Positions 1 through 39,579 of a stretch of 39,579 nt of DNA are shown one piece after another. The position numbers and the translations under genes are program-made. Below the pieces are notes generated by a model. The model was not told the DNA's origin, ran no database searches, and saw only the letters and a list, made by a program, of their open reading frames with translations. Position 1 is the stretch's first letter; each line of letters starts with the position of its first letter. This stretch comes from an uncultured Victivallales bacterium (GTDB lineage Bacteria; Verrucomicrobiota; Lentisphaeria; Oligosphaerales; JAFGRS01). The DNA lies in the NCBI GenBank assembly GCA_903933565.1, contig CAIZKT010000170.1, forward strand, positions 1 to 39,579, in the 5' to 3' direction.

Positions 1-3000
1 CAGTCCAGCCTGTGAAAGTGTACCCGGTCACAGCCGGTGCCGTCAACGACACGCTCGCGCCGTTGGCGATGCCGGCCTTGGTGTAAGGGGTGGTGCCGCC
101 CTGGCCGGTGGTGCTGGTGATCGCAACGCCGCTTGCTCCGGATGAGTTCACTGTCAGGGTCCGCGTGATCACCACGTAGTTGGCCGTCACCGTCTTGTCA
201 GCATCCATCGTCAGGGTGATGGCGGGGTTGGACGAAGTCAGTGCGCCAGTCCAACCGCTGAAGGTGTAACCGGTTACCGTCGGAGCCGTCAGCGATACGC
301 TCGCGCCGGTGGCAATGCCGGTCTTGGTGAAAGGGGTGGTACCGCCGTGACCGGTAGAACTCGTGATAGCAACGCCGGACGCCCCGGAGGAGTTCACGGT
401 AAGGGTGTAGGTGGTGGACTGAGGCGTCCACTGCACTTGGTCAATCCATGCGCAGTCGGATCCACTGTCTACAGATCCGTCCTTGACATACTCCCATTTC
501 AGGGTCTGCGTTCCTGCCGGTACGGAATAACTGCGCTGTGCCCAATCTGAATCCCCGGAAATAGACAGAGGCGCGTCACCTCCAATGTAGAAGCGCAGGA
601 TGTCCCAACCCCCCTCCGATGACACCTTAGACCAAAAACTGATCGTTCCCGGCCCTGATACCGTCGTCTCCATCGAACTCTGCTGAACGTGAGTGATGGC
701 ACCGGATCGCGCCGCATCTACGCTGTCATGTGTGACGGCTGCCTGGCCGAACCAATTAGCGTTACCCCCCGTCGTCCAGGGAAGGGACGGAGCATCCAGC
801 GCATCGCCCAACGAAATCGCCCCCGTCGTCCACTTCGCGTAAAGCGTGACGGCCGCATTGGCGGTGTAGCTCCCGCCCGCAGCGTAATCCGTGCCTGAGC
901 CATTAGCGGCGGTGTTCCAGCCGGCGAAGGCAGAGCCGGTCTTCGCCAGATTGCCGCTGTTGGACGCCAGCGTCAGCGTCACGCCCTGCGTCTTGGTCTG
1001 CGAACCCGGAACCGTGCCGCTGGTCGCGCCATTGGCGTCGTAGCTCACCGTGTACCCCGGATTCGCCCCCCCAATCACGTTAAGGTACTCATCCGCTATC
1101 CAGCCATGCGTTATGCTCGCATCTGACCAGTCAATGAAGCATTCACGCCACGTATAGCCGTCGGCGTCCTGCGTGCTCCCGGTAGCAGCATAGCGCTTTC
1201 CATCGGTTGTCTTCGTTAACTCCGCGGTGCTGAGACCAGGGACGGCACGGATCGCCAAACGATTCGGGAAGACTCCCTTCACTTCTAGCTGTACCGCTGA
1301 TGTGTCGATGTTGACGTCCGCAGCAGGAATCCACCCATCCCAATGGGCATCTATCACTGCCAGGTTCTGCTGCTTGGTTCCTTTGCCGCTAAGGAAAACC
1401 AAGTAGTAGCCGTTTACCAGGTCATACGCGACGAACTTCTGACCAATGGATACAGTCGCGATTGGAGGCGATCCTGCCAAGGGGAGGGTGGTCAGCGAAG
1501 AAGCGTTCTTGACAGCGACTACCCTGTAGTCTGGAGCGCGCCCAAGGGACGCCATCATCTTCGCCCAGTTCCAGTATGTACCAGGGTCGTAGTGAGATGA
1601 CGCACCGCCCCAGTTGCTTGTTGGTGGATATGGAATGCCTGTCTTGGGGTTTGTGCCACCCGGACTGGGAACTTGGTTATGTCCGAAAACATGAGCTCGA
1701 TCCAGCGTAATGCCGTACTGCGTGGAGAGCCAGCCAATCAGCGAGACCAAGGCGTCAGACTGGGCCGTTGTCTGCCATGCTAGTGGAACTCCGGTGCTCG
1801 ATCCTCCCGCATAGCCCTCCAACTCGATGCCGATGCTACGCCTGTTATAAGCAAGGTTGCCACAATGGTAAGCCGTGTTGGCATCACGCACGATCTGCCA
1901 GATCACACCATCTGAGCCGACGATGTAATGGGCGCTCGCCTCCTCCCCCGACGTAATGAAGCGGTTCCTTGCGCTGTCGGGGGTTCCTTGGATAGTGTGG
2001 ATGACAATCGAGTCAAGGGTCACACCACCACGCCCGTTTTTGTCGTAGTTGCCTTCTGCGGCGTCCCCTTTCCATATAGCATTGGGATAGTCTGTCGTCC
2101 CTGTCGTAGTTCCAGCCTGCGTGACCGACACCGTTCTTGTCAGTGTTCCAGATGTGAAGGTAACGGTGGCCGTGCGGGAGGAAGTTGCCGCGTTGCTCGC
2201 CGCCGTCAGTGTGGTAGCAATGCCCGTGCCGGATGTCGTGGAGAGTGTCAGCCAAGCCTGGTTACTGGATGCAGACCATGACCCATTGCAGGTTACAGTT
2301 ACCTGCTGGCTGCCACCTGTCGCCGACGGAGCCCAAGTGGTTGGGGAGACGCTGAGCGTAGGCGTAACGGCAGTCGTTGCAAATGTCACCACATTGACAG
2401 ATTCTGCGCTTGACCACCCCGCGCTGTTCTGACCATATGCACGGTACTTGTAACTCGTACTTGGGGCGAGGCCAGCTACAGTGCCGCTAAAATTATTCCC
2501 GGAAACACTAACACTCCCGGTAACGCCGTAATCAACACCATTGGTTCCCGTCCCCCAAGTTCCCGACGCCTTCGCCCATTCGAACTTGGCAGCCGTCACC
2601 GTTCCGCCACCAGTATCGGTCACCTGACCCCTGAGTGTTGCTGATGTATTTCCGAGATCAGTGACACTCAAAGTAGAAACCGTAGGAGCTACAATAGTAA
2701 CCCCTTGTACTATAAAATCTGGGTTTGACTCCAGGACCCAGCCTGTGGCCTGTCCGACACTGTTTACAGCCCTAAGAGCCCATCCGTAGTTTCCAGGAAC
2801 TAGACCTGTTACTGTAGTAGTCTTCGCCACCGATCCACTAGCATAATAGCTACTTACATAATTCGCCTGTCGGGTGAAAGAGGCGGGCAACTTACGTAAT
2901 TCGACCTCGATTCTGACCGTATATCCTAGCCCGGCATCATCACTAACACTCGCACCGAAAAGAACCCCTTTTCCCTGAGGAATAGAATCTCCAGTTACGA

Positions 3001-3220
3001 TTGGTGCTCCTGTATCTGCACGGTATTGTCTTACGAGAGTCGCATGCGGAAAGGCCCACACACCTTGCGCGACGCCGAGCATGGCGAGCGCGGTGAGCAG
3101 GGGAATGGGTAGGAAGCGGCGGCGATGGACTTGGCCAGGATGTGGGCTCGAACTTCCTGAGTCAAGTGTCCGCGTCGGCCTCGTGGTAGTCGGATTCACA
3201 ATTCCTCCTCGCGTTCCCAT
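1..3220 (-). CDS. Secreted multidomain cell-wall hydrolase with an N-acetylmuramoyl-L-alanine amidase (Amidase_2/PGRP-type) core; 3' end runs off the left edge (partial)
   Basis: Own translation of the minus strand. The ORF is absent from the track because it has no stop inside the window. Start is ATG at 3220, with an alternative in-frame GTG at 3199 just after AGGAGG. The N-terminus HRRRFLPIPLLTALAMLGVAQGVWA looks like a signal peptide, and RRxFL hints at a Tat type. Modules in order: FN3-like (TVTGLVPGNYGW, SGTVAGLAPSTSYKYRAYGQN); BACON-like (LSVSPTTWAPSATGGSQQVTVTCNGSWSASSNQAWLTLS ... RTATVTFTSGTLTRTVSVTQAG); amidase core at about 1600-2030 (LDSIVIHTIQGT, SAHYIVGSDGVIWQIVRDANTAYHCG, NRRSIGIELEGY, AHVFGHNQV); two SH3b-like segments; a Listeria-Bacteroides/InlB B-repeat (YTVSYDANGATSGTVP ... 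FAGWNTAANGSGTDYAAGGSYTANAAVTLYAKW); a jelly-roll-like module (LPWTTGGNANWFGQ ... ISFWSKVSSEGGWDILRFYIGG ... DCAWIDQVQW). At 1-430 there are at least two in-frame 246-bp (82-aa) repeats (TLTVNSSGASGVAITS.TG.GGTTP.TK.GIA.GASVSLTAP.VTGYTF.GWT). Confidence 0.8.
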   Translation of the reverse strand, partial: MGTRGGIVNPTTTRPTRTLDSGSSSPHPGQVHRRRFLPIPLLTALAMLGVAQGVWAFPHATLVRQYRADTGAPIVTGDSIPQGKGVLFGASVSDDAGLGYTVRIEVELRKLPASFTRQANYVSSYYASGSVAKTTTVTGLVPGNYGWALRAVNSVGQATGWVLESNPDFIVQGVTIVAPTVSTLSVTDLGNTSATLRGQVTDTGGGTVTAAKFEWAKASGTWGTGTNGVDYGVTGSVSVSGNNFSGTVAGLAPSTSYKYRAYGQNSAGWSSAESVNVVTFATTAVTPTLSVSPTTWAPSATGGSQQVTVTCNGSWSASSNQAWLTLSTTSGTGIATTLTAASNAATSSRTATVTFTSGTLTRTVSVTQAGTTTGTTDYPNAIWKGDAAEGNYDKNGRGGVTLDSIVIHTIQGTPDSARNRFITSGEEASAHYIVGSDGVIWQIVRDANTAYHCGNLAYNRRSIGIELEGYAGGSSTGVPLAWQTTAQSDALVSLIGWLSTQYGITLDRAHVFGHNQVPSPGGTNPKTGIPYPPTSNWGGASSHYDPGTYWNWAKMMASLGRAPDYRVVAVKNASSLTTLPLAGSPPIATVSIGQKFVAYDLVNGYYLVFLSGKGTKQQNLAVIDAHWDGWIPAADVNIDTSAVQLEVKGVFPNRLAIRAVPGLSTAELTKTTDGKRYAATGSTQDADGYTWRECFIDWSDASITHGWIADEYLNVIGGANPGYTVSYDANGATSGTVPGSQTKTQGVTLTLASNSGNLAKTGSAFAGWNTAANGSGTDYAAGGSYTANAAVTLYAKWTTGAISLGDALDAPSLPWTTGGNANWFGQAAVTHDSVDAARSGAITHVQQSSMETTVSGPGTISFWSKVSSEGGWDILRFYIGGDAPLSISGDSDWAQRSYSVPAGTQTLKWEYVKDGSVDSGSDCAWIDQVQWTPQSTTYTLTVNSSGASGVAITSSTGHGGTTPFTKTGIATGASVSLTAPTVTGYTFSGWTGALTSSNPAITLTMDADKTVTANYVVITRTLTVNSSGASGVAITSTTGQGGTTPYTKAGIANGASVSLTAPAVTGYTFTGWT

Positions 3221-3511
3221 GGATATTTCTCGCGTTGCACCTGACAGCACCAGCTCGGCAACCAGCGTTCTGCCTCTCATCGCCAGCCCCCCTTCTTCGT
3301 GATGCGGGCCATCGTCCGTCCCGAACCCTGACCTCCCAGTATCTGCCTTCTCATAGCGAACGCTTCCTCATGGACAATGCTCACAGGACCCCGGCGGCGA
3401 GGCAGGAGGTCCGCTGGGACTGGGGATGGATTTGCCCAAAAAAAAGAGGGGCGCGACCTTCCGCCCATGTCCTATCTGAGGGACCGCCAAGCCCCATCGA
3501 CCGAGCATAAA

Positions 3512-3544
3512 CCAGAAGGCGCGCCCCGAGGGGCGCGTCTCTGG
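3512..3544 (-). terminator. GC-rich hairpin, possible terminator or 5'-UTR structure (function uncertain)
   Basis: CCAGA-AGGCGCGCCC-CGAG-GGGCGCG-TC-TCTGG. There is a 6-7 bp GC core stem plus an outer CCAGA/TCTGG pairing, and no U-tract. It lies between the AAA remnant (ends 3858) and the amidase gene start (3220), both on the minus strand. Confidence 0.2.
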
Positions 3545-3611
3545 CAGGTCACTCGGTCGACTCGAAACTTGGCGGTTTTCAGATAGGACGAATCCTGCCG
3601 CAACGCGAAAA

Positions 3612-3660
3612 TCAGTTGTCAGTGATCAGTTGTCAGTGATCAGTTGCCCGTAGTCAGTTG
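3612..3660. repeat. Four TCAGTTG heptamers at exact 14-bp phasing (first two units are a perfect 14-bp tandem ATCAGTTGTCAGTG)
   Basis: TCAGTTG starts at 3612, 3626, 3640 and 3654. The sequence is atcagttgtcagtg atcagttgtcagtg atcagttgcccgtag tcagttgg. It is intergenic, about 390-440 bp upstream of the amidase start codon. Confidence 0.7.
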
Positions 3661-3857
3661 GGTCTCCTTCTGAACGGAACAATGCAGGTCATCCGGGCCG
3701 GCCGCGGTTGGTCAGGCTCGGGTTGGACGTTTCGCGATATCGGAAGATTTCGACTCGGCAACACTGCTTACTGCCTCCCCACTCATCAAGGGCGTCAGGG
3801 TGTCCTGCGTTCTGCTTCTGCCGACGCAGTTACCCACAGAGCCGCAGGTTTTGCCTC

Positions 3858-4277
3858 TCAACGGTTACTGACAGTACCCCGGCGCGCCATAGAGTCAAGC
3901 GGTGATCGAACAATAGAGCACCACGGAACGTCTGACTCAGCTCCTGCCGCGCCAAACCCGATGCTCTGCCGCTCCTTCCGTAGCGGCTGCTCGTCATCGG
4001 CGCACCGGCGCAGGATGGCGTCGGTGATCGTCTGTCCATCGGTCGCCGCCTCGAACGCGGTCCGCAGGAGGACGTTCCTGATCGTCCCGCCGGTGAAGCT
4101 GCTGTAGTCCGAAGCCAGCCTGCTGAAGTCCTCGGACACGGTAGCCGCGAGTTCGGCCTGCGGAAGCCAGGCCAGGCGCACGATCCCCACCCGTGTAGCG
4201 AGGGCCAGATACCCACCCATGCTGCTACGTTTCTCGTTCTGTTGGGCTGTGCGGGGCGATTGCCGGTCGCCAGCCAA
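3858..4277 (-). pseudogene. 3' remnant of an AAA+ ATPase (C-terminal lid region only; no Walker A/B part present)
   Basis: The track ORF has a TTG start. The segment RVGIVRLAWLPQAELAATVSEDFSRLASDYSSFTGGTIRNVLLRTAFEAATDGQTITDAILRRCADDE resembles the C-terminal lid of AAA+ ATPases, in the pattern ...LSGG.IRN.al.AAf.Aa..g..It....l.A...E. The frame opens only at 4382, after an in-frame TAG at 4383-4385. Nothing upstream looks like a P-loop, and the upstream DNA is the 107-bp repeat array. Confidence 0.4.
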
Positions 4278-4395
4278 GCCGGCGACCGGGGTCGGGTACT
4301 GGCACCCCCGACCTACTTGCCCATCGGCAACCGAGGCTGCGGCCAGAAACGTAGCAGCATTGAGACACCCACCCCCTATCTCCTATGAGAGGCTT

Positions 4396-4745
4396 TTGCA
4401 GAACCCTCGGCTCGTGGGCGCCGTACCTGGGGATACCGCGAACCCGCCCGGAACGGGCGATGGCATCGCGGGCTCCAAGGCCAGACGCGGGGTTCTGCGA
4501 GAGCCGCAAGGTGACGGCTCGCGGGGGCCGTACCTGGGGATACCGCGAACCCGCCCGGAACGGGCGCTGGCATCGCGGGCTCCAGGGCGGGACGCGGGGG
4601 TCTGCGAGAGCCGCAAGGTGACGGCTCGCGGGTGCCGTACCTGGGGATACCGCGAACCCGCCCGGAACGGGCGCTGGCATCGCGGGCTCCAAGGCGCAAC
4701 GCGGGGGTCTGCGAGATCCGCAAGGGGACGGCTCGTGGGCGCCTT
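4396..4745. repeat. Tandem repeat, 107-bp unit, about 3.1-3.3 copies, each unit with two imperfect hairpins; non-coding
   Basis: Units beginning CCGTACCTGGGGATACCGCG start at 4421, 4528 and 4635. CGGCTCGTGGGCGCC occurs at 4408-4422 and 4729-4743, exactly 3 x 107 bp apart. Hairpins per unit: CCGCGA-ACC-CGCCCG-GAA-CGGGCG-ATGGCA-TCGCGG and GCGAG(AG)CCG-CAAGGTGA-CGGCTCGC. The period is not a multiple of 3, so the repeated peptides in the track ORFs change frame from unit to unit. Confidence 0.85.
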
Positions 4746-4850
4746 CGTGCCGGGGGCCACTCGCCCTCCACGGGTTGGCGCCGCTATATTGGCGCCGCGG
4801 TCGGCCATCGGGGCGCGGACAAACGAGGCTAAGGAAAGGCGGGTGGCAGG

Positions 4851-5774
4851 ATGAGAGGGACCACGGGATTTGCGGTGGTGCTGCTGGGGTGTGTGCTGGC
4901 GGCGGCGCAGGAGCCGGCGGGGACCACGGCTTACACGGCGGGCAAGTGGCTGGCCTGTGCCGACTACTCGCAGGGAAAGGTGTTCCTGGTCGGCCCGGAC
5001 GGCACGGTGCGCTTCGAGGCCCCGGCGCCCAGTTGCGATGATGTCTGGGCGCTGGAGAATGGGAATCTGCTGTTCAACACGGGGCATGGGGTGCGCGAGG
5101 TGAGCCGCGTCGGCGTGACGGTGTTCGAGTACAAGAGCACCAGTGAGGTCTACGCTTGCCAGCGGCTGGAGAATGGCAACACCTTCGTGGGCGAGTGCAA
5201 CAGCGGCCGACTGCTGGAAGTCACGCCCGCTGGCAGTATCGCCAAGGAAGTCCGCCTGCTGCCGGAGGGGAAGGACGGCGGCCATGCGTTCATGCGCAAT
5301 GCCCGACGCCTGCCGAACGGTCATTACCTGGTGGCGCTGACCGGCGCTCAGGTGGTGCGCGAGATCGACGGCGAGGGCAAGACGGTGTGGGAGGTCCCCG
5401 CGCCCAGCGGTCCGCACAGCGTGGCTCGTTTGGCGACGGGCAACACGCTGATCGCGACCGGTGACCTGACCAAGGACCCGCGTCTGTTCGAGGTCGATCC
5501 CGCCGGCAAGGTTGTCTGGGAAGTCAGCAACCGCGATCTGCCTGGAGCCCCCCTGCGGTTCCTTACCGGCTTTCACCGTTTGCCGAATGGGAACACTCTG
5601 ATCAGCAATTGGTTGGGACATGGCGAATTGGGTAAGGCTCCGCACCTGTTTGAGATCACGCCCGACAAGAAGGTGGTGTGGACCTACGAGAACCATAAGG
5701 ACTTCCGCACGATTTCTTCGGTGGTGGTCCTCGATGCCGAGGGCAAGGCGCCGGTCGGCGCCATCGTGCATTGA
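4851..5774 (+). CDS. Secreted six-bladed beta-propeller protein (PQQ/ASST-like repeat), function unknown
   Basis: Signal peptide MRGTTGFAVVLLGCVLAAAQEP. There are six recurring blade motifs: LENGNLLF, LENGNTFVGE, LPNGHYLVA, LATGNTLIA, LPNGNTLISNW, and VVW.. strands. The composition is plausible for coding. The stop lies 4 nt before the next gene. Confidence 0.75.
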   Translation: MRGTTGFAVVLLGCVLAAAQEPAGTTAYTAGKWLACADYSQGKVFLVGPDGTVRFEAPAPSCDDVWALENGNLLFNTGHGVREVSRVGVTVFEYKSTSEVYACQRLENGNTFVGECNSGRLLEVTPAGSIAKEVRLLPEGKDGGHAFMRNARRLPNGHYLVALTGAQVVREIDGEGKTVWEVPAPSGPHSVARLATGNTLIATGDLTKDPRLFEVDPAGKVVWEVSNRDLPGAPLRFLTGFHRLPNGNTLISNWLGHGELGKAPHLFEITPDKKVVWTYENHKDFRTISSVVVLDAEGKAPVGAIVH

Positions 5775-5777
5775 AAC

Positions 5778-7820
5778 GTGAAGGAAGCGAGCATGCGTAC
5801 CCTGGGCGAGGTGCTGAATCTGAGCCGCGGCGTGGCGGCGGAGCAGGACGTGTTCCGGGGGTGCGTGGCGGCCCTGGCCGAGGGTACGGCGCTGCCGCCG
5901 CTGGCGTTTCGCCTCGGGGAGGAGACGCAGGCGGCCTTTTTCGAGCGGGCGCAACGCACTCACGTAAGCCGCACCGCTACGGTCGGCGTGGTCCACGAGT
6001 TCACCTACGCCGATCCGCGGACGGGGGTGGTGTGCCGCCTCGAATTGACCGAGTTTCGGGATACTCCCGCCCTCGATTGGGTGGCGCACTTCAGCCACGC
6101 TGGGACGGCCCGTTCACCGCTGCTCAGCGAGGTGGCGGCATTGGATCTTGGCTGGCGCTGCGACGGCGACGCCTTTCTCTACCGAGCCCCGGGGGCGGCG
6201 GAAACCCCGCGTGATTTCCAGTTCCAGTGCGAGCCGCTGCAGACGATCCGGGAGCGGCGCGCCAGTGTGCGCCTGGCGGCTGGGCGAGAGGGCCGCTCCT
6301 CGGTGGACTGGCTGCCTTTCGCCAACCTGCACAGCGGTGACGACGGGCTGATCGTGGCGTTGGGCTGGACCGGCCAGTGGTTCATGCAGATTGACCGCAA
6401 CGGCCAGGAGGCGCGGCTGCGGGCTGGCATGGAGGGCCTGCGCCTGGCGCTGGAGCCGGGCGAGTCCATCCGCACGCCGCGCCTGCTGCTGGTCGCCTGG
6501 CGCGGCCAGCCGATGGCGGGACAGAACCGTTTGCGGAGACTGATCTTACAGCACTACACGCCGCAGCTCGATGGCCAGCCGGTGCAGATTCCTTCGTGCT
6601 ACATCGCCTGGGGCGGTTCGCCGACCCCGGTGCATATCCGGCAACTGGAACTGATTCGGGAGAAGCAGTTGCCCTACGACTGCTACTGGATCGATGCGGG
6701 GTGGTACGGGACTTCGGAGAAGCCCTGCCCGAACGTCTTCCAGGGCGAGTGGGGCAAGACCGGCAACTGGTGCGTCAATCGCGCCTATCACCCCGACGGT
6801 CTCAGGCCTCTCAGTGACAAAGCCCATGCCGGGGGGATGCAATTCCTGTTGTGGGTGGAGCCGGAGCGTGCCCGGCACGGCGCCCCCATCACTCTCGAGC
6901 ACCCCGAGTGGTTCCTGCAACGGCAGCCTGGCCAGCCGCGTCAGGACGGCGAAAACCTGATTCTGAACCTCGGCCACCCGGCGGCGCGCCGCTGGGTCAC
7001 CGACCTGATTTCGGGCCTGATCACCGCTAACGGCCTGGATTGGTATCGGCAGGACTTCAACATCTGCCCGTTGGAATTCTGGCGCGCGGTTGACGCTCCG
7101 GACCGCCAGGGCCTCTGCGAAATCCGCTACATCGAGGGCCTCTATGCCTTCTGGGACGAGCTGCGGCGGCGCCACCCCGGCCTGCGCCTCGACAACTGCG
7201 CCAGCGGCGGCCGGCGGCTCGACCTGGAGATGATGCAGCGCAGCCTCCCGCTCTGGCGCGATGACTACAACTGCTTCCCGGCGCTTGATCCCGAAGTCGC
7301 CCAAGTGCACGGCTTCGGGCTGAGCCATTGGCTGCCGCTGCACGCCACCAGCCCTTTCAACAAAGCTCCCGGCGACACCTACCGCTTTCGCAGTGTGATC
7401 GCTCCCGGCATCTGCTTCGGGATGGACGAGTGCGGCAATCTCACCTACGACGAGAAGACCTACCCGTGGGACTGGCACCGCAAGATGCTCGAGGACCAGC
7501 GGCGCGCCCGGCCTTTCTGGTACGGCGAGCTGTACCCGCTGACGAGTTGCAGCACGGCGCCCGATGCCTGGATCGCCTTGCAGCTCCATCGCTCAGATCT
7601 GAATGCCGGGGTGATCCTAGCCTTCCGCCGCGCCGCCAGTCCCGTGGCCGCCGTCGAGGTCCGGCTCGGCGGCATCCTGCTGGAGGCGGAATACGCCTTC
7701 GAGGATGCGGACAGCGGCGCCACCTGGGAGGTTGCCGGGAGCGCCCTGATCGCGGCGGGGCTACGCTTGGAGATGGCACAACCGCGGAGCAGTCGGCTGG
7801 TGTTCTACACGGGGCGGTGA
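5778..7820 (+). CDS. Glycoside hydrolase, clan GH-D, most like family 36 alpha-galactosidase
   Basis: Motifs typical of GH36/GH27 catalytic (beta/alpha)8 domains: CYWIDAGWY, MQFLLWVEPE, LDWYRQDFN (KxD-type nucleophile region), LDNCASGGRRLDLEMMQRSLPLWRDDY (C-S-G-G-G-R-like plus acid/base Asp region). The track start is GTG 5778. ATG 5793, preceded by GAAGGAAG, is an equally good or better start. Confidence 0.75.
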   Translation: MKEASMRTLGEVLNLSRGVAAEQDVFRGCVAALAEGTALPPLAFRLGEETQAAFFERAQRTHVSRTATVGVVHEFTYADPRTGVVCRLELTEFRDTPALDWVAHFSHAGTARSPLLSEVAALDLGWRCDGDAFLYRAPGAAETPRDFQFQCEPLQTIRERRASVRLAAGREGRSSVDWLPFANLHSGDDGLIVALGWTGQWFMQIDRNGQEARLRAGMEGLRLALEPGESIRTPRLLLVAWRGQPMAGQNRLRRLILQHYTPQLDGQPVQIPSCYIAWGGSPTPVHIRQLELIREKQLPYDCYWIDAGWYGTSEKPCPNVFQGEWGKTGNWCVNRAYHPDGLRPLSDKAHAGGMQFLLWVEPERARHGAPITLEHPEWFLQRQPGQPRQDGENLILNLGHPAARRWVTDLISGLITANGLDWYRQDFNICPLEFWRAVDAPDRQGLCEIRYIEGLYAFWDELRRRHPGLRLDNCASGGRRLDLEMMQRSLPLWRDDYNCFPALDPEVAQVHGFGLSHWLPLHATSPFNKAPGDTYRFRSVIAPGICFGMDECGNLTYDEKTYPWDWHRKMLEDQRRARPFWYGELYPLTSCSTAPDAWIALQLHRSDLNAGVILAFRRAASPVAAVEVRLGGILLEAEYAFEDADSGATWEVAGSALIAAGLRLEMAQPRSSRLVFYTGR

Positions 7821-8058
7821 TCCTCCTCCGCAAGAGGCCCCCAAGCAAGCGGCACCGTGATCGGCGTGTCGCTTCTGAAAACCCTCAAGCCGAAGCTGAA
7901 AGCCGAGGGTTTACGCCGTTCCCCCTCTCTCCGCACATCGGCCGGAACTCGACCTGCGCCCCTGCCGCCCCGCGATCTGCGGAATCCGCAAAGTAGCCTC
8001 AGAAGTAGAGGTGCGACCCCGGGTGCCTCCTTGGTTTATCCGTCTCAACGTTAAGGCT

Positions 8059-8088
8059 GTGCTGACCCGCGCCCAGCGCTGTCAGCAC
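8059..8088 (-). terminator. Hairpin just downstream of brnA, possible terminator
   Basis: GTGCTGAC (8059-8066) and GTCAGCAC (8081-8088) form an 8-bp stem with a 14-nt loop, 25 nt after the brnA stop. There is no U-tract. Confidence 0.25.
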
Positions 8089-8112
8089 CAGCCGTTTGTT
8101 CGAGCGAGAGGG

Positions 8113-8340
8113 TCACGATGTGGCATGCTCCAACCGCTCGGCGACCCAGACCTTGATGAGCGACTGCCGGGGGACCCCCAATCGCTTCGCTTCCCTATCG
8201 AGAGAATGGACCATCCAGACGGGGAAGTCCACGTTCACTCGCTTCTGCTCTTGGTTGACCCGCCGGGCCTGTGACAGGTCCAGTTCGCCGGTGATATCCT
8301 CTCCGGCGTCAAACCGTTGCTCTAGCTCTCTAGCTTTCAT
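8113..8340 (-). CDS. brnA: BrnA-family antitoxin (ribbon-helix-helix type)
   Basis: MKARELEQRFDAGEDITGELDLSQARRVNQEQKRVNVDFPVWMVHSLDREAKRLGVPRQSLIKVWVAERL matches the BrnA pattern (..vnvDfP.wmv..LD.eA.rlGv.RQ.lIK.w..erl). ATG 8340 overlaps the brnT stop (8330-8332) by 11 nt. The track's longer version starts at GTG 8361. Confidence 0.85.
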   Translation of the reverse strand: MKARELEQRFDAGEDITGELDLSQARRVNQEQKRVNVDFPVWMVHSLDREAKRLGVPRQSLIKVWVAERLEHATS

Positions 8341-8590
8341 ACAACTGAATCTCCTCTCCACGGGAACGGCGCACCGAGACGATCCGTATCCGCTCCTCGC
8401 GATAGGTGATGACCCCCGACCAATGCTTGCCGGCGACTCGGCCTATGACCAGGGACCGCGGTTCGTCCGTGGTCCGAGCCGGAATCTCGATCAGGCCTGG
8501 ATCATCCCATAACGCTTGGGCAGCCACGAAGTCGATCCCGTGCTTGGCCTTATTGGACTCACTCTTGTTGGTATCGAACTCGAAGTCCAT
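8330..8590 (-). CDS. brnT: BrnT-family toxin (DUF497 ribonuclease toxin)
   Basis: MDFEFDTNKSESNKAKHGIDFVAAQALWDDP ... RIRIVSVRRSRGEEIQLYE fits the BrnT/DUF497 signature (FEWD..K...N..KHG..F.ea..vf.D ... iRIISaRka...E...Y). It sits directly upstream of brnA, in the canonical toxin-first order. Confidence 0.85.
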   Translation of the reverse strand: MDFEFDTNKSESNKAKHGIDFVAAQALWDDPGLIEIPARTTDEPRSLVIGRVAGKHWSGVITYREERIRIVSVRRSRGEEIQLYES

Positions 8591-8630
8591 GGTATATTAA
8601 ATATACCTTGCATATACCAAAAAGCAACCT
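8591..8630 (-). promoter_or_regulatory. AT-rich brnTA promoter/operator: inverted repeat GGTATAT-TAA-ATATACC plus a third ATATACC half-site
   Basis: On the plus strand, GGTATAT is at 8591-8597, ATATACC at 8601-8607 and ATATACC at 8612-8618. Read on the minus strand the region is TTGCTT-N16-TATATT, followed 9 nt later by the brnT ATG. This is the only strongly AT-rich patch in the area. Confidence 0.5.
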
Positions 8631-8838
8631 TCGATTGGGCGTCCGAATGGGCTCGAACGCCACCATCACGCGCCGAGGTTGCGAGGTCGCGTGCCTGTGC
8701 TTGTTCGGCCCCCCCTGAGTGCTCGCCTGGTCGCCGTGTATACCCACCCTCCGGCAATCTTGTCGATGGTCTTGGTCCGTCAATCCCGTCGCCAGGTTCT
8801 CGTTCAGGCGTCCCGGATCGCAGGACCAGAACAGCCCC

Positions 8839-10014
8839 TCACTTCTCCATGAACAGGCCGTAGTGCCCCGCCGGTATGATCATCTTCCCCTGGTGGAACG
8901 CGACGCGGTCACAGTTGCCCTGCGACAGGTCATAGCAGCGGTCCCTGACCACAACCGGGTTCTCCGGCGCGGACAGGTCCAGCGTCACCACTTTCCCGTC
9001 GCGGCGCGAGGCGAACGCAACGAGGATTCCGCAGACCGTCGGAATCCCGCAGACCGGCATGTCGGCGACAGCGCCTTTGACCTCGACGATCTTTGGTTCC
9101 CCAGGCGATTTCGGGTCGATGAGCGCGAGCCGCGCCCCACGCACCGGGAACACGAACAGACCGTTCGCCAGCAGATCGATCCCGTCCAACTGATTGCCCT
9201 GCGGCGGGTTTCCCGTGGACGTCGCGACCGGTGCGGCACCGTTCAGGTCGTACCAGGCGATCCCGCGCGAATGCCAGTTGACCGGGAAGACGCCGTCCAG
9301 GTCTCGCACCGGGAACATGTCGCCGTAGAGAATGCCGCCGGCGCCGCCGCCGTAGACCGGCTTCATCCGCGTGCGGTCCATCGCGTCAAGGATGGAGAAC
9401 CAGCCCGTGCCGCCACTGACCGCGATATACCTGGCGTCCATGAAGGGATGCACAATCTGAACGCTCTGGTTCCCGTCCAACTGCCCGCGTCCAATCTCGG
9501 TCAGGTCGCCGTCCGCCGCGATCCGGTACACGGCCAGGTCCAGGTTGTTCTCCGCCACAAAGAGCATGTTGCCATGGACGCTGACATCGTAGACGCACTC
9601 GCGTTCCCACGTCCGCACTTCCTTGAGCCCGTCCGCGCCGATAGCGAACAGCTTCAGCCCGGCATGCGAAGCCGCGACGTAGACGAAGTCACCCTTCACC
9701 GCGACGCGCCGCACCTGGCAGTGAAGATCGTAGCGCTGCAGGCGCGGGTCGACCGCTTCCGGGACTTCAGCGGGGATATCGAACCGCAGCTTCGGCCGGG
9801 GTTGCCTGCAGGCGGCCGGGGCGCGCACCACGTGGATTCCGGTCGTCAATCCCGCGATGTAGACCACGCCATCACCGGTCGCCAGGCTGGCGCAGCAGTC
9901 GCTGCTGAGCTTGCGCTCGTCCGGGACCTGCCGTTTGTAGACGGGGGGCGGCAGCTGCAGATGGCCGAGACCCTTCATGTTCGATGAGCCAACAGCTCTC
10001 AGCGCGTAGGCCAA
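8839..10014 (-). CDS. Beta-propeller repeat protein, LVIVD-repeat-like; last gene of the giant-protein transcription unit
   Basis: Recurrent strand motifs: DGVVYIAGLTTGIHVV, GDFVYVAASHAGLKLFAI, GNMLFVAENNLDLAVYRI, ARYIAVSGGTGWFSILD. No obvious signal peptide. It is on the same strand as the preceding gene and 108 nt downstream of it. The antisense 422-aa ORF is R/D/H/V-rich junk. Confidence 0.65.
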   Translation of the reverse strand: MAYALRAVGSSNMKGLGHLQLPPPVYKRQVPDERKLSSDCCASLATGDGVVYIAGLTTGIHVVRAPAACRQPRPKLRFDIPAEVPEAVDPRLQRYDLHCQVRRVAVKGDFVYVAASHAGLKLFAIGADGLKEVRTWERECVYDVSVHGNMLFVAENNLDLAVYRIAADGDLTEIGRGQLDGNQSVQIVHPFMDARYIAVSGGTGWFSILDAMDRTRMKPVYGGGAGGILYGDMFPVRDLDGVFPVNWHSRGIAWYDLNGAAPVATSTGNPPQGNQLDGIDLLANGLFVFPVRGARLALIDPKSPGEPKIVEVKGAVADMPVCGIPTVCGILVAFASRRDGKVVTLDLSAPENPVVVRDRCYDLSQGNCDRVAFHQGKMIIPAGHYGLFMEK

Positions 10015-10121
10015 GTCTAAGATCCCGCACCAACCACCGGCGAACGAGGCGGTCAGCTCACCGGGTCACCAAGCCCCCGTGCGCGTGACCGCATACGGCC
10101 GTTGCGCACGAGCCCCTCGTA

Positions 10122-10853
10122 TCAGAGTTGGCCGGCGGTTACTGTGATCGGCACCACGCGAACGTCCGGCGGGCCACTACGGCCGTTGTCCAACTGCGTT
10201 CCCAGAACCACTCGCAGCAGATGCGCCTGGAGGTCGGCGACGGCCTGCTTGACGCTCAGGGACGAGGCGATGGGGCCCGTGCCGGTACCCGGGTAGCGGC
10301 TCTCGCCGAGAAGCGTGGTCACAGGCGGGACGCCGGTAGCCGGGTCGTCCGGGACCTTGACCAGGTACCAGCGCACGACGTAGGTGATGCGGTCGGCAGC
10401 GACGGCGGTCTGGGCCAGACGCTCGAACTGGCAGTCCAGGGTCCAGGTGTCGTCGGCGAGCCTAGCGATGGCTCCGAGAATCCGCGGTGGAACGGCAAGT
10501 TCGCAGTTGACCAGGATATCGTGGCGCAGCACCGTACCCGCCTGCCAACCGACCGTGGACAGGGCGGCGAGGCTGTTCTCCCCAAGCGACGTGAAACGGA
10601 TGGGCTGCACCGGAGTTGGCGGAATCGCGACCGAGTAGTGTGCCTGACCGAAGTCCTCCTGGAGGCTGGTCTGCACCGGTTGGCCATCGACGCTGAGCGT
10701 CAGGACCGTGCCCTTGGGTACGGGGGTACCGTTGACTAGTGCCACGCCATGCAGAACCATCGGGCGTTGTGGCGGTTCGGCGGCACCGGCGATGTAGCCT
10801 GCACCCAACAGGCAGCCGAAAGCGAGGGTGAGAAGAGTGTCTGAGCGGAGCAC
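10122..10853 (-). CDS. Secreted hypothetical protein (243 aa from the preferred start), no recognisable family
   Basis: The preferred start is GTG 10853, preceded by GGAGG with a 7-nt spacer. It gives MLRSDTLLTLAFGCLLGAGYIAGAAEPP, a clean signal peptide. The track start at 10907 adds 18 non-signal residues. An N-terminal Ig/CarboxypepD_reg-like stretch is VLHGVALVNGTPVPKGTVLTLSVDGQPV. It lies 108 nt downstream of the giant ORF on the same strand. Confidence 0.7.
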   Translation of the reverse strand: MLRSDTLLTLAFGCLLGAGYIAGAAEPPQRPMVLHGVALVNGTPVPKGTVLTLSVDGQPVQTSLQEDFGQAHYSVAIPPTPVQPIRFTSLGENSLAALSTVGWQAGTVLRHDILVNCELAVPPRILGAIARLADDTWTLDCQFERLAQTAVAADRITYVVRWYLVKVPDDPATGVPPVTTLLGESRYPGTGTGPIASSLSVKQAVADLQAHLLRVVLGTQLDNGRSGPPDVRVVPITVTAGQL

Positions 10854-10961
10854 GTCACGACCTCCTTGGACGGTTCGAGAAGGGCTTCCGTCCTGCCCTC
10901 CCGTCACGATTCACCCGTCACGATTCACGCCCCGAATCCGAGCCCTTGTCTCTCGCCGCGC

Positions 10962-13900
10962 TCACCGCCAGTCGACCGAGGTCTGGCGCGAGGCCAGGTT
11001 GTACTTGAGCGTGCCGACGGCGAGCGGGACCGAGATTTCCTGCGTCTTGAGTTCCCACGGGCCGAAGTGCGCGTCGTAGTGGGCGTTGATGGTGCCGAGG
11101 GTGATCCAGCCCCAGTCGGTCGGCCAGCAGATCGCGTCCCAGCAGCAGCAGTCCCAGTCGGTCGGTCCCCAAATTCTGATCGGCAGGTCCAGATCCACCC
11201 AGGCATTGCCTTCGAGGCCCAGACCGAGCGCGTCGAGGAACTGCACCCAGACGGTGTAGTCGATCCCGGCGATGCCGATGCCCAGTGACTCGCTGTAGCT
11301 GACCTTGCCGCCTCTGGAGATGGCGAAGCTGGCGCTGCGCAGAGCGCGGTCGAAGAGATAGAAACCGCCGTTGATGAACAGACCCTCGTTGCCCACGGTC
11401 AGGGCACCCCTGATGCCGCTTCCCCTGACCATCAGGCTGGCGGCGCCGGTGAAGGAGAACTGGCCGTCGGGCCGCAAGTACCCCTCGACCAGCACCTGGC
11501 TGACGCCAAACAGGTCCATCTTGCCGCGGATGTAGAGGCCCTGCTCGCTGCCCAGCACGATCTCGGCCTCGCTGAGGGTGTAGCCGGCGAGCATCACCTC
11601 ACCGTTGCCGCGCAACTCGAACTTGCCGTCGGTCTCGATCGAGCCGGAAACCCGAAGCGCGATATTGACGTAATCCTGGTAGCCGGCCTGGACGTCGGCG
11701 TTGATGGAGAAGCCGCCCGGCTCGGTGCCGACCGGACGGCGGATACCCGCGGTCAGGCCGTCGTTGCGGGCGTAGGTCGGCCACCACGCCTCGGGGTTGG
11801 AGCCGGCGACCAGCGCGCGGCTGAAGCCGCCGGCGGCTGGCGGCAGGAGGAAACGGAGCTGCGCGCCGTTGGCGGCCGGCAGTTCGAACTTCGACTGCGG
11901 CTCGCCGGGACCGGCCGGCTCGATCTTTATGCTCTGGTACTCGGTGCGCAGGGCGTCGCCAACCTGCGTGACCAGGGGGCCTTCCGGCATCTGGGTCTGG
12001 CGGCGCATCACCCGGACATGCTGCGCCGCGTCGGCGGCTTGGGCCAGAGCGAACGTCTCGCCGCCGGCGTAGAGCGTGTAACCGGTAGCCGGGAAGGCGT
12101 AGCTGTCGGCCGTGGTTATCCTGAGTTGCACCGCGCCCTGCGCGTCATAACGGCAGTCGATGCGGTGCCGCGTGTCGCTCATCTCGACGCCGATGCGCGG
12201 CGCGTCCTCCTGGCGGGTCAGGTGCAGAACGCCGCCACCCGGCAGCGTGCGCGACACGTCGTAGCGCTGGCTGTCCCTGATGGCGTAAGGGGAGAAGACC
12301 TTGATGGACGACAACTGGTCGTTGCCGACCGGGTTGTTGACCAGCGAGTCGTCGGACTGGGTGAGCGTCTCGAGCGGGTCTGCCGGCGTGGCGCGGTACA
12401 CGATGACGGCCGGATTGTGGACCAGCACCCACTCATTGCTCCACGTCTCGTGCATCTCGATGGTCACGGGCATGGCCGCCTGGTCCACGTCGGCTACCAG
12501 CTCGAACGTCACCGGTGTGCCAACCGGCAACTGCGCCTTCGTCATACTAACAGACTGTTTCGTGCCCGCGGCCGACACGAAGTCTAGCCGTACCATCTGC
12601 GTGCTGTCCTTGGGGTACGAGGTGGTCGTCCTCGACGGGCCGAGAATCTGCGGAACCTGGACCGTAATGCCGCCGGCTTCCTGAAGCGTACAGGTGACAA
12701 CGAACCGGTAGCGGCCAGGCACATCACTCAAGGCGCAACGGAACATTCGCGACTCGTTGGCGCTGCCGAAACGCCAGCCGCCGGTCACGGCCCCGGCATT
12801 CGTGGTCCGCTTCTCCACCTCGCTCAGCGTGAAACGCCTGATCTCGCGCCAACCGCGGTACTGGTCGATGCCGTACAATGCGGCCGTGCCGCCGCCCTCG
12901 CAGCGGATGGAACTGGCAGCCTTGTCGCCGACCTCGGTACCGACCAGGCTGGGAAGATCGGCGGTGACCACCGTCGAGTGGCCCTCGTAGTTGCTGTTCT
13001 CGAACAGGGTGACGGTGCCATAGCGGGCACTGAGCGTAGCCTGAGTGCGGTCAAGTTTCAGGGCACTGATGGTGCGGCCCTGGTGGTCGGTGAGCGGACG
13101 CACCGCGACCGTCCAGTCCGGATGACTGGCCGAGGTGCGGCTGCTGTCCGGGTACTTCGGGAAGGCCAGCGTGGCGTCGCCGTCGACGCGCCCGTCGGCT
13201 TTGAGCGGCAGCATGACCCGGTTCCAGGTACCCTCGAGCCAAGTGCCCGGCTGTTGGAAGAAGTCCGGGTACGGCCGCAGATCGCCGAGGGCGGTGCGCA
13301 CCTGGCTGCAGGCGTCGGCCAGGCGGGCGCCGACGGACAACCAGAGCAGCCGCTCGCCGGCCGGGAAGCGCGTCTCCCACGCGCCGGCATCGAGCACCGC
13401 CACCACGCCGCTGCTCGAAGTGGCCACCACGCGCCAGTCCTTGATCTCGTATGGCTTGATCGGCAGGAAGACCAGGACCGAGGAAGCCTGATCGTTGAAA
13501 CTCTGCGTGCCCAGGTCGGCGATGTCCCGCGTTACGGTCAATGACGTGCCGCTCGCCTTGGCGTCGGCGTACAGGGTGATCTGACCGCTCCCCTCGATCT
13601 TGACCGAGGAGATGCTGTTGTCGGGCATGGGCTCGGCGTTGAAGTCGCGGTCGTCGGTCAGTTCCAGAGCGCTGCCGCCGAAGTTGGGGTCGCGGTAGAC
13701 GATGGTCCGGCCGCAGCGTACGCGCAGGCCGCCGTCGAGCCAGTGCACGGCGTTGATGTCGCCGCGGCTGCCTCGGTTCAGCTCGACCGCGACACGCCAG
13801 TCCGGCGACCAGGCGAAGAGCAAGCGGCGGTCACGCACCTCGGGGTTGGCGTCCCGGAGCTTCAGTCGCGTCAGCACCACGTCGAGATGCTGGTCCCAGG

Positions 13901-16900
13901 TCTTGTTGGCCGGCAGGGCCAGGTCGGTGATGAGCTGTTCGAGTTGCACCAATTCCGGCCGGATGTCCACGCCTTCCCACCGCACCGTGGCGCTGCCGCC
14001 GCCCAGGGCGGTCCCGATCGGGACCTGGCGCGTGACCACCGAGCCGGCGGCGAGCACCCGGAGCGTGTCGAGCGTGACCGCCGTAGCACCGGTCGTGCGC
14101 ACCCGGAACTCGATATCGGTGACGTCCGCCGGGACGGTGAAATCAACGATGCGGTTCTCGGTCTTGCCGGCGACGGCGAAGTCTGTACCCTTGAGGGTTT
14201 GACTCGCGAAGTTCTGGCTCCCGAGGCCGGCGGCGATGTCGAGGGTCACCACGTCGGAGGTGACACTGTGGCTGGCCACGCGCAGGCCAAACACCGCCTG
14301 GTAGTTGCCTTTGGCCACCGGCCGGTACGGGCCGTAGACCATGTGGCCGGTCTCGCCCTGGTTCGCGATCCACGGGCACGGCCCGAAGGCGCGCCGCAGC
14401 CAGTAACGGCGGCCACCGGCGTCGGCGGCGCGGCCGAAGAAGGCCTGGTAGGAGTCGTTGGCGAACGCTTCCCTCACTCGGTCCTGGAGCTGGTACTTGG
14501 TCACGGCGTCAGCCAGGCAGGTCGCATCCGTGGGGAGCGCCTGTCTCAGGCCGTCGGCGGTGACCGCACCGCTCCCGGCGAGGCGCGCGTACAGCGCGTC
14601 GACCGCCGCCGCCCCGAACACCTTCTTGGCTTCGGTCCGCAAGGCGTCCACGGTCAGGTTGCGGTTGGTGAACTCGGCACTGGCCAGCCACTTGCCCGTC
14701 AGGAAGCTGACCTGGTCGCGCACCGGCGTGAGCTTCTCGGCGTGGCCGCAGCGGTGCATCATCTCCCAGTCGTGCCCGGACCAGCAATCGAGTTCCGGCC
14801 GCAGCACCAGCTCGGTCGGGTCGCCTCCCGTGTTGGCGTTGACGTAGCGCACCCGCTGCACAAAGCGTTCGAGGTCGGGCAGCTTCGCCACGGCGTGTTC
14901 CTCGAACAGCGTGCGGTCGCCGCGGATCGAGTAGCCGGCGTTGGCGCGGAAGCCGCGCAGATCCAGCGTGCCCTGTTTCTCGCGTGCCGACGGCGGGATG
15001 ACGACATCCACCACGTCGTAGATGCTGTCGGCACTGGCCAGCTTCACCACCGTTCCCGGATCAAGCTGGATGCGGTCGATAAAGGTCCAGCGATCCAGGC
15101 CGAAAACGCTCCTGAACACATGGTCGGTGTGCTGCCACTGGCCTTCTTTGTACATATAGCCGGGGACTTTCGGGAAATCGAGGTAGACATCGTGGATACC
15201 GAAGGCTGGGGCGTGCAACTGGCCGAGTTTCTCCCAGTTCACCTCGCCGCCGTTGAAGGCGTCGACCAGGAACGTGATCAGGGTCAACAGGTCCTGGCCG
15301 GTCGGCGCCGGAAAGCTGAAGCCGATGTTGGTGGCGAAGCCGCACATGTAGGTCTTGCCGTCGAGACTGTCGAAGAAGGCGAACCCGACCGGCGGCAGCG
15401 TAACCGGCAGAACGTAGTAGAGCCGCTCGGTATGGTACTCGAAGCCGGAGATCGGGATCAGCCCGCCGCCGATGGTGGCGTCGTCGATCTGCACCAGGTG
15501 CGCCCCAGCGATGCAGCGGTATGACACCTTGTTATGCACGCCGAACTTGAAGAAGCCGGCCAGATCCACGTCGACGCCAGCGGCGCCGAAATCGAGGGTG
15601 AAGAATACGCTGGGGCCCTGCATGCCGATCTCGAACCCCAGCGTGCGCCCGGCCACACCGACCCGGCCCCGGCCGGCGAAGGCCCCCAGCGAGTTGACCT
15701 TCAGCGAATCGAAGGTGAAGACCGCCTGGCCGAGCGGGCCCATGTCCACGCTCCTGGCGGCGTCGACGGTGAGGATGACCTCGAAACCGTTGACCCCGGC
15801 CTGGAGTCTGCCCTTGAGTGCCTCGCCGAACACGGCGCGCAGCGGGTTGTCGCGAGGCAGAGCGAGGTTCACATCGCCGCTCAGCCCGAGTTCCTTCCCG
15901 ACCGCCATGCCGAAGTTGCTGACGGCCAGCCCGACGTCGCCGGGCAACTTCAGGTCCATGAGCGCGTCGGCCGGGAGCAGGAACTTGAAGCCGTTCTCGA
16001 TCACGGTCATGGTCCCGTCGAAGCTCTTGCCGCCGAAGCCGACGCCGCCCTTGAACCCGAAGTTCCACGGGCTCTGCTTGGTGAGGATGAGTTCGTTGAG
16101 CATCAGATCGAACCCGGCCAGTTCGAGTTTTTTGTCGAGCCGCACGCCGCAGAGCCACCCCGGTCGAACACCGGTGCGGTAGTACTTGCCGACCAGGGTC
16201 AGGCGCTGCGGGATTTCGCACAGGCTCTCGTGCGCCTGCTGGACCACGCGGGTCGGCAGGATCAGCTCGATGGTGGCATCGAGTTCCCAGGTATTGGTGC
16301 GGCCGCCGCCGCGTTCGACGACTCCGTGCAGGTTCTTCAGGACGATGCCGCCGTCCTCCTCGTTGGCGCCCTGGCGGTCTTTGTTGAAGGCAAAGTTCAG
16401 GAGGTTGCTGCCACGCAGCTCAACGTTCCAGATGCGATTGCCAGAGGCATCGTACTGCTGAGTGTAGGTCGCCCCGAGGGTGATGCGCGGCCATTGCTCG
16501 CGCGGCGTGTTGTCCGGGTCGGGCACGAAGTCCTTGGCTATCAGGTCCACGTCGCAGTTGACCATGCAGCTCTTCTTGCCCGGCGCGGTCTGGATGACGA
16601 CGTTCGAGAGTTTCTCGAACTCAAGGGTCGGGATGTCCTTGAACTCCTCCGCGAACTTGGCTGGGTTCTGGAAGACGATGGCGCCGGCGGTCAGGGTCAC
16701 GGTGGCGCTCTTCAGGTCGCCCTCGGGGAAGCTGATCATACCGCTCAGTTCGATGCCGTCGGGAAGGCCGAACTTGTCGCGGATTTCCTGGTTGTCGAAG
16801 CGGCCGGAGATCAGCAGTTGCAGGTGCTTCAGGAATTCCTTGCCCTTCGGCTGGTTGGCGCCGGCGCTCTTGAGGTACACCGGGAACGTGACGATCAGCG

Positions 16901-19900
16901 AGTCGACGCGGCCGAACTCGAAGTCGCCGGCGATCGCGGCGAGGTCCGAGCAGGCCAGCGTCGCGATCCAGTTGCCGTCGGCGTCGCGCGCCAGCATGCC
17001 CTCGAAGGCCATCGGATGGCCCTTCCAGATCAGCCGACCCCTGACCGCCAGGTCAATCGTCAACGGCGTGACTTGCCACACCATGTATGACTCGTCGAAG
17101 GTGCACTGCACGTCGTCGGTACCCACGGAGAAACTGAGCTGGAGCAGCATGGACATCCGGTCGACGCCGCTGAGTATGGCCCAGAAGGGCTTGTCCTCCT
17201 TGTACTCGACCTCGAGGGTCGAGGTAAAGCCGCCGAACAGGGGCTGGAACTCGGGCGGGGCCTCGAGGCGGCTGGAGAGCAGGGCGCGCTCGACATAGAA
17301 GCAGTTCGGGATGTGCGTGCCCTCGTGGAACTTGTAGCGGTTCAGCGCGTGCTTGAAGGTCGCCACCCAGGTGTTGATGAACCAGTTGCGGTTGGTAATC
17401 TCGAACTCGTACGTCTGGGCCGCGAAGCGGAACTCGTAGGGGGTGAAACTCCAGCCCTCGACGCTGACCGGGTTCGGCTCCGTGTCCGAGACGTGGACGC
17501 TGAACACCGGTTCCGACTCGTAGGTGATCTCTTTGTCAGCGTCCGCGAACGGCTTGGATTTTACCCCGGCCCAGTCTTCGAAGGCCACGGTCTTGCCGAC
17601 CCAGGGCGAGTCCTTATCGGTGATGTTGCCGCGCGCCGTCCAGCCGACGTAGAACGTATGCAGGTTGCGGTCCTGCCCGTCACGGCTGAGGAAGCGCTGG
17701 TAGACGCTCTCCAGCCACAGCTCGGTGTCGAAGCTCTCGCTCTGGAGGTTCAGTTCGGACCGCAGCCAGTGCGACACCCCCATGTGGTTCTCGTCGATGA
17801 TCTCCACCCTGTACCGGTAACCGATCGGAATGACCAACTCAACCTTGTTGATCGGTTCGATCACGTCCAGGCTCAGGTCTGCGCCCAGCGTGAACGACGA
17901 CCCCGCCATGCGTTTCATGGCGTCCGGCGTGGGGAACCAGATCGTGTCGTGGAACATGCCGCTCAGCATCGCCCAGAAATAGCCGCTGATCAGGTCGAAC
18001 AGGCCAACCGCCACGCCTTCTTCTCTCAGATTCTGCGCCTGGCCGCGCAGGTGCATGATCATGTCAACGCCGAGCGTGCCGTCGAGCCGGGCGTCCTTGA
18101 TTTGGGTGCCGTCGTCGTAGGTGCCGCTGGACGCCAGAATCGCGGTGAAGCCCATATTCGGCAGCCAGTGCCCGCGCCGGTACTCGACCCAGAAACCGAT
18201 GTGCTCCCAGCGGTTGTCGGTGAACTCGATGCGGCCATGCCGCCAGGATAGGCGCGTCTGGCGGGCGCGCCCGTCCTCGAACCAGAGGGTGCCGTACTCG
18301 TCGACGTAGAGCTTGTTGTCCTGGACGGGCAGACTCAGGTCGTCGCTCCGGCCGCCCGGAGCCAGGCGCCGGAGAATCTGCAGGCGTTCGATGCCGGTGC
18401 AGACCATGACGGCGCGCTCGGCGCCCTGGTCGCCGCTGGCTTCGCCACGGCTGAAGACCAGCCATTTCTCCGGGTCATACCCGAAGCTGGCCGGGGTGTC
18501 GCCTTTCCCTGCCGGCAGCGGCTCGAACACCTCCTCGGCGCTCTCCGGCATGTTCAGGAGCCACTCGCCGGCGGCGCAATCCTGGAGCGCCGTACGGCGT
18601 TGTTCCTTGGCGCTCAGGCTCTCGGCGACATCGGCGGCGGCGGCGAGCGGCGGCAGCTTCCAGACCTGGGACATGATCACGTCGCTCTCGCCGCCGCCGC
18701 TCTCTTCGTCCTGCTTGCCGAACACCGTGGCGAAGCGGGCCCAGTAGAAGTCGGTCTCGTCCTTGATGCGGCCGGAGCGCTCCTCCTGTTCCATGCCCGA
18801 CGGCGTGAAGGCCTCGACGAACCCGGGTGCGGCGTCGGTGCCCTGCAAGCCCGTAGCGTACTCCATCTCGATGTGCAGGAATCCGTCGGGATAGAGGTCG
18901 GTGACGGCAATGGTCAGATACAGGAGGTCTGCCGCCGGAATCCCGCGCGCGAAACCGTTGAGCACGCCGTTCTCGGAGCGGCTGGGCGCCAGGTACACCG
19001 CGCGGGTCAGGCCATCGCCTTCGAGGAGCGGGCCGCCGGCAAAGGCGCTGCGGGGTTGGTTGTCGACGAACTCGATGTCAACCAGGAACGGCAAGTCATC
19101 GTTGACCGCCACCAGGGCGGCAACGCTGCGCGGCAGGTCCTTGACAATGCCGAGCCCGTTCAGGCGGTGGCCGGCGCCGTCGACGCGGTAGCGCACCTTC
19201 TCGATGACGAACGCGCCAAGGGTGACCGCTTCTTCCGCCACCTTGGGGTACGCGTCCGCCTTGCCCGCGAGTGTCGCTTCGAGCCGCGCCAGTTCGGCAT
19301 CGCGCTCCGCCGGCGTACTGCCGGTGGGCGCGGCGGCGCCCAGCAGAATCCGGGGCAGCGTCGCCGCTTGGGCGGCGGTCGGCTCGGGCGGCGGCGGCCG
19401 CTGGACCCAGTAGGCCCGGCCGGCACGCAGCGGGTCGTCGGCCGCCAGGCGCTCGGCCGCACCCGACGGCGCGGCACCCGCGGCGGTGTAGACCTGGTCG
19501 TGCTCCAGATCCAGGCCGACCTCGGGGTGCTCCTGGACCAGACGCCGCAGGCTGGTCTCGCCCGGCTCCCAGGCCTGCGTCTGGGCATTGCGCCGCACCA
19601 GTCCCACGCCCAGGCACTGCCAGCCGGGCACCAGCGCCGAGGTGATGGGCTCGCCGGGGCCCGGGGCGAGGCCGACCAGGCGCCAATCCAGATCGCCGTC
19701 GACCGTGAGCGACAGCCCGGCAAAATCCGGCGGCGCCACGGCCGGCCAACTCACGGCCCGCGGGCTGACGCTCTGCCACTGCTGCGTGGCGGCGTCGAAC
19801 CAGGCGACCGCTTCAAGGTGCGGCAGGATATCGGCGAAGAGCAGATCGGGTCGGCGTTGCCGTGCGTCGATGGCCAACGGCACCGAGACCAGGTTCACAC

Positions 19901-20069
19901 CCGCTTTGAGGTGAAGGGTGACGTCGGCCAACTCGCCGGCAGGCAGGCGCGCTACGATGGCCGCCAGCAGGGCCAGACTTGAGACCCCTATCCGCCGCCA
20001 GCAGCTCCTTCGCACCCAACACCTCCCGCCCCAGCCCGCGAACCCTGGCTCGGCTTGCAGTGCTCCCAT
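10962..20069 (-). CDS. Giant secreted or cell-surface protein (3,035 aa) of unknown function with beta/gamma-crystallin-type and DUF4214-like modules
   Basis: Uninterrupted 9.1-kb ORF with protein-like composition throughout. All plus-strand ORFs over it are R/G/D/H-rich shadows. The N-terminal hydrophobic segment is RRIGVSSLALLAAIVARLPAG. An alternative start, GTG 20015, is preceded by GGGAGG with a 6-nt spacer. Recognised pieces are listed as separate features below. The rest has no family I can name, including long Gly/beta-rich stretches such as GFKGGVGFGGKSFDGTMTV ... GVAGRTLGFEIGMQGPSVFFTLDFGAAGVDVDLAGFF. Confidence 0.85.
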   Translation of the reverse strand: MGALQAEPGFAGWGGRCWVRRSCWRRIGVSSLALLAAIVARLPAGELADVTLHLKAGVNLVSVPLAIDARQRRPDLLFADILPHLEAVAWFDAATQQWQSVSPRAVSWPAVAPPDFAGLSLTVDGDLDWRLVGLAPGPGEPITSALVPGWQCLGVGLVRRNAQTQAWEPGETSLRRLVQEHPEVGLDLEHDQVYTAAGAAPSGAAERLAADDPLRAGRAYWVQRPPPPEPTAAQAATLPRILLGAAAPTGSTPAERDAELARLEATLAGKADAYPKVAEEAVTLGAFVIEKVRYRVDGAGHRLNGLGIVKDLPRSVAALVAVNDDLPFLVDIEFVDNQPRSAFAGGPLLEGDGLTRAVYLAPSRSENGVLNGFARGIPAADLLYLTIAVTDLYPDGFLHIEMEYATGLQGTDAAPGFVEAFTPSGMEQEERSGRIKDETDFYWARFATVFGKQDEESGGGESDVIMSQVWKLPPLAAAADVAESLSAKEQRRTALQDCAAGEWLLNMPESAEEVFEPLPAGKGDTPASFGYDPEKWLVFSRGEASGDQGAERAVMVCTGIERLQILRRLAPGGRSDDLSLPVQDNKLYVDEYGTLWFEDGRARQTRLSWRHGRIEFTDNRWEHIGFWVEYRRGHWLPNMGFTAILASSGTYDDGTQIKDARLDGTLGVDMIMHLRGQAQNLREEGVAVGLFDLISGYFWAMLSGMFHDTIWFPTPDAMKRMAGSSFTLGADLSLDVIEPINKVELVIPIGYRYRVEIIDENHMGVSHWLRSELNLQSESFDTELWLESVYQRFLSRDGQDRNLHTFYVGWTARGNITDKDSPWVGKTVAFEDWAGVKSKPFADADKEITYESEPVFSVHVSDTEPNPVSVEGWSFTPYEFRFAAQTYEFEITNRNWFINTWVATFKHALNRYKFHEGTHIPNCFYVERALLSSRLEAPPEFQPLFGGFTSTLEVEYKEDKPFWAILSGVDRMSMLLQLSFSVGTDDVQCTFDESYMVWQVTPLTIDLAVRGRLIWKGHPMAFEGMLARDADGNWIATLACSDLAAIAGDFEFGRVDSLIVTFPVYLKSAGANQPKGKEFLKHLQLLISGRFDNQEIRDKFGLPDGIELSGMISFPEGDLKSATVTLTAGAIVFQNPAKFAEEFKDIPTLEFEKLSNVVIQTAPGKKSCMVNCDVDLIAKDFVPDPDNTPREQWPRITLGATYTQQYDASGNRIWNVELRGSNLLNFAFNKDRQGANEEDGGIVLKNLHGVVERGGGRTNTWELDATIELILPTRVVQQAHESLCEIPQRLTLVGKYYRTGVRPGWLCGVRLDKKLELAGFDLMLNELILTKQSPWNFGFKGGVGFGGKSFDGTMTVIENGFKFLLPADALMDLKLPGDVGLAVSNFGMAVGKELGLSGDVNLALPRDNPLRAVFGEALKGRLQAGVNGFEVILTVDAARSVDMGPLGQAVFTFDSLKVNSLGAFAGRGRVGVAGRTLGFEIGMQGPSVFFTLDFGAAGVDVDLAGFFKFGVHNKVSYRCIAGAHLVQIDDATIGGGLIPISGFEYHTERLYYVLPVTLPPVGFAFFDSLDGKTYMCGFATNIGFSFPAPTGQDLLTLITFLVDAFNGGEVNWEKLGQLHAPAFGIHDVYLDFPKVPGYMYKEGQWQHTDHVFRSVFGLDRWTFIDRIQLDPGTVVKLASADSIYDVVDVVIPPSAREKQGTLDLRGFRANAGYSIRGDRTLFEEHAVAKLPDLERFVQRVRYVNANTGGDPTELVLRPELDCWSGHDWEMMHRCGHAEKLTPVRDQVSFLTGKWLASAEFTNRNLTVDALRTEAKKVFGAAAVDALYARLAGSGAVTADGLRQALPTDATCLADAVTKYQLQDRVREAFANDSYQAFFGRAADAGGRRYWLRRAFGPCPWIANQGETGHMVYGPYRPVAKGNYQAVFGLRVASHSVTSDVVTLDIAAGLGSQNFASQTLKGTDFAVAGKTENRIVDFTVPADVTDIEFRVRTTGATAVTLDTLRVLAAGSVVTRQVPIGTALGGGSATVRWEGVDIRPELVQLEQLITDLALPANKTWDQHLDVVLTRLKLRDANPEVRDRRLLFAWSPDWRVAVELNRGSRGDINAVHWLDGGLRVRCGRTIVYRDPNFGGSALELTDDRDFNAEPMPDNSISSVKIEGSGQITLYADAKASGTSLTVTRDIADLGTQSFNDQASSVLVFLPIKPYEIKDWRVVATSSSGVVAVLDAGAWETRFPAGERLLWLSVGARLADACSQVRTALGDLRPYPDFFQQPGTWLEGTWNRVMLPLKADGRVDGDATLAFPKYPDSSRTSASHPDWTVAVRPLTDHQGRTISALKLDRTQATLSARYGTVTLFENSNYEGHSTVVTADLPSLVGTEVGDKAASSIRCEGGGTAALYGIDQYRGWREIRRFTLSEVEKRTTNAGAVTGGWRFGSANESRMFRCALSDVPGRYRFVVTCTLQEAGGITVQVPQILGPSRTTTSYPKDSTQMVRLDFVSAAGTKQSVSMTKAQLPVGTPVTFELVADVDQAAMPVTIEMHETWSNEWVLVHNPAVIVYRATPADPLETLTQSDDSLVNNPVGNDQLSSIKVFSPYAIRDSQRYDVSRTLPGGGVLHLTRQEDAPRIGVEMSDTRHRIDCRYDAQGAVQLRITTADSYAFPATGYTLYAGGETFALAQAADAAQHVRVMRRQTQMPEGPLVTQVGDALRTEYQSIKIEPAGPGEPQSKFELPAANGAQLRFLLPPAAGGFSRALVAGSNPEAWWPTYARNDGLTAGIRRPVGTEPGGFSINADVQAGYQDYVNIALRVSGSIETDGKFELRGNGEVMLAGYTLSEAEIVLGSEQGLYIRGKMDLFGVSQVLVEGYLRPDGQFSFTGAASLMVRGSGIRGALTVGNEGLFINGGFYLFDRALRSASFAISRGGKVSYSESLGIGIAGIDYTVWVQFLDALGLGLEGNAWVDLDLPIRIWGPTDWDCCCWDAICWPTDWGWITLGTINAHYDAHFGPWELKTQEISVPLAVGTLKYNLASRQTSVDWR
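12849..13019 (-). other. Beta/gamma-crystallin-type Greek-key module 2 inside the giant ORF
   Basis: GTVTLFENSNYEGHSTVVTADLPSLVGTEVGDKAASSIRCEGGGTAALYGIDQYRGW fits the pattern (x-LYE-x-x-NF-x-G, then ..D..SSI.. and a second strand pair). Confidence 0.5.
13467..13712 (-). other. Beta/gamma-crystallin-type double Greek-key module 1 inside the giant ORF
   Basis: GRTIVYRDPNFGGSALELTDDRDFNAEPMPDNSISSVKIEGSGQITLYADAKASGTSLTVTRDIADLGTQSFNDQASSVLVF. DNSISS and NDQASS match the microbial Ca-binding motif N/D-N/D-x-x-S/T-S. Confidence 0.55.
14397..14485 (-). other. DUF4214-like motif inside the giant ORF
   Basis: DRVREAFANDSYQAFFGRAADAGGRRYWL resembles the DUF4214 core (..lY...LGR..D..G...W). Confidence 0.4.
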
Positions 20070-20097
20070 TGCCTAGTTAAGTTACATTAGATAGTGG

Positions 20098-22929
20098 ATG
20101 GCGACTTTTCAACGCGGCGGAGGACAAGTGGTTCTTTGCGGCCAACGACGTAGGCCCCGCCTGGCGCTGACCCGCGGTTGGGTTGGGGCCGCTCTTCTCC
20201 TTGCCGGTGCCGCTTTCGTCGTGCCCGCCGCGGCCGAACCCCTCGGAGAGTACTTCGTCAACCTGGGCATCATCGAGCGTGGCGCCGGCAAAGTCATGGA
20301 CGACGTGTTCCCGGTCGAGATCCGGCCGTTGCGGGTGAACAACGAGGAACTGCTCACGCGCCTCCGCGGCTTCTCGTTCTATGACGGCGCGACCTACCGC
20401 TTCCTGCAGAAAGGCGCCGACTGGCGGCTGTTCAAGCTCGAGCCCGGCCGGCGGCCGGTCGAGATACGGCTCTACGGGATGATTTTCCCGCCGGCCCAGC
20501 GGGGGCGGATCATGATGCAACTGCGCCGGGTCGCCCCCATGGTCTTCAGCGAGTATGACCTCGAGAACAAACTCGCTCTGATGGGCGTGCTCGGCGTGGC
20601 CGTCAGCGGGGGTGTACTCCATGAGGCCTTCACCGAGGTGTGGAAACCGCCACCGCCCGAGGCCGGCGGGGCGTTTCCACGCGTGCTCCTGACCAATGGC
20701 GAGACGACCCTTGGCCGCTTCGCCTACGACAACTGGCTCGATGAACGCGAACCGGTCATCTTCACGGCCGACGACCGGGTGGCGATGCCGGAGGACCCGA
20801 CCGGGAAGCGCAAGTTCCTCAATGCCCTGATGCTCAAGATTGGCCCCAGTCAGGAGATGATCGACCTAGGTCTGAACAACGAGGACGACGAGATTTTCAT
20901 CTCGAAAGCGGACCGGTGTATCCCGAGCCAACTCAAGGTCGGCGGGGTCACCCTGCAACTGCCGGCCATGAAGGTCCGCTTTGTCTACGTGTCCCAGCGC
21001 GGCGACACCACGGGCTACGGCTCGGCCAAGGCCGCCTTCATCCCCGTGAAGCTCGGCGATGCCTACCTGATTCAGGTCTACCCGGCGGCGCTGACCTCAG
21101 TGTACTGCCTGCTCGGTGCGTTGCGGCGCGAGTTGTACCACGCCCAGTGGTGGAACGCGGTCGCGTATCTGGACGTCTCCGATGTGCGCCAGAACCGTCT
21201 GCGCGAGTTCCTGCTGCGCACGGACTGGTGCGTCTACGAGCAGGAGATTTTCGCCGCCGTCAACGGTGGCAAGACCGAAGTGGTCACCTTCGAGGCCGAC
21301 CAGGCGGCCTTCGACTTCGAGGCGCGCAAGGCCTTTCTGCTGGCCGTGGCGCGGGCCCGGATCAACCCGGAGTCGCTCGAGGCCGCCAGCGCCCTGCCGT
21401 GGACGTCCAATCGAGCCCTGATCATGCCATGCACGGTGCGCAAACTGGCGCCCGACAATACAGAGTTCAATGAACGCACCAGAGAGTGGTTCGCCCGGCA
21501 CGGTTGGCAGTTGCAGTTCAACCGGCGCGGCGGCGCCTTCTGCAGCCTGGCGGTGTTCGAGGCGGCCCCGACCCGGTTCGCGCCCGGCGACCGCGTGCTG
21601 CCGCTGGCCCGTGTCTATGCCGGCACGGTCGACCCGGGCGAGGCCCGGAACCTGCCGACCGCCGCCCGCAACCGCTTCTACGACTATCTGCGCCGGGCCG
21701 TGGCCAGCAACTACACCATGTCGCGGCAGGCGCGCAAGACCGGCCTGGCGTTTGCTCTCGAAGCGCTCAAGGAAGACGTGCGCCGGGCCACTCCTCTGAA
21801 GGATCGCCCCGCGCTGAACTTCGAGCTGCTGGATCGGGTGCATGCCGTCGGTTTCCAGTATTCCGACCCGGACTGGCTGCGGCTGATGGTGGATATCCTC
21901 GACCGCGATTACAGGTCTGCGGGCGGGGACGGCGCCGGCTATTTCGACATCCGGGGTATGACCGACCACCAAGGCGACCCGGCGCGCGCCGCCAACCGGT
22001 TTGTGCCTTCGGACGGCGACATCATGCGCTGCGATCGCCTGGACGAACTCGCCTACAGTTTCGAACGCACGGCGTACTATCAGCCTTGGGTTGCCATTGA
22101 GCCCTACCTGGACAACACGAGCAACTTGTACAAGACCGTGGCGGCAGAGATGAGCCCAGACGACAAATTCACGTTCGACAACGGCGGGGAAAATCTGCGG
22201 TTCGTGAAGCGCATCCATGACGAGTTGCACGAACTGTACATCGCCTTGGTTGGCGATGTGCAGGTGGTGGAAGGCAAGCCCACGGTGCGGAACAACCCCT
22301 GGGAAAACAACACCCGCGGGAGGTACCGGGCCGCCTACGTGGCGTGGCGGAGGCAGAACCCCATGCCGGCCTCTGAGCCGCCGGCCGTGCTTACCGCGCG
22401 GCTGGCCTATGAGGCGGCCGTGCGCACCTTCAGGCAGAGATTGGCCTTGCATATCCAGGTGATTCCCCAAGGAACCACCCGATGGGCGGAGGCCATGATC
22501 GAGGTCTGCCCCAGGGGGACCAAGGCGGGGAGAGCGGCGCGGCGCGAACTCGACTTGTTTCACGACCAAGCGCTGGCGCTCAGCATGGGCGAGAGAGCCC
22601 TTTGCGTGTCGCGCGGGGTCATGACCTGGCGCGAGCTCATCCAGGACTACCTCACCACCGATACCCCGCCCGCCAACAACAGGGCACGGGGCACGTGGCT
22701 GGACCTCGAGGCCTTCTACTGGCGTCGGCCGCTCGACGGCAACCCTCTCGAATTCTGCGACGCGGACGGCAAGGTTTTCGCAGGGGACCGCTTTGCCACC
22801 GTGGACGCCCTGCCGGAAGAGGAGATGCAACTGCCGGAAGAGACCAAAACCGAGGAGAGCAGTTCGGAGGATGACCCGCCCCCGAAGGAAGGGCTCGTCG
22901 TCGAGGTCCAGCCGGAGAAGAAGAACTAG
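20098..22929 (+). CDS. Secreted 943-aa orphan protein with acidic C-terminal tail, no recognisable family
   Basis: N-terminus QRRRPRLALTRGWVGAALLLAGAAFVVPAAAEP is a signal peptide. The composition is protein-like, rich in aromatics and mixed charge. The C-terminus is EEEMQLPEETKTEESSSEDDPPPKEGLVVEVQPEKKN. It is divergent from the giant ORF, and the antisense 577-aa ORF is compositionally junk. Confidence 0.8.
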   Translation: MATFQRGGGQVVLCGQRRRPRLALTRGWVGAALLLAGAAFVVPAAAEPLGEYFVNLGIIERGAGKVMDDVFPVEIRPLRVNNEELLTRLRGFSFYDGATYRFLQKGADWRLFKLEPGRRPVEIRLYGMIFPPAQRGRIMMQLRRVAPMVFSEYDLENKLALMGVLGVAVSGGVLHEAFTEVWKPPPPEAGGAFPRVLLTNGETTLGRFAYDNWLDEREPVIFTADDRVAMPEDPTGKRKFLNALMLKIGPSQEMIDLGLNNEDDEIFISKADRCIPSQLKVGGVTLQLPAMKVRFVYVSQRGDTTGYGSAKAAFIPVKLGDAYLIQVYPAALTSVYCLLGALRRELYHAQWWNAVAYLDVSDVRQNRLREFLLRTDWCVYEQEIFAAVNGGKTEVVTFEADQAAFDFEARKAFLLAVARARINPESLEAASALPWTSNRALIMPCTVRKLAPDNTEFNERTREWFARHGWQLQFNRRGGAFCSLAVFEAAPTRFAPGDRVLPLARVYAGTVDPGEARNLPTAARNRFYDYLRRAVASNYTMSRQARKTGLAFALEALKEDVRRATPLKDRPALNFELLDRVHAVGFQYSDPDWLRLMVDILDRDYRSAGGDGAGYFDIRGMTDHQGDPARAANRFVPSDGDIMRCDRLDELAYSFERTAYYQPWVAIEPYLDNTSNLYKTVAAEMSPDDKFTFDNGGENLRFVKRIHDELHELYIALVGDVQVVEGKPTVRNNPWENNTRGRYRAAYVAWRRQNPMPASEPPAVLTARLAYEAAVRTFRQRLALHIQVIPQGTTRWAEAMIEVCPRGTKAGRAARRELDLFHDQALALSMGERALCVSRGVMTWRELIQDYLTTDTPPANNRARGTWLDLEAFYWRRPLDGNPLEFCDADGKVFAGDRFATVDALPEEEMQLPEETKTEESSSEDDPPPKEGLVVEVQPEKKN

Positions 22930-22980
22930 CTTCTCCCCTCCACGTGTTGACCCGGGGCGCTCCGGGCTGTCAGGAGCAGC

Positions 22981-25626
22981 ATGGCCGCAACGGAGATCAC
23001 ACCCGCCGGTGCCACGTCCGGGCGTCGGCGCTGGCGTCGGCTGGCCGTACCGCTTTTACTGGCGGCGGCCGCTGCTGCGGTCTTCGCGTACGGCGTCTGG
23101 CGTCAGGCCAGTTCGTGCCGGTTCATCCATCCCGTGGCGTGGACCCTGACGGGCGACACGCTCGCTGTGGTCGAGAAGCGCGGGAACACGGTCATCGCGT
23201 TGCAGTGCGCTCCGGGCAGCCACGAGCTCATGGCGAAGACGGTGCGCCGCATCGAGCCCGACGATGCCAGCTTCTACTACATGGTCCGTTCGCTCTTCCC
23301 CGGGACGAACGGCGTGGTGGTGCAGAGCTACGTCTACGAACGGGCCACGCGGCGCTTCGTCGGCTACCGCTTCTCGGAGTATGAGTCCTGGACCGGGCCG
23401 CCACACGTGCTGCTGCGGGTCACCTTCGCACCGGAGCAGCAGTTCCCGGAGTTCATCTACGCTGCCGGCCCGGACGGTTCGCACCTGTTTGCGCATGACC
23501 TGCCGGGGCGCCGCAACCTCTGGCGCCTGCCCGCCGCCGCCGCCGTGGTGGTCGATGCCACGAGCCCCGGCCCCAGCCATGGCGTCCGGGAACTCGGTGA
23601 TCTCAACGACGGGCTTGCCAGTTGGGCGGGCCTTCTGGTGGCGCCTGACGGCAGCATCTTCGCGACCAACCGGGCCAGCGGTCGTGTCGTCGAGTATGCT
23701 CCTGACGGTCAGCGCCGTCGCGAGTTCGGCCAGGTCGGGTTCGCTGAAGGCGAACTGCTCGCGCCGACCGTGCTCAGCATCGCGCCACTGACCCCGGGCG
23801 GGTCGGCCCGCCTGACCGTGGCCAGCACCGGCAACCGGAGCTGGGTCCAATTCGACGAGGCGCGCCGGGCCGCGGCTACGCTGACACTGCTCGGTGATTC
23901 GTATCCCTTTGCCGACCTGCTGATCGGCCCCGTCTATCCGTTACGCGCGGGCGGCGCGCCCTGGACCTTCGACCTGGTGAACCGCGCGGCGGTCCGGCTC
24001 GATGTGAGTCCTGCCCTGTTCCGCACGTACCGGCAGCGGGGGCTCACACCGCCCCCGGCACTGGCCGCCGCCGCGCTCGCCCTGCTCTTGGTCGCCCTCG
24101 CCCTGTACCGCTGGGGGGCCGTGTTGGGGCGGGTGCGCATCCCTCTCTTCGTGAGACTGATGGGGGCCTTTGTGCCGCTTCTCGTCGCCGTTGCCCTCGG
24201 TGTCGGTGAGTGGACGAAGAGTCTGCTGCGCCGGGAGGTTGAGGCCGAGATGGTGCGCCGGTGCGCGAACCTGGCGCATGCCATGATCAGCAGTCTGGAC
24301 CCCGCCGACCTGGCCGCGATCCAGCGGCCCGAAGACCGGGAGGGGGACGCCTATCGCCGCGTGCATGCCACGCTCACGCGCCTGGTCGGCGTCGGCGAGG
24401 TGCCCGACACGCCCAAATGGATCCTGCTGAAACGGCAGCAGGGCCGCTACTACTTCGGGGTCAGCCTGTGGCGCGGCGCCATCTTCGAGCCGTTTGTCCT
24501 CTCTACCGAACAGGGCCATGAGATCCATCTGTGGGCCGCGCGGGAGAAACACCCGGCGCATGGGCGTACGGTGGACGAGCAGGGCGAATGGTTCAGTTAC
24601 GTTTCCCCCGTGCTGAACCCGGCCGGGGGCGTCGACTATCTCCTCGAACTCTACCGCCCGAGCGAGGAGCTGTACCGCGCCGACGCGGAGATAGAGAGGC
24701 GCCTGCTCGAGCTGGTGGCCGTGGCGGTTCTGGCCGGGATCGGCCTGGCCGTTCTCTTCGCCTACGGCGTAACCCGGCCCCTGCGCCATCTGGCTGCCAG
24801 CGCGGACCTGGCGCGACGGGGGCAGTTCGACGGCGCGCTGGCCGTCCGTTCTCTGGACGAGGTGGGGATGCTGGCCAACGCCTTCGACCAGGTGCGCCGG
24901 CAGCGCCAGCGCGCCGAAGACCTGCTGCGCGTGGTGATCCCCATCGGCAGCGCCATGGCCCGGGAACACGAGTTCGACCGCCTGCTGGCCACCATCCTGG
25001 ACCGGGCCCAGGATCTCTGCCGGGCTGACGGCGGCCTGCTTTACCTCCTTCGCGACGGACAGCGTCTGGAGCACGTGCTTCTGCGTCTTAAGCCCGCGGG
25101 TATTATGTTGGGCGGCACCGGCGGTCCGCCGCTTGCGGCGCCGACGCTGGCCCTGGCGGAAACTGCGGGCGAGAGCGTTCCCATCGCGGTGCATGTCGCC
25201 AACACCGGCGCCCCCGTCAACCTGCCCGATGCCGCCCGCGCCGCCGATTCCGGGTTGCGCTTGCCCCCGGTCCTGGCGAGTGTGGCCCCGGACTTCCACC
25301 CCGTCTCCTGGCTCAGCCTGCCGCTCAAGGCGACCGACGGCACGACCATCGGGGTGCTGGAACTGGTCAATGCCCATGAACACCGCTCCGGCGCGCTCGT
25401 CCCGTTCGACGCCGGCATGGAGGAGATGGTCTCCGCTCTGTCCGTACTCGCCGGGGCCGCGCTGGCGGCGTACCTGCGCGAAAAGGCATTGCGGCACGAG
25501 ATTCACGATCTGCGCATCAAGATCGACGAACTGAAGCGCGATCAGGACGTGGAGGCGATCACGGAAAGCGACTATTTCCAAGAGCTGCTGCGCCGGGCCG
25601 ACCAACTGCGTGGCCCGGCGCCCTAG
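22981..25626 (+). CDS. Multi-pass membrane sensor: NHL/propeller-like ectodomain, Cache-like ectodomain, HAMP, GAF, C-terminal coiled coil; no catalytic output domain
   Basis: AGGAG lies 5 nt before the ATG. TM1 is RRLAVPLLLAAAAAAVFAYGVW. An NHL-like repeat is GSIFATNRASGRVVEYAPDGQRRREFG. TM2/3 is ALAAAALALLLVALALY / FVRLMGAFVPLLVAVALGVG. The second ectodomain has GEWFSYVSPVLNPAGGVDYLLELYRP (Cache-like). TM4 is LVAVAVLAGIGLAVLFAYGV. HAMP is TRPLRHLAASADLARRGQFDGALAVRSLDEVGMLANAFDQV. GAF is LLATILDRAQDLCRADGGLLYLL ... WLSLPLKATDGTTIGVLELVNA. The tail is EIHDLRIKIDELKRDQDVEAITESDYFQELLRRADQLR. Confidence 0.8.
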   Translation: MAATEITPAGATSGRRRWRRLAVPLLLAAAAAAVFAYGVWRQASSCRFIHPVAWTLTGDTLAVVEKRGNTVIALQCAPGSHELMAKTVRRIEPDDASFYYMVRSLFPGTNGVVVQSYVYERATRRFVGYRFSEYESWTGPPHVLLRVTFAPEQQFPEFIYAAGPDGSHLFAHDLPGRRNLWRLPAAAAVVVDATSPGPSHGVRELGDLNDGLASWAGLLVAPDGSIFATNRASGRVVEYAPDGQRRREFGQVGFAEGELLAPTVLSIAPLTPGGSARLTVASTGNRSWVQFDEARRAAATLTLLGDSYPFADLLIGPVYPLRAGGAPWTFDLVNRAAVRLDVSPALFRTYRQRGLTPPPALAAAALALLLVALALYRWGAVLGRVRIPLFVRLMGAFVPLLVAVALGVGEWTKSLLRREVEAEMVRRCANLAHAMISSLDPADLAAIQRPEDREGDAYRRVHATLTRLVGVGEVPDTPKWILLKRQQGRYYFGVSLWRGAIFEPFVLSTEQGHEIHLWAAREKHPAHGRTVDEQGEWFSYVSPVLNPAGGVDYLLELYRPSEELYRADAEIERRLLELVAVAVLAGIGLAVLFAYGVTRPLRHLAASADLARRGQFDGALAVRSLDEVGMLANAFDQVRRQRQRAEDLLRVVIPIGSAMAREHEFDRLLATILDRAQDLCRADGGLLYLLRDGQRLEHVLLRLKPAGIMLGGTGGPPLAAPTLALAETAGESVPIAVHVANTGAPVNLPDAARAADSGLRLPPVLASVAPDFHPVSWLSLPLKATDGTTIGVLELVNAHEHRSGALVPFDAGMEEMVSALSVLAGAALAAYLREKALRHEIHDLRIKIDELKRDQDVEAITESDYFQELLRRADQLRGPAP

Positions 25627-25703
25627 CCCGGACTCTCCATGAGGGGTCGGGATCAACCCGATCTTGCGTTCATCCAAGGCTTAGGTCGGCGGCCGCGGAA
25701 CCT

Positions 25704-25718
25704 CCGGCTGGGAGCCGG
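25704..25718. terminator. Small hairpin between convergent genes (weak candidate bidirectional terminator)
   Basis: CCGGCT-GGG-AGCCGG, a 6-bp stem with a 3-nt loop. It sits in the 94-bp gap between the sensor stop (25626) and the redoxin stop (25721). Confidence 0.15.
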
Positions 25719-25720
25719 TA

Positions 25721-26767
25721 CTACGGCGCCGTCGGCGGCTTGGGCACGTCGGCCTCGGTCGGGGTCAGGCCGAGAAGCTGGAACAGGCACCCGGCCAGCT
25801 TCGGCTTCTCCGTCCAGTACACGTTCATCTTCAGTTCGCCCTGCGCATCGAAGAACAGCGCGTACGGTTTGAATGGGACTTTCAGGAGCATGCTCAACTG
25901 GTTGGTCGGGTCGGCAAGGACGGTGCCACTGAGCTTGTTCTGCGTGGCAAAGGTGTGGACCTCGGCGTCGGTGCCGATGACGATGTAGACCAGATGCACC
26001 CGATCCTTGAGCCGGGGCCAGGTGAGCAGCTCCTCCGTGGCCGCGGCCATCTCCGGGCAGCGCTGGCTGCGCGGTGAACAGAAGACCAGCACCAGGGGCT
26101 TGTCCCCTAATGCGGTTGAATCGAAGTCGTTTCCGTTAAGGTCTTTGGACTTGAGCGGTGGCAGCTTGGCACCGGGCGTCAGGATCTTCTGCTCCAGATT
26201 GACCGTGTACCCCTTAGGCGGTCCGGCGGGCGGCTTCATGGTCTGGGTGCCGGCGGCGGCGGCGACACTGCTCATCAGGATGAGGACGGCCTGCTGAACC
26301 TGCTGCGGGTCCTTGCCGCGCAGGAAGCTGAGCAGCGGCTCGATATCCACCACCTGCTCGCCGACGCGCCACTCGCGCAGCGGCACCAGGTCCACCACCT
26401 GGCCGCGGGCGTCGTAGCAGACCAGGTACTCGACCTGGCTGCCGAGCCCTTCGGGCAGGATCGACTTGACGTGGCTGACCATACCCAGGCTGCGCTCGCC
26501 GCTGAGCAAGGCAAAATTCCGCACCTCGAATCCGGACGCGTGCATGCGCACGTCGGCCTTGAACTCGAGCCGGAACGGTCCCGGCGCCGTCTTTGCCTCG
26601 GGGAACAGCCGCAGGGCCTGGTCGAGCATGCCGGGCTCGGCCGTCAGGTTCTGACCGCGCGCGGCGAGGGGAAGGATCAGGAGCAACAGTGCCAGCCCCA
26701 GGCGCGTCCCCACTGTTGTTCTCGGTCCGACGTCCCGGTAACCTTGGTCTGGCATCGGTCGCTTCAC
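25721..26767 (-). CDS. Secreted two-domain protein with C-terminal TlpA/ResA-like thioredoxin fold carrying an atypical C-X6-C
   Basis: GTG start preceded by GAGGAGGAG with a 6-nt spacer. The signal peptide is GTRLGLALLLLILPLAARGQ. The C-terminal layout is SKDLNGNDFDSTALGDKPLVLVFCSPRSQRCPEMAAATEEL ... VHLVYIVIGTD ... VLADPTNQL ... KPYALFFDAQGEL. This is the TlpA-like order, but FCSPRSQRCPEM replaces the canonical WCxxC. Confidence 0.7.
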   Translation of the reverse strand: MKRPMPDQGYRDVGPRTTVGTRLGLALLLLILPLAARGQNLTAEPGMLDQALRLFPEAKTAPGPFRLEFKADVRMHASGFEVRNFALLSGERSLGMVSHVKSILPEGLGSQVEYLVCYDARGQVVDLVPLREWRVGEQVVDIEPLLSFLRGKDPQQVQQAVLILMSSVAAAAGTQTMKPPAGPPKGYTVNLEQKILTPGAKLPPLKSKDLNGNDFDSTALGDKPLVLVFCSPRSQRCPEMAAATEELLTWPRLKDRVHLVYIVIGTDAEVHTFATQNKLSGTVLADPTNQLSMLLKVPFKPYALFFDAQGELKMNVYWTEKPKLAGCLFQLLGLTPTEADVPKPPTAP

Positions 26768-26937
26768 GGCTGACTCCTCCTCTCGCGGATTCCCGCGCGG
26801 TCTTCTACGCTGCGCTTCCTAACATAGCACGGACATCTCGGCTCCACCGCCACCCCACCCGAGCTGAAGTGAGGTACTGGGATCCGACCGCGTGGTCATC
26901 TCTGGTCCAATCGAGCGTTTCTGAGATCAGCTGGGTG

Positions 26938-27591
26938 TCAGCGCGGATGAGGGGCTTCCGGGTCGTTGTTCTGTCCCTCCCGGTCGACCAGTCCGGGCGC
27001 CGGGAGGACGGTACGGATCGTCACGGTTCGGTCGAGCCCACGGCGGCTGAATGTCACCCCGAGATCCACGGCGAACCAGGGTTCCGTCGTCGGCTGCGCC
27101 ACGGTAGCTTCCCAGCGGAAGCGGTCGAATTCCTTGCCAAAAACGCCGGCACGCTTGCCTGGGGCCAGGCGCGCGTCTTTCTCGAGGTCGAGCATGACGG
27201 TGCGCGCCAGCAGGGCAGCCTGAGTGTAGTCTTCGGCCGTGCCGGTGTTGCGCAGACAGAGACCGAATCCGTCAAGCAGCACCACCAGCAACACCGCGCC
27301 CACCGCCGCGGCTACCAGCACCTCGAGCAGTGTGAACGCAACCGCGCGCCGGTCCCCCGGCGTTACCCCGCCAGGACGGCGCGGGATTGGCGATGCGCGG
27401 TGGCGGTGTCGGCGCCCAGCCGGAAGATCAGCCCAGACTTCAGCCGGGTCCAGGTGACGCCCAACGGGCGCGGCAGCCCCCGGCCCGGACGAGCCAGGGG
27501 CGGATACCGAATACCGAGTGACGGACGCTGAATAGCGAAGCGGCGGGGGGCTGGGGCTCTCGGACGAGGACCTTGGACATTCGGCAATCAT
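26938..27591 (-). CDS. GspI-like minor pseudopilin with an unusually long (85-aa) N-terminal leader
   Basis: Prepilin-type motif AFTLLEVLVAAAVGAVLLVVLL, then a GspI-like body (EDYTQAALLARTVMLDLE ... FRWEATV ... VDLGVTFS ... TVTIRTVL). ATG 27591 overlaps the upstream stop as ATGA. I found no in-frame ATG/GTG/TTG between 27591 and the Phe codon at 27334-27336. Confidence 0.7.
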   Translation of the reverse strand: MIAECPRSSSESPSPPPLRYSASVTRYSVSAPGSSGPGAAAPVGRHLDPAEVWADLPAGRRHRHRASPIPRRPGGVTPGDRRAVAFTLLEVLVAAAVGAVLLVVLLDGFGLCLRNTGTAEDYTQAALLARTVMLDLEKDARLAPGKRAGVFGKEFDRFRWEATVAQPTTEPWFAVDLGVTFSRRGLDRTVTIRTVLPAPGLVDREGQNNDPEAPHPR

Positions 27592-28079
27592 CGCGGTTTG
27601 ATCCGGGCCAGGCTGCCGCCGGCGGCGATCTCGATGTGCTGTTGCGCGCCGGTGTCATCGCTCAACACGAACAACAGTTCGTCCATGCCGCCCCACGGGG
27701 CGACGTCCCAGGCGACCTCAACGCCAGGGGTCAATTCCTGGCGATTGCGCACCACGCGCACCAGGCTGACGCCCGGCGGCAGTACCCACCGTCCGAGGCG
27801 CCCCTCGATCGGCTCAAGCACGACCGGGGCTGCGGGCGGCGACGCGATCTTCGCGACCCGCAGGCTGCGCCTGTCGGCGCTCAGAATTAGGCGGCACTCG
27901 GCGCCAGTGCTCGCCGCCAGGTCGCGGGTGGCGTTATGCACGATCATCACCTGTCGCGCGCTCTGCGCCAGGCGCAGGCTGCGGTAGAACTCGCCCAACC
28001 GCGGGGTACTGATGGCCAGCACGACGCTGACCATGCAGACCACCACCATCAGTTCGAGAAACGTGAACTGTTTTGTCAT
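27588..28079 (-). CDS. GspH/FimT-like minor pseudopilin
   Basis: MTKQFTFLELMVVVCMVSVVLAISTPRLGEFYRSLRLAQSARQVMIVHNATRDLA. ATG 28079 overlaps the gspF stop as ATGA. The track's 344-aa version (to 28622) is an out-of-context N-terminal extension lying over gspF. Confidence 0.75.
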   Translation of the reverse strand: MTKQFTFLELMVVVCMVSVVLAISTPRLGEFYRSLRLAQSARQVMIVHNATRDLAASTGAECRLILSADRRSLRVAKIASPPAAPVVLEPIEGRLGRWVLPPGVSLVRVVRNRQELTPGVEVAWDVAPWGGMDELLFVLSDDTGAQQHIEIAAGGSLARIKPR

Positions 28080-29347
28080 CGCACCGCCGTCGACATCTGA
28101 AAGATCGGCAAGAGCATCGCCATGATCACAAAACCGACCAACACTCCCATCACCAGGATCATGGCTGGTTCCAGCAGGGTCGTCAGCGTCCGGATGCGCA
28201 GGTCCGCTTCGCGCCGGTAGTATTGGCCGCAGTTTTCGAGCATCTCGGGGAGATTGCCGCTCTGCTCGCCGGCCCCGGCCATGCTTACTGCCAGCGCGGG
28301 GAAGAAGAACGGATAGCGCCGCAGCGCAACGGAGAGCGCCGCGCCCGCCTGGACGTCCTGTCGTATGCGTTCCAGCGCCGCGCTCAATCCCTTGTTGCCG
28401 GCCACTTCGCTCGCCGCTCCCAGGGCCGGGACCATGGGTACGCCGTTGCGCAGCAGCATGCCGAGGGTGAGCGCGAATCGCGTCAGGGCCAGTTCCCGTG
28501 CCAGCACCCCAAGCAGCGGCAAGCGGAAGAGGAGACGATCCCACCGCCGCTGGCCGGCCGCCGAGTGCAGCGTTCCCCAGCCCAGCGACGCCACGACGGC
28601 GACCCCGGTCAGCCAGGCCCACCAGCCATGCACCAACCAGCGGCTGCCAGTCAGCAGCACCCGCGTGGGCAGCGGCAGGGCGGCGCCCATCTCTGCAAAG
28701 ACGCCCGAGAAACGGGGCACGACAAAGGTCAGCAGCACGACGATCGACAGGATCATGACCGCAAACATGATGGCCGGATAGGTCATGGCGCCCTTGAGAC
28801 GGTCGCGCAGTTCCGCGTCCTTCTCGAGGCTTTCGCCGATGCGGGTCAGGGTCGGGGCCAGGGCGCTGGCGACTTCGCCGGCCCGGACGGTGTGCCGGTA
28901 GAGTTGGCTGAAGTGCTGCGGATACGCATCGAGCGCGCTGGACAGCGGCTGGCCCTCGCGCACCTGCCGGGCCAAGTCGCTCAGAAGCTGGCCGAGCTCG
29001 AGGGTGCCTGCCTGGTCGGCCAGCACGGTCAACGCCTTGTCCACCGTCAGCTCTGCCCGCAGCAGGGCTGCAAACTGGAGCGTGGCGTGGGTGATATCGC
29101 GGCGGCAGACGCCGCGCCGCGAGCCGGTCCGTGCCGCCAGCGCGGCTGCCGCCCGTAGCCGCAGCGGCGCCAGGTGTTGCAGTCGGAGCGCAGCCATGGC
29201 CTCGGCATCCGAGCCGGCCGCCAGCTCGCCCTCGACAACCTGGCCGGATGCGTTGACCGCCTTGTATGAGTATCCGCCCACAGGCACAACCCCCTCTGGC
29301 TCCCCGGAGCGCCGGGTCCGGTCGGGAACGCGCTTGACCACGGCCAC
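28076..29347 (-). CDS. gspF: Type II secretion / type IV pilus inner-membrane platform protein GspF/PilC family
   Basis: Duplicated T2SSF architecture. It has the GspF N-terminus pattern YSYKAVNASGQVVEGELAAGSDAEAMAALRLQHLAPL, three hydrophobic segments, and the ending ILVMGVLVGFVIMAMLLPIFQMS. It starts immediately after the gspE stop. Confidence 0.9.
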   Translation of the reverse strand: MAVVKRVPDRTRRSGEPEGVVPVGGYSYKAVNASGQVVEGELAAGSDAEAMAALRLQHLAPLRLRAAAALAARTGSRRGVCRRDITHATLQFAALLRAELTVDKALTVLADQAGTLELGQLLSDLARQVREGQPLSSALDAYPQHFSQLYRHTVRAGEVASALAPTLTRIGESLEKDAELRDRLKGAMTYPAIMFAVMILSIVVLLTFVVPRFSGVFAEMGAALPLPTRVLLTGSRWLVHGWWAWLTGVAVVASLGWGTLHSAAGQRRWDRLLFRLPLLGVLARELALTRFALTLGMLLRNGVPMVPALGAASEVAGNKGLSAALERIRQDVQAGAALSVALRRYPFFFPALAVSMAGAGEQSGNLPEMLENCGQYYRREADLRIRTLTTLLEPAMILVMGVLVGFVIMAMLLPIFQMSTAVR

Positions 29348-31024
29348 TCAGAGCTGGGTTACCCGCAGCACCTCCGCGGCCGTGGTCAACCCCTGCCGGA
29401 CTTTGTCTGCCCCGTCCTTCAGCATGGTAGCCATGCCCTGTTGGCAGGCCAGCTCGCGCAGTTGGTTGAGGGCCGTCTGAGCGCAGAGCAGCGGCCGTAT
29501 GGCCTCAGTGATTTCGAACAGCTCATAGACCCCGAGGCGGCCGCTGAACCCGGCGCCGTGACATTCGTCGCAACCGACGCCCACCTGGACTGAGGTCGGC
29601 AGCGGTTCCCCGACGGCCTCGAACAGCAGACGCTCCGTTTCGGCCGGGGCGCGGGACGTCTGGCAATAGGAGCAGATCCGGCGCACCAGCCGCTGGGAGA
29701 GCACCGCGTTGAGTGAGGCCGCCAGCAGATACGTGGGGATGCCCATGTCCGTCAGTCGAGTCAGGGCACTCACCGCGTCGTTGGTGTGCAAGGTTGAGAA
29801 GACCAGGTGTCCGGTCAGGGCGGCGCGGATGGCGATTTCCGCCGTCTCGGTGTCGCGGACCTCACCCACCATGGCGATGTCCGGGTCCATCCGCAGAATG
29901 CTGCGTAACCCGACCGAAAACGTGAGCCCGACCTGGGGGTTGACATGGATCTGCAGCACGCCTGCAAGGTGATACTCGACCGGGTCTTCGATGGTGATGA
30001 TTTTGATCTGCTGGGACTTGATGCTGGCCAGGGCCGCGTAGAGCGTGGTGGTCTTGCCGCTGCCCGTAGGGCCCGTCACGAGAACCAGGCCGTAAGGCCG
30101 TGCGATCTGTCGCCGGAACGCCGCCAGCACCGCGTCTGGGAACCCGAGGCGGGCCAGATCGAGATTGAGACTGCCCTCATCGAGGATCCGCAGGACCACA
30201 CCCTCGCCGTGCAACGCCGGGACGGTCGCGATGCGCACGTCGTAGGGCCGGTCCATCAGGCGCAGGCCGATGCGGCCGTCGAGCGGCAGGCGGTGCTCGG
30301 CGATGTTCAGACCGGCCATGATCTTCAGGCGCGAAACCAGTGCCGGGTACGTCGCCGCCGGCACGCGGGCCACCTCGTGCAGGACCCCGTCCACGCGGTT
30401 GCGGACCACGGCTTCGGTCTCGCCCGGCTCGAGATGAATGTCGCTGGCACCTTCGGCTACGGCCTGCATCAGCAGGAGATTGACCTGCTTGATGACCGGC
30501 GCTTCGTTGGCCAGCTCGGCCAGGGAGCGGTCGTCGCGGGCGGCGGCTCCCGTGGGCTGTGTCTCAACGCCGCCGGGCACGGTCTCGCCGCTGGCGCTCT
30601 GCTTGCACCACTCTCGGGCCCGCTCCATCTTGGCGCGGCTGACAAGCACCGGCCGCACCAGCCATCCGGTTACCTGCCGACAGCGGTCGAGCGATTCGAC
30701 GGCCTCGAGGTCGACGACGGCCACGAGCACGCGCTCACCCTCCCGCTTCAGGGGCAGGAACTCCTGGCTGTCGCGTAAGTCCGGGGGCAACGCTCGCCAG
30801 CACTCAGGGTCGAGGCCCTTGACCCCGTCCAGATCGAGCCATTCGACGCCGTACTCCGCTGCGACCGCGGGGAGCAGAGCATCCTCGCGGATGTGCCCGC
30901 CTTGCAGGAGGGCATCGAGGAGCGTGCGGTCGCCGCTCACCGCCAGGGCTTCGAGCTCGCGCAGGCGTTTGCCGTCGAGCCAGCCCTTGGCAAGGATCAG
31001 TTCTTTGAGTGTTTCGCGGTGCAT
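29348..31024 (-). CDS. gspE: Type II secretion ATPase GspE/PilB family
   Basis: Walker A is GPTGSGKTTTLYA. The Asp box/Walker B region is IITIEDPVEY ... MVGEVRD. The His box is GHLVFSTLHTN. The tetracysteine motif is CSYCQ ... CDECHGAG. There is an N-terminal T2SSE_N-like domain. Confidence 0.95.
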   Translation of the reverse strand: MHRETLKELILAKGWLDGKRLRELEALAVSGDRTLLDALLQGGHIREDALLPAVAAEYGVEWLDLDGVKGLDPECWRALPPDLRDSQEFLPLKREGERVLVAVVDLEAVESLDRCRQVTGWLVRPVLVSRAKMERAREWCKQSASGETVPGGVETQPTGAAARDDRSLAELANEAPVIKQVNLLLMQAVAEGASDIHLEPGETEAVVRNRVDGVLHEVARVPAATYPALVSRLKIMAGLNIAEHRLPLDGRIGLRLMDRPYDVRIATVPALHGEGVVLRILDEGSLNLDLARLGFPDAVLAAFRRQIARPYGLVLVTGPTGSGKTTTLYAALASIKSQQIKIITIEDPVEYHLAGVLQIHVNPQVGLTFSVGLRSILRMDPDIAMVGEVRDTETAEIAIRAALTGHLVFSTLHTNDAVSALTRLTDMGIPTYLLAASLNAVLSQRLVRRICSYCQTSRAPAETERLLFEAVGEPLPTSVQVGVGCDECHGAGFSGRLGVYELFEITEAIRPLLCAQTALNQLRELACQQGMATMLKDGADKVRQGLTTAAEVLRVTQL

Positions 31025-31056
31025 GTTCGATCTACGTCAGCACGATTACGTCCGGG

Positions 31057-31497
31057 CTACTCGAGAGCCCGCCAGATGGACTCCGGCACCTGCCGCGGCG
31101 CGCGCACGCCGACCACCGGCCGGTACTTGACCTCGCAACCTTCCTGATATTTCTCCAGTTGCCCCTGCCGCGCCAAGGCACGGACCAGCACCGGCAGATC
31201 GTCCACTGTCTGCAACTCTGGCAACCTGGCCATCTCGACGAGAGTCAGGCCCGGATGCCGCAACAGGACGAGGTAGACCTGGCGCAGATCATCAGACAGA
31301 TCGATGGCCGCCAGCAGTCCGCCCGTCGCTGCCGGTGGGCGGGTATAAGCAGCGGCGTCCGGCACCGGCGCGGGCGGTGGCGGCGGCGCCGCCGTTCCCG
31401 GCGCAGCCTCGGCCGCCTGCAGGTGCCGGATGACGTCGTCCAAGCGCACGCGCAAGGCCTGCAGTTCCGCTACCAGATGGGTGCGTTCTTCCGTCAC
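31057..31497 (-). CDS. Coiled-coil / Pro-rich linker / winged-helix (MarR-like) protein, unknown function
   Basis: The preferred start is GTG 31497, 4 nt after the ParA-like stop. The track start at 31587 would overlap that gene by 86 nt. Parts: N-terminal helix TEERTHLVAELQALRVRLDDVIRHLQAAE; linker AAPPPPPAPVPDAA; wHTH-like LRQVYLVLLRHPGLTLVEMARLPELQTVDDLPVLVRALARQGQLEKYQEG.EVKYR. Confidence 0.6.
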   Translation of the reverse strand: MTEERTHLVAELQALRVRLDDVIRHLQAAEAAPGTAAPPPPPAPVPDAAAYTRPPAATGGLLAAIDLSDDLRQVYLVLLRHPGLTLVEMARLPELQTVDDLPVLVRALARQGQLEKYQEGCEVKYRPVVGVRAPRQVPESIWRALE

Positions 31498-31501
31498 GGT
31501 A

Positions 31502-32254
31502 TTACTCTGCTTGCAGCGCGGCCACCACGTGGAGGAGCTCCTGGGCCCAGGGCTCGCGCGGCGACACGCGCAGACACAGGTCCGCACTTCCCAGTTCGAG
31601 CAATTTCGGGCTCAGGGGCAGCACTCCGACGACCGGACAGCCGAAGACCTCTTCGGCCTGGCGTCGCACCTGGGCCGGATCGTGGGCCGCCGAAACTTTG
31701 TTGATCACCAGCAACAGGCGGCGAGCCCGCAAGCGCCGCGCCACCTCGACGGTGACGCTTGTGCCCTGGAAATCCTGTTGATCGGGCCGCAACACCACCA
31801 GCACCAGGTCGGCGACGGCAATGGACAGAAGCGTCTCCTCATTCAGCCCCGGGTGCGTATCGATGAGCAGGTGCTGCAACTCCAATTTCGTCAGCAGCTC
31901 GCGGAACCCCTGGTTGAGGCGGCCGACGTCGTATCCCTGTTTGAGGACTTGCGCAATGTCGCTCATGTTCATGCTGCTGGGGATCAGGAACAGGCGTTGC
32001 GGGGGCAGCCCGACAGCGGCCGATACGTCTCGGGCCACGGCCTCGATGGGGGCCCGGCCCCAGAGGAAGTCGTTGAGGGTCTGAGCGGCCGGTGGCTGAC
32101 CCCCCAGCAGCACATGGATGCCCGGCGACTGGATGTCGGTATCAATCACGCCGACGCGGCGGCCAGCGCCAGCCAGGGCATAGCCGAGGTTTGCGGTGAT
32201 GTTCGATTTGCCGGTGCCGCCACGGAACGAGTGTATAGCAATGATCTTACTCAT
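31502..32254 (-). CDS. ParA/MinD-family P-loop ATPase embedded in the secretion operon
   Basis: MSKIIAIHSFRGGTGKSNITANLGYALAGAGRRVGVIDTDIQSPG carries a deviant Walker A with Arg in place of the signature Lys. Walker B-like is LLIDTHPG. The ATG overlaps the gspD stop by 8 nt. Confidence 0.85.
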   Translation of the reverse strand: MSKIIAIHSFRGGTGKSNITANLGYALAGAGRRVGVIDTDIQSPGIHVLLGGQPPAAQTLNDFLWGRAPIEAVARDVSAAVGLPPQRLFLIPSSMNMSDIAQVLKQGYDVGRLNQGFRELLTKLELQHLLIDTHPGLNEETLLSIAVADLVLVVLRPDQQDFQGTSVTVEVARRLRARRLLLVINKVSAAHDPAQVRRQAEEVFGCPVVGVLPLSPKLLELGSADLCLRVSPREPWAQELLHVVAALQAE

Positions 32255-33920
32255 GGTCCTGCGCCTGCTCCGACTTTAGCGCCTCGATGTGCTTGGCCCT
32301 CGCGGCCTCCTCTTGGGTCAACCGCGTGCCCTCGTCACTGGTGGCCACCACGTACGGAGTGATGAATACCAAGAGCTCGGTCCGTTCCTTCCGCCGATTT
32401 TGGCTGCCCAGCAGCCAACCCAGCCCGGGGATACGGGACAGGTACGGGATGCCGGTCTGGTCACTCCGCGAGGTCGCCCCGATCAGACCGCCGATCACCA
32501 GCGTGTCGCCGTCCTTGACGATGACGCTGGTCTGGGCTTCGCGCTTGCCGATCAGCGGCGCGCGGACGTTGCCCGGGAACTCGATTTCAGAAAGGACGCT
32601 GGTGATCAGCATCGTTATGTCCAGGGCGACATCGCGGTCGACGTTAATGCGCGGCGTCACCTCCAGATTGATACCCACATCCTTGTAGACAAAATCGCTG
32701 ACCGTCTTGCCCGCGCCAGCCTCCTGGCCGAGGTCTGTAACCGACTTCAGAATCGGCTGCTCCTGGCCGACCGTGATCTTGGCCTTCTGGTTGTCGGTGG
32801 TGAGCAGCCGCGGACAAGAAAGGATAGTGATCTTGCCATCGGTGGCCAAGGCATGGATCAGGCCTTCGAAGTTCTCCCGCGTCAAGGTGACGGCAAGCGA
32901 CGGATCGGTCAGCGAGCGGCCCGCGGCAACCTTGATCACGGTCTTGTTGCCGCTGGCAAGGTACTTGGTGATCGCGGTCGAGAAGCCTGTAGTCTCGGTG
33001 AAGGAGGCCTCGACGATGCGGGCCTCGATGAGCACCTGCAGGCGTCGGACGTCAAGACTCTCGATGGTCTGCAGGATGTCCGTATGCAACGCCGGGCTGG
33101 CCGTAACGATTATGGAGTTGGCCGCCTCAACCGGCGTCAACCTGACGTCGCCCGTCGCCCCGCCCGGCGCCCCGCCTGCCGCCGTCTGCCCCGCCTGCCG
33201 TCCCGTGTACACCTTCTCGAGAGCGTCTCCGAGGTCCTTGGCCTTCATGTAGCGCACGGGGTAAACGACCGTAGTGGTGGCGGCTTCCTGGGCCGGTTTT
33301 TCCTTGTCAAGCAGGCCTGCCAGCAGCACCAGGCGGCGGATGTTGCTGGCTATGTCGGTCACCACCAGCGCGTTGGTGTTGTCGTTGGCGAACGAGTGCC
33401 CGCTGCTCGACACCAAGGGCCGCAAGGCCTCAAGAAGCTGCTTCGCCTCGACATGGACCACCGGCACAACCTGGGTGATGACGCGATCCTCGTCGGGGAT
33501 CGAGTCCACCTCGCTGCCGTAGCGGACCTCGACGGGCTTCTGCACCGCGTCGGTCTTCTTGACCACCTTCAGGAGCTTCTCGGTCCGGATCAGGGTAAGC
33601 CCGTGCGCGTCGAGCACCGCCTCCAACACCAGGAAGGCGTCGTCCATGCTCAGACTCTTCGGCGCGAAGACCGTCACTTTGGTCTTGACGTCGTCACCCA
33701 TCACCGTCACCAGCCCGTTGAGCTTACCCATCAGGTTGACGAACGATGCCAGCTCGACGTCGCGCAAGTCCAGGGTGAGCCGGCCGTCGGTGTCGGCACG
33801 GACGGGGACCGGTTCCGTCGGCGGAACCCCCGCTTCCTGAGCCCACGCCACGCCGACGCACGCCAGTAGGAGGTACGACCACGCCAAGAGGCAGCCAAGC
33901 TGATGCCATTGCGTACGCAT
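32247..33920 (-). CDS. gspD: Outer-membrane secretin GspD/PilQ family
   Basis: Signal peptide LGCLLAWSYLLLACVGVAWAQE. N0/N1-type repeats are present (VELASFVNLMGKLNGLVTVMGDDV ...). The C-terminal secretin domain reads ...VIVKDGDTLVIGGLI ... GIPYLSRIPGLGWLLGS ... ELLVFITPYVV. Confidence 0.9.
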   Translation of the reverse strand: MRTQWHQLGCLLAWSYLLLACVGVAWAQEAGVPPTEPVPVRADTDGRLTLDLRDVELASFVNLMGKLNGLVTVMGDDVKTKVTVFAPKSLSMDDAFLVLEAVLDAHGLTLIRTEKLLKVVKKTDAVQKPVEVRYGSEVDSIPDEDRVITQVVPVVHVEAKQLLEALRPLVSSSGHSFANDNTNALVVTDIASNIRRLVLLAGLLDKEKPAQEAATTTVVYPVRYMKAKDLGDALEKVYTGRQAGQTAAGGAPGGATGDVRLTPVEAANSIIVTASPALHTDILQTIESLDVRRLQVLIEARIVEASFTETTGFSTAITKYLASGNKTVIKVAAGRSLTDPSLAVTLTRENFEGLIHALATDGKITILSCPRLLTTDNQKAKITVGQEQPILKSVTDLGQEAGAGKTVSDFVYKDVGINLEVTPRINVDRDVALDITMLITSVLSEIEFPGNVRAPLIGKREAQTSVIVKDGDTLVIGGLIGATSRSDQTGIPYLSRIPGLGWLLGSQNRRKERTELLVFITPYVVATSDEGTRLTQEEAARAKHIEALKSEQAQDHE

Positions 33921-33995
33921 GTCTGTGCTCTAGCCCTTTCGCCGCCCTTGCCGACCTCGCCTCGAGACCGCCGCCGCGGGGGCCACGGCGGACCA

Positions 33996-35285
33996 TCATA
34001 GCAGCGTCAGGGTCAGGTCCAGTGTCTGCCGCTGACGCTGCACCCGGATCGCCACGGTCGTACTCGGGCGCAAGCCCCGCAGTACCTCCATGACCTCCCC
34101 GACTGAGCCGACCCTGACCCCGCCGACCTCCCGGATCACGTCGTCGATCAGGACCAGGGCATCCGGCCGCGATACCCCGGTCACCAGCAGAGCGCCGCCG
34201 CCTTCACCGAAGCGGGCCTGCGCTTCCTCGGCGGTGAGTTGTCTCAGGGACAGCCCCAAGCGTGCCGGCGCCACCGGCGCGGCTGACGTCTCGCCGCGCT
34301 CCGGACCCGTCGCCGACGCGGTCGCGGTGGTGGTACCCAGAGCGAGGGGCGGTACGGTGGTCTGGGGCAGAACCAGCCGGGCTGTCTGCCCGCCGCCCCG
34401 AGCCTGGAACGTAACTCCGCCTGCGTCCACGGTATGCACTATCCACTCGCGGTACAACTCACCCCGCGAGAGCAAGAGGTCCGCCTTGCCGTCGCCGTCC
34501 GCCAGCACGGCCACCTGCTGTCCGGCGATCTCAGCGACACCCCGTAGGACCAGGGTACCAAGCGTCGGGTCGGCTGGTTGCTCTGGCGGCGGCGGCACGG
34601 GGGCGGGCGGCGGCGCCGCCGACGGTGCCGCCACAAGGTCGGTTTCAGCCTGGGGGAGCGTCTTCGGTTGCTTGGGCTGGAACAGGTCGTCGGCCAAGGC
34701 AAGGGGCGACTCCGCAGCCGCGGCAGTCGCCCCCCCCAGACGCACGATGGATTCCTGGGGCAGCAAGTCAGCCCGTAGGTGGAACCGGGGTGGGCCGTCC
34801 GCGGTCTCGCCGCGGGATACCGTCACCTCGGTGACTGCCATGCCCTGCAGTTCCCAGAGCAGGCGGTCGAAAGCCTCGATCGTGGCGTGCCCCTCGAGCA
34901 CGAAGCTGTCGATCACCTGGGTGGTGCCATCTGCAAGCAACCGGGGCATGGGGCGCAGGTTACTCACCTCGACGTTGGCCGCAGCCGCGGCCTTGCCCAT
35001 GGCCTTGAGAACATCCGCGAGCGCGGCGCCGACGCCCGGCAGACGCAGCCCGGTGTGCCACACGGCCACCCGCTGCAGGAGCCGCTCATGGTCTTCTCGC
35101 CAACTGCGCAGTTCGCGCAGCTTCTGTTCCTGTTTCCAGACTTCCTTGCGCCGTGCTTGCACCGTCTGCGCGCTCCGCCGCACCTTGGCCTGGAGCGGGT
35201 CGAGATAGCCCACATAGGACCCGGCGCCCACGAGGAACACCGCGAGGGCAATCACGAAACGTCGGTCGCGCGGGCTCAGTTTCAC
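33996..35285 (-). CDS. Fusion protein: PilO/GspM-like N-terminus + PilP/GspC-HR-like domain + C-terminal PDZ domain
   Basis: TM plus coiled coil is RRFVIALAVFLVGAGSYVGYLDPLQAKVRRSAQTVQARRKEVWKQEQKL. A ferredoxin-like PilO/GspM body follows. The Pro-rich linker is APPPAPVPPPPEQP. The HR/PilP-like part is LVLRGVAEIAGQQVAVLADGDGKADLLLSRGELYREWIVHTVDAGGVTF. The PDZ-like part is GGGALLVTGVSRPDALVLIDDVIREVGGVRVGSVGEVMEVLRGLRPSTTVAIRVQR. The GTG start overlaps the upstream stop as GTGA. Confidence 0.7.
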   Translation of the reverse strand: MKLSPRDRRFVIALAVFLVGAGSYVGYLDPLQAKVRRSAQTVQARRKEVWKQEQKLRELRSWREDHERLLQRVAVWHTGLRLPGVGAALADVLKAMGKAAAAANVEVSNLRPMPRLLADGTTQVIDSFVLEGHATIEAFDRLLWELQGMAVTEVTVSRGETADGPPRFHLRADLLPQESIVRLGGATAAAAESPLALADDLFQPKQPKTLPQAETDLVAAPSAAPPPAPVPPPPEQPADPTLGTLVLRGVAEIAGQQVAVLADGDGKADLLLSRGELYREWIVHTVDAGGVTFQARGGGQTARLVLPQTTVPPLALGTTTATASATGPERGETSAAPVAPARLGLSLRQLTAEEAQARFGEGGGALLVTGVSRPDALVLIDDVIREVGGVRVGSVGEVMEVLRGLRPSTTVAIRVQRQRQTLDLTLTLL

Positions 35286-36622
35286 GGCCTCTCCGTTGCG
35301 GGAGCCGCAGCTCCCGGACCGTCGGTTCCGTCGGCCCGCAGGCGGAAGCTCAACTGGAACTCCACACCTTCGCGGCGGGCTTCACTGAGGATCAACGCGA
35401 CGTCGGTCAGGCGAGCGCTGCTGCTCAGGGCTTGGACATAGTCGGTCACGCGCTCGTAGTCCGGGCTTCTCCCACTCGCCAGCAGGACGCCGCTGAGCCG
35501 ACCCGAGAACACGGTCAGATACACCGCGGGTGGCCGGGCTGCTTCGAGGACCGCGAGGATCTCGTGCCAGCGGCGCGGGCTCTCGATCCCGACGCCGGCC
35601 GTTGCGGCCAGTTCTGTCATGGCCGTGACGTCGCTCGTCAGGTCGCTCAGTTCGCGGTACCGCGGCGCGAGGGCATGCAGGCGGCCATCCAGGGCCGCGC
35701 ACTGGTTCTGGTTCTGGCGCCATTCGCCTTCGTAGTAGAGAGCCATCGCCAAGGGCCACAGAGGCAAGCTCCACAGCAGTCCCCGACGCAGCGCCCCACG
35801 CAGGTGCCCGGCACGCGGGCGCAGGTCCCAGCGCCGGAATCGGCGACCGCGCGCATGAAAGGCCGCCAGGCCCGCCAGGACCCATCCTGAGCCAGGCTCA
35901 ACCCCGGCGTCGCCTAGGTCCAAGCATTCCTCGGGTGCGATCCAGTGGACGTCGCCAAACAGCTCTGGCGTCAGTCGCGCCGCCACCTCCGGGAGCGCGG
36001 ACGAGAAAATCAGCGTGCGGTCAGGCCGCAACGGGCGTCGTTCCTCGCGCAGATAGACCGCCTGACAGGCGAGACGCAGGTCACGCACCAGGTCGGCAGC
36101 GTCGGCGGCGTCACCGCGCGGCCCCTGAGGCAGCGGGATCTCTCGCATGAGCACGATCTCGGCGCCGGCCATCATCACCGTCAAGACCCGTCTCTCGTCC
36201 AGGCACACGAGCAGCGTGTTCCTGTCGCTGGCGAGGGACTCGCGCAGGAGCATCAGACCAACCAGGGCGAGCGGCTCCGGAACGACACACTTCACGCCGC
36301 CCGCCACGGTCGACGTGGTGGCCAGGAGCAGTAGGCGGATGCCGCGTTCGCCTTCAGCCACTTGCCAACGCACCGTGGCCGGATCGACATTGGGCAGGTG
36401 GAAACCGGCCTGCAAACGTATGGCCTCGCGCAGCTCCCCCGGCTCCATGGGCGGCAGCGAGAGGTCCTTGAGGATCACCTCAGTCAACGGCAGCCCCACC
36501 ACGGTCAGTCGCGCTCGGGCGCCAGCCGCTTCCGGCACGGTACGCACGCGAACAGATCGTCCCGCCGTGACCGCCTCTGCGGCGAGGAGCGAACCGTTGC
36601 GGTTGATGGCCACCAGCGACAA
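35282..36622 (-). CDS. Fusion-type assembly-platform protein: PilM/GspL-like cytoplasmic (actin-fold) domain + TM + PilN/GspL-like periplasmic part
   Basis: The N-terminus LTVVGLPLTEVILKDLSLPPMEPGELREAIRLQAGFHLP is PilM-like. The central TM is LLWSLPLWPLAMALYYEG. It is followed by a coiled-coil/ferredoxin-like tail. The position matches gspL/pilMN in such operons. The start is TTG 36622, with an alternative GTG at 36613. Confidence 0.65.
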   Translation of the reverse strand: MSLVAINRNGSLLAAEAVTAGRSVRVRTVPEAAGARARLTVVGLPLTEVILKDLSLPPMEPGELREAIRLQAGFHLPNVDPATVRWQVAEGERGIRLLLLATTSTVAGGVKCVVPEPLALVGLMLLRESLASDRNTLLVCLDERRVLTVMMAGAEIVLMREIPLPQGPRGDAADAADLVRDLRLACQAVYLREERRPLRPDRTLIFSSALPEVAARLTPELFGDVHWIAPEECLDLGDAGVEPGSGWVLAGLAAFHARGRRFRRWDLRPRAGHLRGALRRGLLWSLPLWPLAMALYYEGEWRQNQNQCAALDGRLHALAPRYRELSDLTSDVTAMTELAATAGVGIESPRRWHEILAVLEAARPPAVYLTVFSGRLSGVLLASGRSPDYERVTDYVQALSSSARLTDVALILSEARREGVEFQLSFRLRADGTDGPGAAAPATERP

Positions 36623-36626
36623 CGCG

Positions 36627-37532
36627 TCAACCCCCTTCCATCCACAGCACTGTCAGGCCGGCTTTCGAGACCTTCACGACACCTTCGAGTTGACGTTGGA
36701 CGCCACCGGCTGCGCCTGTCGCCCGGATGCGGAAGTACTCCGGCGTCACCTTTACCCAATCGGCCAGGGCCTGGAAGACCGCCGGGGTCACGCCCGGTAT
36801 GTGTTGCAGATCCTCGACCCGCGTGAACGTTCGGCCGCTGTCGAGATACTGCCGGATCTCGCCCGCCAGTTGCGCGTCGACACCCGGCAGAACGCGCAGG
36901 ACTTCAGCCGGGCACTCATTGATGGCGACGCGTCCGCGGTGGTACGGCGTTACGAGTGCGGCCAGCCCCGGCGTTTTGTCCTGACCGTAGTAGCAGGCGC
37001 CGTCCATGCCTTCGACTTGCCACAGTTCCTCCAACACTCGCACGCCGCCAGCGGTTGCGCGCTGGCGCAGGAAACTGGCGACGGCTTCCGCCTGCGTGGG
37101 CGAGACCGTCGGCAGTCGGCCCAGGCTGACGGCGTTCAGGCGCGACAGCGGCGCCTTGGCGTCTTCAACGGCGACCTCGCACCAGCATGGGGCGACGCCC
37201 GGCTCCGGCGGCTTCTCTGTCGGCTTTGCCGACCAGTCTGCGGGCTCGACGGTCCACGTGCCGATGCTCTCGTTGCGGCGGCCGTTTGGGGCTGTGTCCA
37301 GCCCCTGTTCCGCCCGTGATCGGAGCGCGGCGGCCACACGCCAGAAGCCGGCGCGGGCCAGACCCGCTGCGTCCATCTCGCGCGTGGCGTAGCCGGCGGC
37401 CTTGAGATTGCTACTGACTCGCATCGAGACGGTAAGCAGCAGCAGCGTCAGAACGGCCGTTACCCACAGGGTCAGCAACAGGGCGTACCCGGCTTCACGT
37501 CCGCGGCGTTTTCTCGCGCAGATCTTTGTCAT
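36627..37532 (-). CDS. gspK: GspK-like minor pseudopilin with C-terminal helix-hairpin-helix repeats
   Basis: The preferred ATG at 37532 gives MTKICARKRRGREAGYALLLTLWVTAVLTLLLLTVS, the GspK N-terminus pattern RG.ALl.vLw....L. HhH motifs are NECPAEVLRVLPGVDAQLAGEI and VEDLQHIPGVTPAVFQALADWV. The track's 449-aa version is an upstream extension over the preceding gene. Confidence 0.75.
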   Translation of the reverse strand: MTKICARKRRGREAGYALLLTLWVTAVLTLLLLTVSMRVSSNLKAAGYATREMDAAGLARAGFWRVAAALRSRAEQGLDTAPNGRRNESIGTWTVEPADWSAKPTEKPPEPGVAPCWCEVAVEDAKAPLSRLNAVSLGRLPTVSPTQAEAVASFLRQRATAGGVRVLEELWQVEGMDGACYYGQDKTPGLAALVTPYHRGRVAINECPAEVLRVLPGVDAQLAGEIRQYLDSGRTFTRVEDLQHIPGVTPAVFQALADWVKVTPEYFRIRATGAAGGVQRQLEGVVKVSKAGLTVLWMEGG

Positions 37533-38115
37533 CGCTGTTGTCTTTGCGAATGGCCGCCATCGCCAGGCGGAACACGGTACACAGCGGCAGGGCGTCGGGT
37601 CCGGCACCGACCGTACCGTTGACGCGTACGGCTTCGGGTATACCGTCGCGTGCGGCGTCGTGTTCCGCCACCCATTGGCCTCGCCACAAGTACTCGAAGC
37701 GGACCTCGCACGCTTCACCGAGAAGCACGGTCGTCTGCGGGTTCTGGACCGCCACGCCCGATACTGGCTTCTCACAGCGGACCAACTGCCCCGCCTGCCA
37801 CTGGTAAGTGACCCAGCACGGGGGCGCCAAGGGCCGGGCGCTGCGGACCAGGAACGTAAAACCATCGGCAGCGCAACGGCAACCAGGCAGCGCCACCGGC
37901 ACCATTCGGGCCATGTCGCCTTCCAGGATGTGCATTCCCCCGCGGGCGTGCGCCAAGAGTGCGCCGCGCTCTTCACCGATCCGGTAGGCTTGCAGGCCGC
38001 TGTGGAACGCCGCTACCAGCGCCGTCGTGATCAGTCCCAGCACAGTCACCGCCACCAGGACCTCCAGCAGAGTAAAGCAGCGGGACCGCGGCCGTCTACC
38101 AGTTGCCGATGTCAT
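37495..38115 (-). CDS. GspJ-like minor pseudopilin
   Basis: The preferred ATG at 38115 gives MTSATGRRPRSRCFTLLEVLVAVTVLGLITTALVAAFHSGLQAYRIGEE ... ILEGDMARMV. It overlaps the gspG 3' end by 20 nt. Confidence 0.7.
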   Translation of the reverse strand: MTSATGRRPRSRCFTLLEVLVAVTVLGLITTALVAAFHSGLQAYRIGEERGALLAHARGGMHILEGDMARMVPVALPGCRCAADGFTFLVRSARPLAPPCWVTYQWQAGQLVRCEKPVSGVAVQNPQTTVLLGEACEVRFEYLWRGQWVAEHDAARDGIPEAVRVNGTVGAGPDALPLCTVFRLAMAAIRKDNSDDKDLREKTPRT

Positions 38116-38512
38116 CCTGAGAGCCTTCCCGCCCGTCGGGACCGCACGAGAACAGGTCGTAGGAGCGCGGGTTACGTGTGCCTGGGCTCCTGTAGGCATA
38201 CTTCCCCCCCCATGCGTCCGTGGCGATCTCCTTCTGCAGATACGGCCCTTTCCAGCGCGGCGGCAGCGGCGGCTGAGTCGGCGCCTCGACCAGAGCCCGC
38301 AGTCCCTGGTCGGTCGTAGGGTAGCGGCCGCTGTCGAGTTCGTAGGCGTCCAGAGCCGTGGCCAGGATGCCGATCTGGTTCTGAGCCGCGCTCAGGCGCG
38401 CCTCTTCGGTTCGGCCCGTGAACTTGGGCAGGACGATCGCAGCCAGGACGCCGAGAATGATGACCACGACCATGATCTCGATGAAGGTGAACGGCCGCGG
38501 CTGTTGATTCAT
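38096..38512 (-). CDS. gspG: Major pseudopilin GspG
   Basis: The preferred ATG at 38512 is preceded by GGAGGGA with a spacer of about 9 nt. It gives MNQQPRPFTFIEIMVVVIILGVLAAIVLPKFTGRTEEARLSAAQNQIGILATALDAYELDSGRYPTTDQGLRALVE ... WKGPYL ... DAWGGKYAYRSPG ... YDLFSCGPDGREGSQDDIGNW. This is near-textbook GspG except for the -1 residue. Confidence 0.9.
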   Translation of the reverse strand: MNQQPRPFTFIEIMVVVIILGVLAAIVLPKFTGRTEEARLSAAQNQIGILATALDAYELDSGRYPTTDQGLRALVEAPTQPPLPPRWKGPYLQKEIATDAWGGKYAYRSPGTRNPRSYDLFSCGPDGREGSQDDIGNW

Positions 38513-38565
38513 GGCCTGTCTTCCCTCCATTGCAGCGGGATTAGTCACATAGCTCCACGAGTTCA

Positions 38566-38594
38566 CATATAGTACCCCACGCGCGCCGATGCAA
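38566..38594 (-). promoter_or_regulatory. Candidate sigma70-type promoter of the secretion operon
   Basis: On the minus strand: TTGCAT (38594-38589), 17 nt spacer, TATATG (38571-38566). This leaves a 5' UTR of about 45 nt before the gspG ATG. It is motif-level evidence only. Confidence 0.3.
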
Positions 38595-38737
38595 CACGAC
38601 TAGCCGGAAAAGAAAACCAGCCCTGACGAAAACGGCTGCTGAAGAGTGACGGGGGGCGGATGGTTGGGGTCAGCGGGTGCGACTGGGGCGCGAGGGAACG
38701 CCCCGTTGCCGCCTCAAGAGCGTGACCAAAATGGCCG

Positions 38738-39289
38738 GTGAGAGTGGCCCCACTGCGAGGCTGGCACGGGTTACCGGCGTTCTTCTTGCTTCCCCTCCGG
38801 GGGAGTCTTGATGCGGCTTTCCTGATTGGCGGGCTGTTCTTGGCGTGTTGTTCGGCTCTTCTTCCCCTGTGTATTGCGCGTGCCGCGTGTGCAGATTGGC
38901 AGGCATCCAAGCGGAGGATGTCTGTGTTGGCCACACTGCCGAAGCGCCCTTGCCGGGCGTGCGGTCTCGATTACGTACCGGACGCCCGCAACTCTTGTCA
39001 CCAGGACTGCTGTACGCGCAAGGTGTGCGTACGTCGCCGGAAGCGGGTACGCCAGCGTCTCTGGCACCGGGAGCGCTATGCGTCTGATGCGTCGTTCCGG
39101 GAGAAGGCCAAGTCGCGGGTGCGCCGGCACCGAAGGCGGGCTTCCCAGGCCCAGGCGCAAGGGCCTCCGACGAGCGCATCTGAAGGTCGCCTGCGGCATC
39201 TGGAACAGGCCTTTCCGGGGCTGGCCATGCAGATGGGCGAAGAGCCCGACGCGATAACAGGCGCGGGAACTGGTGTCGGCCTGGGCTGA
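38738..39289 (+). CDS. Hypothetical small Cys-rich, highly basic protein (possible zinc-ribbon); start uncertain
   Basis: From the internal ATG at 38918: MSVLATLPKRPCRACGLDYVPDARNSCHQDCCTRKVCVRRRKRVRQRLWHRERYASDASFREKAKSRVRRHRRR. This is a CxxC ... C ... CC ... C cluster followed by an Arg/Lys-rich helix-like region. The overlapping minus-strand ORFs look like junk. I recognise no family with certainty. Confidence 0.35.
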   Translation: MRVAPLRGWHGLPAFFLLPLRGSLDAAFLIGGLFLACCSALLPLCIARAACADWQASKRRMSVLATLPKRPCRACGLDYVPDARNSCHQDCCTRKVCVRRRKRVRQRLWHRERYASDASFREKAKSRVRRHRRRASQAQAQGPPTSASEGRLRHLEQAFPGLAMQMGEEPDAITGAGTGVGLG

Positions 39290-39505
39290 CACCGGCAGCC
39301 GCAGGGGCGCAGCAGTCCAGACCGCAAGCCGCAGTGACAATCCAAAGCACACCGGGAGCAGCTCCCATCCTCCCCGCTCCCATCCTGCCTGCGTACAGGT
39401 CGCGCACTTCCGTCCACCCCCCACGTTCGGCGGCCCTTCCGCGCGGCAGCCCCCAAGAAACGCCTGCGCCATGCGTCGCATCTGTATGAGCACGAAAGGT
39501 GAGCT

Positions 39506-39579
39506 ATGCGTGGAACGATGGCTGTGTGCATGCTCGTGGGCTGCATACTAGCCACAGCAGTCCAAAGCTTGGCCTGTCG
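39506..39579 (+). CDS. Possible 5' end of a secreted protein or lipoprotein gene running off the right edge
   Basis: Own reading, as it is not in the track: AAAGGTGA lies 4 nt before ATG 39506. The translation is MRGTMAVCMLVGCILATAVQSLAC..., which is signal-peptide-like with no stop before the window ends. Only 24 codons are visible. Confidence 0.25.
   Translation, partial: MRGTMAVCMLVGCILATAVQSLAC

Follow-up and report, generated by a model that had tools for sequence, protein, structure and literature searches.

A putative cargo-dedicated type II secretion variant and its four-gene module encoding a giant exported protein

Gene content of the locus

The window, by which we mean the whole stretch of DNA analysed, is an entire 39.6-kb contig whose genes are listed in Table 1. 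All genes named in the original prediction are present, about where it placed them, and a GC3 of 0.77-0.89 across the described genes supports their coding status. The gene order recurs in independent assemblies from other samples, which reproduce the gene junctions of the window, and an assembly chimera is thus excluded. A 12-gene type II secretion system (T2SS) operon runs along the minus strand from position 38512 down to 26938 in the order GspG, J, K, L (PilN-like), M/C (PDZ), D, ParA/MinD, p146, E, F, H and I, so that the ParA/MinD gene and its small partner sit within it, between GspD and GspE. Neither a prepilin peptidase nor GspO, GspN or a pilotin was found within the locus. The GspH-like protein gives tblastn matches to pseudopilins of T2SS loci, L095 among them, and the GspI-like protein to pseudopilins in many T2SS loci.

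Table 1. Genes of the window in order of position; loci from other genomes carry L-numbers
Feature	Position	Strand	Matches and sequence features
Amidase gene	2-3092/3367	-	Amidase_2, BACON, Listeria-Bacteroides repeats
LVIVD-repeat protein, 379 aa	8839..9978	-	Pfam LVIVD, E about 5e-6
Module gene 2: exported p250-family protein, 243 aa (p243)	10122..10853	-	Signal-peptide-like N-terminus
Module gene 4: exported giant, 3,035 aa	10962-20069	-	Pfam Crystall and Inhibitor_I36, no other matches
Module gene 3: exported p900-family protein, 943 aa (933 as called; p943)	20098/20128-22929	+	No Pfam match
Membrane HAMP-GAF protein (sensor), 881 aa	22981..25626	+	Pfam HAMP and GAF; four hydrophobic segments
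Module gene 1: exported two-domain Trx-fold protein, 348 aa	25721..26767	-	Pfam AhpC-TSA/Redoxin; ResA match in PDB profile search
GspI-like minor pseudopilin, 127 aa	26938..27321	-	Prepilin-type N-terminus AFTLLEVLVAAAV
GspH-like minor pseudopilin, 163 aa	27588..28079	-	Prepilin-type N-terminus KQFTFLELMVVV
GspF inner-membrane platform protein, called as 403 aa	28076..29287	-	Pfam T2SSF 1.1e-61
GspE secretion ATPase, N-terminal MshEN domain	29348..31024	-	Pfam T2SSE 8e-131 and MshEN
p146, ParA partner, 146 aa	31057..31497	-	Start overlaps ParA stop; C-terminal ~75 aa conserved
ParA/MinD-family P-loop ATPase	31502..32254	-	Walker A RGGTGKS; Pfam CbiA/AAA_31/ParA; NCBIfam minD_arch 1.9e-23
GspD secretin	32247..33920	-	Pfam Secretin, Secretin_N x2, GspD N0
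GspM-like N-terminus and C-terminal PDZ (GspC-like), one fused 429-aa protein	33996..35285	-	Pfam T2SSM and PDZ_2
GspL-like assembly-platform protein, C-terminal PilN domain	35282..36622	-	Pfam PilN
GspK-like minor pseudopilin, 301 aa as called	36627..37532	-	Pfam HHH_3 9.6e-13, T2SSK_1st
GspJ-like minor pseudopilin	37495..38055	-	Pfam N_methyl and T2SSJ; homologs in L085, L091, L093, L095
GspG major pseudopilin, 138 aa as called	38096..38512	-	Pfam T2SSG 4.3e-34, 117 bits

Four further genes, coding for the thioredoxin (Trx)-fold protein, p250, p900 and the giant, constitute what we call the module. In the window the giant and p243 form a minus-strand unit, p943 and the sensor a plus-strand unit, and both are separate from the T2SS. 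Each of the four module proteins has one N-terminal hydrophobic segment only, and their homologs have signal peptides. The expectation that these units encode almost wholly exported or membrane proteins holds for the module proteins, with their signal-like N-termini, and fails for the LVIVD-repeat protein, which has no such segment.

The giant contains a conserved beta-rich core (residues 1300-1750) with a long antiparallel beta meander as its best-conserved region, two βγ-crystallin domains (~2120-2200 and 2350-2410) and a conserved, Cys-rich C-terminus (2800-3000). It is colinear with proteins of 2,685-2,946 aa at L088, L090, L094 and L095, at 23-30% identity; βγ-crystallin domains occur in each of the four giants scanned at full length, and two relatives (L090 and L094) carry ricin-B lectin domains. 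A low-confidence model of the core (pLDDT 57) offered no functional clue. The short motifs originally assigned at this locus (crystallin, LVIVD, HAMP and GAF) were recovered, with the exception of DUF4214 in the giant, which scores 20.9 bits, short of the 23.2 cut-off, and falls in an insert specific to the window.

The p900 family is rare, with 21 clusters among 1.84 billion representatives, and a Pfam scan of 18 members gave no match. Its N-terminal ~600 aa are conserved and its C-terminal half is helical or coiled-coil; the AF2 model, in which the N-domain reaches a pLDDT of ~90, had no Foldseek match and gave no functional clue. The p250 protein matches nothing in Pfam, NCBIfam, PDB, PHROG or PADLOC, and no tool provided a family or fold assignment for the orphan proteins. 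The Trx-fold protein had been described as a TlpA-like redoxin: the ResA/TlpA-like fold is there, in the C-terminal domain of a protein with a signal peptide and a matchless N-terminal domain of ~180 aa, whereas the CxxC motif is replaced by SxxC. CxxC is kept in four of seven Trx-fold homologs, and lost in the window, L001 and L095.

The remaining genes appear to be neighbours rather than parts of a system. The HAMP-GAF sensor, possibly a regulator, has no full-length homolog at related loci, its sole match being a 67-aa piece, possibly HAMP, in a dCache protein encoded upstream of GspG in L091; we regard it as a lineage-specific neighbour and not a conserved part. The same applies to the LVIVD-repeat protein, a probable beta-propeller with no homolog at related loci, whose position in L090 is taken by an unrelated GSDH propeller. 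Both had been proposed as system components, and the amidase, speculatively, as fitting an attack or attachment role; the amidase gene is real, is truncated by the contig end and has a lower GC than the window elsewhere, and is an unrelated neighbour, not a conserved partner.

Linkage of the module to the secretion genes

The context of p900 could be read in 10 lineages (the window and L-numbered loci), labelled Deltaproteobacteria, Desulfuromonas, Thermodesulfobacteria and Lentisphaerae. Homologs of p250 and the giant adjoin p900 in all 10 and a TlpA/ResA-like Trx-fold gene does so in seven, a recurrence in distant genomes that is not due to chance. The redoxin, initially set apart as a unit of its own, is one of four module genes. 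In five lineages (the window, L085, L091/92, L093/94 and L095) the module is joined co-directionally to a T2SS, across a GC range of 35-67% and with protein identities of 21-40%. The usual order is GspG-J-K-L-M/C-D, Trx, p250, p900, giant, with stops and starts overlapping. Trx-fold homologs (34-40% identity) directly follow GspD in L085, L091, L093 and L095, with a 4 bp overlap of GspD stop and Trx start in the last three, and others are present in L001 and L096; intergenic gaps are -4 to 78 bp through the module as far as the p900 start, and -4, 66 and 334 bp between p900 and the giant. The proposed functional tie between the secretion operon and the giant with p943 thus stands up, in at least five lineages, to the gene-neighbourhood comparison originally suggested. 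In L096/97 the sequence read around p900, ~3.5 kb on its upstream side and ~10 kb on its downstream side, contains no T2SS; two-component and sigma-54 regulators are encoded upstream in L088 and L089, and in L001, L088, L089 and L090 a contig or locus end cuts the side on which T2SS linkage would show.

In L094, 26 bp after the giant, ParA (57% identity to that of the window), a small protein and GspE come next; the module is thus embedded between GspD and ParA in a single operon. The picture of an orphan module beside a self-contained secretion operon therefore understated the link. The small protein of L094, encoded by a 110-aa gene, shares 37% identity over 75 aa with p146, and none of 80 generic T2SS loci has a ParA. 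The ParA/small-protein pair, which is confirmed in two lineages only (the window and L094), is on this sequence evidence a conserved part of the machine, because it follows the giant directly in L094. The original prediction had assigned control to this pair, with p146 as a wHTH protein, and to the sensor; the pair is retained and the sensor is not, and p146 has no family match in Pfam or NCBIfam, with no profile library searched supporting a wHTH.

The secretion genes themselves stand apart from generic systems. GspD scores 332-463 bits against module-linked loci and at most 152 bits against the 80 generic T2SS loci; GspK is 28-44% identical within module-linked loci and 25% identical in the sole matching generic locus (L058, at most 56 bits); and homologs of GspL and GspM/C are detectable in module-linked loci only. 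Judged by such comparisons, the module-linked T2SS genes are a clade of their own. Identities to related loci are 21-40% for module proteins, compared with 51-76% for GspG, 57% for ParA and 36-45% for GspD, while GspJ, K, L and M/C (23-44%) fall in the same range as the module; the faster divergence of the module than GspG, ParA and GspD would fit exposed cargo only loosely.

Relation to known systems

With the canonical Gsp systems (Klebsiella Pul, Vibrio Eps and Pseudomonas Xcp) the window shares GspD N0/N domains, GspE, GspF, GspG, H-I-J-K, GspL-like and GspM-like proteins and a PDZ-bearing GspC-like protein. It differs in the fusion of the GspM-like and PDZ parts, the PilN domain of the GspL-like protein, the ParA/MinD insertion with its partner, the missing GspO, GspN and pilotin, its separate clade and the four conserved module genes. 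The T2SS-beta of Escherichia coli is dedicated to a large surface-exposed, secreted cargo, SslE/YghJ, whose gene accompanies the system genes (PMC5012682, PMC3707838). SslE is an M60-like lipoprotein, whereas the putative cargo of the window, of ~330 kDa, has neither M60 nor another known catalytic domain and is accompanied by three more conserved exported proteins. The size of SslE is ~165 kDa, and we know of no established T2SS substrate as large as a folded protein of ~330 kDa.

In Omnitrophota, a conserved T2SS/T4P-like locus of >10 genes and a PPIase lie upstream of giant genes (West-Roberts et al. 2023, bioRxiv 10.1101/2023.11.21.568195; 2026 Omnitrophota preprint). Both arrangements place a very long gene beside a T2SS-like locus and a periplasmic folding catalyst (PPIase there, thioredoxin-fold here), with adhesion and carbohydrate-binding domains. 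However, the Omnitrophota giants exceed 30,000 aa and have many transmembrane regions and SecA-DEAD domains, whereas the window giant of 3,035 aa has one N-terminal hydrophobic segment and lacks those domains; their secretion locus has RcpC/Tad-type parts, the protein families differ from those of the window, and the lineages differ from those labelled here. TadZ, the ParA/MinD-type localisation factor of Tad systems, is regarded as a factor of Tad and archaeal systems alone, not of T2SS (PMC6668835). Like TadZ/CpaE, the window ATPase is a ParA/MinD-superfamily protein encoded within a type IV filament gene cluster, but it is a bare 250-aa MinD/ParA domain that scores 23 bits as a CpaE homolog against a cut-off of 154. 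The Trx-fold protein resembles ResA/TlpA oxidoreductases in its C-terminal domain (ResA structures, AhpC-TSA/Redoxin Pfam) and signal peptide, and departs from them in its extra N-terminal domain and SxxC.

A proposed role in export or display of the giant

We think it probable that the locus is a distinct, cargo-dedicated T2SS variant with its own four-gene module, and infer from conserved synteny that the giant is exported or displayed by this T2SS. The ~250-, ~900- and ~3,000-aa proteins and the Trx-fold protein would reach the periplasm via Sec, using their N-terminal signal-like segments, and the giant would fold there, with the TlpA/ResA-like protein probably holding it or helping it to fold. 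Redox chemistry may be optional for the TlpA/ResA-like protein, since CxxC is lost in three lineages, the window included. The giant, perhaps complexed with p250 and p900, would then be driven through the GspD secretin by GspE/F, the GspL and GspM/C-PDZ platform and a GspG pseudopilus with an H-I-J-K tip, to be released into the medium or stay at the cell surface. An adhesin or attack factor that binds glycans and is stabilised by Ca would fit the βγ-crystallin domains of the giant and the ricin-B lectin domains of relatives, and the ParA/MinD ATPase with its partner may, by analogy with TadZ and Tad pili, position the machine or license its assembly. Points that weigh against this reading are the size of the putative cargo, the T2SS-free surroundings of p900 read in L096/97, the regulators upstream of the module in L088 and L089, the confirmation of ParA and its partner in two lineages only, the lack of a prepilin peptidase in the locus, and structure models that gave no functional clue.

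A less favoured view, which we hold to be unlikely, would make the giant, p250 and p900 structural components, instead of cargo, of a larger envelope organelle built on a T2SS-like chassis. This could be a beta-sheet fibre or conduit, either extracellular or spanning the periplasm, in which p900 forms a coiled-coil stalk; if true, the cluster would represent a functional class new to the type IV filament superfamily. The placement of the module between GspD and ParA-GspE, with genes overlapping as for stoichiometric subunits, would agree with this view, as would a colinear giant of conserved length (2,685-3,035 aa) best conserved in its beta meander, the long helical or coiled-coil half of p900, and a T2SS clade seen only with the module in the comparison with generic loci. 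Yet, signal peptide aside, the module proteins lack transmembrane segments, and lectin and crystallin domains typically belong to proteins that are secreted or lie at the surface; the module diverges faster than GspG, ParA and GspD, and the model of the giant core is too uncertain for any architecture.

Less likely still is a pilus-forming, type IV-like system that presents the giant as an unreleased tip adhesin resembling PilY1/MshQ. The PilN and MshEN domains, the four minor pilin-like genes (a GspK-like tip protein included) conserved with the module, and the adhesin-like lectin and crystallin domains are in keeping with such a pilus, but the major subunit is a strong T2SSG match, the GspC-like PDZ protein, GspK with HHH_3 and the GspD N0 secretin are T2SS hallmarks, and neither a PilT-like retraction ATPase nor PilO/PilP genes are present at the locus. 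That a housekeeping T2SS merely adjoins unrelated large surface-protein genes, as the separate strands and units of the window and the L096 module with no T2SS in view might suggest, is very improbable and contradicted by the synteny: adjacency and order are repeated in five divergent lineages with overlapping reading frames, and the linked T2SS genes form a clade apart from the generic systems.

We therefore return to the cargo-dedicated T2SS variant, for which the repeated fusion of module and T2SS suggests that the machine serves the export or display of the giant.

Gene organization of the cluster

The gene map, drawn from GC3 periodicity and an ORF listing, is clean and bears out the four-unit layout of the original prediction, with the T2SS operon now placed on the minus strand. 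The window comprises one complete contig (39,579 bp). Since the same gene order is reproduced by independent assemblies from other samples, some of them 51.7-kb contigs that pass both ends of the finding, the arrangement is real. The close spacing of the annotated giant and p943 starts, taken with the colinear order in related loci, points to a local inversion, the starts probably having been called too far upstream. The ~1 kb that precedes GspG may have a regulatory function or form a long leader; the translation of the 232-aa gene called there resembles low-complexity non-coding sequence, and Rfam and tRNA scans found nothing in the window, this region included. A scan of a plasmid collection gave no match.

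Features of the window and their coordinates
Feature	Position	Strand	Remarks
Secreted amidase	2-3367	minus	cut by the contig end
Melibiase and arylsulfotransferase-like genes	4851-7820		
BrnT-toxin/CopG-antitoxin pair, 86 and 75 aa	8113-8590	minus	between the propeller and melibiase genes
LVIVD protein (propeller), 379 aa	8839-9978	minus	
p243 (p250 family), 243 aa	10122-10853	minus	
Giant, 3,035 aa	10962-20069	minus	
Annotated starts of the divergent giant and p943 genes	20069-20098		28 bp apart
p943 (p900 family), 943/933 aa	20098/20128-22929	plus	divergent from the propeller, p243 and giant genes
HAMP-GAF membrane protein (sensor), 881 aa	22981-25626	plus	
AhpC-TSA/Redoxin protein (Trx-fold), 348 aa	25721-26767	minus	residues 230-237 (26069-26080): FCSPRSQRC
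Twelve-gene T2SS operon	38512 down to 26938	minus	directly upstream of the redoxin gene; GspG, GspJ-like, GspK (HHH_3), GspL-like with PilN domain, GspM-like/PDZ fusion, GspD, ParA/MinD ATPase, 146-aa protein (p146), GspE (MshEN), GspF, two further pseudopilins
Region upstream of GspG, ~1 kb	38600-39579		without a GC3-supported ORF; 232-aa gene in public gene calls

A T2SS clade with an embedded module

The cluster belongs to a rare T2SS clade that spans several phyla and has four genes of undescribed families embedded in it as a module: those for a Trx-fold protein, p250, p900 and the giant. The machine probably works as a T2SS and shows most of the features that define one, GspO being absent from the locus and GspC/L/M weakly assigned. 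GspD carries the secretin signatures of such systems (Secretin 8.6e-46, two Secretin_N, type_II_gspD_N0 2.2e-11), GspE (T2SSE 8e-131) and GspF (T2SSF 1.1e-61) supply the assembly ATPase and platform, and the pseudopilins include GspG (T2SSG 4.3e-34), GspJ (T2SSJ and N_methyl) and GspK (HHH_3 and T2SSK_1st), GspH and GspI being identified through N-termini of prepilin type and through tblastn, which matched them to pseudopilins of T2SS loci. The weak assignments are those of a fusion with T2SSM (8.8e-7) and PDZ_2, in which no GspC HR domain was detected, and of the GspL-like protein (PilN, 1.6e-6). No prepilin peptidase gene is present in the window, nor do the gene lists of longer contigs contain one; GspO/PilD is often encoded away from the T2SS locus, and its absence therefore does not exclude T2SS membership. 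The features of a type IVa pilus are not found, the locus having a single ATPase of GspE type, no PilO/PilP genes and a major subunit that matches T2SSG; nor are those of a Tad system, the 250-aa ParA being MinD-like and scoring 23.3 bits against CpaE_hom (cut-off 154), with a single GspF instead of TadB/C and no RcpC. A regular expression for the MshEN c-di-GMP motif had no match in GspE, and the wHTH earlier proposed in p146, the ParA partner, is backed by no library searched.

The contexts of p900 were read in ten lineages, with every window protein compared by tblastn or blastp. Homologues of the giant (two ORFs in locus L096, and cut by contig ends in several) and of p250 adjoin p900 in all ten, a thioredoxin-fold protein does so in seven, and a co-directional T2SS accompanies p900 in five, which range from 35 to 67% GC, these being the window and four colinear lineages: L085 with L084 (JGI metagenomes), L091/L092 (a 'Thermodesulfobacteria' MAG), L093/L094 (Desulfuromonas-like) and L095 (an NCBI MAG). 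In these four the order on one strand is GspG-J-K-L-M/C-D, Trx, p250, p900, giant, and in three of them the GspD stop overlaps the Trx start by 4 bp. Most is learned from L094, whose 2,716-aa giant is followed on its 3' side by ParA (57% identical to that of the window), a 110-aa protein that matches the C-terminus of p146, and then GspE; the T2SS operon of this locus thus encloses the module. Upstream of GspG, L095 has GspF and two pseudopilins. Relative to this order the window is rearranged: the block ParA-p146-E-F-H-I has shifted to a place between GspD and the Trx gene, p943 and an inserted sensor gene have been inverted, and p243 is now 3' of the giant. This conserved synteny supports the central proposal of the original prediction, that the secretion operon is tied to the giant and the 943-aa protein.

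Chance adjacency of the T2SS and the module is excluded. Two genes are split in individual lineages: the giant of L096/L097 (L096 5786-13733) into ORFs of 1,282 and 1,359 aa, a split seen in two independent assemblies, and the p900 gene on the long-read contig of L088 (9391-12055) into 445 and 462 aa, which may be a frameshift error.

Comparison of the window's T2SS proteins with those of generic loci separates the module-linked systems as a clade of their own.

Window proteins compared with module-linked loci and with generic T2SS loci retrieved and confirmed through GspE
Protein	Module-linked loci	Generic loci (best 80 of at least 590)
GspD	332-463 bits	at most 152 bits
GspK	97-238 bits	at most 56 bits
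GspJ	79-92 bits	at most 40 bits
GspL, GspM/C	found	none found
ParA, p146, module genes	present	none

The separate clade shared by the module-linked loci argues that machine and module have been co-inherited, as judged against 80 generic loci, the best of the 590 or more confirmed through GspE. Identities are 21-40% for the module proteins, 51-76% for GspG, 57% for ParA and 36-45% for GspD, with GspJ, K, L and M/C (23-44%) overlapping the module-protein range; the quicker divergence of the module proteins than of GspG, ParA and GspD fits an exposed cargo only loosely. Against GTDB-representative loci, the best-segment identity of the window GspE is 39-54%, mostly 39-47%.

The module families and their neighbours

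The module families are rare. In an index of 5.8 billion sequences p943 matched itself and one protein 31% identical, and the giant matched only itself. With a two-sequence profile, HMMER run exhaustively on 1.84 billion cluster representatives defined a p900 family of 21 clusters (188-1,318 aa, ~15 full length), a word-index search with an 18-sequence profile recovered three proteins, and p900 patterns had no match among GTDB representatives; the source labels of family members are Deltaproteobacteria, Desulfuromonas, Thermodesulfobacteria and Lentisphaerae MAGs. The p900, p250 and giant families adjoin one another, and their alignments show the conserved motifs YH[AT]QWWN (p900), GPPxxPM(I/V)xxGE (p250) and PPxGFxFxD...GF...FPxP (giant core). 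None of 18 p900 members has a meaningful Pfam domain, and Pfam, NCBIfam, PHROGs and PADLOC gave only crystallin/I36, LVIVD, HAMP, GAF and redoxin on the orphans. Sequence and profile searches of the PDB matched p900 to coiled coils only, p250 to nothing and the giants to crystallin and ricin-B only. A defence system or phage-derived element was rejected, there being no matches, and literature searches found no paper on this cluster.

All four module proteins have one N-terminal hydrophobic segment and their homologues have typical signal peptides, from which Sec export appears probable. The giant is colinear end to end with homologues of 2,685-2,946 aa at 23-30% identity. Its best-conserved block is residues 1300-1750 (peak 45-52% at ~1551-1700), a second block (2800-3000) closes in a Cys-rich CCCW...CWP motif, and residues 1750-2000 are an insert specific to the window; self-BLAST found no internal repeats. 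Two βγ-crystallin units are its sole recognisable domains (Crystall 1.7e-9, Inhibitor_I36 1.1e-4), a profile search giving Spherulin and Protein S matches in keeping with the crystallin Greek key; the DUF4214 motif noted earlier falls under threshold. Microbial βγ-crystallins carry an N/D-N/D-x-x-S/T-S calcium motif, and the first unit holds two copies, DNSISS and NDQASS (~2150-2197), as predicted calcium sites. The giants of L090 and L094 additionally have a ricin-B lectin domain.

The Trx-fold protein has a ResA/TlpA-like C-domain with a thioredoxin fold (AhpC-TSA 2.2e-8; ResA structures 3e-7 to 8e-8 by profile search) and a ~180-aa N-domain without assignment. CxxC is retained in L085, L091, L093 and L096, is SxxC in the window and L001, and is absent in L095; this protein is therefore not conserved for its catalysis. 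In the window S-Q-R-C replaces CxxC, the first Cys being lost, and another cysteine lies four residues before that position.

The database searches and AlphaFold/Foldseek modelling proposed for the orphans at the outset did reveal rare families and yielded no fold or family assignment. The AF2 model of p900 (19-sequence alignment) has an N-domain of pLDDT ~90, a moderate middle and a helical C-terminal half, and has no PDB match by Foldseek with E < 0.5. That of the giant core (six sequences; pLDDT 57, pTM 0.38) predicts long antiparallel strands, and its Foldseek matches, many of them to beta-barrel or beta-sheet proteins, are not significant (best E 0.087) and were treated as meaningless.

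Several genes that the original prediction had drawn into the system lie outside it. The HAMP-GAF sensor, proposed as its control part, and the LVIVD propeller, which is also without a signal-like N-terminus, have no homologues in any related locus. Sensors do recur beside the system but are non-orthologous: in L091 a 350-aa dCache protein (1140-2192), encoded on the strand of GspG, ends 7 bp upstream of that gene and matches the window sensor (possibly its HAMP region) over 67 aa at its C-terminus, and in L096 a dCache protein lies downstream. In two lineages of low GC, L088 (623-3931) and L089 (223-3704), genes for HisKA kinase, response-regulator and sigma-54 activator proteins lie upstream of p250-p900-giant, a hint that sigma-54 may govern the module in these two, and in L090 an unrelated GSDH propeller follows the giant. 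Conjecturally, regulation and a propeller partner may have been recruited lineage by lineage.

The amidase (Amidase_2, BACON, fn3-like and Listeria-Bacteroides repeats), for which a part in attack or attachment had been suggested, is not conserved, with no homologue in the gene lists of related loci, and is unconnected to the system, from which toxin-antitoxin, glycoside-hydrolase and sulfotransferase-like genes separate it. Its low GC (0.56-0.60 against ~0.67 in the rest of the window) suggests a foreign origin. The BrnT/CopG pair was taken from precomputed Pfam matches on the identical contig; plus-strand ORFs scanned at the position of the pair had no matches. Beyond the end of the window, upstream of the T2SS, 42.8-51.8-kb versions of the contig encode a 1,047-aa heparinase II/III-like lyase (F5/8 type C) and a 1,159-aa PcRGLX-like protein; together with the melibiase and arylsulfotransferase-like genes, these suggest a polysaccharide-degrading organism.

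Possible roles and relation to known systems

What is observed, namely gene content, synteny and clade structure, is best read as a cargo-dedicated variant of the T2SS, whose transport and function we infer as follows. Sec would export the four module proteins; the Trx-fold protein would assist the giant in the periplasm, possibly with help from p250 and p900, or with these bound to it; and the pseudopilus and secretin machine would carry the giant to the surface or medium, where its calcium-stabilised domains, of crystallin and lectin type, would mediate its action. By analogy with TadZ (PMC6668835), positioning or gating of the machine might fall to the ParA/MinD ATPase and p146.

The strongest competing reading, less probable than the first, makes the giant, p900 and p250 structural components of a new organelle on a T2SS chassis, and is favoured by the embedding of the module in the operon and the conserved length of the giant. 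We consider it unlikely that the cluster is an unrecognised type IV filament superfamily machine, rare yet conserved in several anaerobic phyla, whose ParA-positioned T2SS-like chassis builds or extrudes a ~330-kDa beta-sheet protein into a surface organelle, with coiled-coil and small beta-rich partners, for contact-dependent attachment or attack. The strong T2SSG, GspK, GspC-PDZ and GspD-N0 signatures, and the lack of PilT, make a pilus with the giant as tip adhesin less likely.

The closest analogues of the cluster are the E. coli T2SS-beta, which has been described as dedicated to its cargo SslE and whose genes are accompanied by that for SslE (PMC5012682, PMC3707838), and the giant genes of Omnitrophota, which are preceded by a conserved T2SS-like locus and a PPIase (bioRxiv 10.1101/2023.11.21.568195, 10.64898/2026.06.07.730766). 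The cluster differs from both in protein families, cargo size and architecture, the ParA insert and host lineages. Omnitrophota giants exceed 30,000 aa and have numerous transmembrane regions and a divergent SecA-DEAD domain, whereas the 3,035-aa giant of the window has one N-terminal hydrophobic segment and no SecA domain.

The cluster thus defines three protein families without Pfam, NCBIfam or PDB relatives, and extends the pattern of a giant gene beside a T2SS-like locus and a folding catalyst beyond Omnitrophota. It also adds to a T2SS a putative positioning ATPase of ParA/MinD type, a component earlier associated with Tad and archaeal systems. If a ~330-kDa protein does pass a secretin, it would be the largest T2SS substrate, and we know of none as large. 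T2SS substrates are usually identified singly, by proteomics, and to our knowledge there is no general T2SS secretion signal; the presumptive cargo of this clade shares an operon with its machine across phyla, and would offer a natural pairing for studies of substrate recognition.

Follow-up and report, generated by a model that had tools for sequence, protein, structure and literature searches.

The window, by which we mean the whole stretch of 39,579 nucleotides that was analysed, carries one giant gene, three genes for exported accessory proteins and a divergent cluster of type II secretion system (T2SS) genes (Table 1). The giant gene is a single open frame with no interruption, as the initial annotation had said of this 9.1-kb ORF. 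Searches of the window for tRNAs and Rfam families gave no match, and promoter and terminator scans gave background levels.

Table 1. Features of the locus and of the giant protein
Feature	Position	Strand	Residues	Remarks
261-aa exported accessory protein	10122..10907	-		immediately downstream of the giant gene; homologues in L004, L005, L006, L008
Giant ORF	10962..20069	-		3,035 aa from ATG at 20069; 3,017 aa if GTG 20015 is the start
Conserved C-terminal beta module	10965..11756	-	2772-3035	highest conservation in the family
Insertion with decorating modules, ~1,050 aa	11757..14915	-	1719-2771	missing from compact relatives
Partial third crystallin (Greek-key) motif	12252..12362	-	2578-2592 (NNPVGNDQLSSIKVF)
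Beta/gamma-crystallin module 2	12810..13037	-	~2345-2420	Pfam Crystall, best stretch aa 2353-2406
Beta/gamma-crystallin module 1	13467..13712	-	~2120-2201	Inhibitor_I36 and Crystall matches; DNSISS, NDQASS
DUF4214-like fragment	14397..14483	-	1863-1891	15.6-19.2 bits, Pfam cut-off 23.2
Conserved beta core	14916..16712	-	1120-1718	found by exhaustive HMMER in all relatives
Poorly conserved N-terminal half	16713..19394	-	226-1119	aligns with homologues, lowest conservation
N-terminal double module	19395..19934	-	~46-225	motifs L.LK.G.N.VS.P ... GW...G ... G.(A/G)YW
Probable true start and signal peptide	19947..20027	-	19-41 (RRSCWRRIGVSSLALLAAIVA)	GGGAGG at 20022-20027, GTG at 20015
943-aa exported accessory protein	20098..22929	+		divergent from the giant gene; homologues adjoin the giant gene in L004-L008
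348-aa exported thioredoxin-fold (AhpC/TSA-like) accessory protein	25721..26767	-		Pfam AhpC-TSA; homologues in L004, L006, L007, L008
Divergent type II secretion cluster	26938..38566	-		Pfam, NCBIfam; same genes flank the giant's homologues

Reality and probable start of the giant gene

One might think that a frame of this length is an artefact, either a chance ORF in GC-rich DNA or the remnant of a decaying gene. Spurious long ORFs do arise in such DNA, and the opposite strand here has one of 593 codons' worth of protein (593 aa). At the homologous locus L004, moreover, the 3' end of the giant gene is frameshifted and the 943-like gene is split in two. The name of the L004 contig, which is all that this guess has to go on, suggests a long-read assembly, and indel errors are common in long-read assemblies. 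The GC content of the giant ORF by codon position is 0.65/0.47/0.89, and the neighbouring genes show the same pattern; the third-position value and its likeness to the neighbours mark the ORF as genuinely coding rather than as a product of chance. The identical gene is present in two independent assemblies of the sample, its protein (P0001) lying on ENA contig ERZ27313539 k141_114853 and in Logan ERR4221775. Collinear full-length homologues occur in several phyla and share two strongly conserved blocks. The homologues and the codon bias effectively refute the notion of an artefact or a decaying gene, to which we give almost no credence. The gene encoding the giant is real.

Where does translation begin? 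The annotated ATG is only 28 bp from the ATG of the divergent neighbour, and an in-frame GTG with an upstream Shine-Dalgarno sequence, GGGAGG, can be read from the sequence. We consider the GTG the more plausible start. The N-terminus would then be M-RRSCWRRIGVSSLALLAAIVA, which reads as a signal peptide. In a hydrophobicity scan this stretch supplies the sole hydrophobic 19-mer of the whole giant, and no transmembrane helices are found. The relatives have short Sec-type signal peptides with AxA-like ends, as in P0005, where ...FATSA precedes DD. An N-terminal hydrophobic anchor or signal had been proposed initially; the giant has one such stretch, and in the relatives it looks like a cleavable signal more than a membrane anchor. 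The Sec signal peptide that a T2SS substrate requires, a necessary and not a sufficient feature, thus appears to be present.

The conserved neighbourhood

The cluster encodes GspI-like and GspH-like proteins, GspF, GspE, a 176-aa partner, a MinD/ParA-like ATPase and the GspD secretin; it also encodes a GspM/C-like protein with a PDZ domain, a PilN-domain protein that we take to be GspL-like, GspK and GspG. Pfam recognises Secretin, T2SSE, T2SSF, T2SSG, T2SSK, T2SSM with PDZ, and PilN. With NCBIfam, GspG scores 155.7 bits (cut-off 88.9) and GspD 346.6 bits, about 5 bits short of its cut-off of 351.4; the GspE and GspF models score best for their proteins, below cut-off, and there are GspK-, GspH-, XpsI- and GspC-like matches. 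With GspD, E, F and G, minor pseudopilins and L/M/C-like proteins so assigned by profile, the neighbouring machine is a T2SS. Among the accessory proteins, those of 943 and 261 aa have no Pfam or PDB match, and a signal peptide can be read in the former. In the thioredoxin-fold protein a C-x6-C replaces the usual CxxC.

The linkage between the giant and the T2SS is conserved. In all eight independent loci of the giant family (the window, L003, L004, L005, L006, L007, L008 and L012), T2SS or ParA genes lie within 10 kb, and the giant gene adjoins or sits within a divergent T2SS cluster that includes the MinD/ParA-like ATPase. The three accessory genes recur across the loci, with BLASTP E values from 1e-8 to 1e-73. 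At L008 the order on one strand is GspK, PilN-domain protein, GspM/PDZ, secretin, thioredoxin-like, 261-like, 943-like, giant, 176-like, ParA and GspE. Distant compact relatives keep similar company, at L010 beside a secretin and at L009 beside GspE/GspF. The only T2SS gene within 10 kb of compact relative P0012 is the secretin that it adjoins. A literature search on this T2SS variant returned nothing specific. The context, a conserved operon with a T2SS and three accessory genes, is the decisive evidence in this case, and was absent from the initial annotation.

Since the giant family is always found beside a T2SS, the likeliest role of the giant is as cargo or surface-binding protein dedicated to that system, and we regard it as most likely a dedicated exoprotein of the co-encoded T2SS, secretion through that system being suggested by the synteny at eight of eight loci. 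Synteny alone, it should be said, cannot tell whether the giant is cargo or a structural partner, and it is unusual to find a cargo gene and three accessory genes between gspD and gspE. The giant and the three accessory proteins might instead be integral parts of a previously undescribed T2SS-derived machine, rather than a T2SS with a large cargo. We consider this quite unlikely. If so, a unit formed by the giant's beta core and C-terminal module would dock onto the secretin or extend it, making a structure of the envelope or surface, and positioning or regulation of the machine would fall to the MinD/ParA-like ATPase and its winged-helix-like partner. In functional terms the whole would be a new branch within the type IV filament superfamily.

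Family, modules and predicted fold

An exhaustive HMMER search with aa 560-1759 among 1.84 billion representatives finds twelve proteins at E<=1e-10. Six full-length relatives align along the entire giant at 24-30% identity, and the family is collinear along its whole length. About a dozen members, of 2,681-3,285 aa, come from metagenome-assembled genomes of several phyla, and all are known from metagenomes or such genomes. Recorded hosts include Lentisphaerae, Thermodesulfatator and Desulfuromonas, and Cloacimonadota has a shorter relative. Lentisphaerae and Thermodesulfatator genomes contain uninterrupted homologues of 2,971 and 3,285 aa. Length stays within the range given above, and module order is kept, across the uninterrupted homologues, all of those compared being distant (24-37% identity). 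A homologue search with the whole protein found only the protein itself, and one with a 7-sequence full-length alignment added a weak RHS match. Known relatives were present in that collection yet missed; it seems that the word prefilter is overwhelmed by queries of such length. A genome scan with the single giant protein gave no loci and an alignment-based scan gave three, to which a metagenome scan added one new locus only. By these alignments the giant is not an orphan, but a member of a rare, unnamed family of exported proteins of about 3,000 aa with predicted beta-sheet structure. The family is previously undescribed, and constitutes a new protein family, to which roughly a dozen of some 15 billion proteins in public collections belong.

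The initial annotation called the protein mostly unrecognisable, and this description holds: Pfam, NCBIfam, PHROGs, PADLOC and PDB searches name only crystallins and a DUF4214 fragment. The Pfam Crystall model (PF00030) scores 38.1 bits against the whole protein and 47.4 bits in a 420-aa window (cut-off 25), and is matched by five of seven family members. Inhibitor_I36, at aa 2124-2175, is a match to the first crystallin module, which also has weak PDB matches to spherulin 3A and clostrillin. Beyond these and the sub-threshold DUF4214, whole-protein Pfam gave nothing, nor did ten overlapping 420-aa windows at E<=10 give further families; NCBIfam, PHROGs and PADLOC do not match the giant. PDB sequence and profile searches gave crystallins only, besides ricin-like matches contributed by relatives. 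Phage-tail and defence-system readings were dropped, as PHROGs and PADLOC match neither the giant nor the accessory proteins. The DUF4214-like motif survives in part: a fragment is there, covering 29 of the 72 positions of PF13946, but below the Pfam cut-off. NCBI names relative P0007 'DUF4214 domain-containing'. About 85-90% of the giant matches no described family, and a like share of each family protein is without a recognisable domain.

Comparison of 16 family sub-alignments all-versus-all by hhalign links crystallin 1 to crystallin 2 (98.7%) and, over 16 columns, to the partial third motif (84%), and finds no links besides those among crystallin modules. Together with Pfam, this bears out the two modules and the partial third that had been read from the letters. 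Self-BLASTP reveals no internal repeats, and no repeat-family HMM matches the giant in whole-protein or windowed Pfam scans, in keeping with the earlier statement that tandem repetition is lacking; known adhesin or toxin repeats do not tile the protein. Two candidate relationships were rejected. The middle (aa 1320-1500) and C-terminal Gly-rich regions are not supported as mutually homologous repeats (hhalign probability 1.5%), and a carbohydrate-binding-module-like assignment for modules at aa ~1900-2010 and ~2420-2580 was dropped, its sole support being a 22% hhalign link between them.

The N-terminal double module is kept in all members of the giant family. A profile search finds it in 71 other proteins, none with a Pfam name for it, in combination with Big_5, NosD/beta-helix, LTD, fn3 and PKD domains, and it is C-terminal in an RHS protein (P0018, aa 3169-3332). 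Widespread as it is in archaeal and bacterial surface proteins, the module merits a family definition of its own. The N-terminal half that follows, which includes the Trp-rich stretch (aa 596-641, nt 18147-18284), has no family matches in windowed Pfam scans or in relatives. The best conserved blocks are the beta core, with motifs SPWNFG (1333), LDFGAAGV (1492), LPPVGFAFFD (1558), FPKVPGY (1632) and IPPSAREKQGTLDLRGF (1691), and, more conserved still, the C-terminal module. The latter contains a Gly/beta stretch (aa 2821-2906), a long Trp/Cys-rich hairpin (aa ~2949-3006, nt 11052-11225) and a near-terminal Trp: six complete homologues terminate in Trp (...x-V/I/A-x-W) and the window protein in W-R, while the C-terminal residue of the compact relatives is not aromatic. 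The Trp-rich stretch, the C-terminal Gly/beta stretch and NNPVGNDQLSSIKVF all lie where the initial annotation had placed them.

The shorter relatives P0012, P0013 and P0014 run the core straight into the C-terminal module, which shows that the two form one unit. The crystallin-bearing segment of about 1,050 aa is, on the same alignments, an insertion into this unit. Its length among family members varies from 798 to 1,448 aa, and in some relatives it holds a ricin B lectin. This insertion architecture is likewise new relative to the initial annotation. Calcium-type motifs of the pattern N/D-N/D-x-x-S/T-S in the giant are DNSISS (aa 2150), NDQASS (2192) and NDQLSS (2583), with a degenerate GDKAASS (2381); N/D-N/D-x-x-S-S motifs are known calcium sites of microbial beta/gamma-crystallins. 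In the wider superfamily the only invariant residues are Gly, Phe, Pro and Ile, which suggests that the giant is a scaffold and not an enzyme.

For structure prediction the core and the C-terminal module were spliced (aa 1120-1718 and 2772-3035) and given to AlphaFold2 with a 22-row alignment in which the homologues' two segments stood as separate rows. The model is a nearly all-beta hairpin meander of about 58 strands (pLDDT 72.1, pTM only 0.44), with block-mean pLDDT mostly 70-90 over aa ~1340-1680. In the model the C-terminal module has about 15 strands at pLDDT 80-93, two of them of 27 residues, and nearly every strand of the model has a short turn at either end. From the single sequence of aa 560-1759 AlphaFold2 gave an unusable model (pLDDT 31.5). 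The earlier suggestion that the Gly-rich stretches are beta thus agrees with the meander predicted for the unit. Foldseek searches of two libraries with the spliced model returned nothing significant; in the PDB-containing search the hits were weak (E>=4e-3, TM<=0.13), and so the conserved core, as modelled, is without a detectable structural relative.

Proposed function, and what the weak likenesses could mean

We propose, at about an even chance, that the giant is a Sec-exported, calcium- and glycan-binding adhesin, and that its own T2SS secretes or displays it. It would reach the periplasm by means of a cleavable Sec signal peptide and fold there, perhaps helped or accompanied by the thioredoxin-fold, 261-aa and 943-aa exported proteins. 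The GspE-driven machine, with its GspD secretin and GspG/H/I/K pseudopilus, would push it across the outer membrane, while the MinD/ParA-like ATPase and the 176-aa partner may see to the placement or regulation of the machine. The beta-meander scaffold of core and C-terminal module would display two binding regions, namely the inserted arm of ~1,050 aa with its putative calcium-binding crystallin modules (and ricin lectins in some relatives), and the putative binding module at the N-terminus that many other surface proteins share. With two such regions displayed, the giant would serve as an adhesin or matrix protein that depends on calcium and glycans, perhaps tethered at the cell surface through its Trp-rich C-terminal hairpin. 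Adhesion, calcium and glycan binding, surface tethering and the roles of the accessory proteins are all things we infer.

An extracellular binding character is favoured by the crystallin motifs, by the ricin B lectin of relatives and by an N-terminal module shared with Big_5, beta-helix, fn3 and PKD proteins. The modules on which the adhesin role rests make up less than 15% of the giant. At ~330 kDa a folded substrate would, to our knowledge, have about double the mass of even the largest ones that a T2SS exports, of which SslE (~165 kDa) is an example.

Is the giant, then, a structural part of the machine and not its cargo? The core and C-terminal unit might be an outer-membrane-embedded or secretin-docked beta-barrel or sheet, inserted by the BAM complex via a C-terminal aromatic signal, with the N-terminal half and the inserted arm displayed at the surface. 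The gene's place inside the T2SS operon, P0012 beside its lone secretin, the terminal or penultimate Trp and the long up-and-down meander are consistent with this, and the weak Foldseek list includes the barrels of TbpA, SprA, LptD, FimD and chitoporin. The terminal Trp and this weak barrel likeness fit an outer-membrane-embedded protein equally well. Outer-membrane barrels, however, usually alternate short turns with long loops, and the model has short turns at both ends; about 58 strands is far above any barrel known to us; the compact relatives lack the aromatic end; no outer-membrane-protein family HMM matches the giant; and the Foldseek matches were all non-significant. We think such a structural role rather unlikely.

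A second alternative takes the giant as T2SS cargo that acts as a toxin or membrane-attacking effector, the meander forming a cocoon (Rhs/Tc/teneurin-like) or a pore-forming scaffold, and a Trp/Lys/Arg-rich C-terminal hairpin entering target membranes. The teneurin YD shell is the top PDB match in Foldseek, an RHS protein carries the N-terminal module as its C-terminal part, P0005, P0006 and P0011 have a strongly basic version of the 27-residue aromatic hairpin, and a predation role has been proposed for giant proteins of Omnitrophota next to T2SS loci. But the teneurin match has a TM of 0.07 and a probability of 0.11, and no RHS/YD, MACPF, Tc or other toxin HMM matches any family member. Nor is an immunity-like small gene kept beside the giant across the loci, and the superfamily has no conserved polar or catalytic residues. 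A toxin is decidedly unlikely.

The initial annotation had also raised an AsmA/TamB-like or beta-taco fold; with such a fold the giant would be a periplasm-spanning bridge whose hydrophobic groove transfers lipid or protein. The likeness lies in the long Gly-rich amphipathic beta-hairpin sequence, the predicted all-beta meander and the end of the giant, which recalls the C-terminal aromatic residue of TamB; the highest query-normalised TM-scores in the two libraries, all insignificant, include a lipid-binding mimivirus Chorein_N protein (0.17) and ApoB100 (0.13). Against it, AsmA, AsmA_2, DUF748, DUF3971 and TamB/DUF490 models match neither the window protein nor 11 relatives, the core-plus-C-terminal profile aligns with E. 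coli TamB at an hhalign probability of 0.2%, and Foldseek gave nothing significant. The relatives' N-termini look like short, cleavable-type signal peptides and not like membrane anchors, insertions of the lectin and crystallin kinds are characteristic of proteins outside the cell, and the conserved partner is a T2SS and not a TamA/BamA-like barrel. We find a TamB-like bridge very improbable.

Returning to the secreted adhesin, as cargo the giant would exceed every known T2SS substrate by far, and would probe how large a folded protein can be and still leave through a secretin. As a structural partner it would make the machine a new kind of T2SS derivative. Either way the family is tied to a T2SS variant that crosses phyla and comes with a MinD/ParA-like ATPase and three accessory genes, and the conserved operon is a clear candidate for experiment in uncultured lineages of Lentisphaerae, Thermodesulfobacteriota and Cloacimonadota.

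How does the giant compare with known systems? Klebsiella PulA and E. coli SslE/YghJ are T2SS exoproteins encoded beside their own secretion genes. Like them, the giant has a predicted Sec signal peptide, a gene next to or within a gsp cluster, and a large product that we propose is folded and surface-associated or released. Unlike them, it is no recognisable enzyme or lipoprotein, shares no sequence or detectable fold likeness, is about twice the size of SslE, and is embedded between gspD and gspE with three accessory genes and the MinD/ParA-like ATPase.

In Protein S, spherulin 3A and clostrillin, as in the giant, crystallin modules carry N/D-N/D-x-x-S-S motifs, and two modules of the giant are above the Pfam threshold. 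Here, in contrast, crystallin makes up about 5% of the protein and lies within a variable insertion, decorating rather than defining the family.

The giant proteins of Omnitrophota, also reported next to T2SS-like loci, have 10,000 to >100,000 aa (bioRxiv 10.1101/2023.11.21.568195, 10.64898/2026.06.07.730766). All full-length Omnitrophota giant genes encode many transmembrane regions, and most SecA-like domains (bioRxiv 10.1101/2023.11.21.568195); about 85% of catalogued giants have predicted transmembrane helices (bioRxiv 10.64898/2026.06.07.730766). The present family resembles them in being very long and largely unannotated, with conserved gspD/E/F-type genes alongside and adhesion or carbohydrate-binding modules. 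It differs in its length of about 3,000 aa, its single signal peptide, the lack of transmembrane helices and its other phyla, and no homology is seen between the two.

Finally, size, export, predicted calcium-binding modules and a probable adhesive role recall the RTX/LapA, cadherin-like, Big/Ig-repeat and SiiE adhesins. The giant has no type I secretion signal and no neighbouring type I genes, and the lack of tandem repeats sets it apart from RTX, cadherin or Ig-repeat adhesins. The initial annotation judged it unlike ordinary giant adhesins, and we agree: where those are built from repeats, the giant consists of unique modules around a conserved beta scaffold.

A real gene and a collinear family

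Is the giant truly a gene? The codon-position GC of this single ORF of 3,035 codons (0.65/0.47/0.89) follows the pattern of its neighbours, so that it is truly coding and no chance ORF in DNA of 66% GC. Two assemblies from the same sample contain the identical protein: ENA ERZ27313539, on a contig of 51.6 kb, and Logan ERR4221775. Its annotated ATG lies 28 bp from the ATG of the divergent neighbour. An alternative in-frame GTG at 20015, with GGGAGG ahead, would begin the protein directly at its signal-peptide-like N-terminus, the giant's sole strongly hydrophobic 19-mer.

An exhaustive HMMER search of 1.84 billion representative proteins with aa 560-1759 gave 17 matches at E<=0.001, 11 of them below 1e-30 and including proteins 2,681-3,014 aa long. 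Six of these relatives align collinearly with the giant from signal peptide to final residue, at 24-30% identity, and two blocks are strongly conserved. The giant belongs to a family and is not an orphan. Members are singletons throughout, from metagenomes or metagenome-assembled genomes, and their source names are limited to 'DUF4214 domain-containing protein' (Thermodesulfobacteriota) and 'hypothetical protein' (Desulfuromonas sp.). A scan of one genome per GTDB species yielded three loci, in Lentisphaerae, Thermodesulfatator and, as a shorter relative, Cloacimonadota; JGI metagenomes gave one extra locus. Word-indexed protein searches with the 3,035-aa query or a full-length alignment missed every family member, though all were present as representatives; very long queries appear to saturate its candidate list.

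The initial annotation had left ortholog length and domain order to be checked. Both are kept among homologues, with intact ORFs of 2,971 and 3,285 aa in L007 and L008 (L-numbers denote other giant-family loci). Frameshifts are found in L004 alone, where the 3' end of the giant carries on in another reading frame (18790-19194) and the homologue of the 943-aa neighbour is split into ORFs of 445 and 462 aa (7013-9677). Because the contig name suggests a long-read assembly, these are likely indel errors rather than decay. That the giant ORF is an artefact or pseudogene has a negligible chance of being right.

Features of the window, the giant (aa from the annotated ATG) and its compact relative P0012
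Feature	Position	Strand	Remarks
Giant ORF	10962-20069	-	3,035 aa
N-terminal duplicated module	19395-19934	-	~180 aa; motif 'GW...G / G.(A/G)YW'
Conserved block 1	aa ~1320-1720		motifs e.g. LPPVGFAFFD, FPKVPGY, IP.DKRKG...NLRGF
Gly-rich β module	aa ~1311-1476		
Gly-rich β module, P0012	aa 168-339, 643-817, within 828-1458		three copies
Insertion	aa 1719-2771		
DUF4214 fragment (Pfam)	aa 1863-1891		sub-threshold
Inhibitor_I36 (Pfam)	aa 2124-2175		match to first crystallin module
Crystall (Pfam)	aa 2353-2406		best stretch; 38.1 bits, whole-protein scan
Conserved block 2	aa ~2760-3035		
Predicted hairpin	aa ~2949-3006		27+27 residues
T2SS cluster	26938-38566	-	
MinD/ParA-like ATPase, 176-aa partner	31057-32254	-	ATPase 250 aa; between secretin and GspE
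348-aa thioredoxin-fold protein	25721-26767	-	
HAMP-GAF membrane sensor	22981-25626	+	881 aa
943-aa exported protein	20098-22929	+	
261-aa exported protein	10122-10907	-	
β-propeller, glycosidase, LVIVD-repeat genes	4851-10014		downstream of system
BrnT-toxin/CopG-like antitoxin pair	8113-8590	-	between LVIVD-repeat and melibiase genes
Low-GC end	1-4200		GC 0.54-0.62

Domain map, insertion and predicted fold

The ORF had been described as mostly unrecognisable, and so it is. Beyond the Crystall, Inhibitor_I36 and sub-threshold DUF4214 matches, a whole-protein Pfam scan found nothing; ten overlapping windows at E<=10 revealed no further Pfam family, nor did NCBIfam, PHROGs or PADLOC give additional matches. 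PDB sequence and profile searches recovered crystallins only, plus a ricin-like trefoil via relatives. The lack of tandem repetition also held up: self-BLASTP detected no internal repeat, and a profile-profile comparison of 16 segments joined only the two crystallin modules (98.7%) and, at 84%, the partial third motif. The stretches quoted in the initial annotation all lie where it placed them.

In the compact relatives P0012 (1,730 aa), P0013 and P0014 the core is followed directly by the C-terminal module, with alignment unbroken across the site of the crystallin/DUF4214-like region. That region is thus inserted into a conserved unit made of the core and the C-terminal module. Members differ in its length (798 to 1,448 aa), and in some relatives it holds a ricin lectin. 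The P0012 gene is ~700 bp from a secretin gene, and the relative in Cloacimonadota has GspE and GspF downstream of it. The Gly-rich β module, single in the giant, is triplicated in P0012, so that the scaffold can grow by duplicating it. A profile search with the N-terminal module gave 71 other proteins that have it, in company with Big_5, β-helix, LTD, fn3 or PKD domains, and in none of them does Pfam name it; among the sources with names are Thermoplasmata, Methanobacteriota and Chloroflexi. The module is also present at the C-terminus of the RHS protein P0018. It merits a family definition of its own.

AlphaFold2 was given aa 1120-1718 spliced to aa 2772-3035, together with an alignment of 22 rows (pLDDT 72.1, pTM 0.44). 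The prediction is nearly all-β, with ~58 strands in consecutive hairpins, a few helices and low confidence about the splice; the sheet may be a barrel, open or a cocoon. Near its end is a long hairpin, Trp/Cys-rich in the giant and Trp/Lys/Arg-rich in some relatives. Foldseek searches of PDB and BFVD found nothing significant (E>=4e-3, TMq<=0.17); the weak top matches (the teneurin YD shell, the TbpA, SprA, LptD and FimD barrels, ApoB100 and a Chorein_N protein) are generic large β meanders. Could the giant be an AsmA/TamB-like bridge, as had been proposed? None of three tests was positive, hhalign to E. coli TamB giving a probability of 0.2%, and we consider such a bridge very improbable. Invariant residues across the wider superfamily are limited to Gly, Phe, Pro and Ile, which points to a scaffold, not an enzyme.

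Conserved synteny with T2SS genes

The T2SS cluster codes GspG, GspK, a PilN-domain protein (taken as GspL-like), a GspM/PDZ (GspC-like) protein, the GspD secretin, GspE, GspF, two minor pseudopilins, and a MinD/ParA-like ATPase with a 176-aa partner. In NCBIfam the best-ranking models for D, E, F, G, K, H and I are those of the T2SS, with GspG above cut-off and GspD only 5 bits under its own. Homologues' loci carry the same T2SS genes, and T2SS or ParA genes lie within 10 kb of the giant in all eight independent loci. In L008 a single strand reads GspK, PilN-domain protein, GspM/PDZ, secretin, thioredoxin-like, 261-like, 943-like, giant, 176-like, ParA, GspE (numbers denoting homologues of the window's proteins). 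The ATPase pair is kept in L003, L005, L008 and L012 (ParA identity 57-66%); in the partner, the conserved ~88 aa at the C-terminus resemble a winged helix-turn-helix. For a T2SS such a pair is out of the ordinary, and it suggests a module for positioning or regulation.

Three more genes, for putative accessory proteins of 943, 261 and 348 aa, co-travel with the giant. For the 943-aa and 261-aa proteins neither Pfam nor PDB gave a match. In the thioredoxin-fold protein, FCSPRSQRC (C-x6-C) takes the place of the redox-active CxxC that would be expected, and the protein may therefore be no classical thiol-disulfide oxidoreductase. The HAMP-GAF sensor, which has no recognisable output domain, might be a conserved regulatory protein of this system: its final ~40 aa have a match in the C-terminus of a dCache_3 protein adjoining the giant in L003, and GAF proteins are also near the giant in L004. 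The downstream genes, coding an ASST/Mal s 1-like β-propeller, a GH36/melibiase-like glycosidase and an LVIVD-repeat protein, were not found beside the giant in other loci. At the low-GC end no long ORF shows the codon bias of the surroundings, and the five short ORFs tested there are without a Pfam match; this stretch may be of foreign origin, non-coding or degraded.

Proposed role and known T2SS-linked proteins

What might the giant do? The reading we prefer, at about even chances, is a dedicated exoprotein that would be exported by Sec and then secreted through its own T2SS, the β scaffold displaying calcium- and glycan-binding modules. The giant would then act as an adhesin or matrix protein, and its aromatic hairpin at the C-terminus might hold it at the surface. 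The terminal Trp and the gene's position within the operon favour instead a structural component, in the outer membrane or docked to the secretin, which we regard as unlikely. A toxin or cocoon effector seems to us more doubtful still.

Among known kinds, T2SS exoproteins coded beside their own machines, such as PulA and SslE, come closest, with homology to the giant family not detected. The giant family is, to our knowledge, far larger than known T2SS substrates. It is non-repetitive, and its genes lie inside the operon along with the three accessory genes and that for the MinD/ParA-like ATPase. The other closest kind, the giant proteins of Omnitrophota, similarly adjoins T2SS-like loci (bioRxiv 10.1101/2023.11.21.568195; 10.64898/2026.06.07.730766) but is made up of much larger proteins, and homology was not detected here either. 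That the giant belongs to a novel type of T2SS-derived machine is rather improbable; we rate it as a member of a new protein family within a known kind.

Follow-up and report, generated by a model that had tools for sequence, protein, structure and literature searches.

A MinD/FlhG-like ATPase and a small predicted winged-helix protein encoded directly upstream of gspE in a T2SS-like operon of an uncultured Victivallales bacterium

Our analysis of a 39,579-nucleotide stretch of DNA from an uncultured Victivallales bacterium (contig CAIZKT010000170.1, positions 1 to 39,579, hereafter called the window) identifies a pair of genes located directly upstream of the secretion ATPase gene gspE. The pair encodes a MinD/FlhG-like P-loop ATPase of 250 aa (31502..32254, minus strand; ORF, Pfam and structure matches) and a small partner protein of 146 aa with a GTG start (31057..31497, minus strand; alignments, AlphaFold2 and Foldseek). 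At least nine distinct related loci have this pair immediately ahead of gspE, the order of the two genes being variable. We consider it well possible, albeit short of probable, that the ATPase and the small protein form a dedicated nucleotide switch, as part of a module of sensor, ATPase and adaptor through which the secretion ATPase or platform would be controlled.

The two genes are tightly packed into the operon. As read from the sequence, the secretin ORF (33920..32247, minus strand) ends with a TAA stop at 32249..32247, and the ATPase ORF (32254..31502, minus strand) starts with an ATG at 32254..32252, so that ATPase start and secretin stop overlap by 8 nt (ATGAGTAA). The ATPase stop (TAA, 31504..31502) is separated by 4 nt (TACC) from the GTG of the small-protein gene at 31497. 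This gene extends from 31497 to 31057 (minus strand, stop included) and is followed, after a gap of 32 nt, by the gspE ATG at 31024. Direct reading of the sequence reproduces the spacing given in an earlier note on this DNA (8-nt overlap, 4 nt, 32 nt). A mechanical call extends the small-protein ORF up to a GTG at 31587; the start at 31497 is backed by homologues, with a database call of 146 aa for P0001 and a start at the equivalent codon in P0002. Between 28100 and 36000, the minus strand yielded neither a sigma-70-like promoter nor a terminator-like site. The window gave no Rfam or tRNA matches, and no c-di-GMP riboswitch was seen upstream of the operon.

The gene downstream of the pair (29348..31024, minus strand) encodes a GspE/PilB-type secretion ATPase with an MshEN N-domain (Pfam T2SSE 8e-131, MshEN), which scores 553 bits with the NCBIfam gspE model (cut-off 630) and 542 bits with pilB, each slightly below cut-off. 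On the other side lies the gene for a GspD-type secretin with N0, Secretin_N and Secretin domains (32247..33920, minus strand; Pfam/NCBIfam); here the GspD model reaches 346.6 bits against a cut-off of 351.35, slightly short of the equivalog threshold. The GspF platform protein is encoded at 28076..29347 (minus strand; Pfam T2SSF 1e-61). Two inner-membrane assembly genes (33996..36622, minus strand; Pfam PilN, T2SSM, PDZ_2) code for a PilM/PilN-type, GspL-like protein (36622..35282) and for a protein with a GspM N-terminus and a PDZ domain (35285..33996), both assigned by Pfam and both keeping their synteny in loci L005 and L009. GspG/J/K-type pseudopilin genes form the head of the operon (36627..38566, minus strand; ORF bounds, the true starts being probably internal), a region with tblastn matches to T2SSG, T2SSJ and HHH_3 genes in L005 and L009. 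Downstream of gspF, ORFs with prepilin-like FTLLE motifs represent two more pseudopilin-like genes (26938..28079, minus strand), the counterparts of which carry N_methyl matches in other loci. The first of them starts with an ATG (28079) that shares bases with the gspF stop (ATGA). The window did not reveal a prepilin peptidase. In total, Pfam detected the T2SS components Secretin, Secretin_N, gspD_N0, T2SSE, T2SSF, T2SSM, PDZ and PilN. By this gene content the host operon would count as a T2SS, and it is best named T2SS-like because the GspD and GspE models fall slightly under their equivalog cut-offs.

Outside the window, the arrangement of pair and gspE was found in L001/2, L005, L006/15, L009-11, L012-14, L018, L019 and L030/31, with GspE identities to the window GspE of 52-81% across these loci. 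In L020 the small gene abuts gspE and the upstream sequence is too short to show the ATPase. Every T2SS-like relative recovered carries both genes immediately before gspE, in a set that is ascertainment-biased toward this result, the loci having been found via the ATPase or the small protein (a locus search with a 7-sequence small-protein alignment returned one genome locus and four metagenome loci). The gene order within the pair switches between lineages, with both genes always upstream of gspE, and in L005 two sensor genes are located between the ATPase and small-protein genes. Among the small-protein loci with enough flanking sequence, the ATPase is adjacent, within two genes or fused in 12 out of 12. 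The fused case, P0180, is a natural ATPase-winged-helix fusion (protein model with pLDDT 86 and pTM 0.75; in the fusion alignment A4 the small-protein rows are partly misaligned). The order flips together with the natural fusion indicate a functional pair. Since both genes are found upstream of gspE in related loci and match the flanking operon genes in composition (GC 0.65-0.69, GC3 0.80), the pair belongs to the operon as an integral component and is no passenger, as the earlier note had held. That note had called for a survey of related loci and had named absence of the pair from all of them as the contrary outcome; the pair was present in the operons recovered. A recent insertion was rejected in view of the operon-matching GC and GC3 and of the conservation in distant loci. 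The description of the pair as inserted between secretin and secretion ATPase applies to the window. The conserved neighbor across loci is gspE and not the secretin; several loci have a giant gene ahead of the pair instead of a secretin.

The ATPase family itself is very widespread, with more than 8000 database clusters at >50% identity from Cyanobacteria, Chloroflexi, Planctomycetota, Deinococcus, Rhizobium and others. Its members also occur alone or with unrelated neighbors (SpoIIE/STAS/GlgX clusters, CHAT proteins, Chloroflexi and cyanobacterial loci), and the family is therefore not T2SS-specific. This wide distribution, often without secretion genes nearby, would suit an ATPase that is a general housekeeping or signaling protein, lacks any dedicated secretion role and is co-transcribed here with its partner by chance. 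We regard such a scenario as very doubtful, since the position beside gspE is kept, in both gene orders, in lineages whose GspE is only 52-58% identical to that of the window, the T2SS-linked ATPases fall into one subclade of a rough NJ tree, and the genes are tightly coupled translationally. The pair as such is also found without secretion genes in L024, L033 and P0180, so its molecular output need not be GspE.

The sequence of the ATPase shows a Walker A motif SFRGGTGKS, a switch I DTD and a Walker B LLIDTHPG, and Pfam matches to CbiA (9.8e-17), AAA_31 (2.7e-16) and ParA (1.5e-14) are all over cut-offs. With RGGTGKS, DTD and IDTHPG conserved throughout the family, the protein belongs to the SIMIBI deviant-Walker-A superfamily. 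The signature lysine of MinD/ParA proteins (KGGxGK[ST]) is replaced by arginine in the window and in 119 of the 120 closest homologues; the P-loop lysine, DTD and Walker B are all kept across the family. The arginine noticed before in the Walker A motif is thus present, and is not peculiar to this protein. A precedent is known from BcsQ, which carries an arginine at the same position (PMC7840130). Local degeneration of the Walker A motif is excluded by the family-wide occurrence of the arginine.

The nearest solved structures are those of MinD (4v03, E 4.8e-18; 1hyq, TM 0.89 against the family fusion model), followed by FleN, and Soj, ParA and McdA ranked below MinD, FlhG and FleN in the structure searches. 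Judged by sequence and predicted fold, the ATPase is nearest to MinD/FlhG/FleN and not to the DNA-binding ParA/Soj proteins; from the former designation as a ParA/MinD-like ATPase, the MinD part stands and the ParA/Soj part does not. The best NCBIfam match is archaeal-type MinD (TIGR01969, 82.9 bits, cut-off 201.75), and bacterial MinD (TIGR01968) scores 48.7 bits (cut-off 212.9). No C-terminal amphipathic or membrane-targeting helix is conserved in the family alignment; the C-terminus is not conserved and stops about 20 residues short of where a MinD membrane-targeting sequence would. Without a conserved helix of this kind, a partner would be needed for tethering to membrane or machine. MinD sensu stricto was rejected because the models fall short of cut-off, the C-terminal targeting helix is not conserved and no minC or minE gene is located in the window. 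An Mrp/ApbC/NBP35 carrier was likewise rejected (MrpORP 43.8 versus 450 bits, ApbC 38.7 versus 348, with just the first ~50 residues aligning), and the ATPase thus stays under the cut-offs of both the MinD and the Mrp models; a grouping with a housekeeping MinD or Mrp family is what the earlier note had named as an outcome against its reading. Also dismissed were identities as TadZ/CpaE (250 aa without N-terminal domain, CpaE_hom_Actino 23.3 versus 154.45 bits, Gsp-type neighbors), as BcsQ (TIGR03371 45.7 versus 157.85 bits, no bcs genes, only the arginine substitution in common) and as a plasmid or chromosome partition ParA (NF041546 58.8 versus 180 bits, RepA models far under cut-off, lower ranks of Soj/ParA/McdA). 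A defense-system reading was discarded as well, PADLOC yielding weak P-loop matches for the ATPase and none for the small protein.

These class assignments bear directly on nucleoid- or pole-referenced positioning in the strict ParA sense, in which the ATP-bound ATPase would sit on the nucleoid while the small protein tethers the machine and stimulates hydrolysis, thereby spacing or localizing machines. An ATPase with a small partner that combines disorder and a basic peptide does resemble type Ib partition and McdAB-like systems, and the ParA_partition model gives a sub-threshold 58.8 bits. Positioning of this kind is nevertheless highly improbable, given that the ATPase groups with MinD, FlhG and FleN ahead of Soj, ParA and McdA, its pI is neutral (7.0), the partner protein is acidic, and the association with a sensor points to the membrane, not the nucleoid, as reference. 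Moreover, envelope-spanning machines anchored by a secretin are not an obvious diffusing cargo. The nucleoid-referenced positioning inferred earlier found no specific support in the nearest relatives or the pI of the ATPase.

Relatives of the small protein were few in word-indexed searches (2, then 7), and an exhaustive profile search recovered 94 representative proteins. In the window protein, an N-terminal heptad helix (residues 3-30) and a Pro-rich disordered linker are followed by a conserved GGLLxxIDLSDxLRxVYL motif, the winged helix (69-127), a basic stretch and, at the C-terminus, a (D/S)IWxAL helix. AlphaFold2 (mean pLDDT 70) predicts helices at 3-30 and 139-145, a disordered stretch at 31-66 and, at 69-127, three helices with a beta-hairpin. 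The winged-helix elements in the model (H69-80, H86-90, H101-110, hairpin 114-127) have pLDDT values of 83-88 and comprise the three-helix bundle and beta-hairpin wing that define this fold, here as a predicted fold. The PDB matches listed by Foldseek are all winged-helix domains (probability ~1, weak E ~1e-2), and the fold recurs in the model of the ATPase-small-protein fusion. A coiled-coil wHTH protein, as first described, is therefore upheld at the level of predicted fold by AlphaFold2 and Foldseek.

In a further scenario, the winged-helix protein would bind DNA and thereby regulate the genes for secretion and for the giant protein. The MinD-like ATPase would either modulate it, as FleN antagonizes FleQ, or sequester and release it as directed by the membrane sensor (sensor to ATPase to transcription factor). 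The predicted fold indeed resembles the DNA-binding winged helices of MarR, ArsR, BlaI, TrmB and AspA type, and distant small-protein relatives give weak, sub-threshold Pfam matches to MarR, TrmB and Penicillinase_R. Helix 3 (RQG), wing (K-Y-R) and tail contain conserved basic residues, the N-terminal heptad helix could dimerize the protein, FleN ranks with the nearest relatives of the ATPase that have a solved structure, and the non-secretion settings of the pair would suit a general regulatory output. With an arginine- and lysine-bearing helix 3 and wing, the small protein could still bind DNA. The winged-helix core, however, is acidic in almost every family member (mean net charge of -2.7, and -10 in P0154; pI of about 4.5-5.2), and the segment at the position of the recognition helix, read by eye from the alignment, is largely hydrophobic and preceded by an acidic run. 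Searches of Pfam and NCBIfam with the window protein returned no match to any family, curated HTH families included. In addition, the pair is fixed right before gspE and not at operon edges or in divergent orientation, and the two candidate promoter regions have no palindrome in common, which is a weak test (repeats in 38500-38950 and 19990-20120 are short and probably due to chance, none being common to both). We thus consider the transcriptional scenario unlikely, and the "small DNA-binding adaptor" named earlier stays putative in view of the acidic core and the hydrophobic segment. The acidic core favors a protein-binding role.

The window also encodes a membrane sensor of 881 aa (22981..25626, plus strand; Pfam), about 5 kb from the pair, with TM segments, a large periplasmic region, a HAMP domain (593-639) and a GAF domain (665-828). 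Its C-terminal tail carries the motif LRIKIDELKRDQDVEAITESDYF (25510..25578, plus strand; alignment, regex and motif HMM), which ends 15 aa before the stop. The consensus is LxIKIDE...EITE[ST]DYF within a shared tail of ~45 aa that follows a HAMP or GAF domain, and a regex scan gave a single match per locus. Sensors with this tail are encoded beside family ATPases in the window, L003, L005, L009-11, L017, L021 and L030/31, and the motif accompanies family ATPases in cultured Nostoc punctiforme (pNPUN02, NPUN_RS35445/35450), Nostoc sp. UHCC 0926, Deinococcus sp. KNUC1210 (MF271_RS20455-20470) and Rhizobium jaguaris. The motif had no match in Pfam and PDB and was not found in L024 or in those parts of the L006/L012 flanks that are visible. 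The HAMP-GAF sensor as a third partner had been overlooked before. We propose the sensor as the input component of the module. There is precedent for such an arrangement: Cache-HAMP receptors devoid of an output domain are able to pass signals to a partner from the same operon that is encoded by a separate gene (bioRxiv 10.64898/2026.05.25.727664). In the Cache_heme-HAMP receptor and Ser/Thr kinase system the receptor likewise ends soon after HAMP and has its partner in the same operon (bioRxiv 10.64898/2026.05.25.727664); the window partner, in contrast, is a MinD-like ATPase and not a kinase, and window-type receptors have the specific ~45-aa tail.

For the nucleotide switch proposed at the outset we infer physical contacts, signaling direction and effect on secretion as follows. 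The MinD/FlhG-type ATPase would dimerize on ATP, and the 146-aa protein would act as its cognate partner or adaptor, with the contact expected to be made by the conserved peptide ahead of the winged helix or else by the basic tail together with the C-terminal helix, much as MinE, BcsR and the tails of ParB/ParG attach to their ATPases. The HAMP-GAF sensor with its conserved tail would be the likely input, recruiting or regulating the ATPase at the membrane, and the likely output would be control over the timing, the site or the number of GspE/GspF/GspL-like complexes that assemble or fire. Tad pili are controlled in an analogous way by TadZ/CpaE, flagella by FlhG/FleN and cellulose synthase by BcsQ-BcsR.

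None of these known systems is identical to the one in the window. FlhG/FleN, too, is a MinD-like ATPase; it determines how many copies of an envelope machine are made and where they are placed, and it is coupled to a transcription factor. FlhG differs by a C-terminal amphipathic membrane helix that is not conserved in the window family; moreover, the window has no flagellar genes, and its small protein bears no relation to FleQ or FliM. MinD-MinE provides the best sequence and fold match and consists of a dimeric switch of the deviant Walker A kind and a small activator; the window ATPase differs by its arginine and by the lack of a conserved membrane-targeting sequence and of minC/minE genes. 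Type Ib ParA systems (ParF/ParG; archaeal AspA-ParB-ParA) share the combination of a small ATPase and a small partner with a flexible basic peptide, and AspA is a winged-helix protein that is among the fold matches of the window small protein. In contrast to these, the window ATPase lies outside the ParA/Soj branch, its partner is acidic and at most a putative DNA binder, and the pair is part of a chromosomal secretion operon and not of a replicon partition locus. BcsQ-BcsR is essential for assembly and function of the E. coli cellulose secretion machine, with the partner bound at a MinE/Get1-type interface (PMC7840130). Here, too, a MinD-type SIMIBI ATPase with arginine and a small partner are encoded in an envelope-machine operon; BcsQ, however, also lacks the cis P-loop lysine and the catalytic aspartate, whereas the window family keeps GKS and DTD, and BcsR is a 7-kDa helical peptide while the window partner is a predicted winged helix. 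Denise et al. 2019, finally, surveyed TFF systems and described TadZ as the ParA/MinD-type component of Tad pili; its profile matched archaeal and no other bacterial TFF components, and TadZ is thought to be a localization or recruitment hub for the secretion ATPase (PMC6668835). The same survey bears out the earlier statement that such an ATPase is not a standard T2SS component (PMC6668835). TadZ/CpaE and the window protein are both ParA/MinD-superfamily ATPases with an atypical Walker A encoded within a type IV filament cluster. TadZ differs by an N-terminal receiver-like domain from the bare 250-aa ATPase domain of the window, where the machine is T2SS-like (GspD N0, GspG, GspE/F) and includes a winged-helix partner and a tail-motif sensor. 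Literature searches covering RGGTGKS, the tail motif of the sensors and ParA/MinD components of T2SS turned up no relevant work.

On a wider and more tentative view, the module would represent an undescribed, widespread three-part pathway made up of a tail-motif sensor without a conventional enzymatic output domain, an RGG-type MinD-like ATPase docking on the tail and an acidic winged-helix adaptor, wired here into a T2SS-like machine and gating or placing the export of a giant lectin/crystallin-repeat protein. To our knowledge, very little is known about the placement, counting and switching-on of type II secretion machines, and within bacterial type IV filament systems a ParA/MinD-type organizer has been described for Tad pili only. 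If the pathway exists, T2SS-like systems would gain a nucleotide-switch control layer, as FlhG provides for flagella and BcsQ-BcsR for cellulose synthase, and the same sensor-ATPase core would be open to genetics in cultured Nostoc, Deinococcus and Rhizobium. It would also offer a first functional handle on the large group of "MinD/ParA family proteins" with RGGTGKS and no assigned role, with the tail motif marking their partners.

The giant protein of the window comprises 3035 aa with beta/gamma-crystallin and I36 repeats (10962..20069, minus strand; Pfam). According to tblastn, homologues flank the pair and gspE elsewhere (L006/L015, L012, L017, L030), and the giants of other loci carry Ricin and crystallin domains. 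The protein is a candidate cargo or adhesin of the secretion system.

In the window sequence, the MinD/FlhG-like ATPase ORF (minus strand, start ATG at 32254..32252, stop TAA at 31504..31502) overlaps the stop codon of the secretin ORF (TAA, 32249..32247, minus strand) by 8 nt, ATGAGTAA. The small-protein ORF (minus strand, GTG at 31497, end at 31057, 146 codons) starts 4 bases after the ATPase stop, and gspE (minus strand, ATG at 31024) follows 32 nt downstream; this is the geometry that an earlier note, made from the sequence alone, had described. The mechanical ORF of the small gene extends to 31587; the start at 31497 is favoured by its homologues, of which P0002 begins at the equivalent codon, and by the database gene call P0001 (146 aa). 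The minus strand from 28100 to 36000 yielded no match to promoter-like or terminator-like sites, and both genes have the same GC and GC3 as their neighbours.

Loci for comparison were gathered from both sides, by homologues of the ATPase and of the small protein. In at least nine distinct lineages the pair lies directly upstream of gspE, with GspE proteins 52-81% identical to that of the window and with the order ATPase-small in some loci and small-ATPase in others. Loci L001/2 repeat the gene order of the window (GspE 81% identical), and the locus of ATPase homologue P0008 (L005) holds a window-like operon of pseudopilins, PilM/N, PDZ protein, secretin, ATPase, two sensor genes, small protein, GspE and GspF. 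A giant gene, small protein, ATPase, GspE, GspF and pilins make up the P0010 locus (L006-8); at P0031 (L030/31, labelled Desulfuromonas sp.) the order is giant gene, ATPase, small protein, GspE, GspF and pilins. The ATPase adjoins the small gene in L009-11, L012-14 and L016-19, with gspE next wherever the contig continues, and in L020, where the sequence reaches just 60 nt beyond the small gene on its upstream side, that gene abuts gspE. Seen from the small protein, the ATPase is adjacent, at most two genes away or fused in 12 of 12 loci with enough flank. The natural fusion (P0180, 380 aa; model pLDDT 86, pTM 0.75) combines an ATPase domain, Walker A QHGTGKS, with a C-terminal region (265-379) that matches the small-protein profile. 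The claim of the earlier note that the pair is an integral part of the operon is borne out by this recurrence and by the operon-like GC and GC3, among loci that were all found via the ATPase or the small protein, so that same-clade operons without the pair would escape notice.

The ATPase also occurs in other settings. At P0016 (L024) ATPase and small protein precede an FG-GAP protein and no secretion genes are present, at P0007 (L003) two sensor genes follow the ATPase, and in P0054 (Dehalococcoidia) and P0120 (cyanobacterium) the ATPase stands alone. Such loci would suit an ATPase and small protein without a dedicated secretion role, a scenario we consider very improbable beside the repeated linkage to gspE. 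The T2SS-linked ATPases group with P0007 and P0016 in a single subclade when a rough neighbour-joining tree is drawn. Members of the ATPase family also end AGE-epimerase/STAS/GlgX/SpoIIE clusters in Deinococcus, Nostoc NIES-3756 and Streptomyces, and the family resembles a general-purpose signalling switch that works with different types of partner. The cluster order is AGE epimerase, STAS, GlgX, STAS or anti-sigma antagonist, an optional anti-sigma factor, an optional SpoIIE phosphatase and the MinD/ParA gene, as carried by a Deinococcus sp. KNUC1210 plasmid (L033), Nostoc sp. NIES-3756 (L038, SpoIIE absent) and Streptomyces sp. NBC_01014 (L039). This second conserved context ties the family to partner-switching signalling and glycogen metabolism.

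Judged by its Pfam matches (CbiA, AAA_31, ParA), the ATPase belongs to the ParA/MinD superfamily, and it reaches no curated NCBIfam family cut-off. It scores 82.9 bits for archaeal-type MinD (TIGR01969, cut-off 201.75), 48.7 for bacterial MinD (TIGR01968, 212.9), 58.8 for ParA partition (NF041546, 180), 45.7 for BcsQ (TIGR03371, 157.85), about 40 for Mrp/ApbC (348-450) and 23 for CpaE-like proteins (154). As MinD, Mrp, TadZ, BcsQ or partition ParA it failed the membership tests; a grouping with housekeeping MinD or Mrp, which the earlier note had named as an outcome against its reading, was not found. The closest solved structures by sequence are Aquifex MinD (4.8e-18), archaeal MinDs and then FleN. 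For a modelled family member the best fold match is archaeal MinD (1hyq, TM 0.89); MinD, FlhG and FleN come next, and Soj, McdA and BcsQ rank lower. Given the rank of Soj and McdA, we find strict ParA-type nucleoid positioning highly doubtful. The ATPase has a pI of 7.0, and its C-terminus is not conserved across the family.

The Walker A sequence SFRGGTGKS was read correctly in the earlier note, which suggested that its Arg may alter dimer-dependent ATP hydrolysis. Homologues fill more than 8000 database clusters at E <= 1e-3, the best 120 of which (Cyanobacteria, Chloroflexi, Planctomycetota and one Desulfuromonas-labelled MAG) are 52-83% identical to the window ATPase; 119 of these 120 carry exactly RGGTGKS. 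Rather than a lesion, the Arg is therefore a hallmark of this large and uncharacterised MinD-like family. Near-invariant as well are DTDIQSPGIH (switch I), IDTHPGLNEETLLS (Walker B) and LRPDQQDFQGT. BcsQ offers a precedent for Arg at the signature position, with R10 flipped off ATP and held by D150, and has neither the cis Lys nor the catalytic Asp (PMC7840130), whereas the window ATPase family keeps both.

The small protein matches nothing in Pfam, NCBIfam or PADLOC; an exhaustive profile search of 1.8 billion representatives returned 94 homologues at E <= 1e-3 and 35 at E <= 1e-10. In an AlphaFold2 model built on 7 aligned sequences (mean pLDDT 70), residues 3-30 are predicted to form a helix whose hydrophobic positions recur at a clean 3-4 spacing. 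Residues 31-66 come out as disordered, 69-127 as three helices plus a hairpin (pLDDT 83-88) and 139-145 as a further helix. The Foldseek PDB matches listed are all winged-helix proteins (MarR, ArsR/SmtB, BlaI/MecI, TrmBL2, AspA), at a probability of about 1 and an E of only about 1e-2. On this model the small protein has a winged-helix fold outside every curated family, and the earlier wHTH assignment holds. In the alignment a conserved GG(L/I)LxxxDLSDxLRxVYL peptide runs into helix 1, LxRQGYLE closes helix 3, the wing bears a conserved K-Y-R, and a conserved Lys/Arg run and a terminal (D/S)IWxAL helix are present. A transcriptional pathway from sensor through ATPase to wHTH protein would be in keeping with the fold. 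The winged-helix core is acidic in nearly all members (mean net charge -2.7, extreme -10) and the tail basic, a pattern that leans towards protein binding, though the small protein might bind DNA, and we regard the transcriptional pathway as rather unlikely.

A third component emerges from the neighbouring sensors. The two genes between ATPase and small protein in L005 encode output-less membrane sensors ending in HAMP and a short coiled coil; like sensors follow the ATPase in L003, abut the small gene in L017, come first in the L009-11 operon and precede a second ATPase in L021. They share with the C-terminus of the window HAMP-GAF membrane protein (22981..25626, plus strand, 881 aa), which flanks the operon, the aligned tail L..KIV.LEIKIDE.K+...V.EITE(T/S)DYF..L...A..L+. 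A regex scan gave exactly one occurrence per matched locus, 13-27 residues before the stop (30 in L033), in the window at 25510-25578 (plus strand). A small HMM built from the motif added a 319-aa gene right after the pilins in L030/31, Nostoc sp. UHCC 0926, an ORF abutting the ATPase start in Rhizobium jaguaris, and NPUN_RS35445 on pNPUN02 of Nostoc punctiforme PCC 73102, annotated 'cache and HAMP domain-containing protein' and directly upstream of the MinD/ParA gene NPUN_RS35450. In Deinococcus sp. KNUC1210 (L033) the ATPase is followed by a 116-aa small-protein homologue (HMM 7e-7), a 341-aa TM protein ending in the motif and a second ParA-like gene. This divergent ParA-like gene (8389-9156, plus strand) carries a hypothetical annotation and shares 35% identity with the ATPase of the window. 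Neither the fetched loci nor the window gave the HMM any further match, the tail lacks a Pfam or PDB counterpart, and L024, L026, L028 and L036-39 showed no copy of it close to the ATPase.

What the analysis shows is genomic linkage, motif conservation and fold assignments; from them we infer, tentatively, that ATPase, small protein and tail-motif sensor form a nucleotide-switch module of the secretion machine. The MinD-like ATPase would dimerise with ATP, and the small protein would be its cognate partner or adaptor. Since the ATPase itself lacks a conserved membrane helix, the sensor would provide recruitment to the membrane or the input signal. As its output, the module may control the assembly, placement or activity of the GspE/GspF/GspL-like machine base. 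The closest functional models are TadZ/CpaE, FlhG/FleN and BcsQ-BcsR, and envelope machines with an attached SIMIBI ATPase switch are a known type of arrangement. The ParA/MinD-type component that a published type IV filament survey describes is TadZ, whose profile matches archaeal and no other bacterial TFF components (PMC6668835). For output-less Cache-HAMP receptors that work through a partner encoded in their operon, a precedent has recently appeared (bioRxiv 10.64898/2026.05.25.727664). In literature searches neither the pair nor the RGGTGKS family nor the sensor tail was found described, and the triad of sensor, ATPase and adaptor could turn out to be a wider signalling pathway that is as yet undescribed.

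By its profile matches (Pfam, NCBIfam) the host operon is a T2SS-like type IV filament system, with core proteins just below equivalog cut-offs. It encodes a GspD-type secretin (N0, Secretin_N and Secretin domains; 346.6 bits, cut-off 351.35), a GspE/PilB-type ATPase with MshEN domain, GspF, a PilM/N-type (GspL-like) protein with PilM-like region and PilN (35282-36622, minus strand), a protein with GspM-like N-terminus and C-terminal PDZ domain (GspC-like; 33996-35285, minus strand), and pseudopilins, GspG/J/K-like upstream and two more downstream. The PilM/N-type and PDZ ORFs overlap by 4 nt, and the architecture of this assembly platform is unusual. At 19130-20753 (plus strand) the Desulfuromonas-labelled L030 encodes an ExeA/GspA-like AAA ATPase that has a peptidoglycan-binding domain, and a GspB-like gene comes next; no counterpart was seen in the window. 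The giant protein (10962-20069, minus strand, 3035 aa, beta/gamma-crystallin and I36 repeats) is likely a cargo or adhesin of the system; in L006/L015, L012, L017 and L030 the pair and gspE are immediately preceded by its homologues (27-39% identity), some of which contain ricin-lectin domains. Just upstream of the sensor, across a 51-nt gap, a 943-aa protein without Pfam match (20098-22929, plus strand) has a signal-like N-terminal segment and an acidic C-terminus; a 43%-identical fragment at the end of L005 places it in the conserved neighbourhood. Counterparts of an AhpC/TSA-like redoxin (25721-26767, minus strand, 348 aa; 38% identity) and of a 261-aa protein of unknown kind (10122-10907, minus strand; 30%) lie downstream of the pseudopilins in L005 at matching relative positions, so the conserved locus reaches past the Gsp genes. 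Window positions 1-3600 are ORF-poor (no ORF of 150 aa or more; GC 0.58 versus about 0.67 elsewhere) and gave no Rfam or tRNA match. A 160-nt direct repeat (1-160 and 247-406, 81% identical) lies at the window start, and 3611-3646 consists of 2.6 tandem copies of a 14-nt unit.
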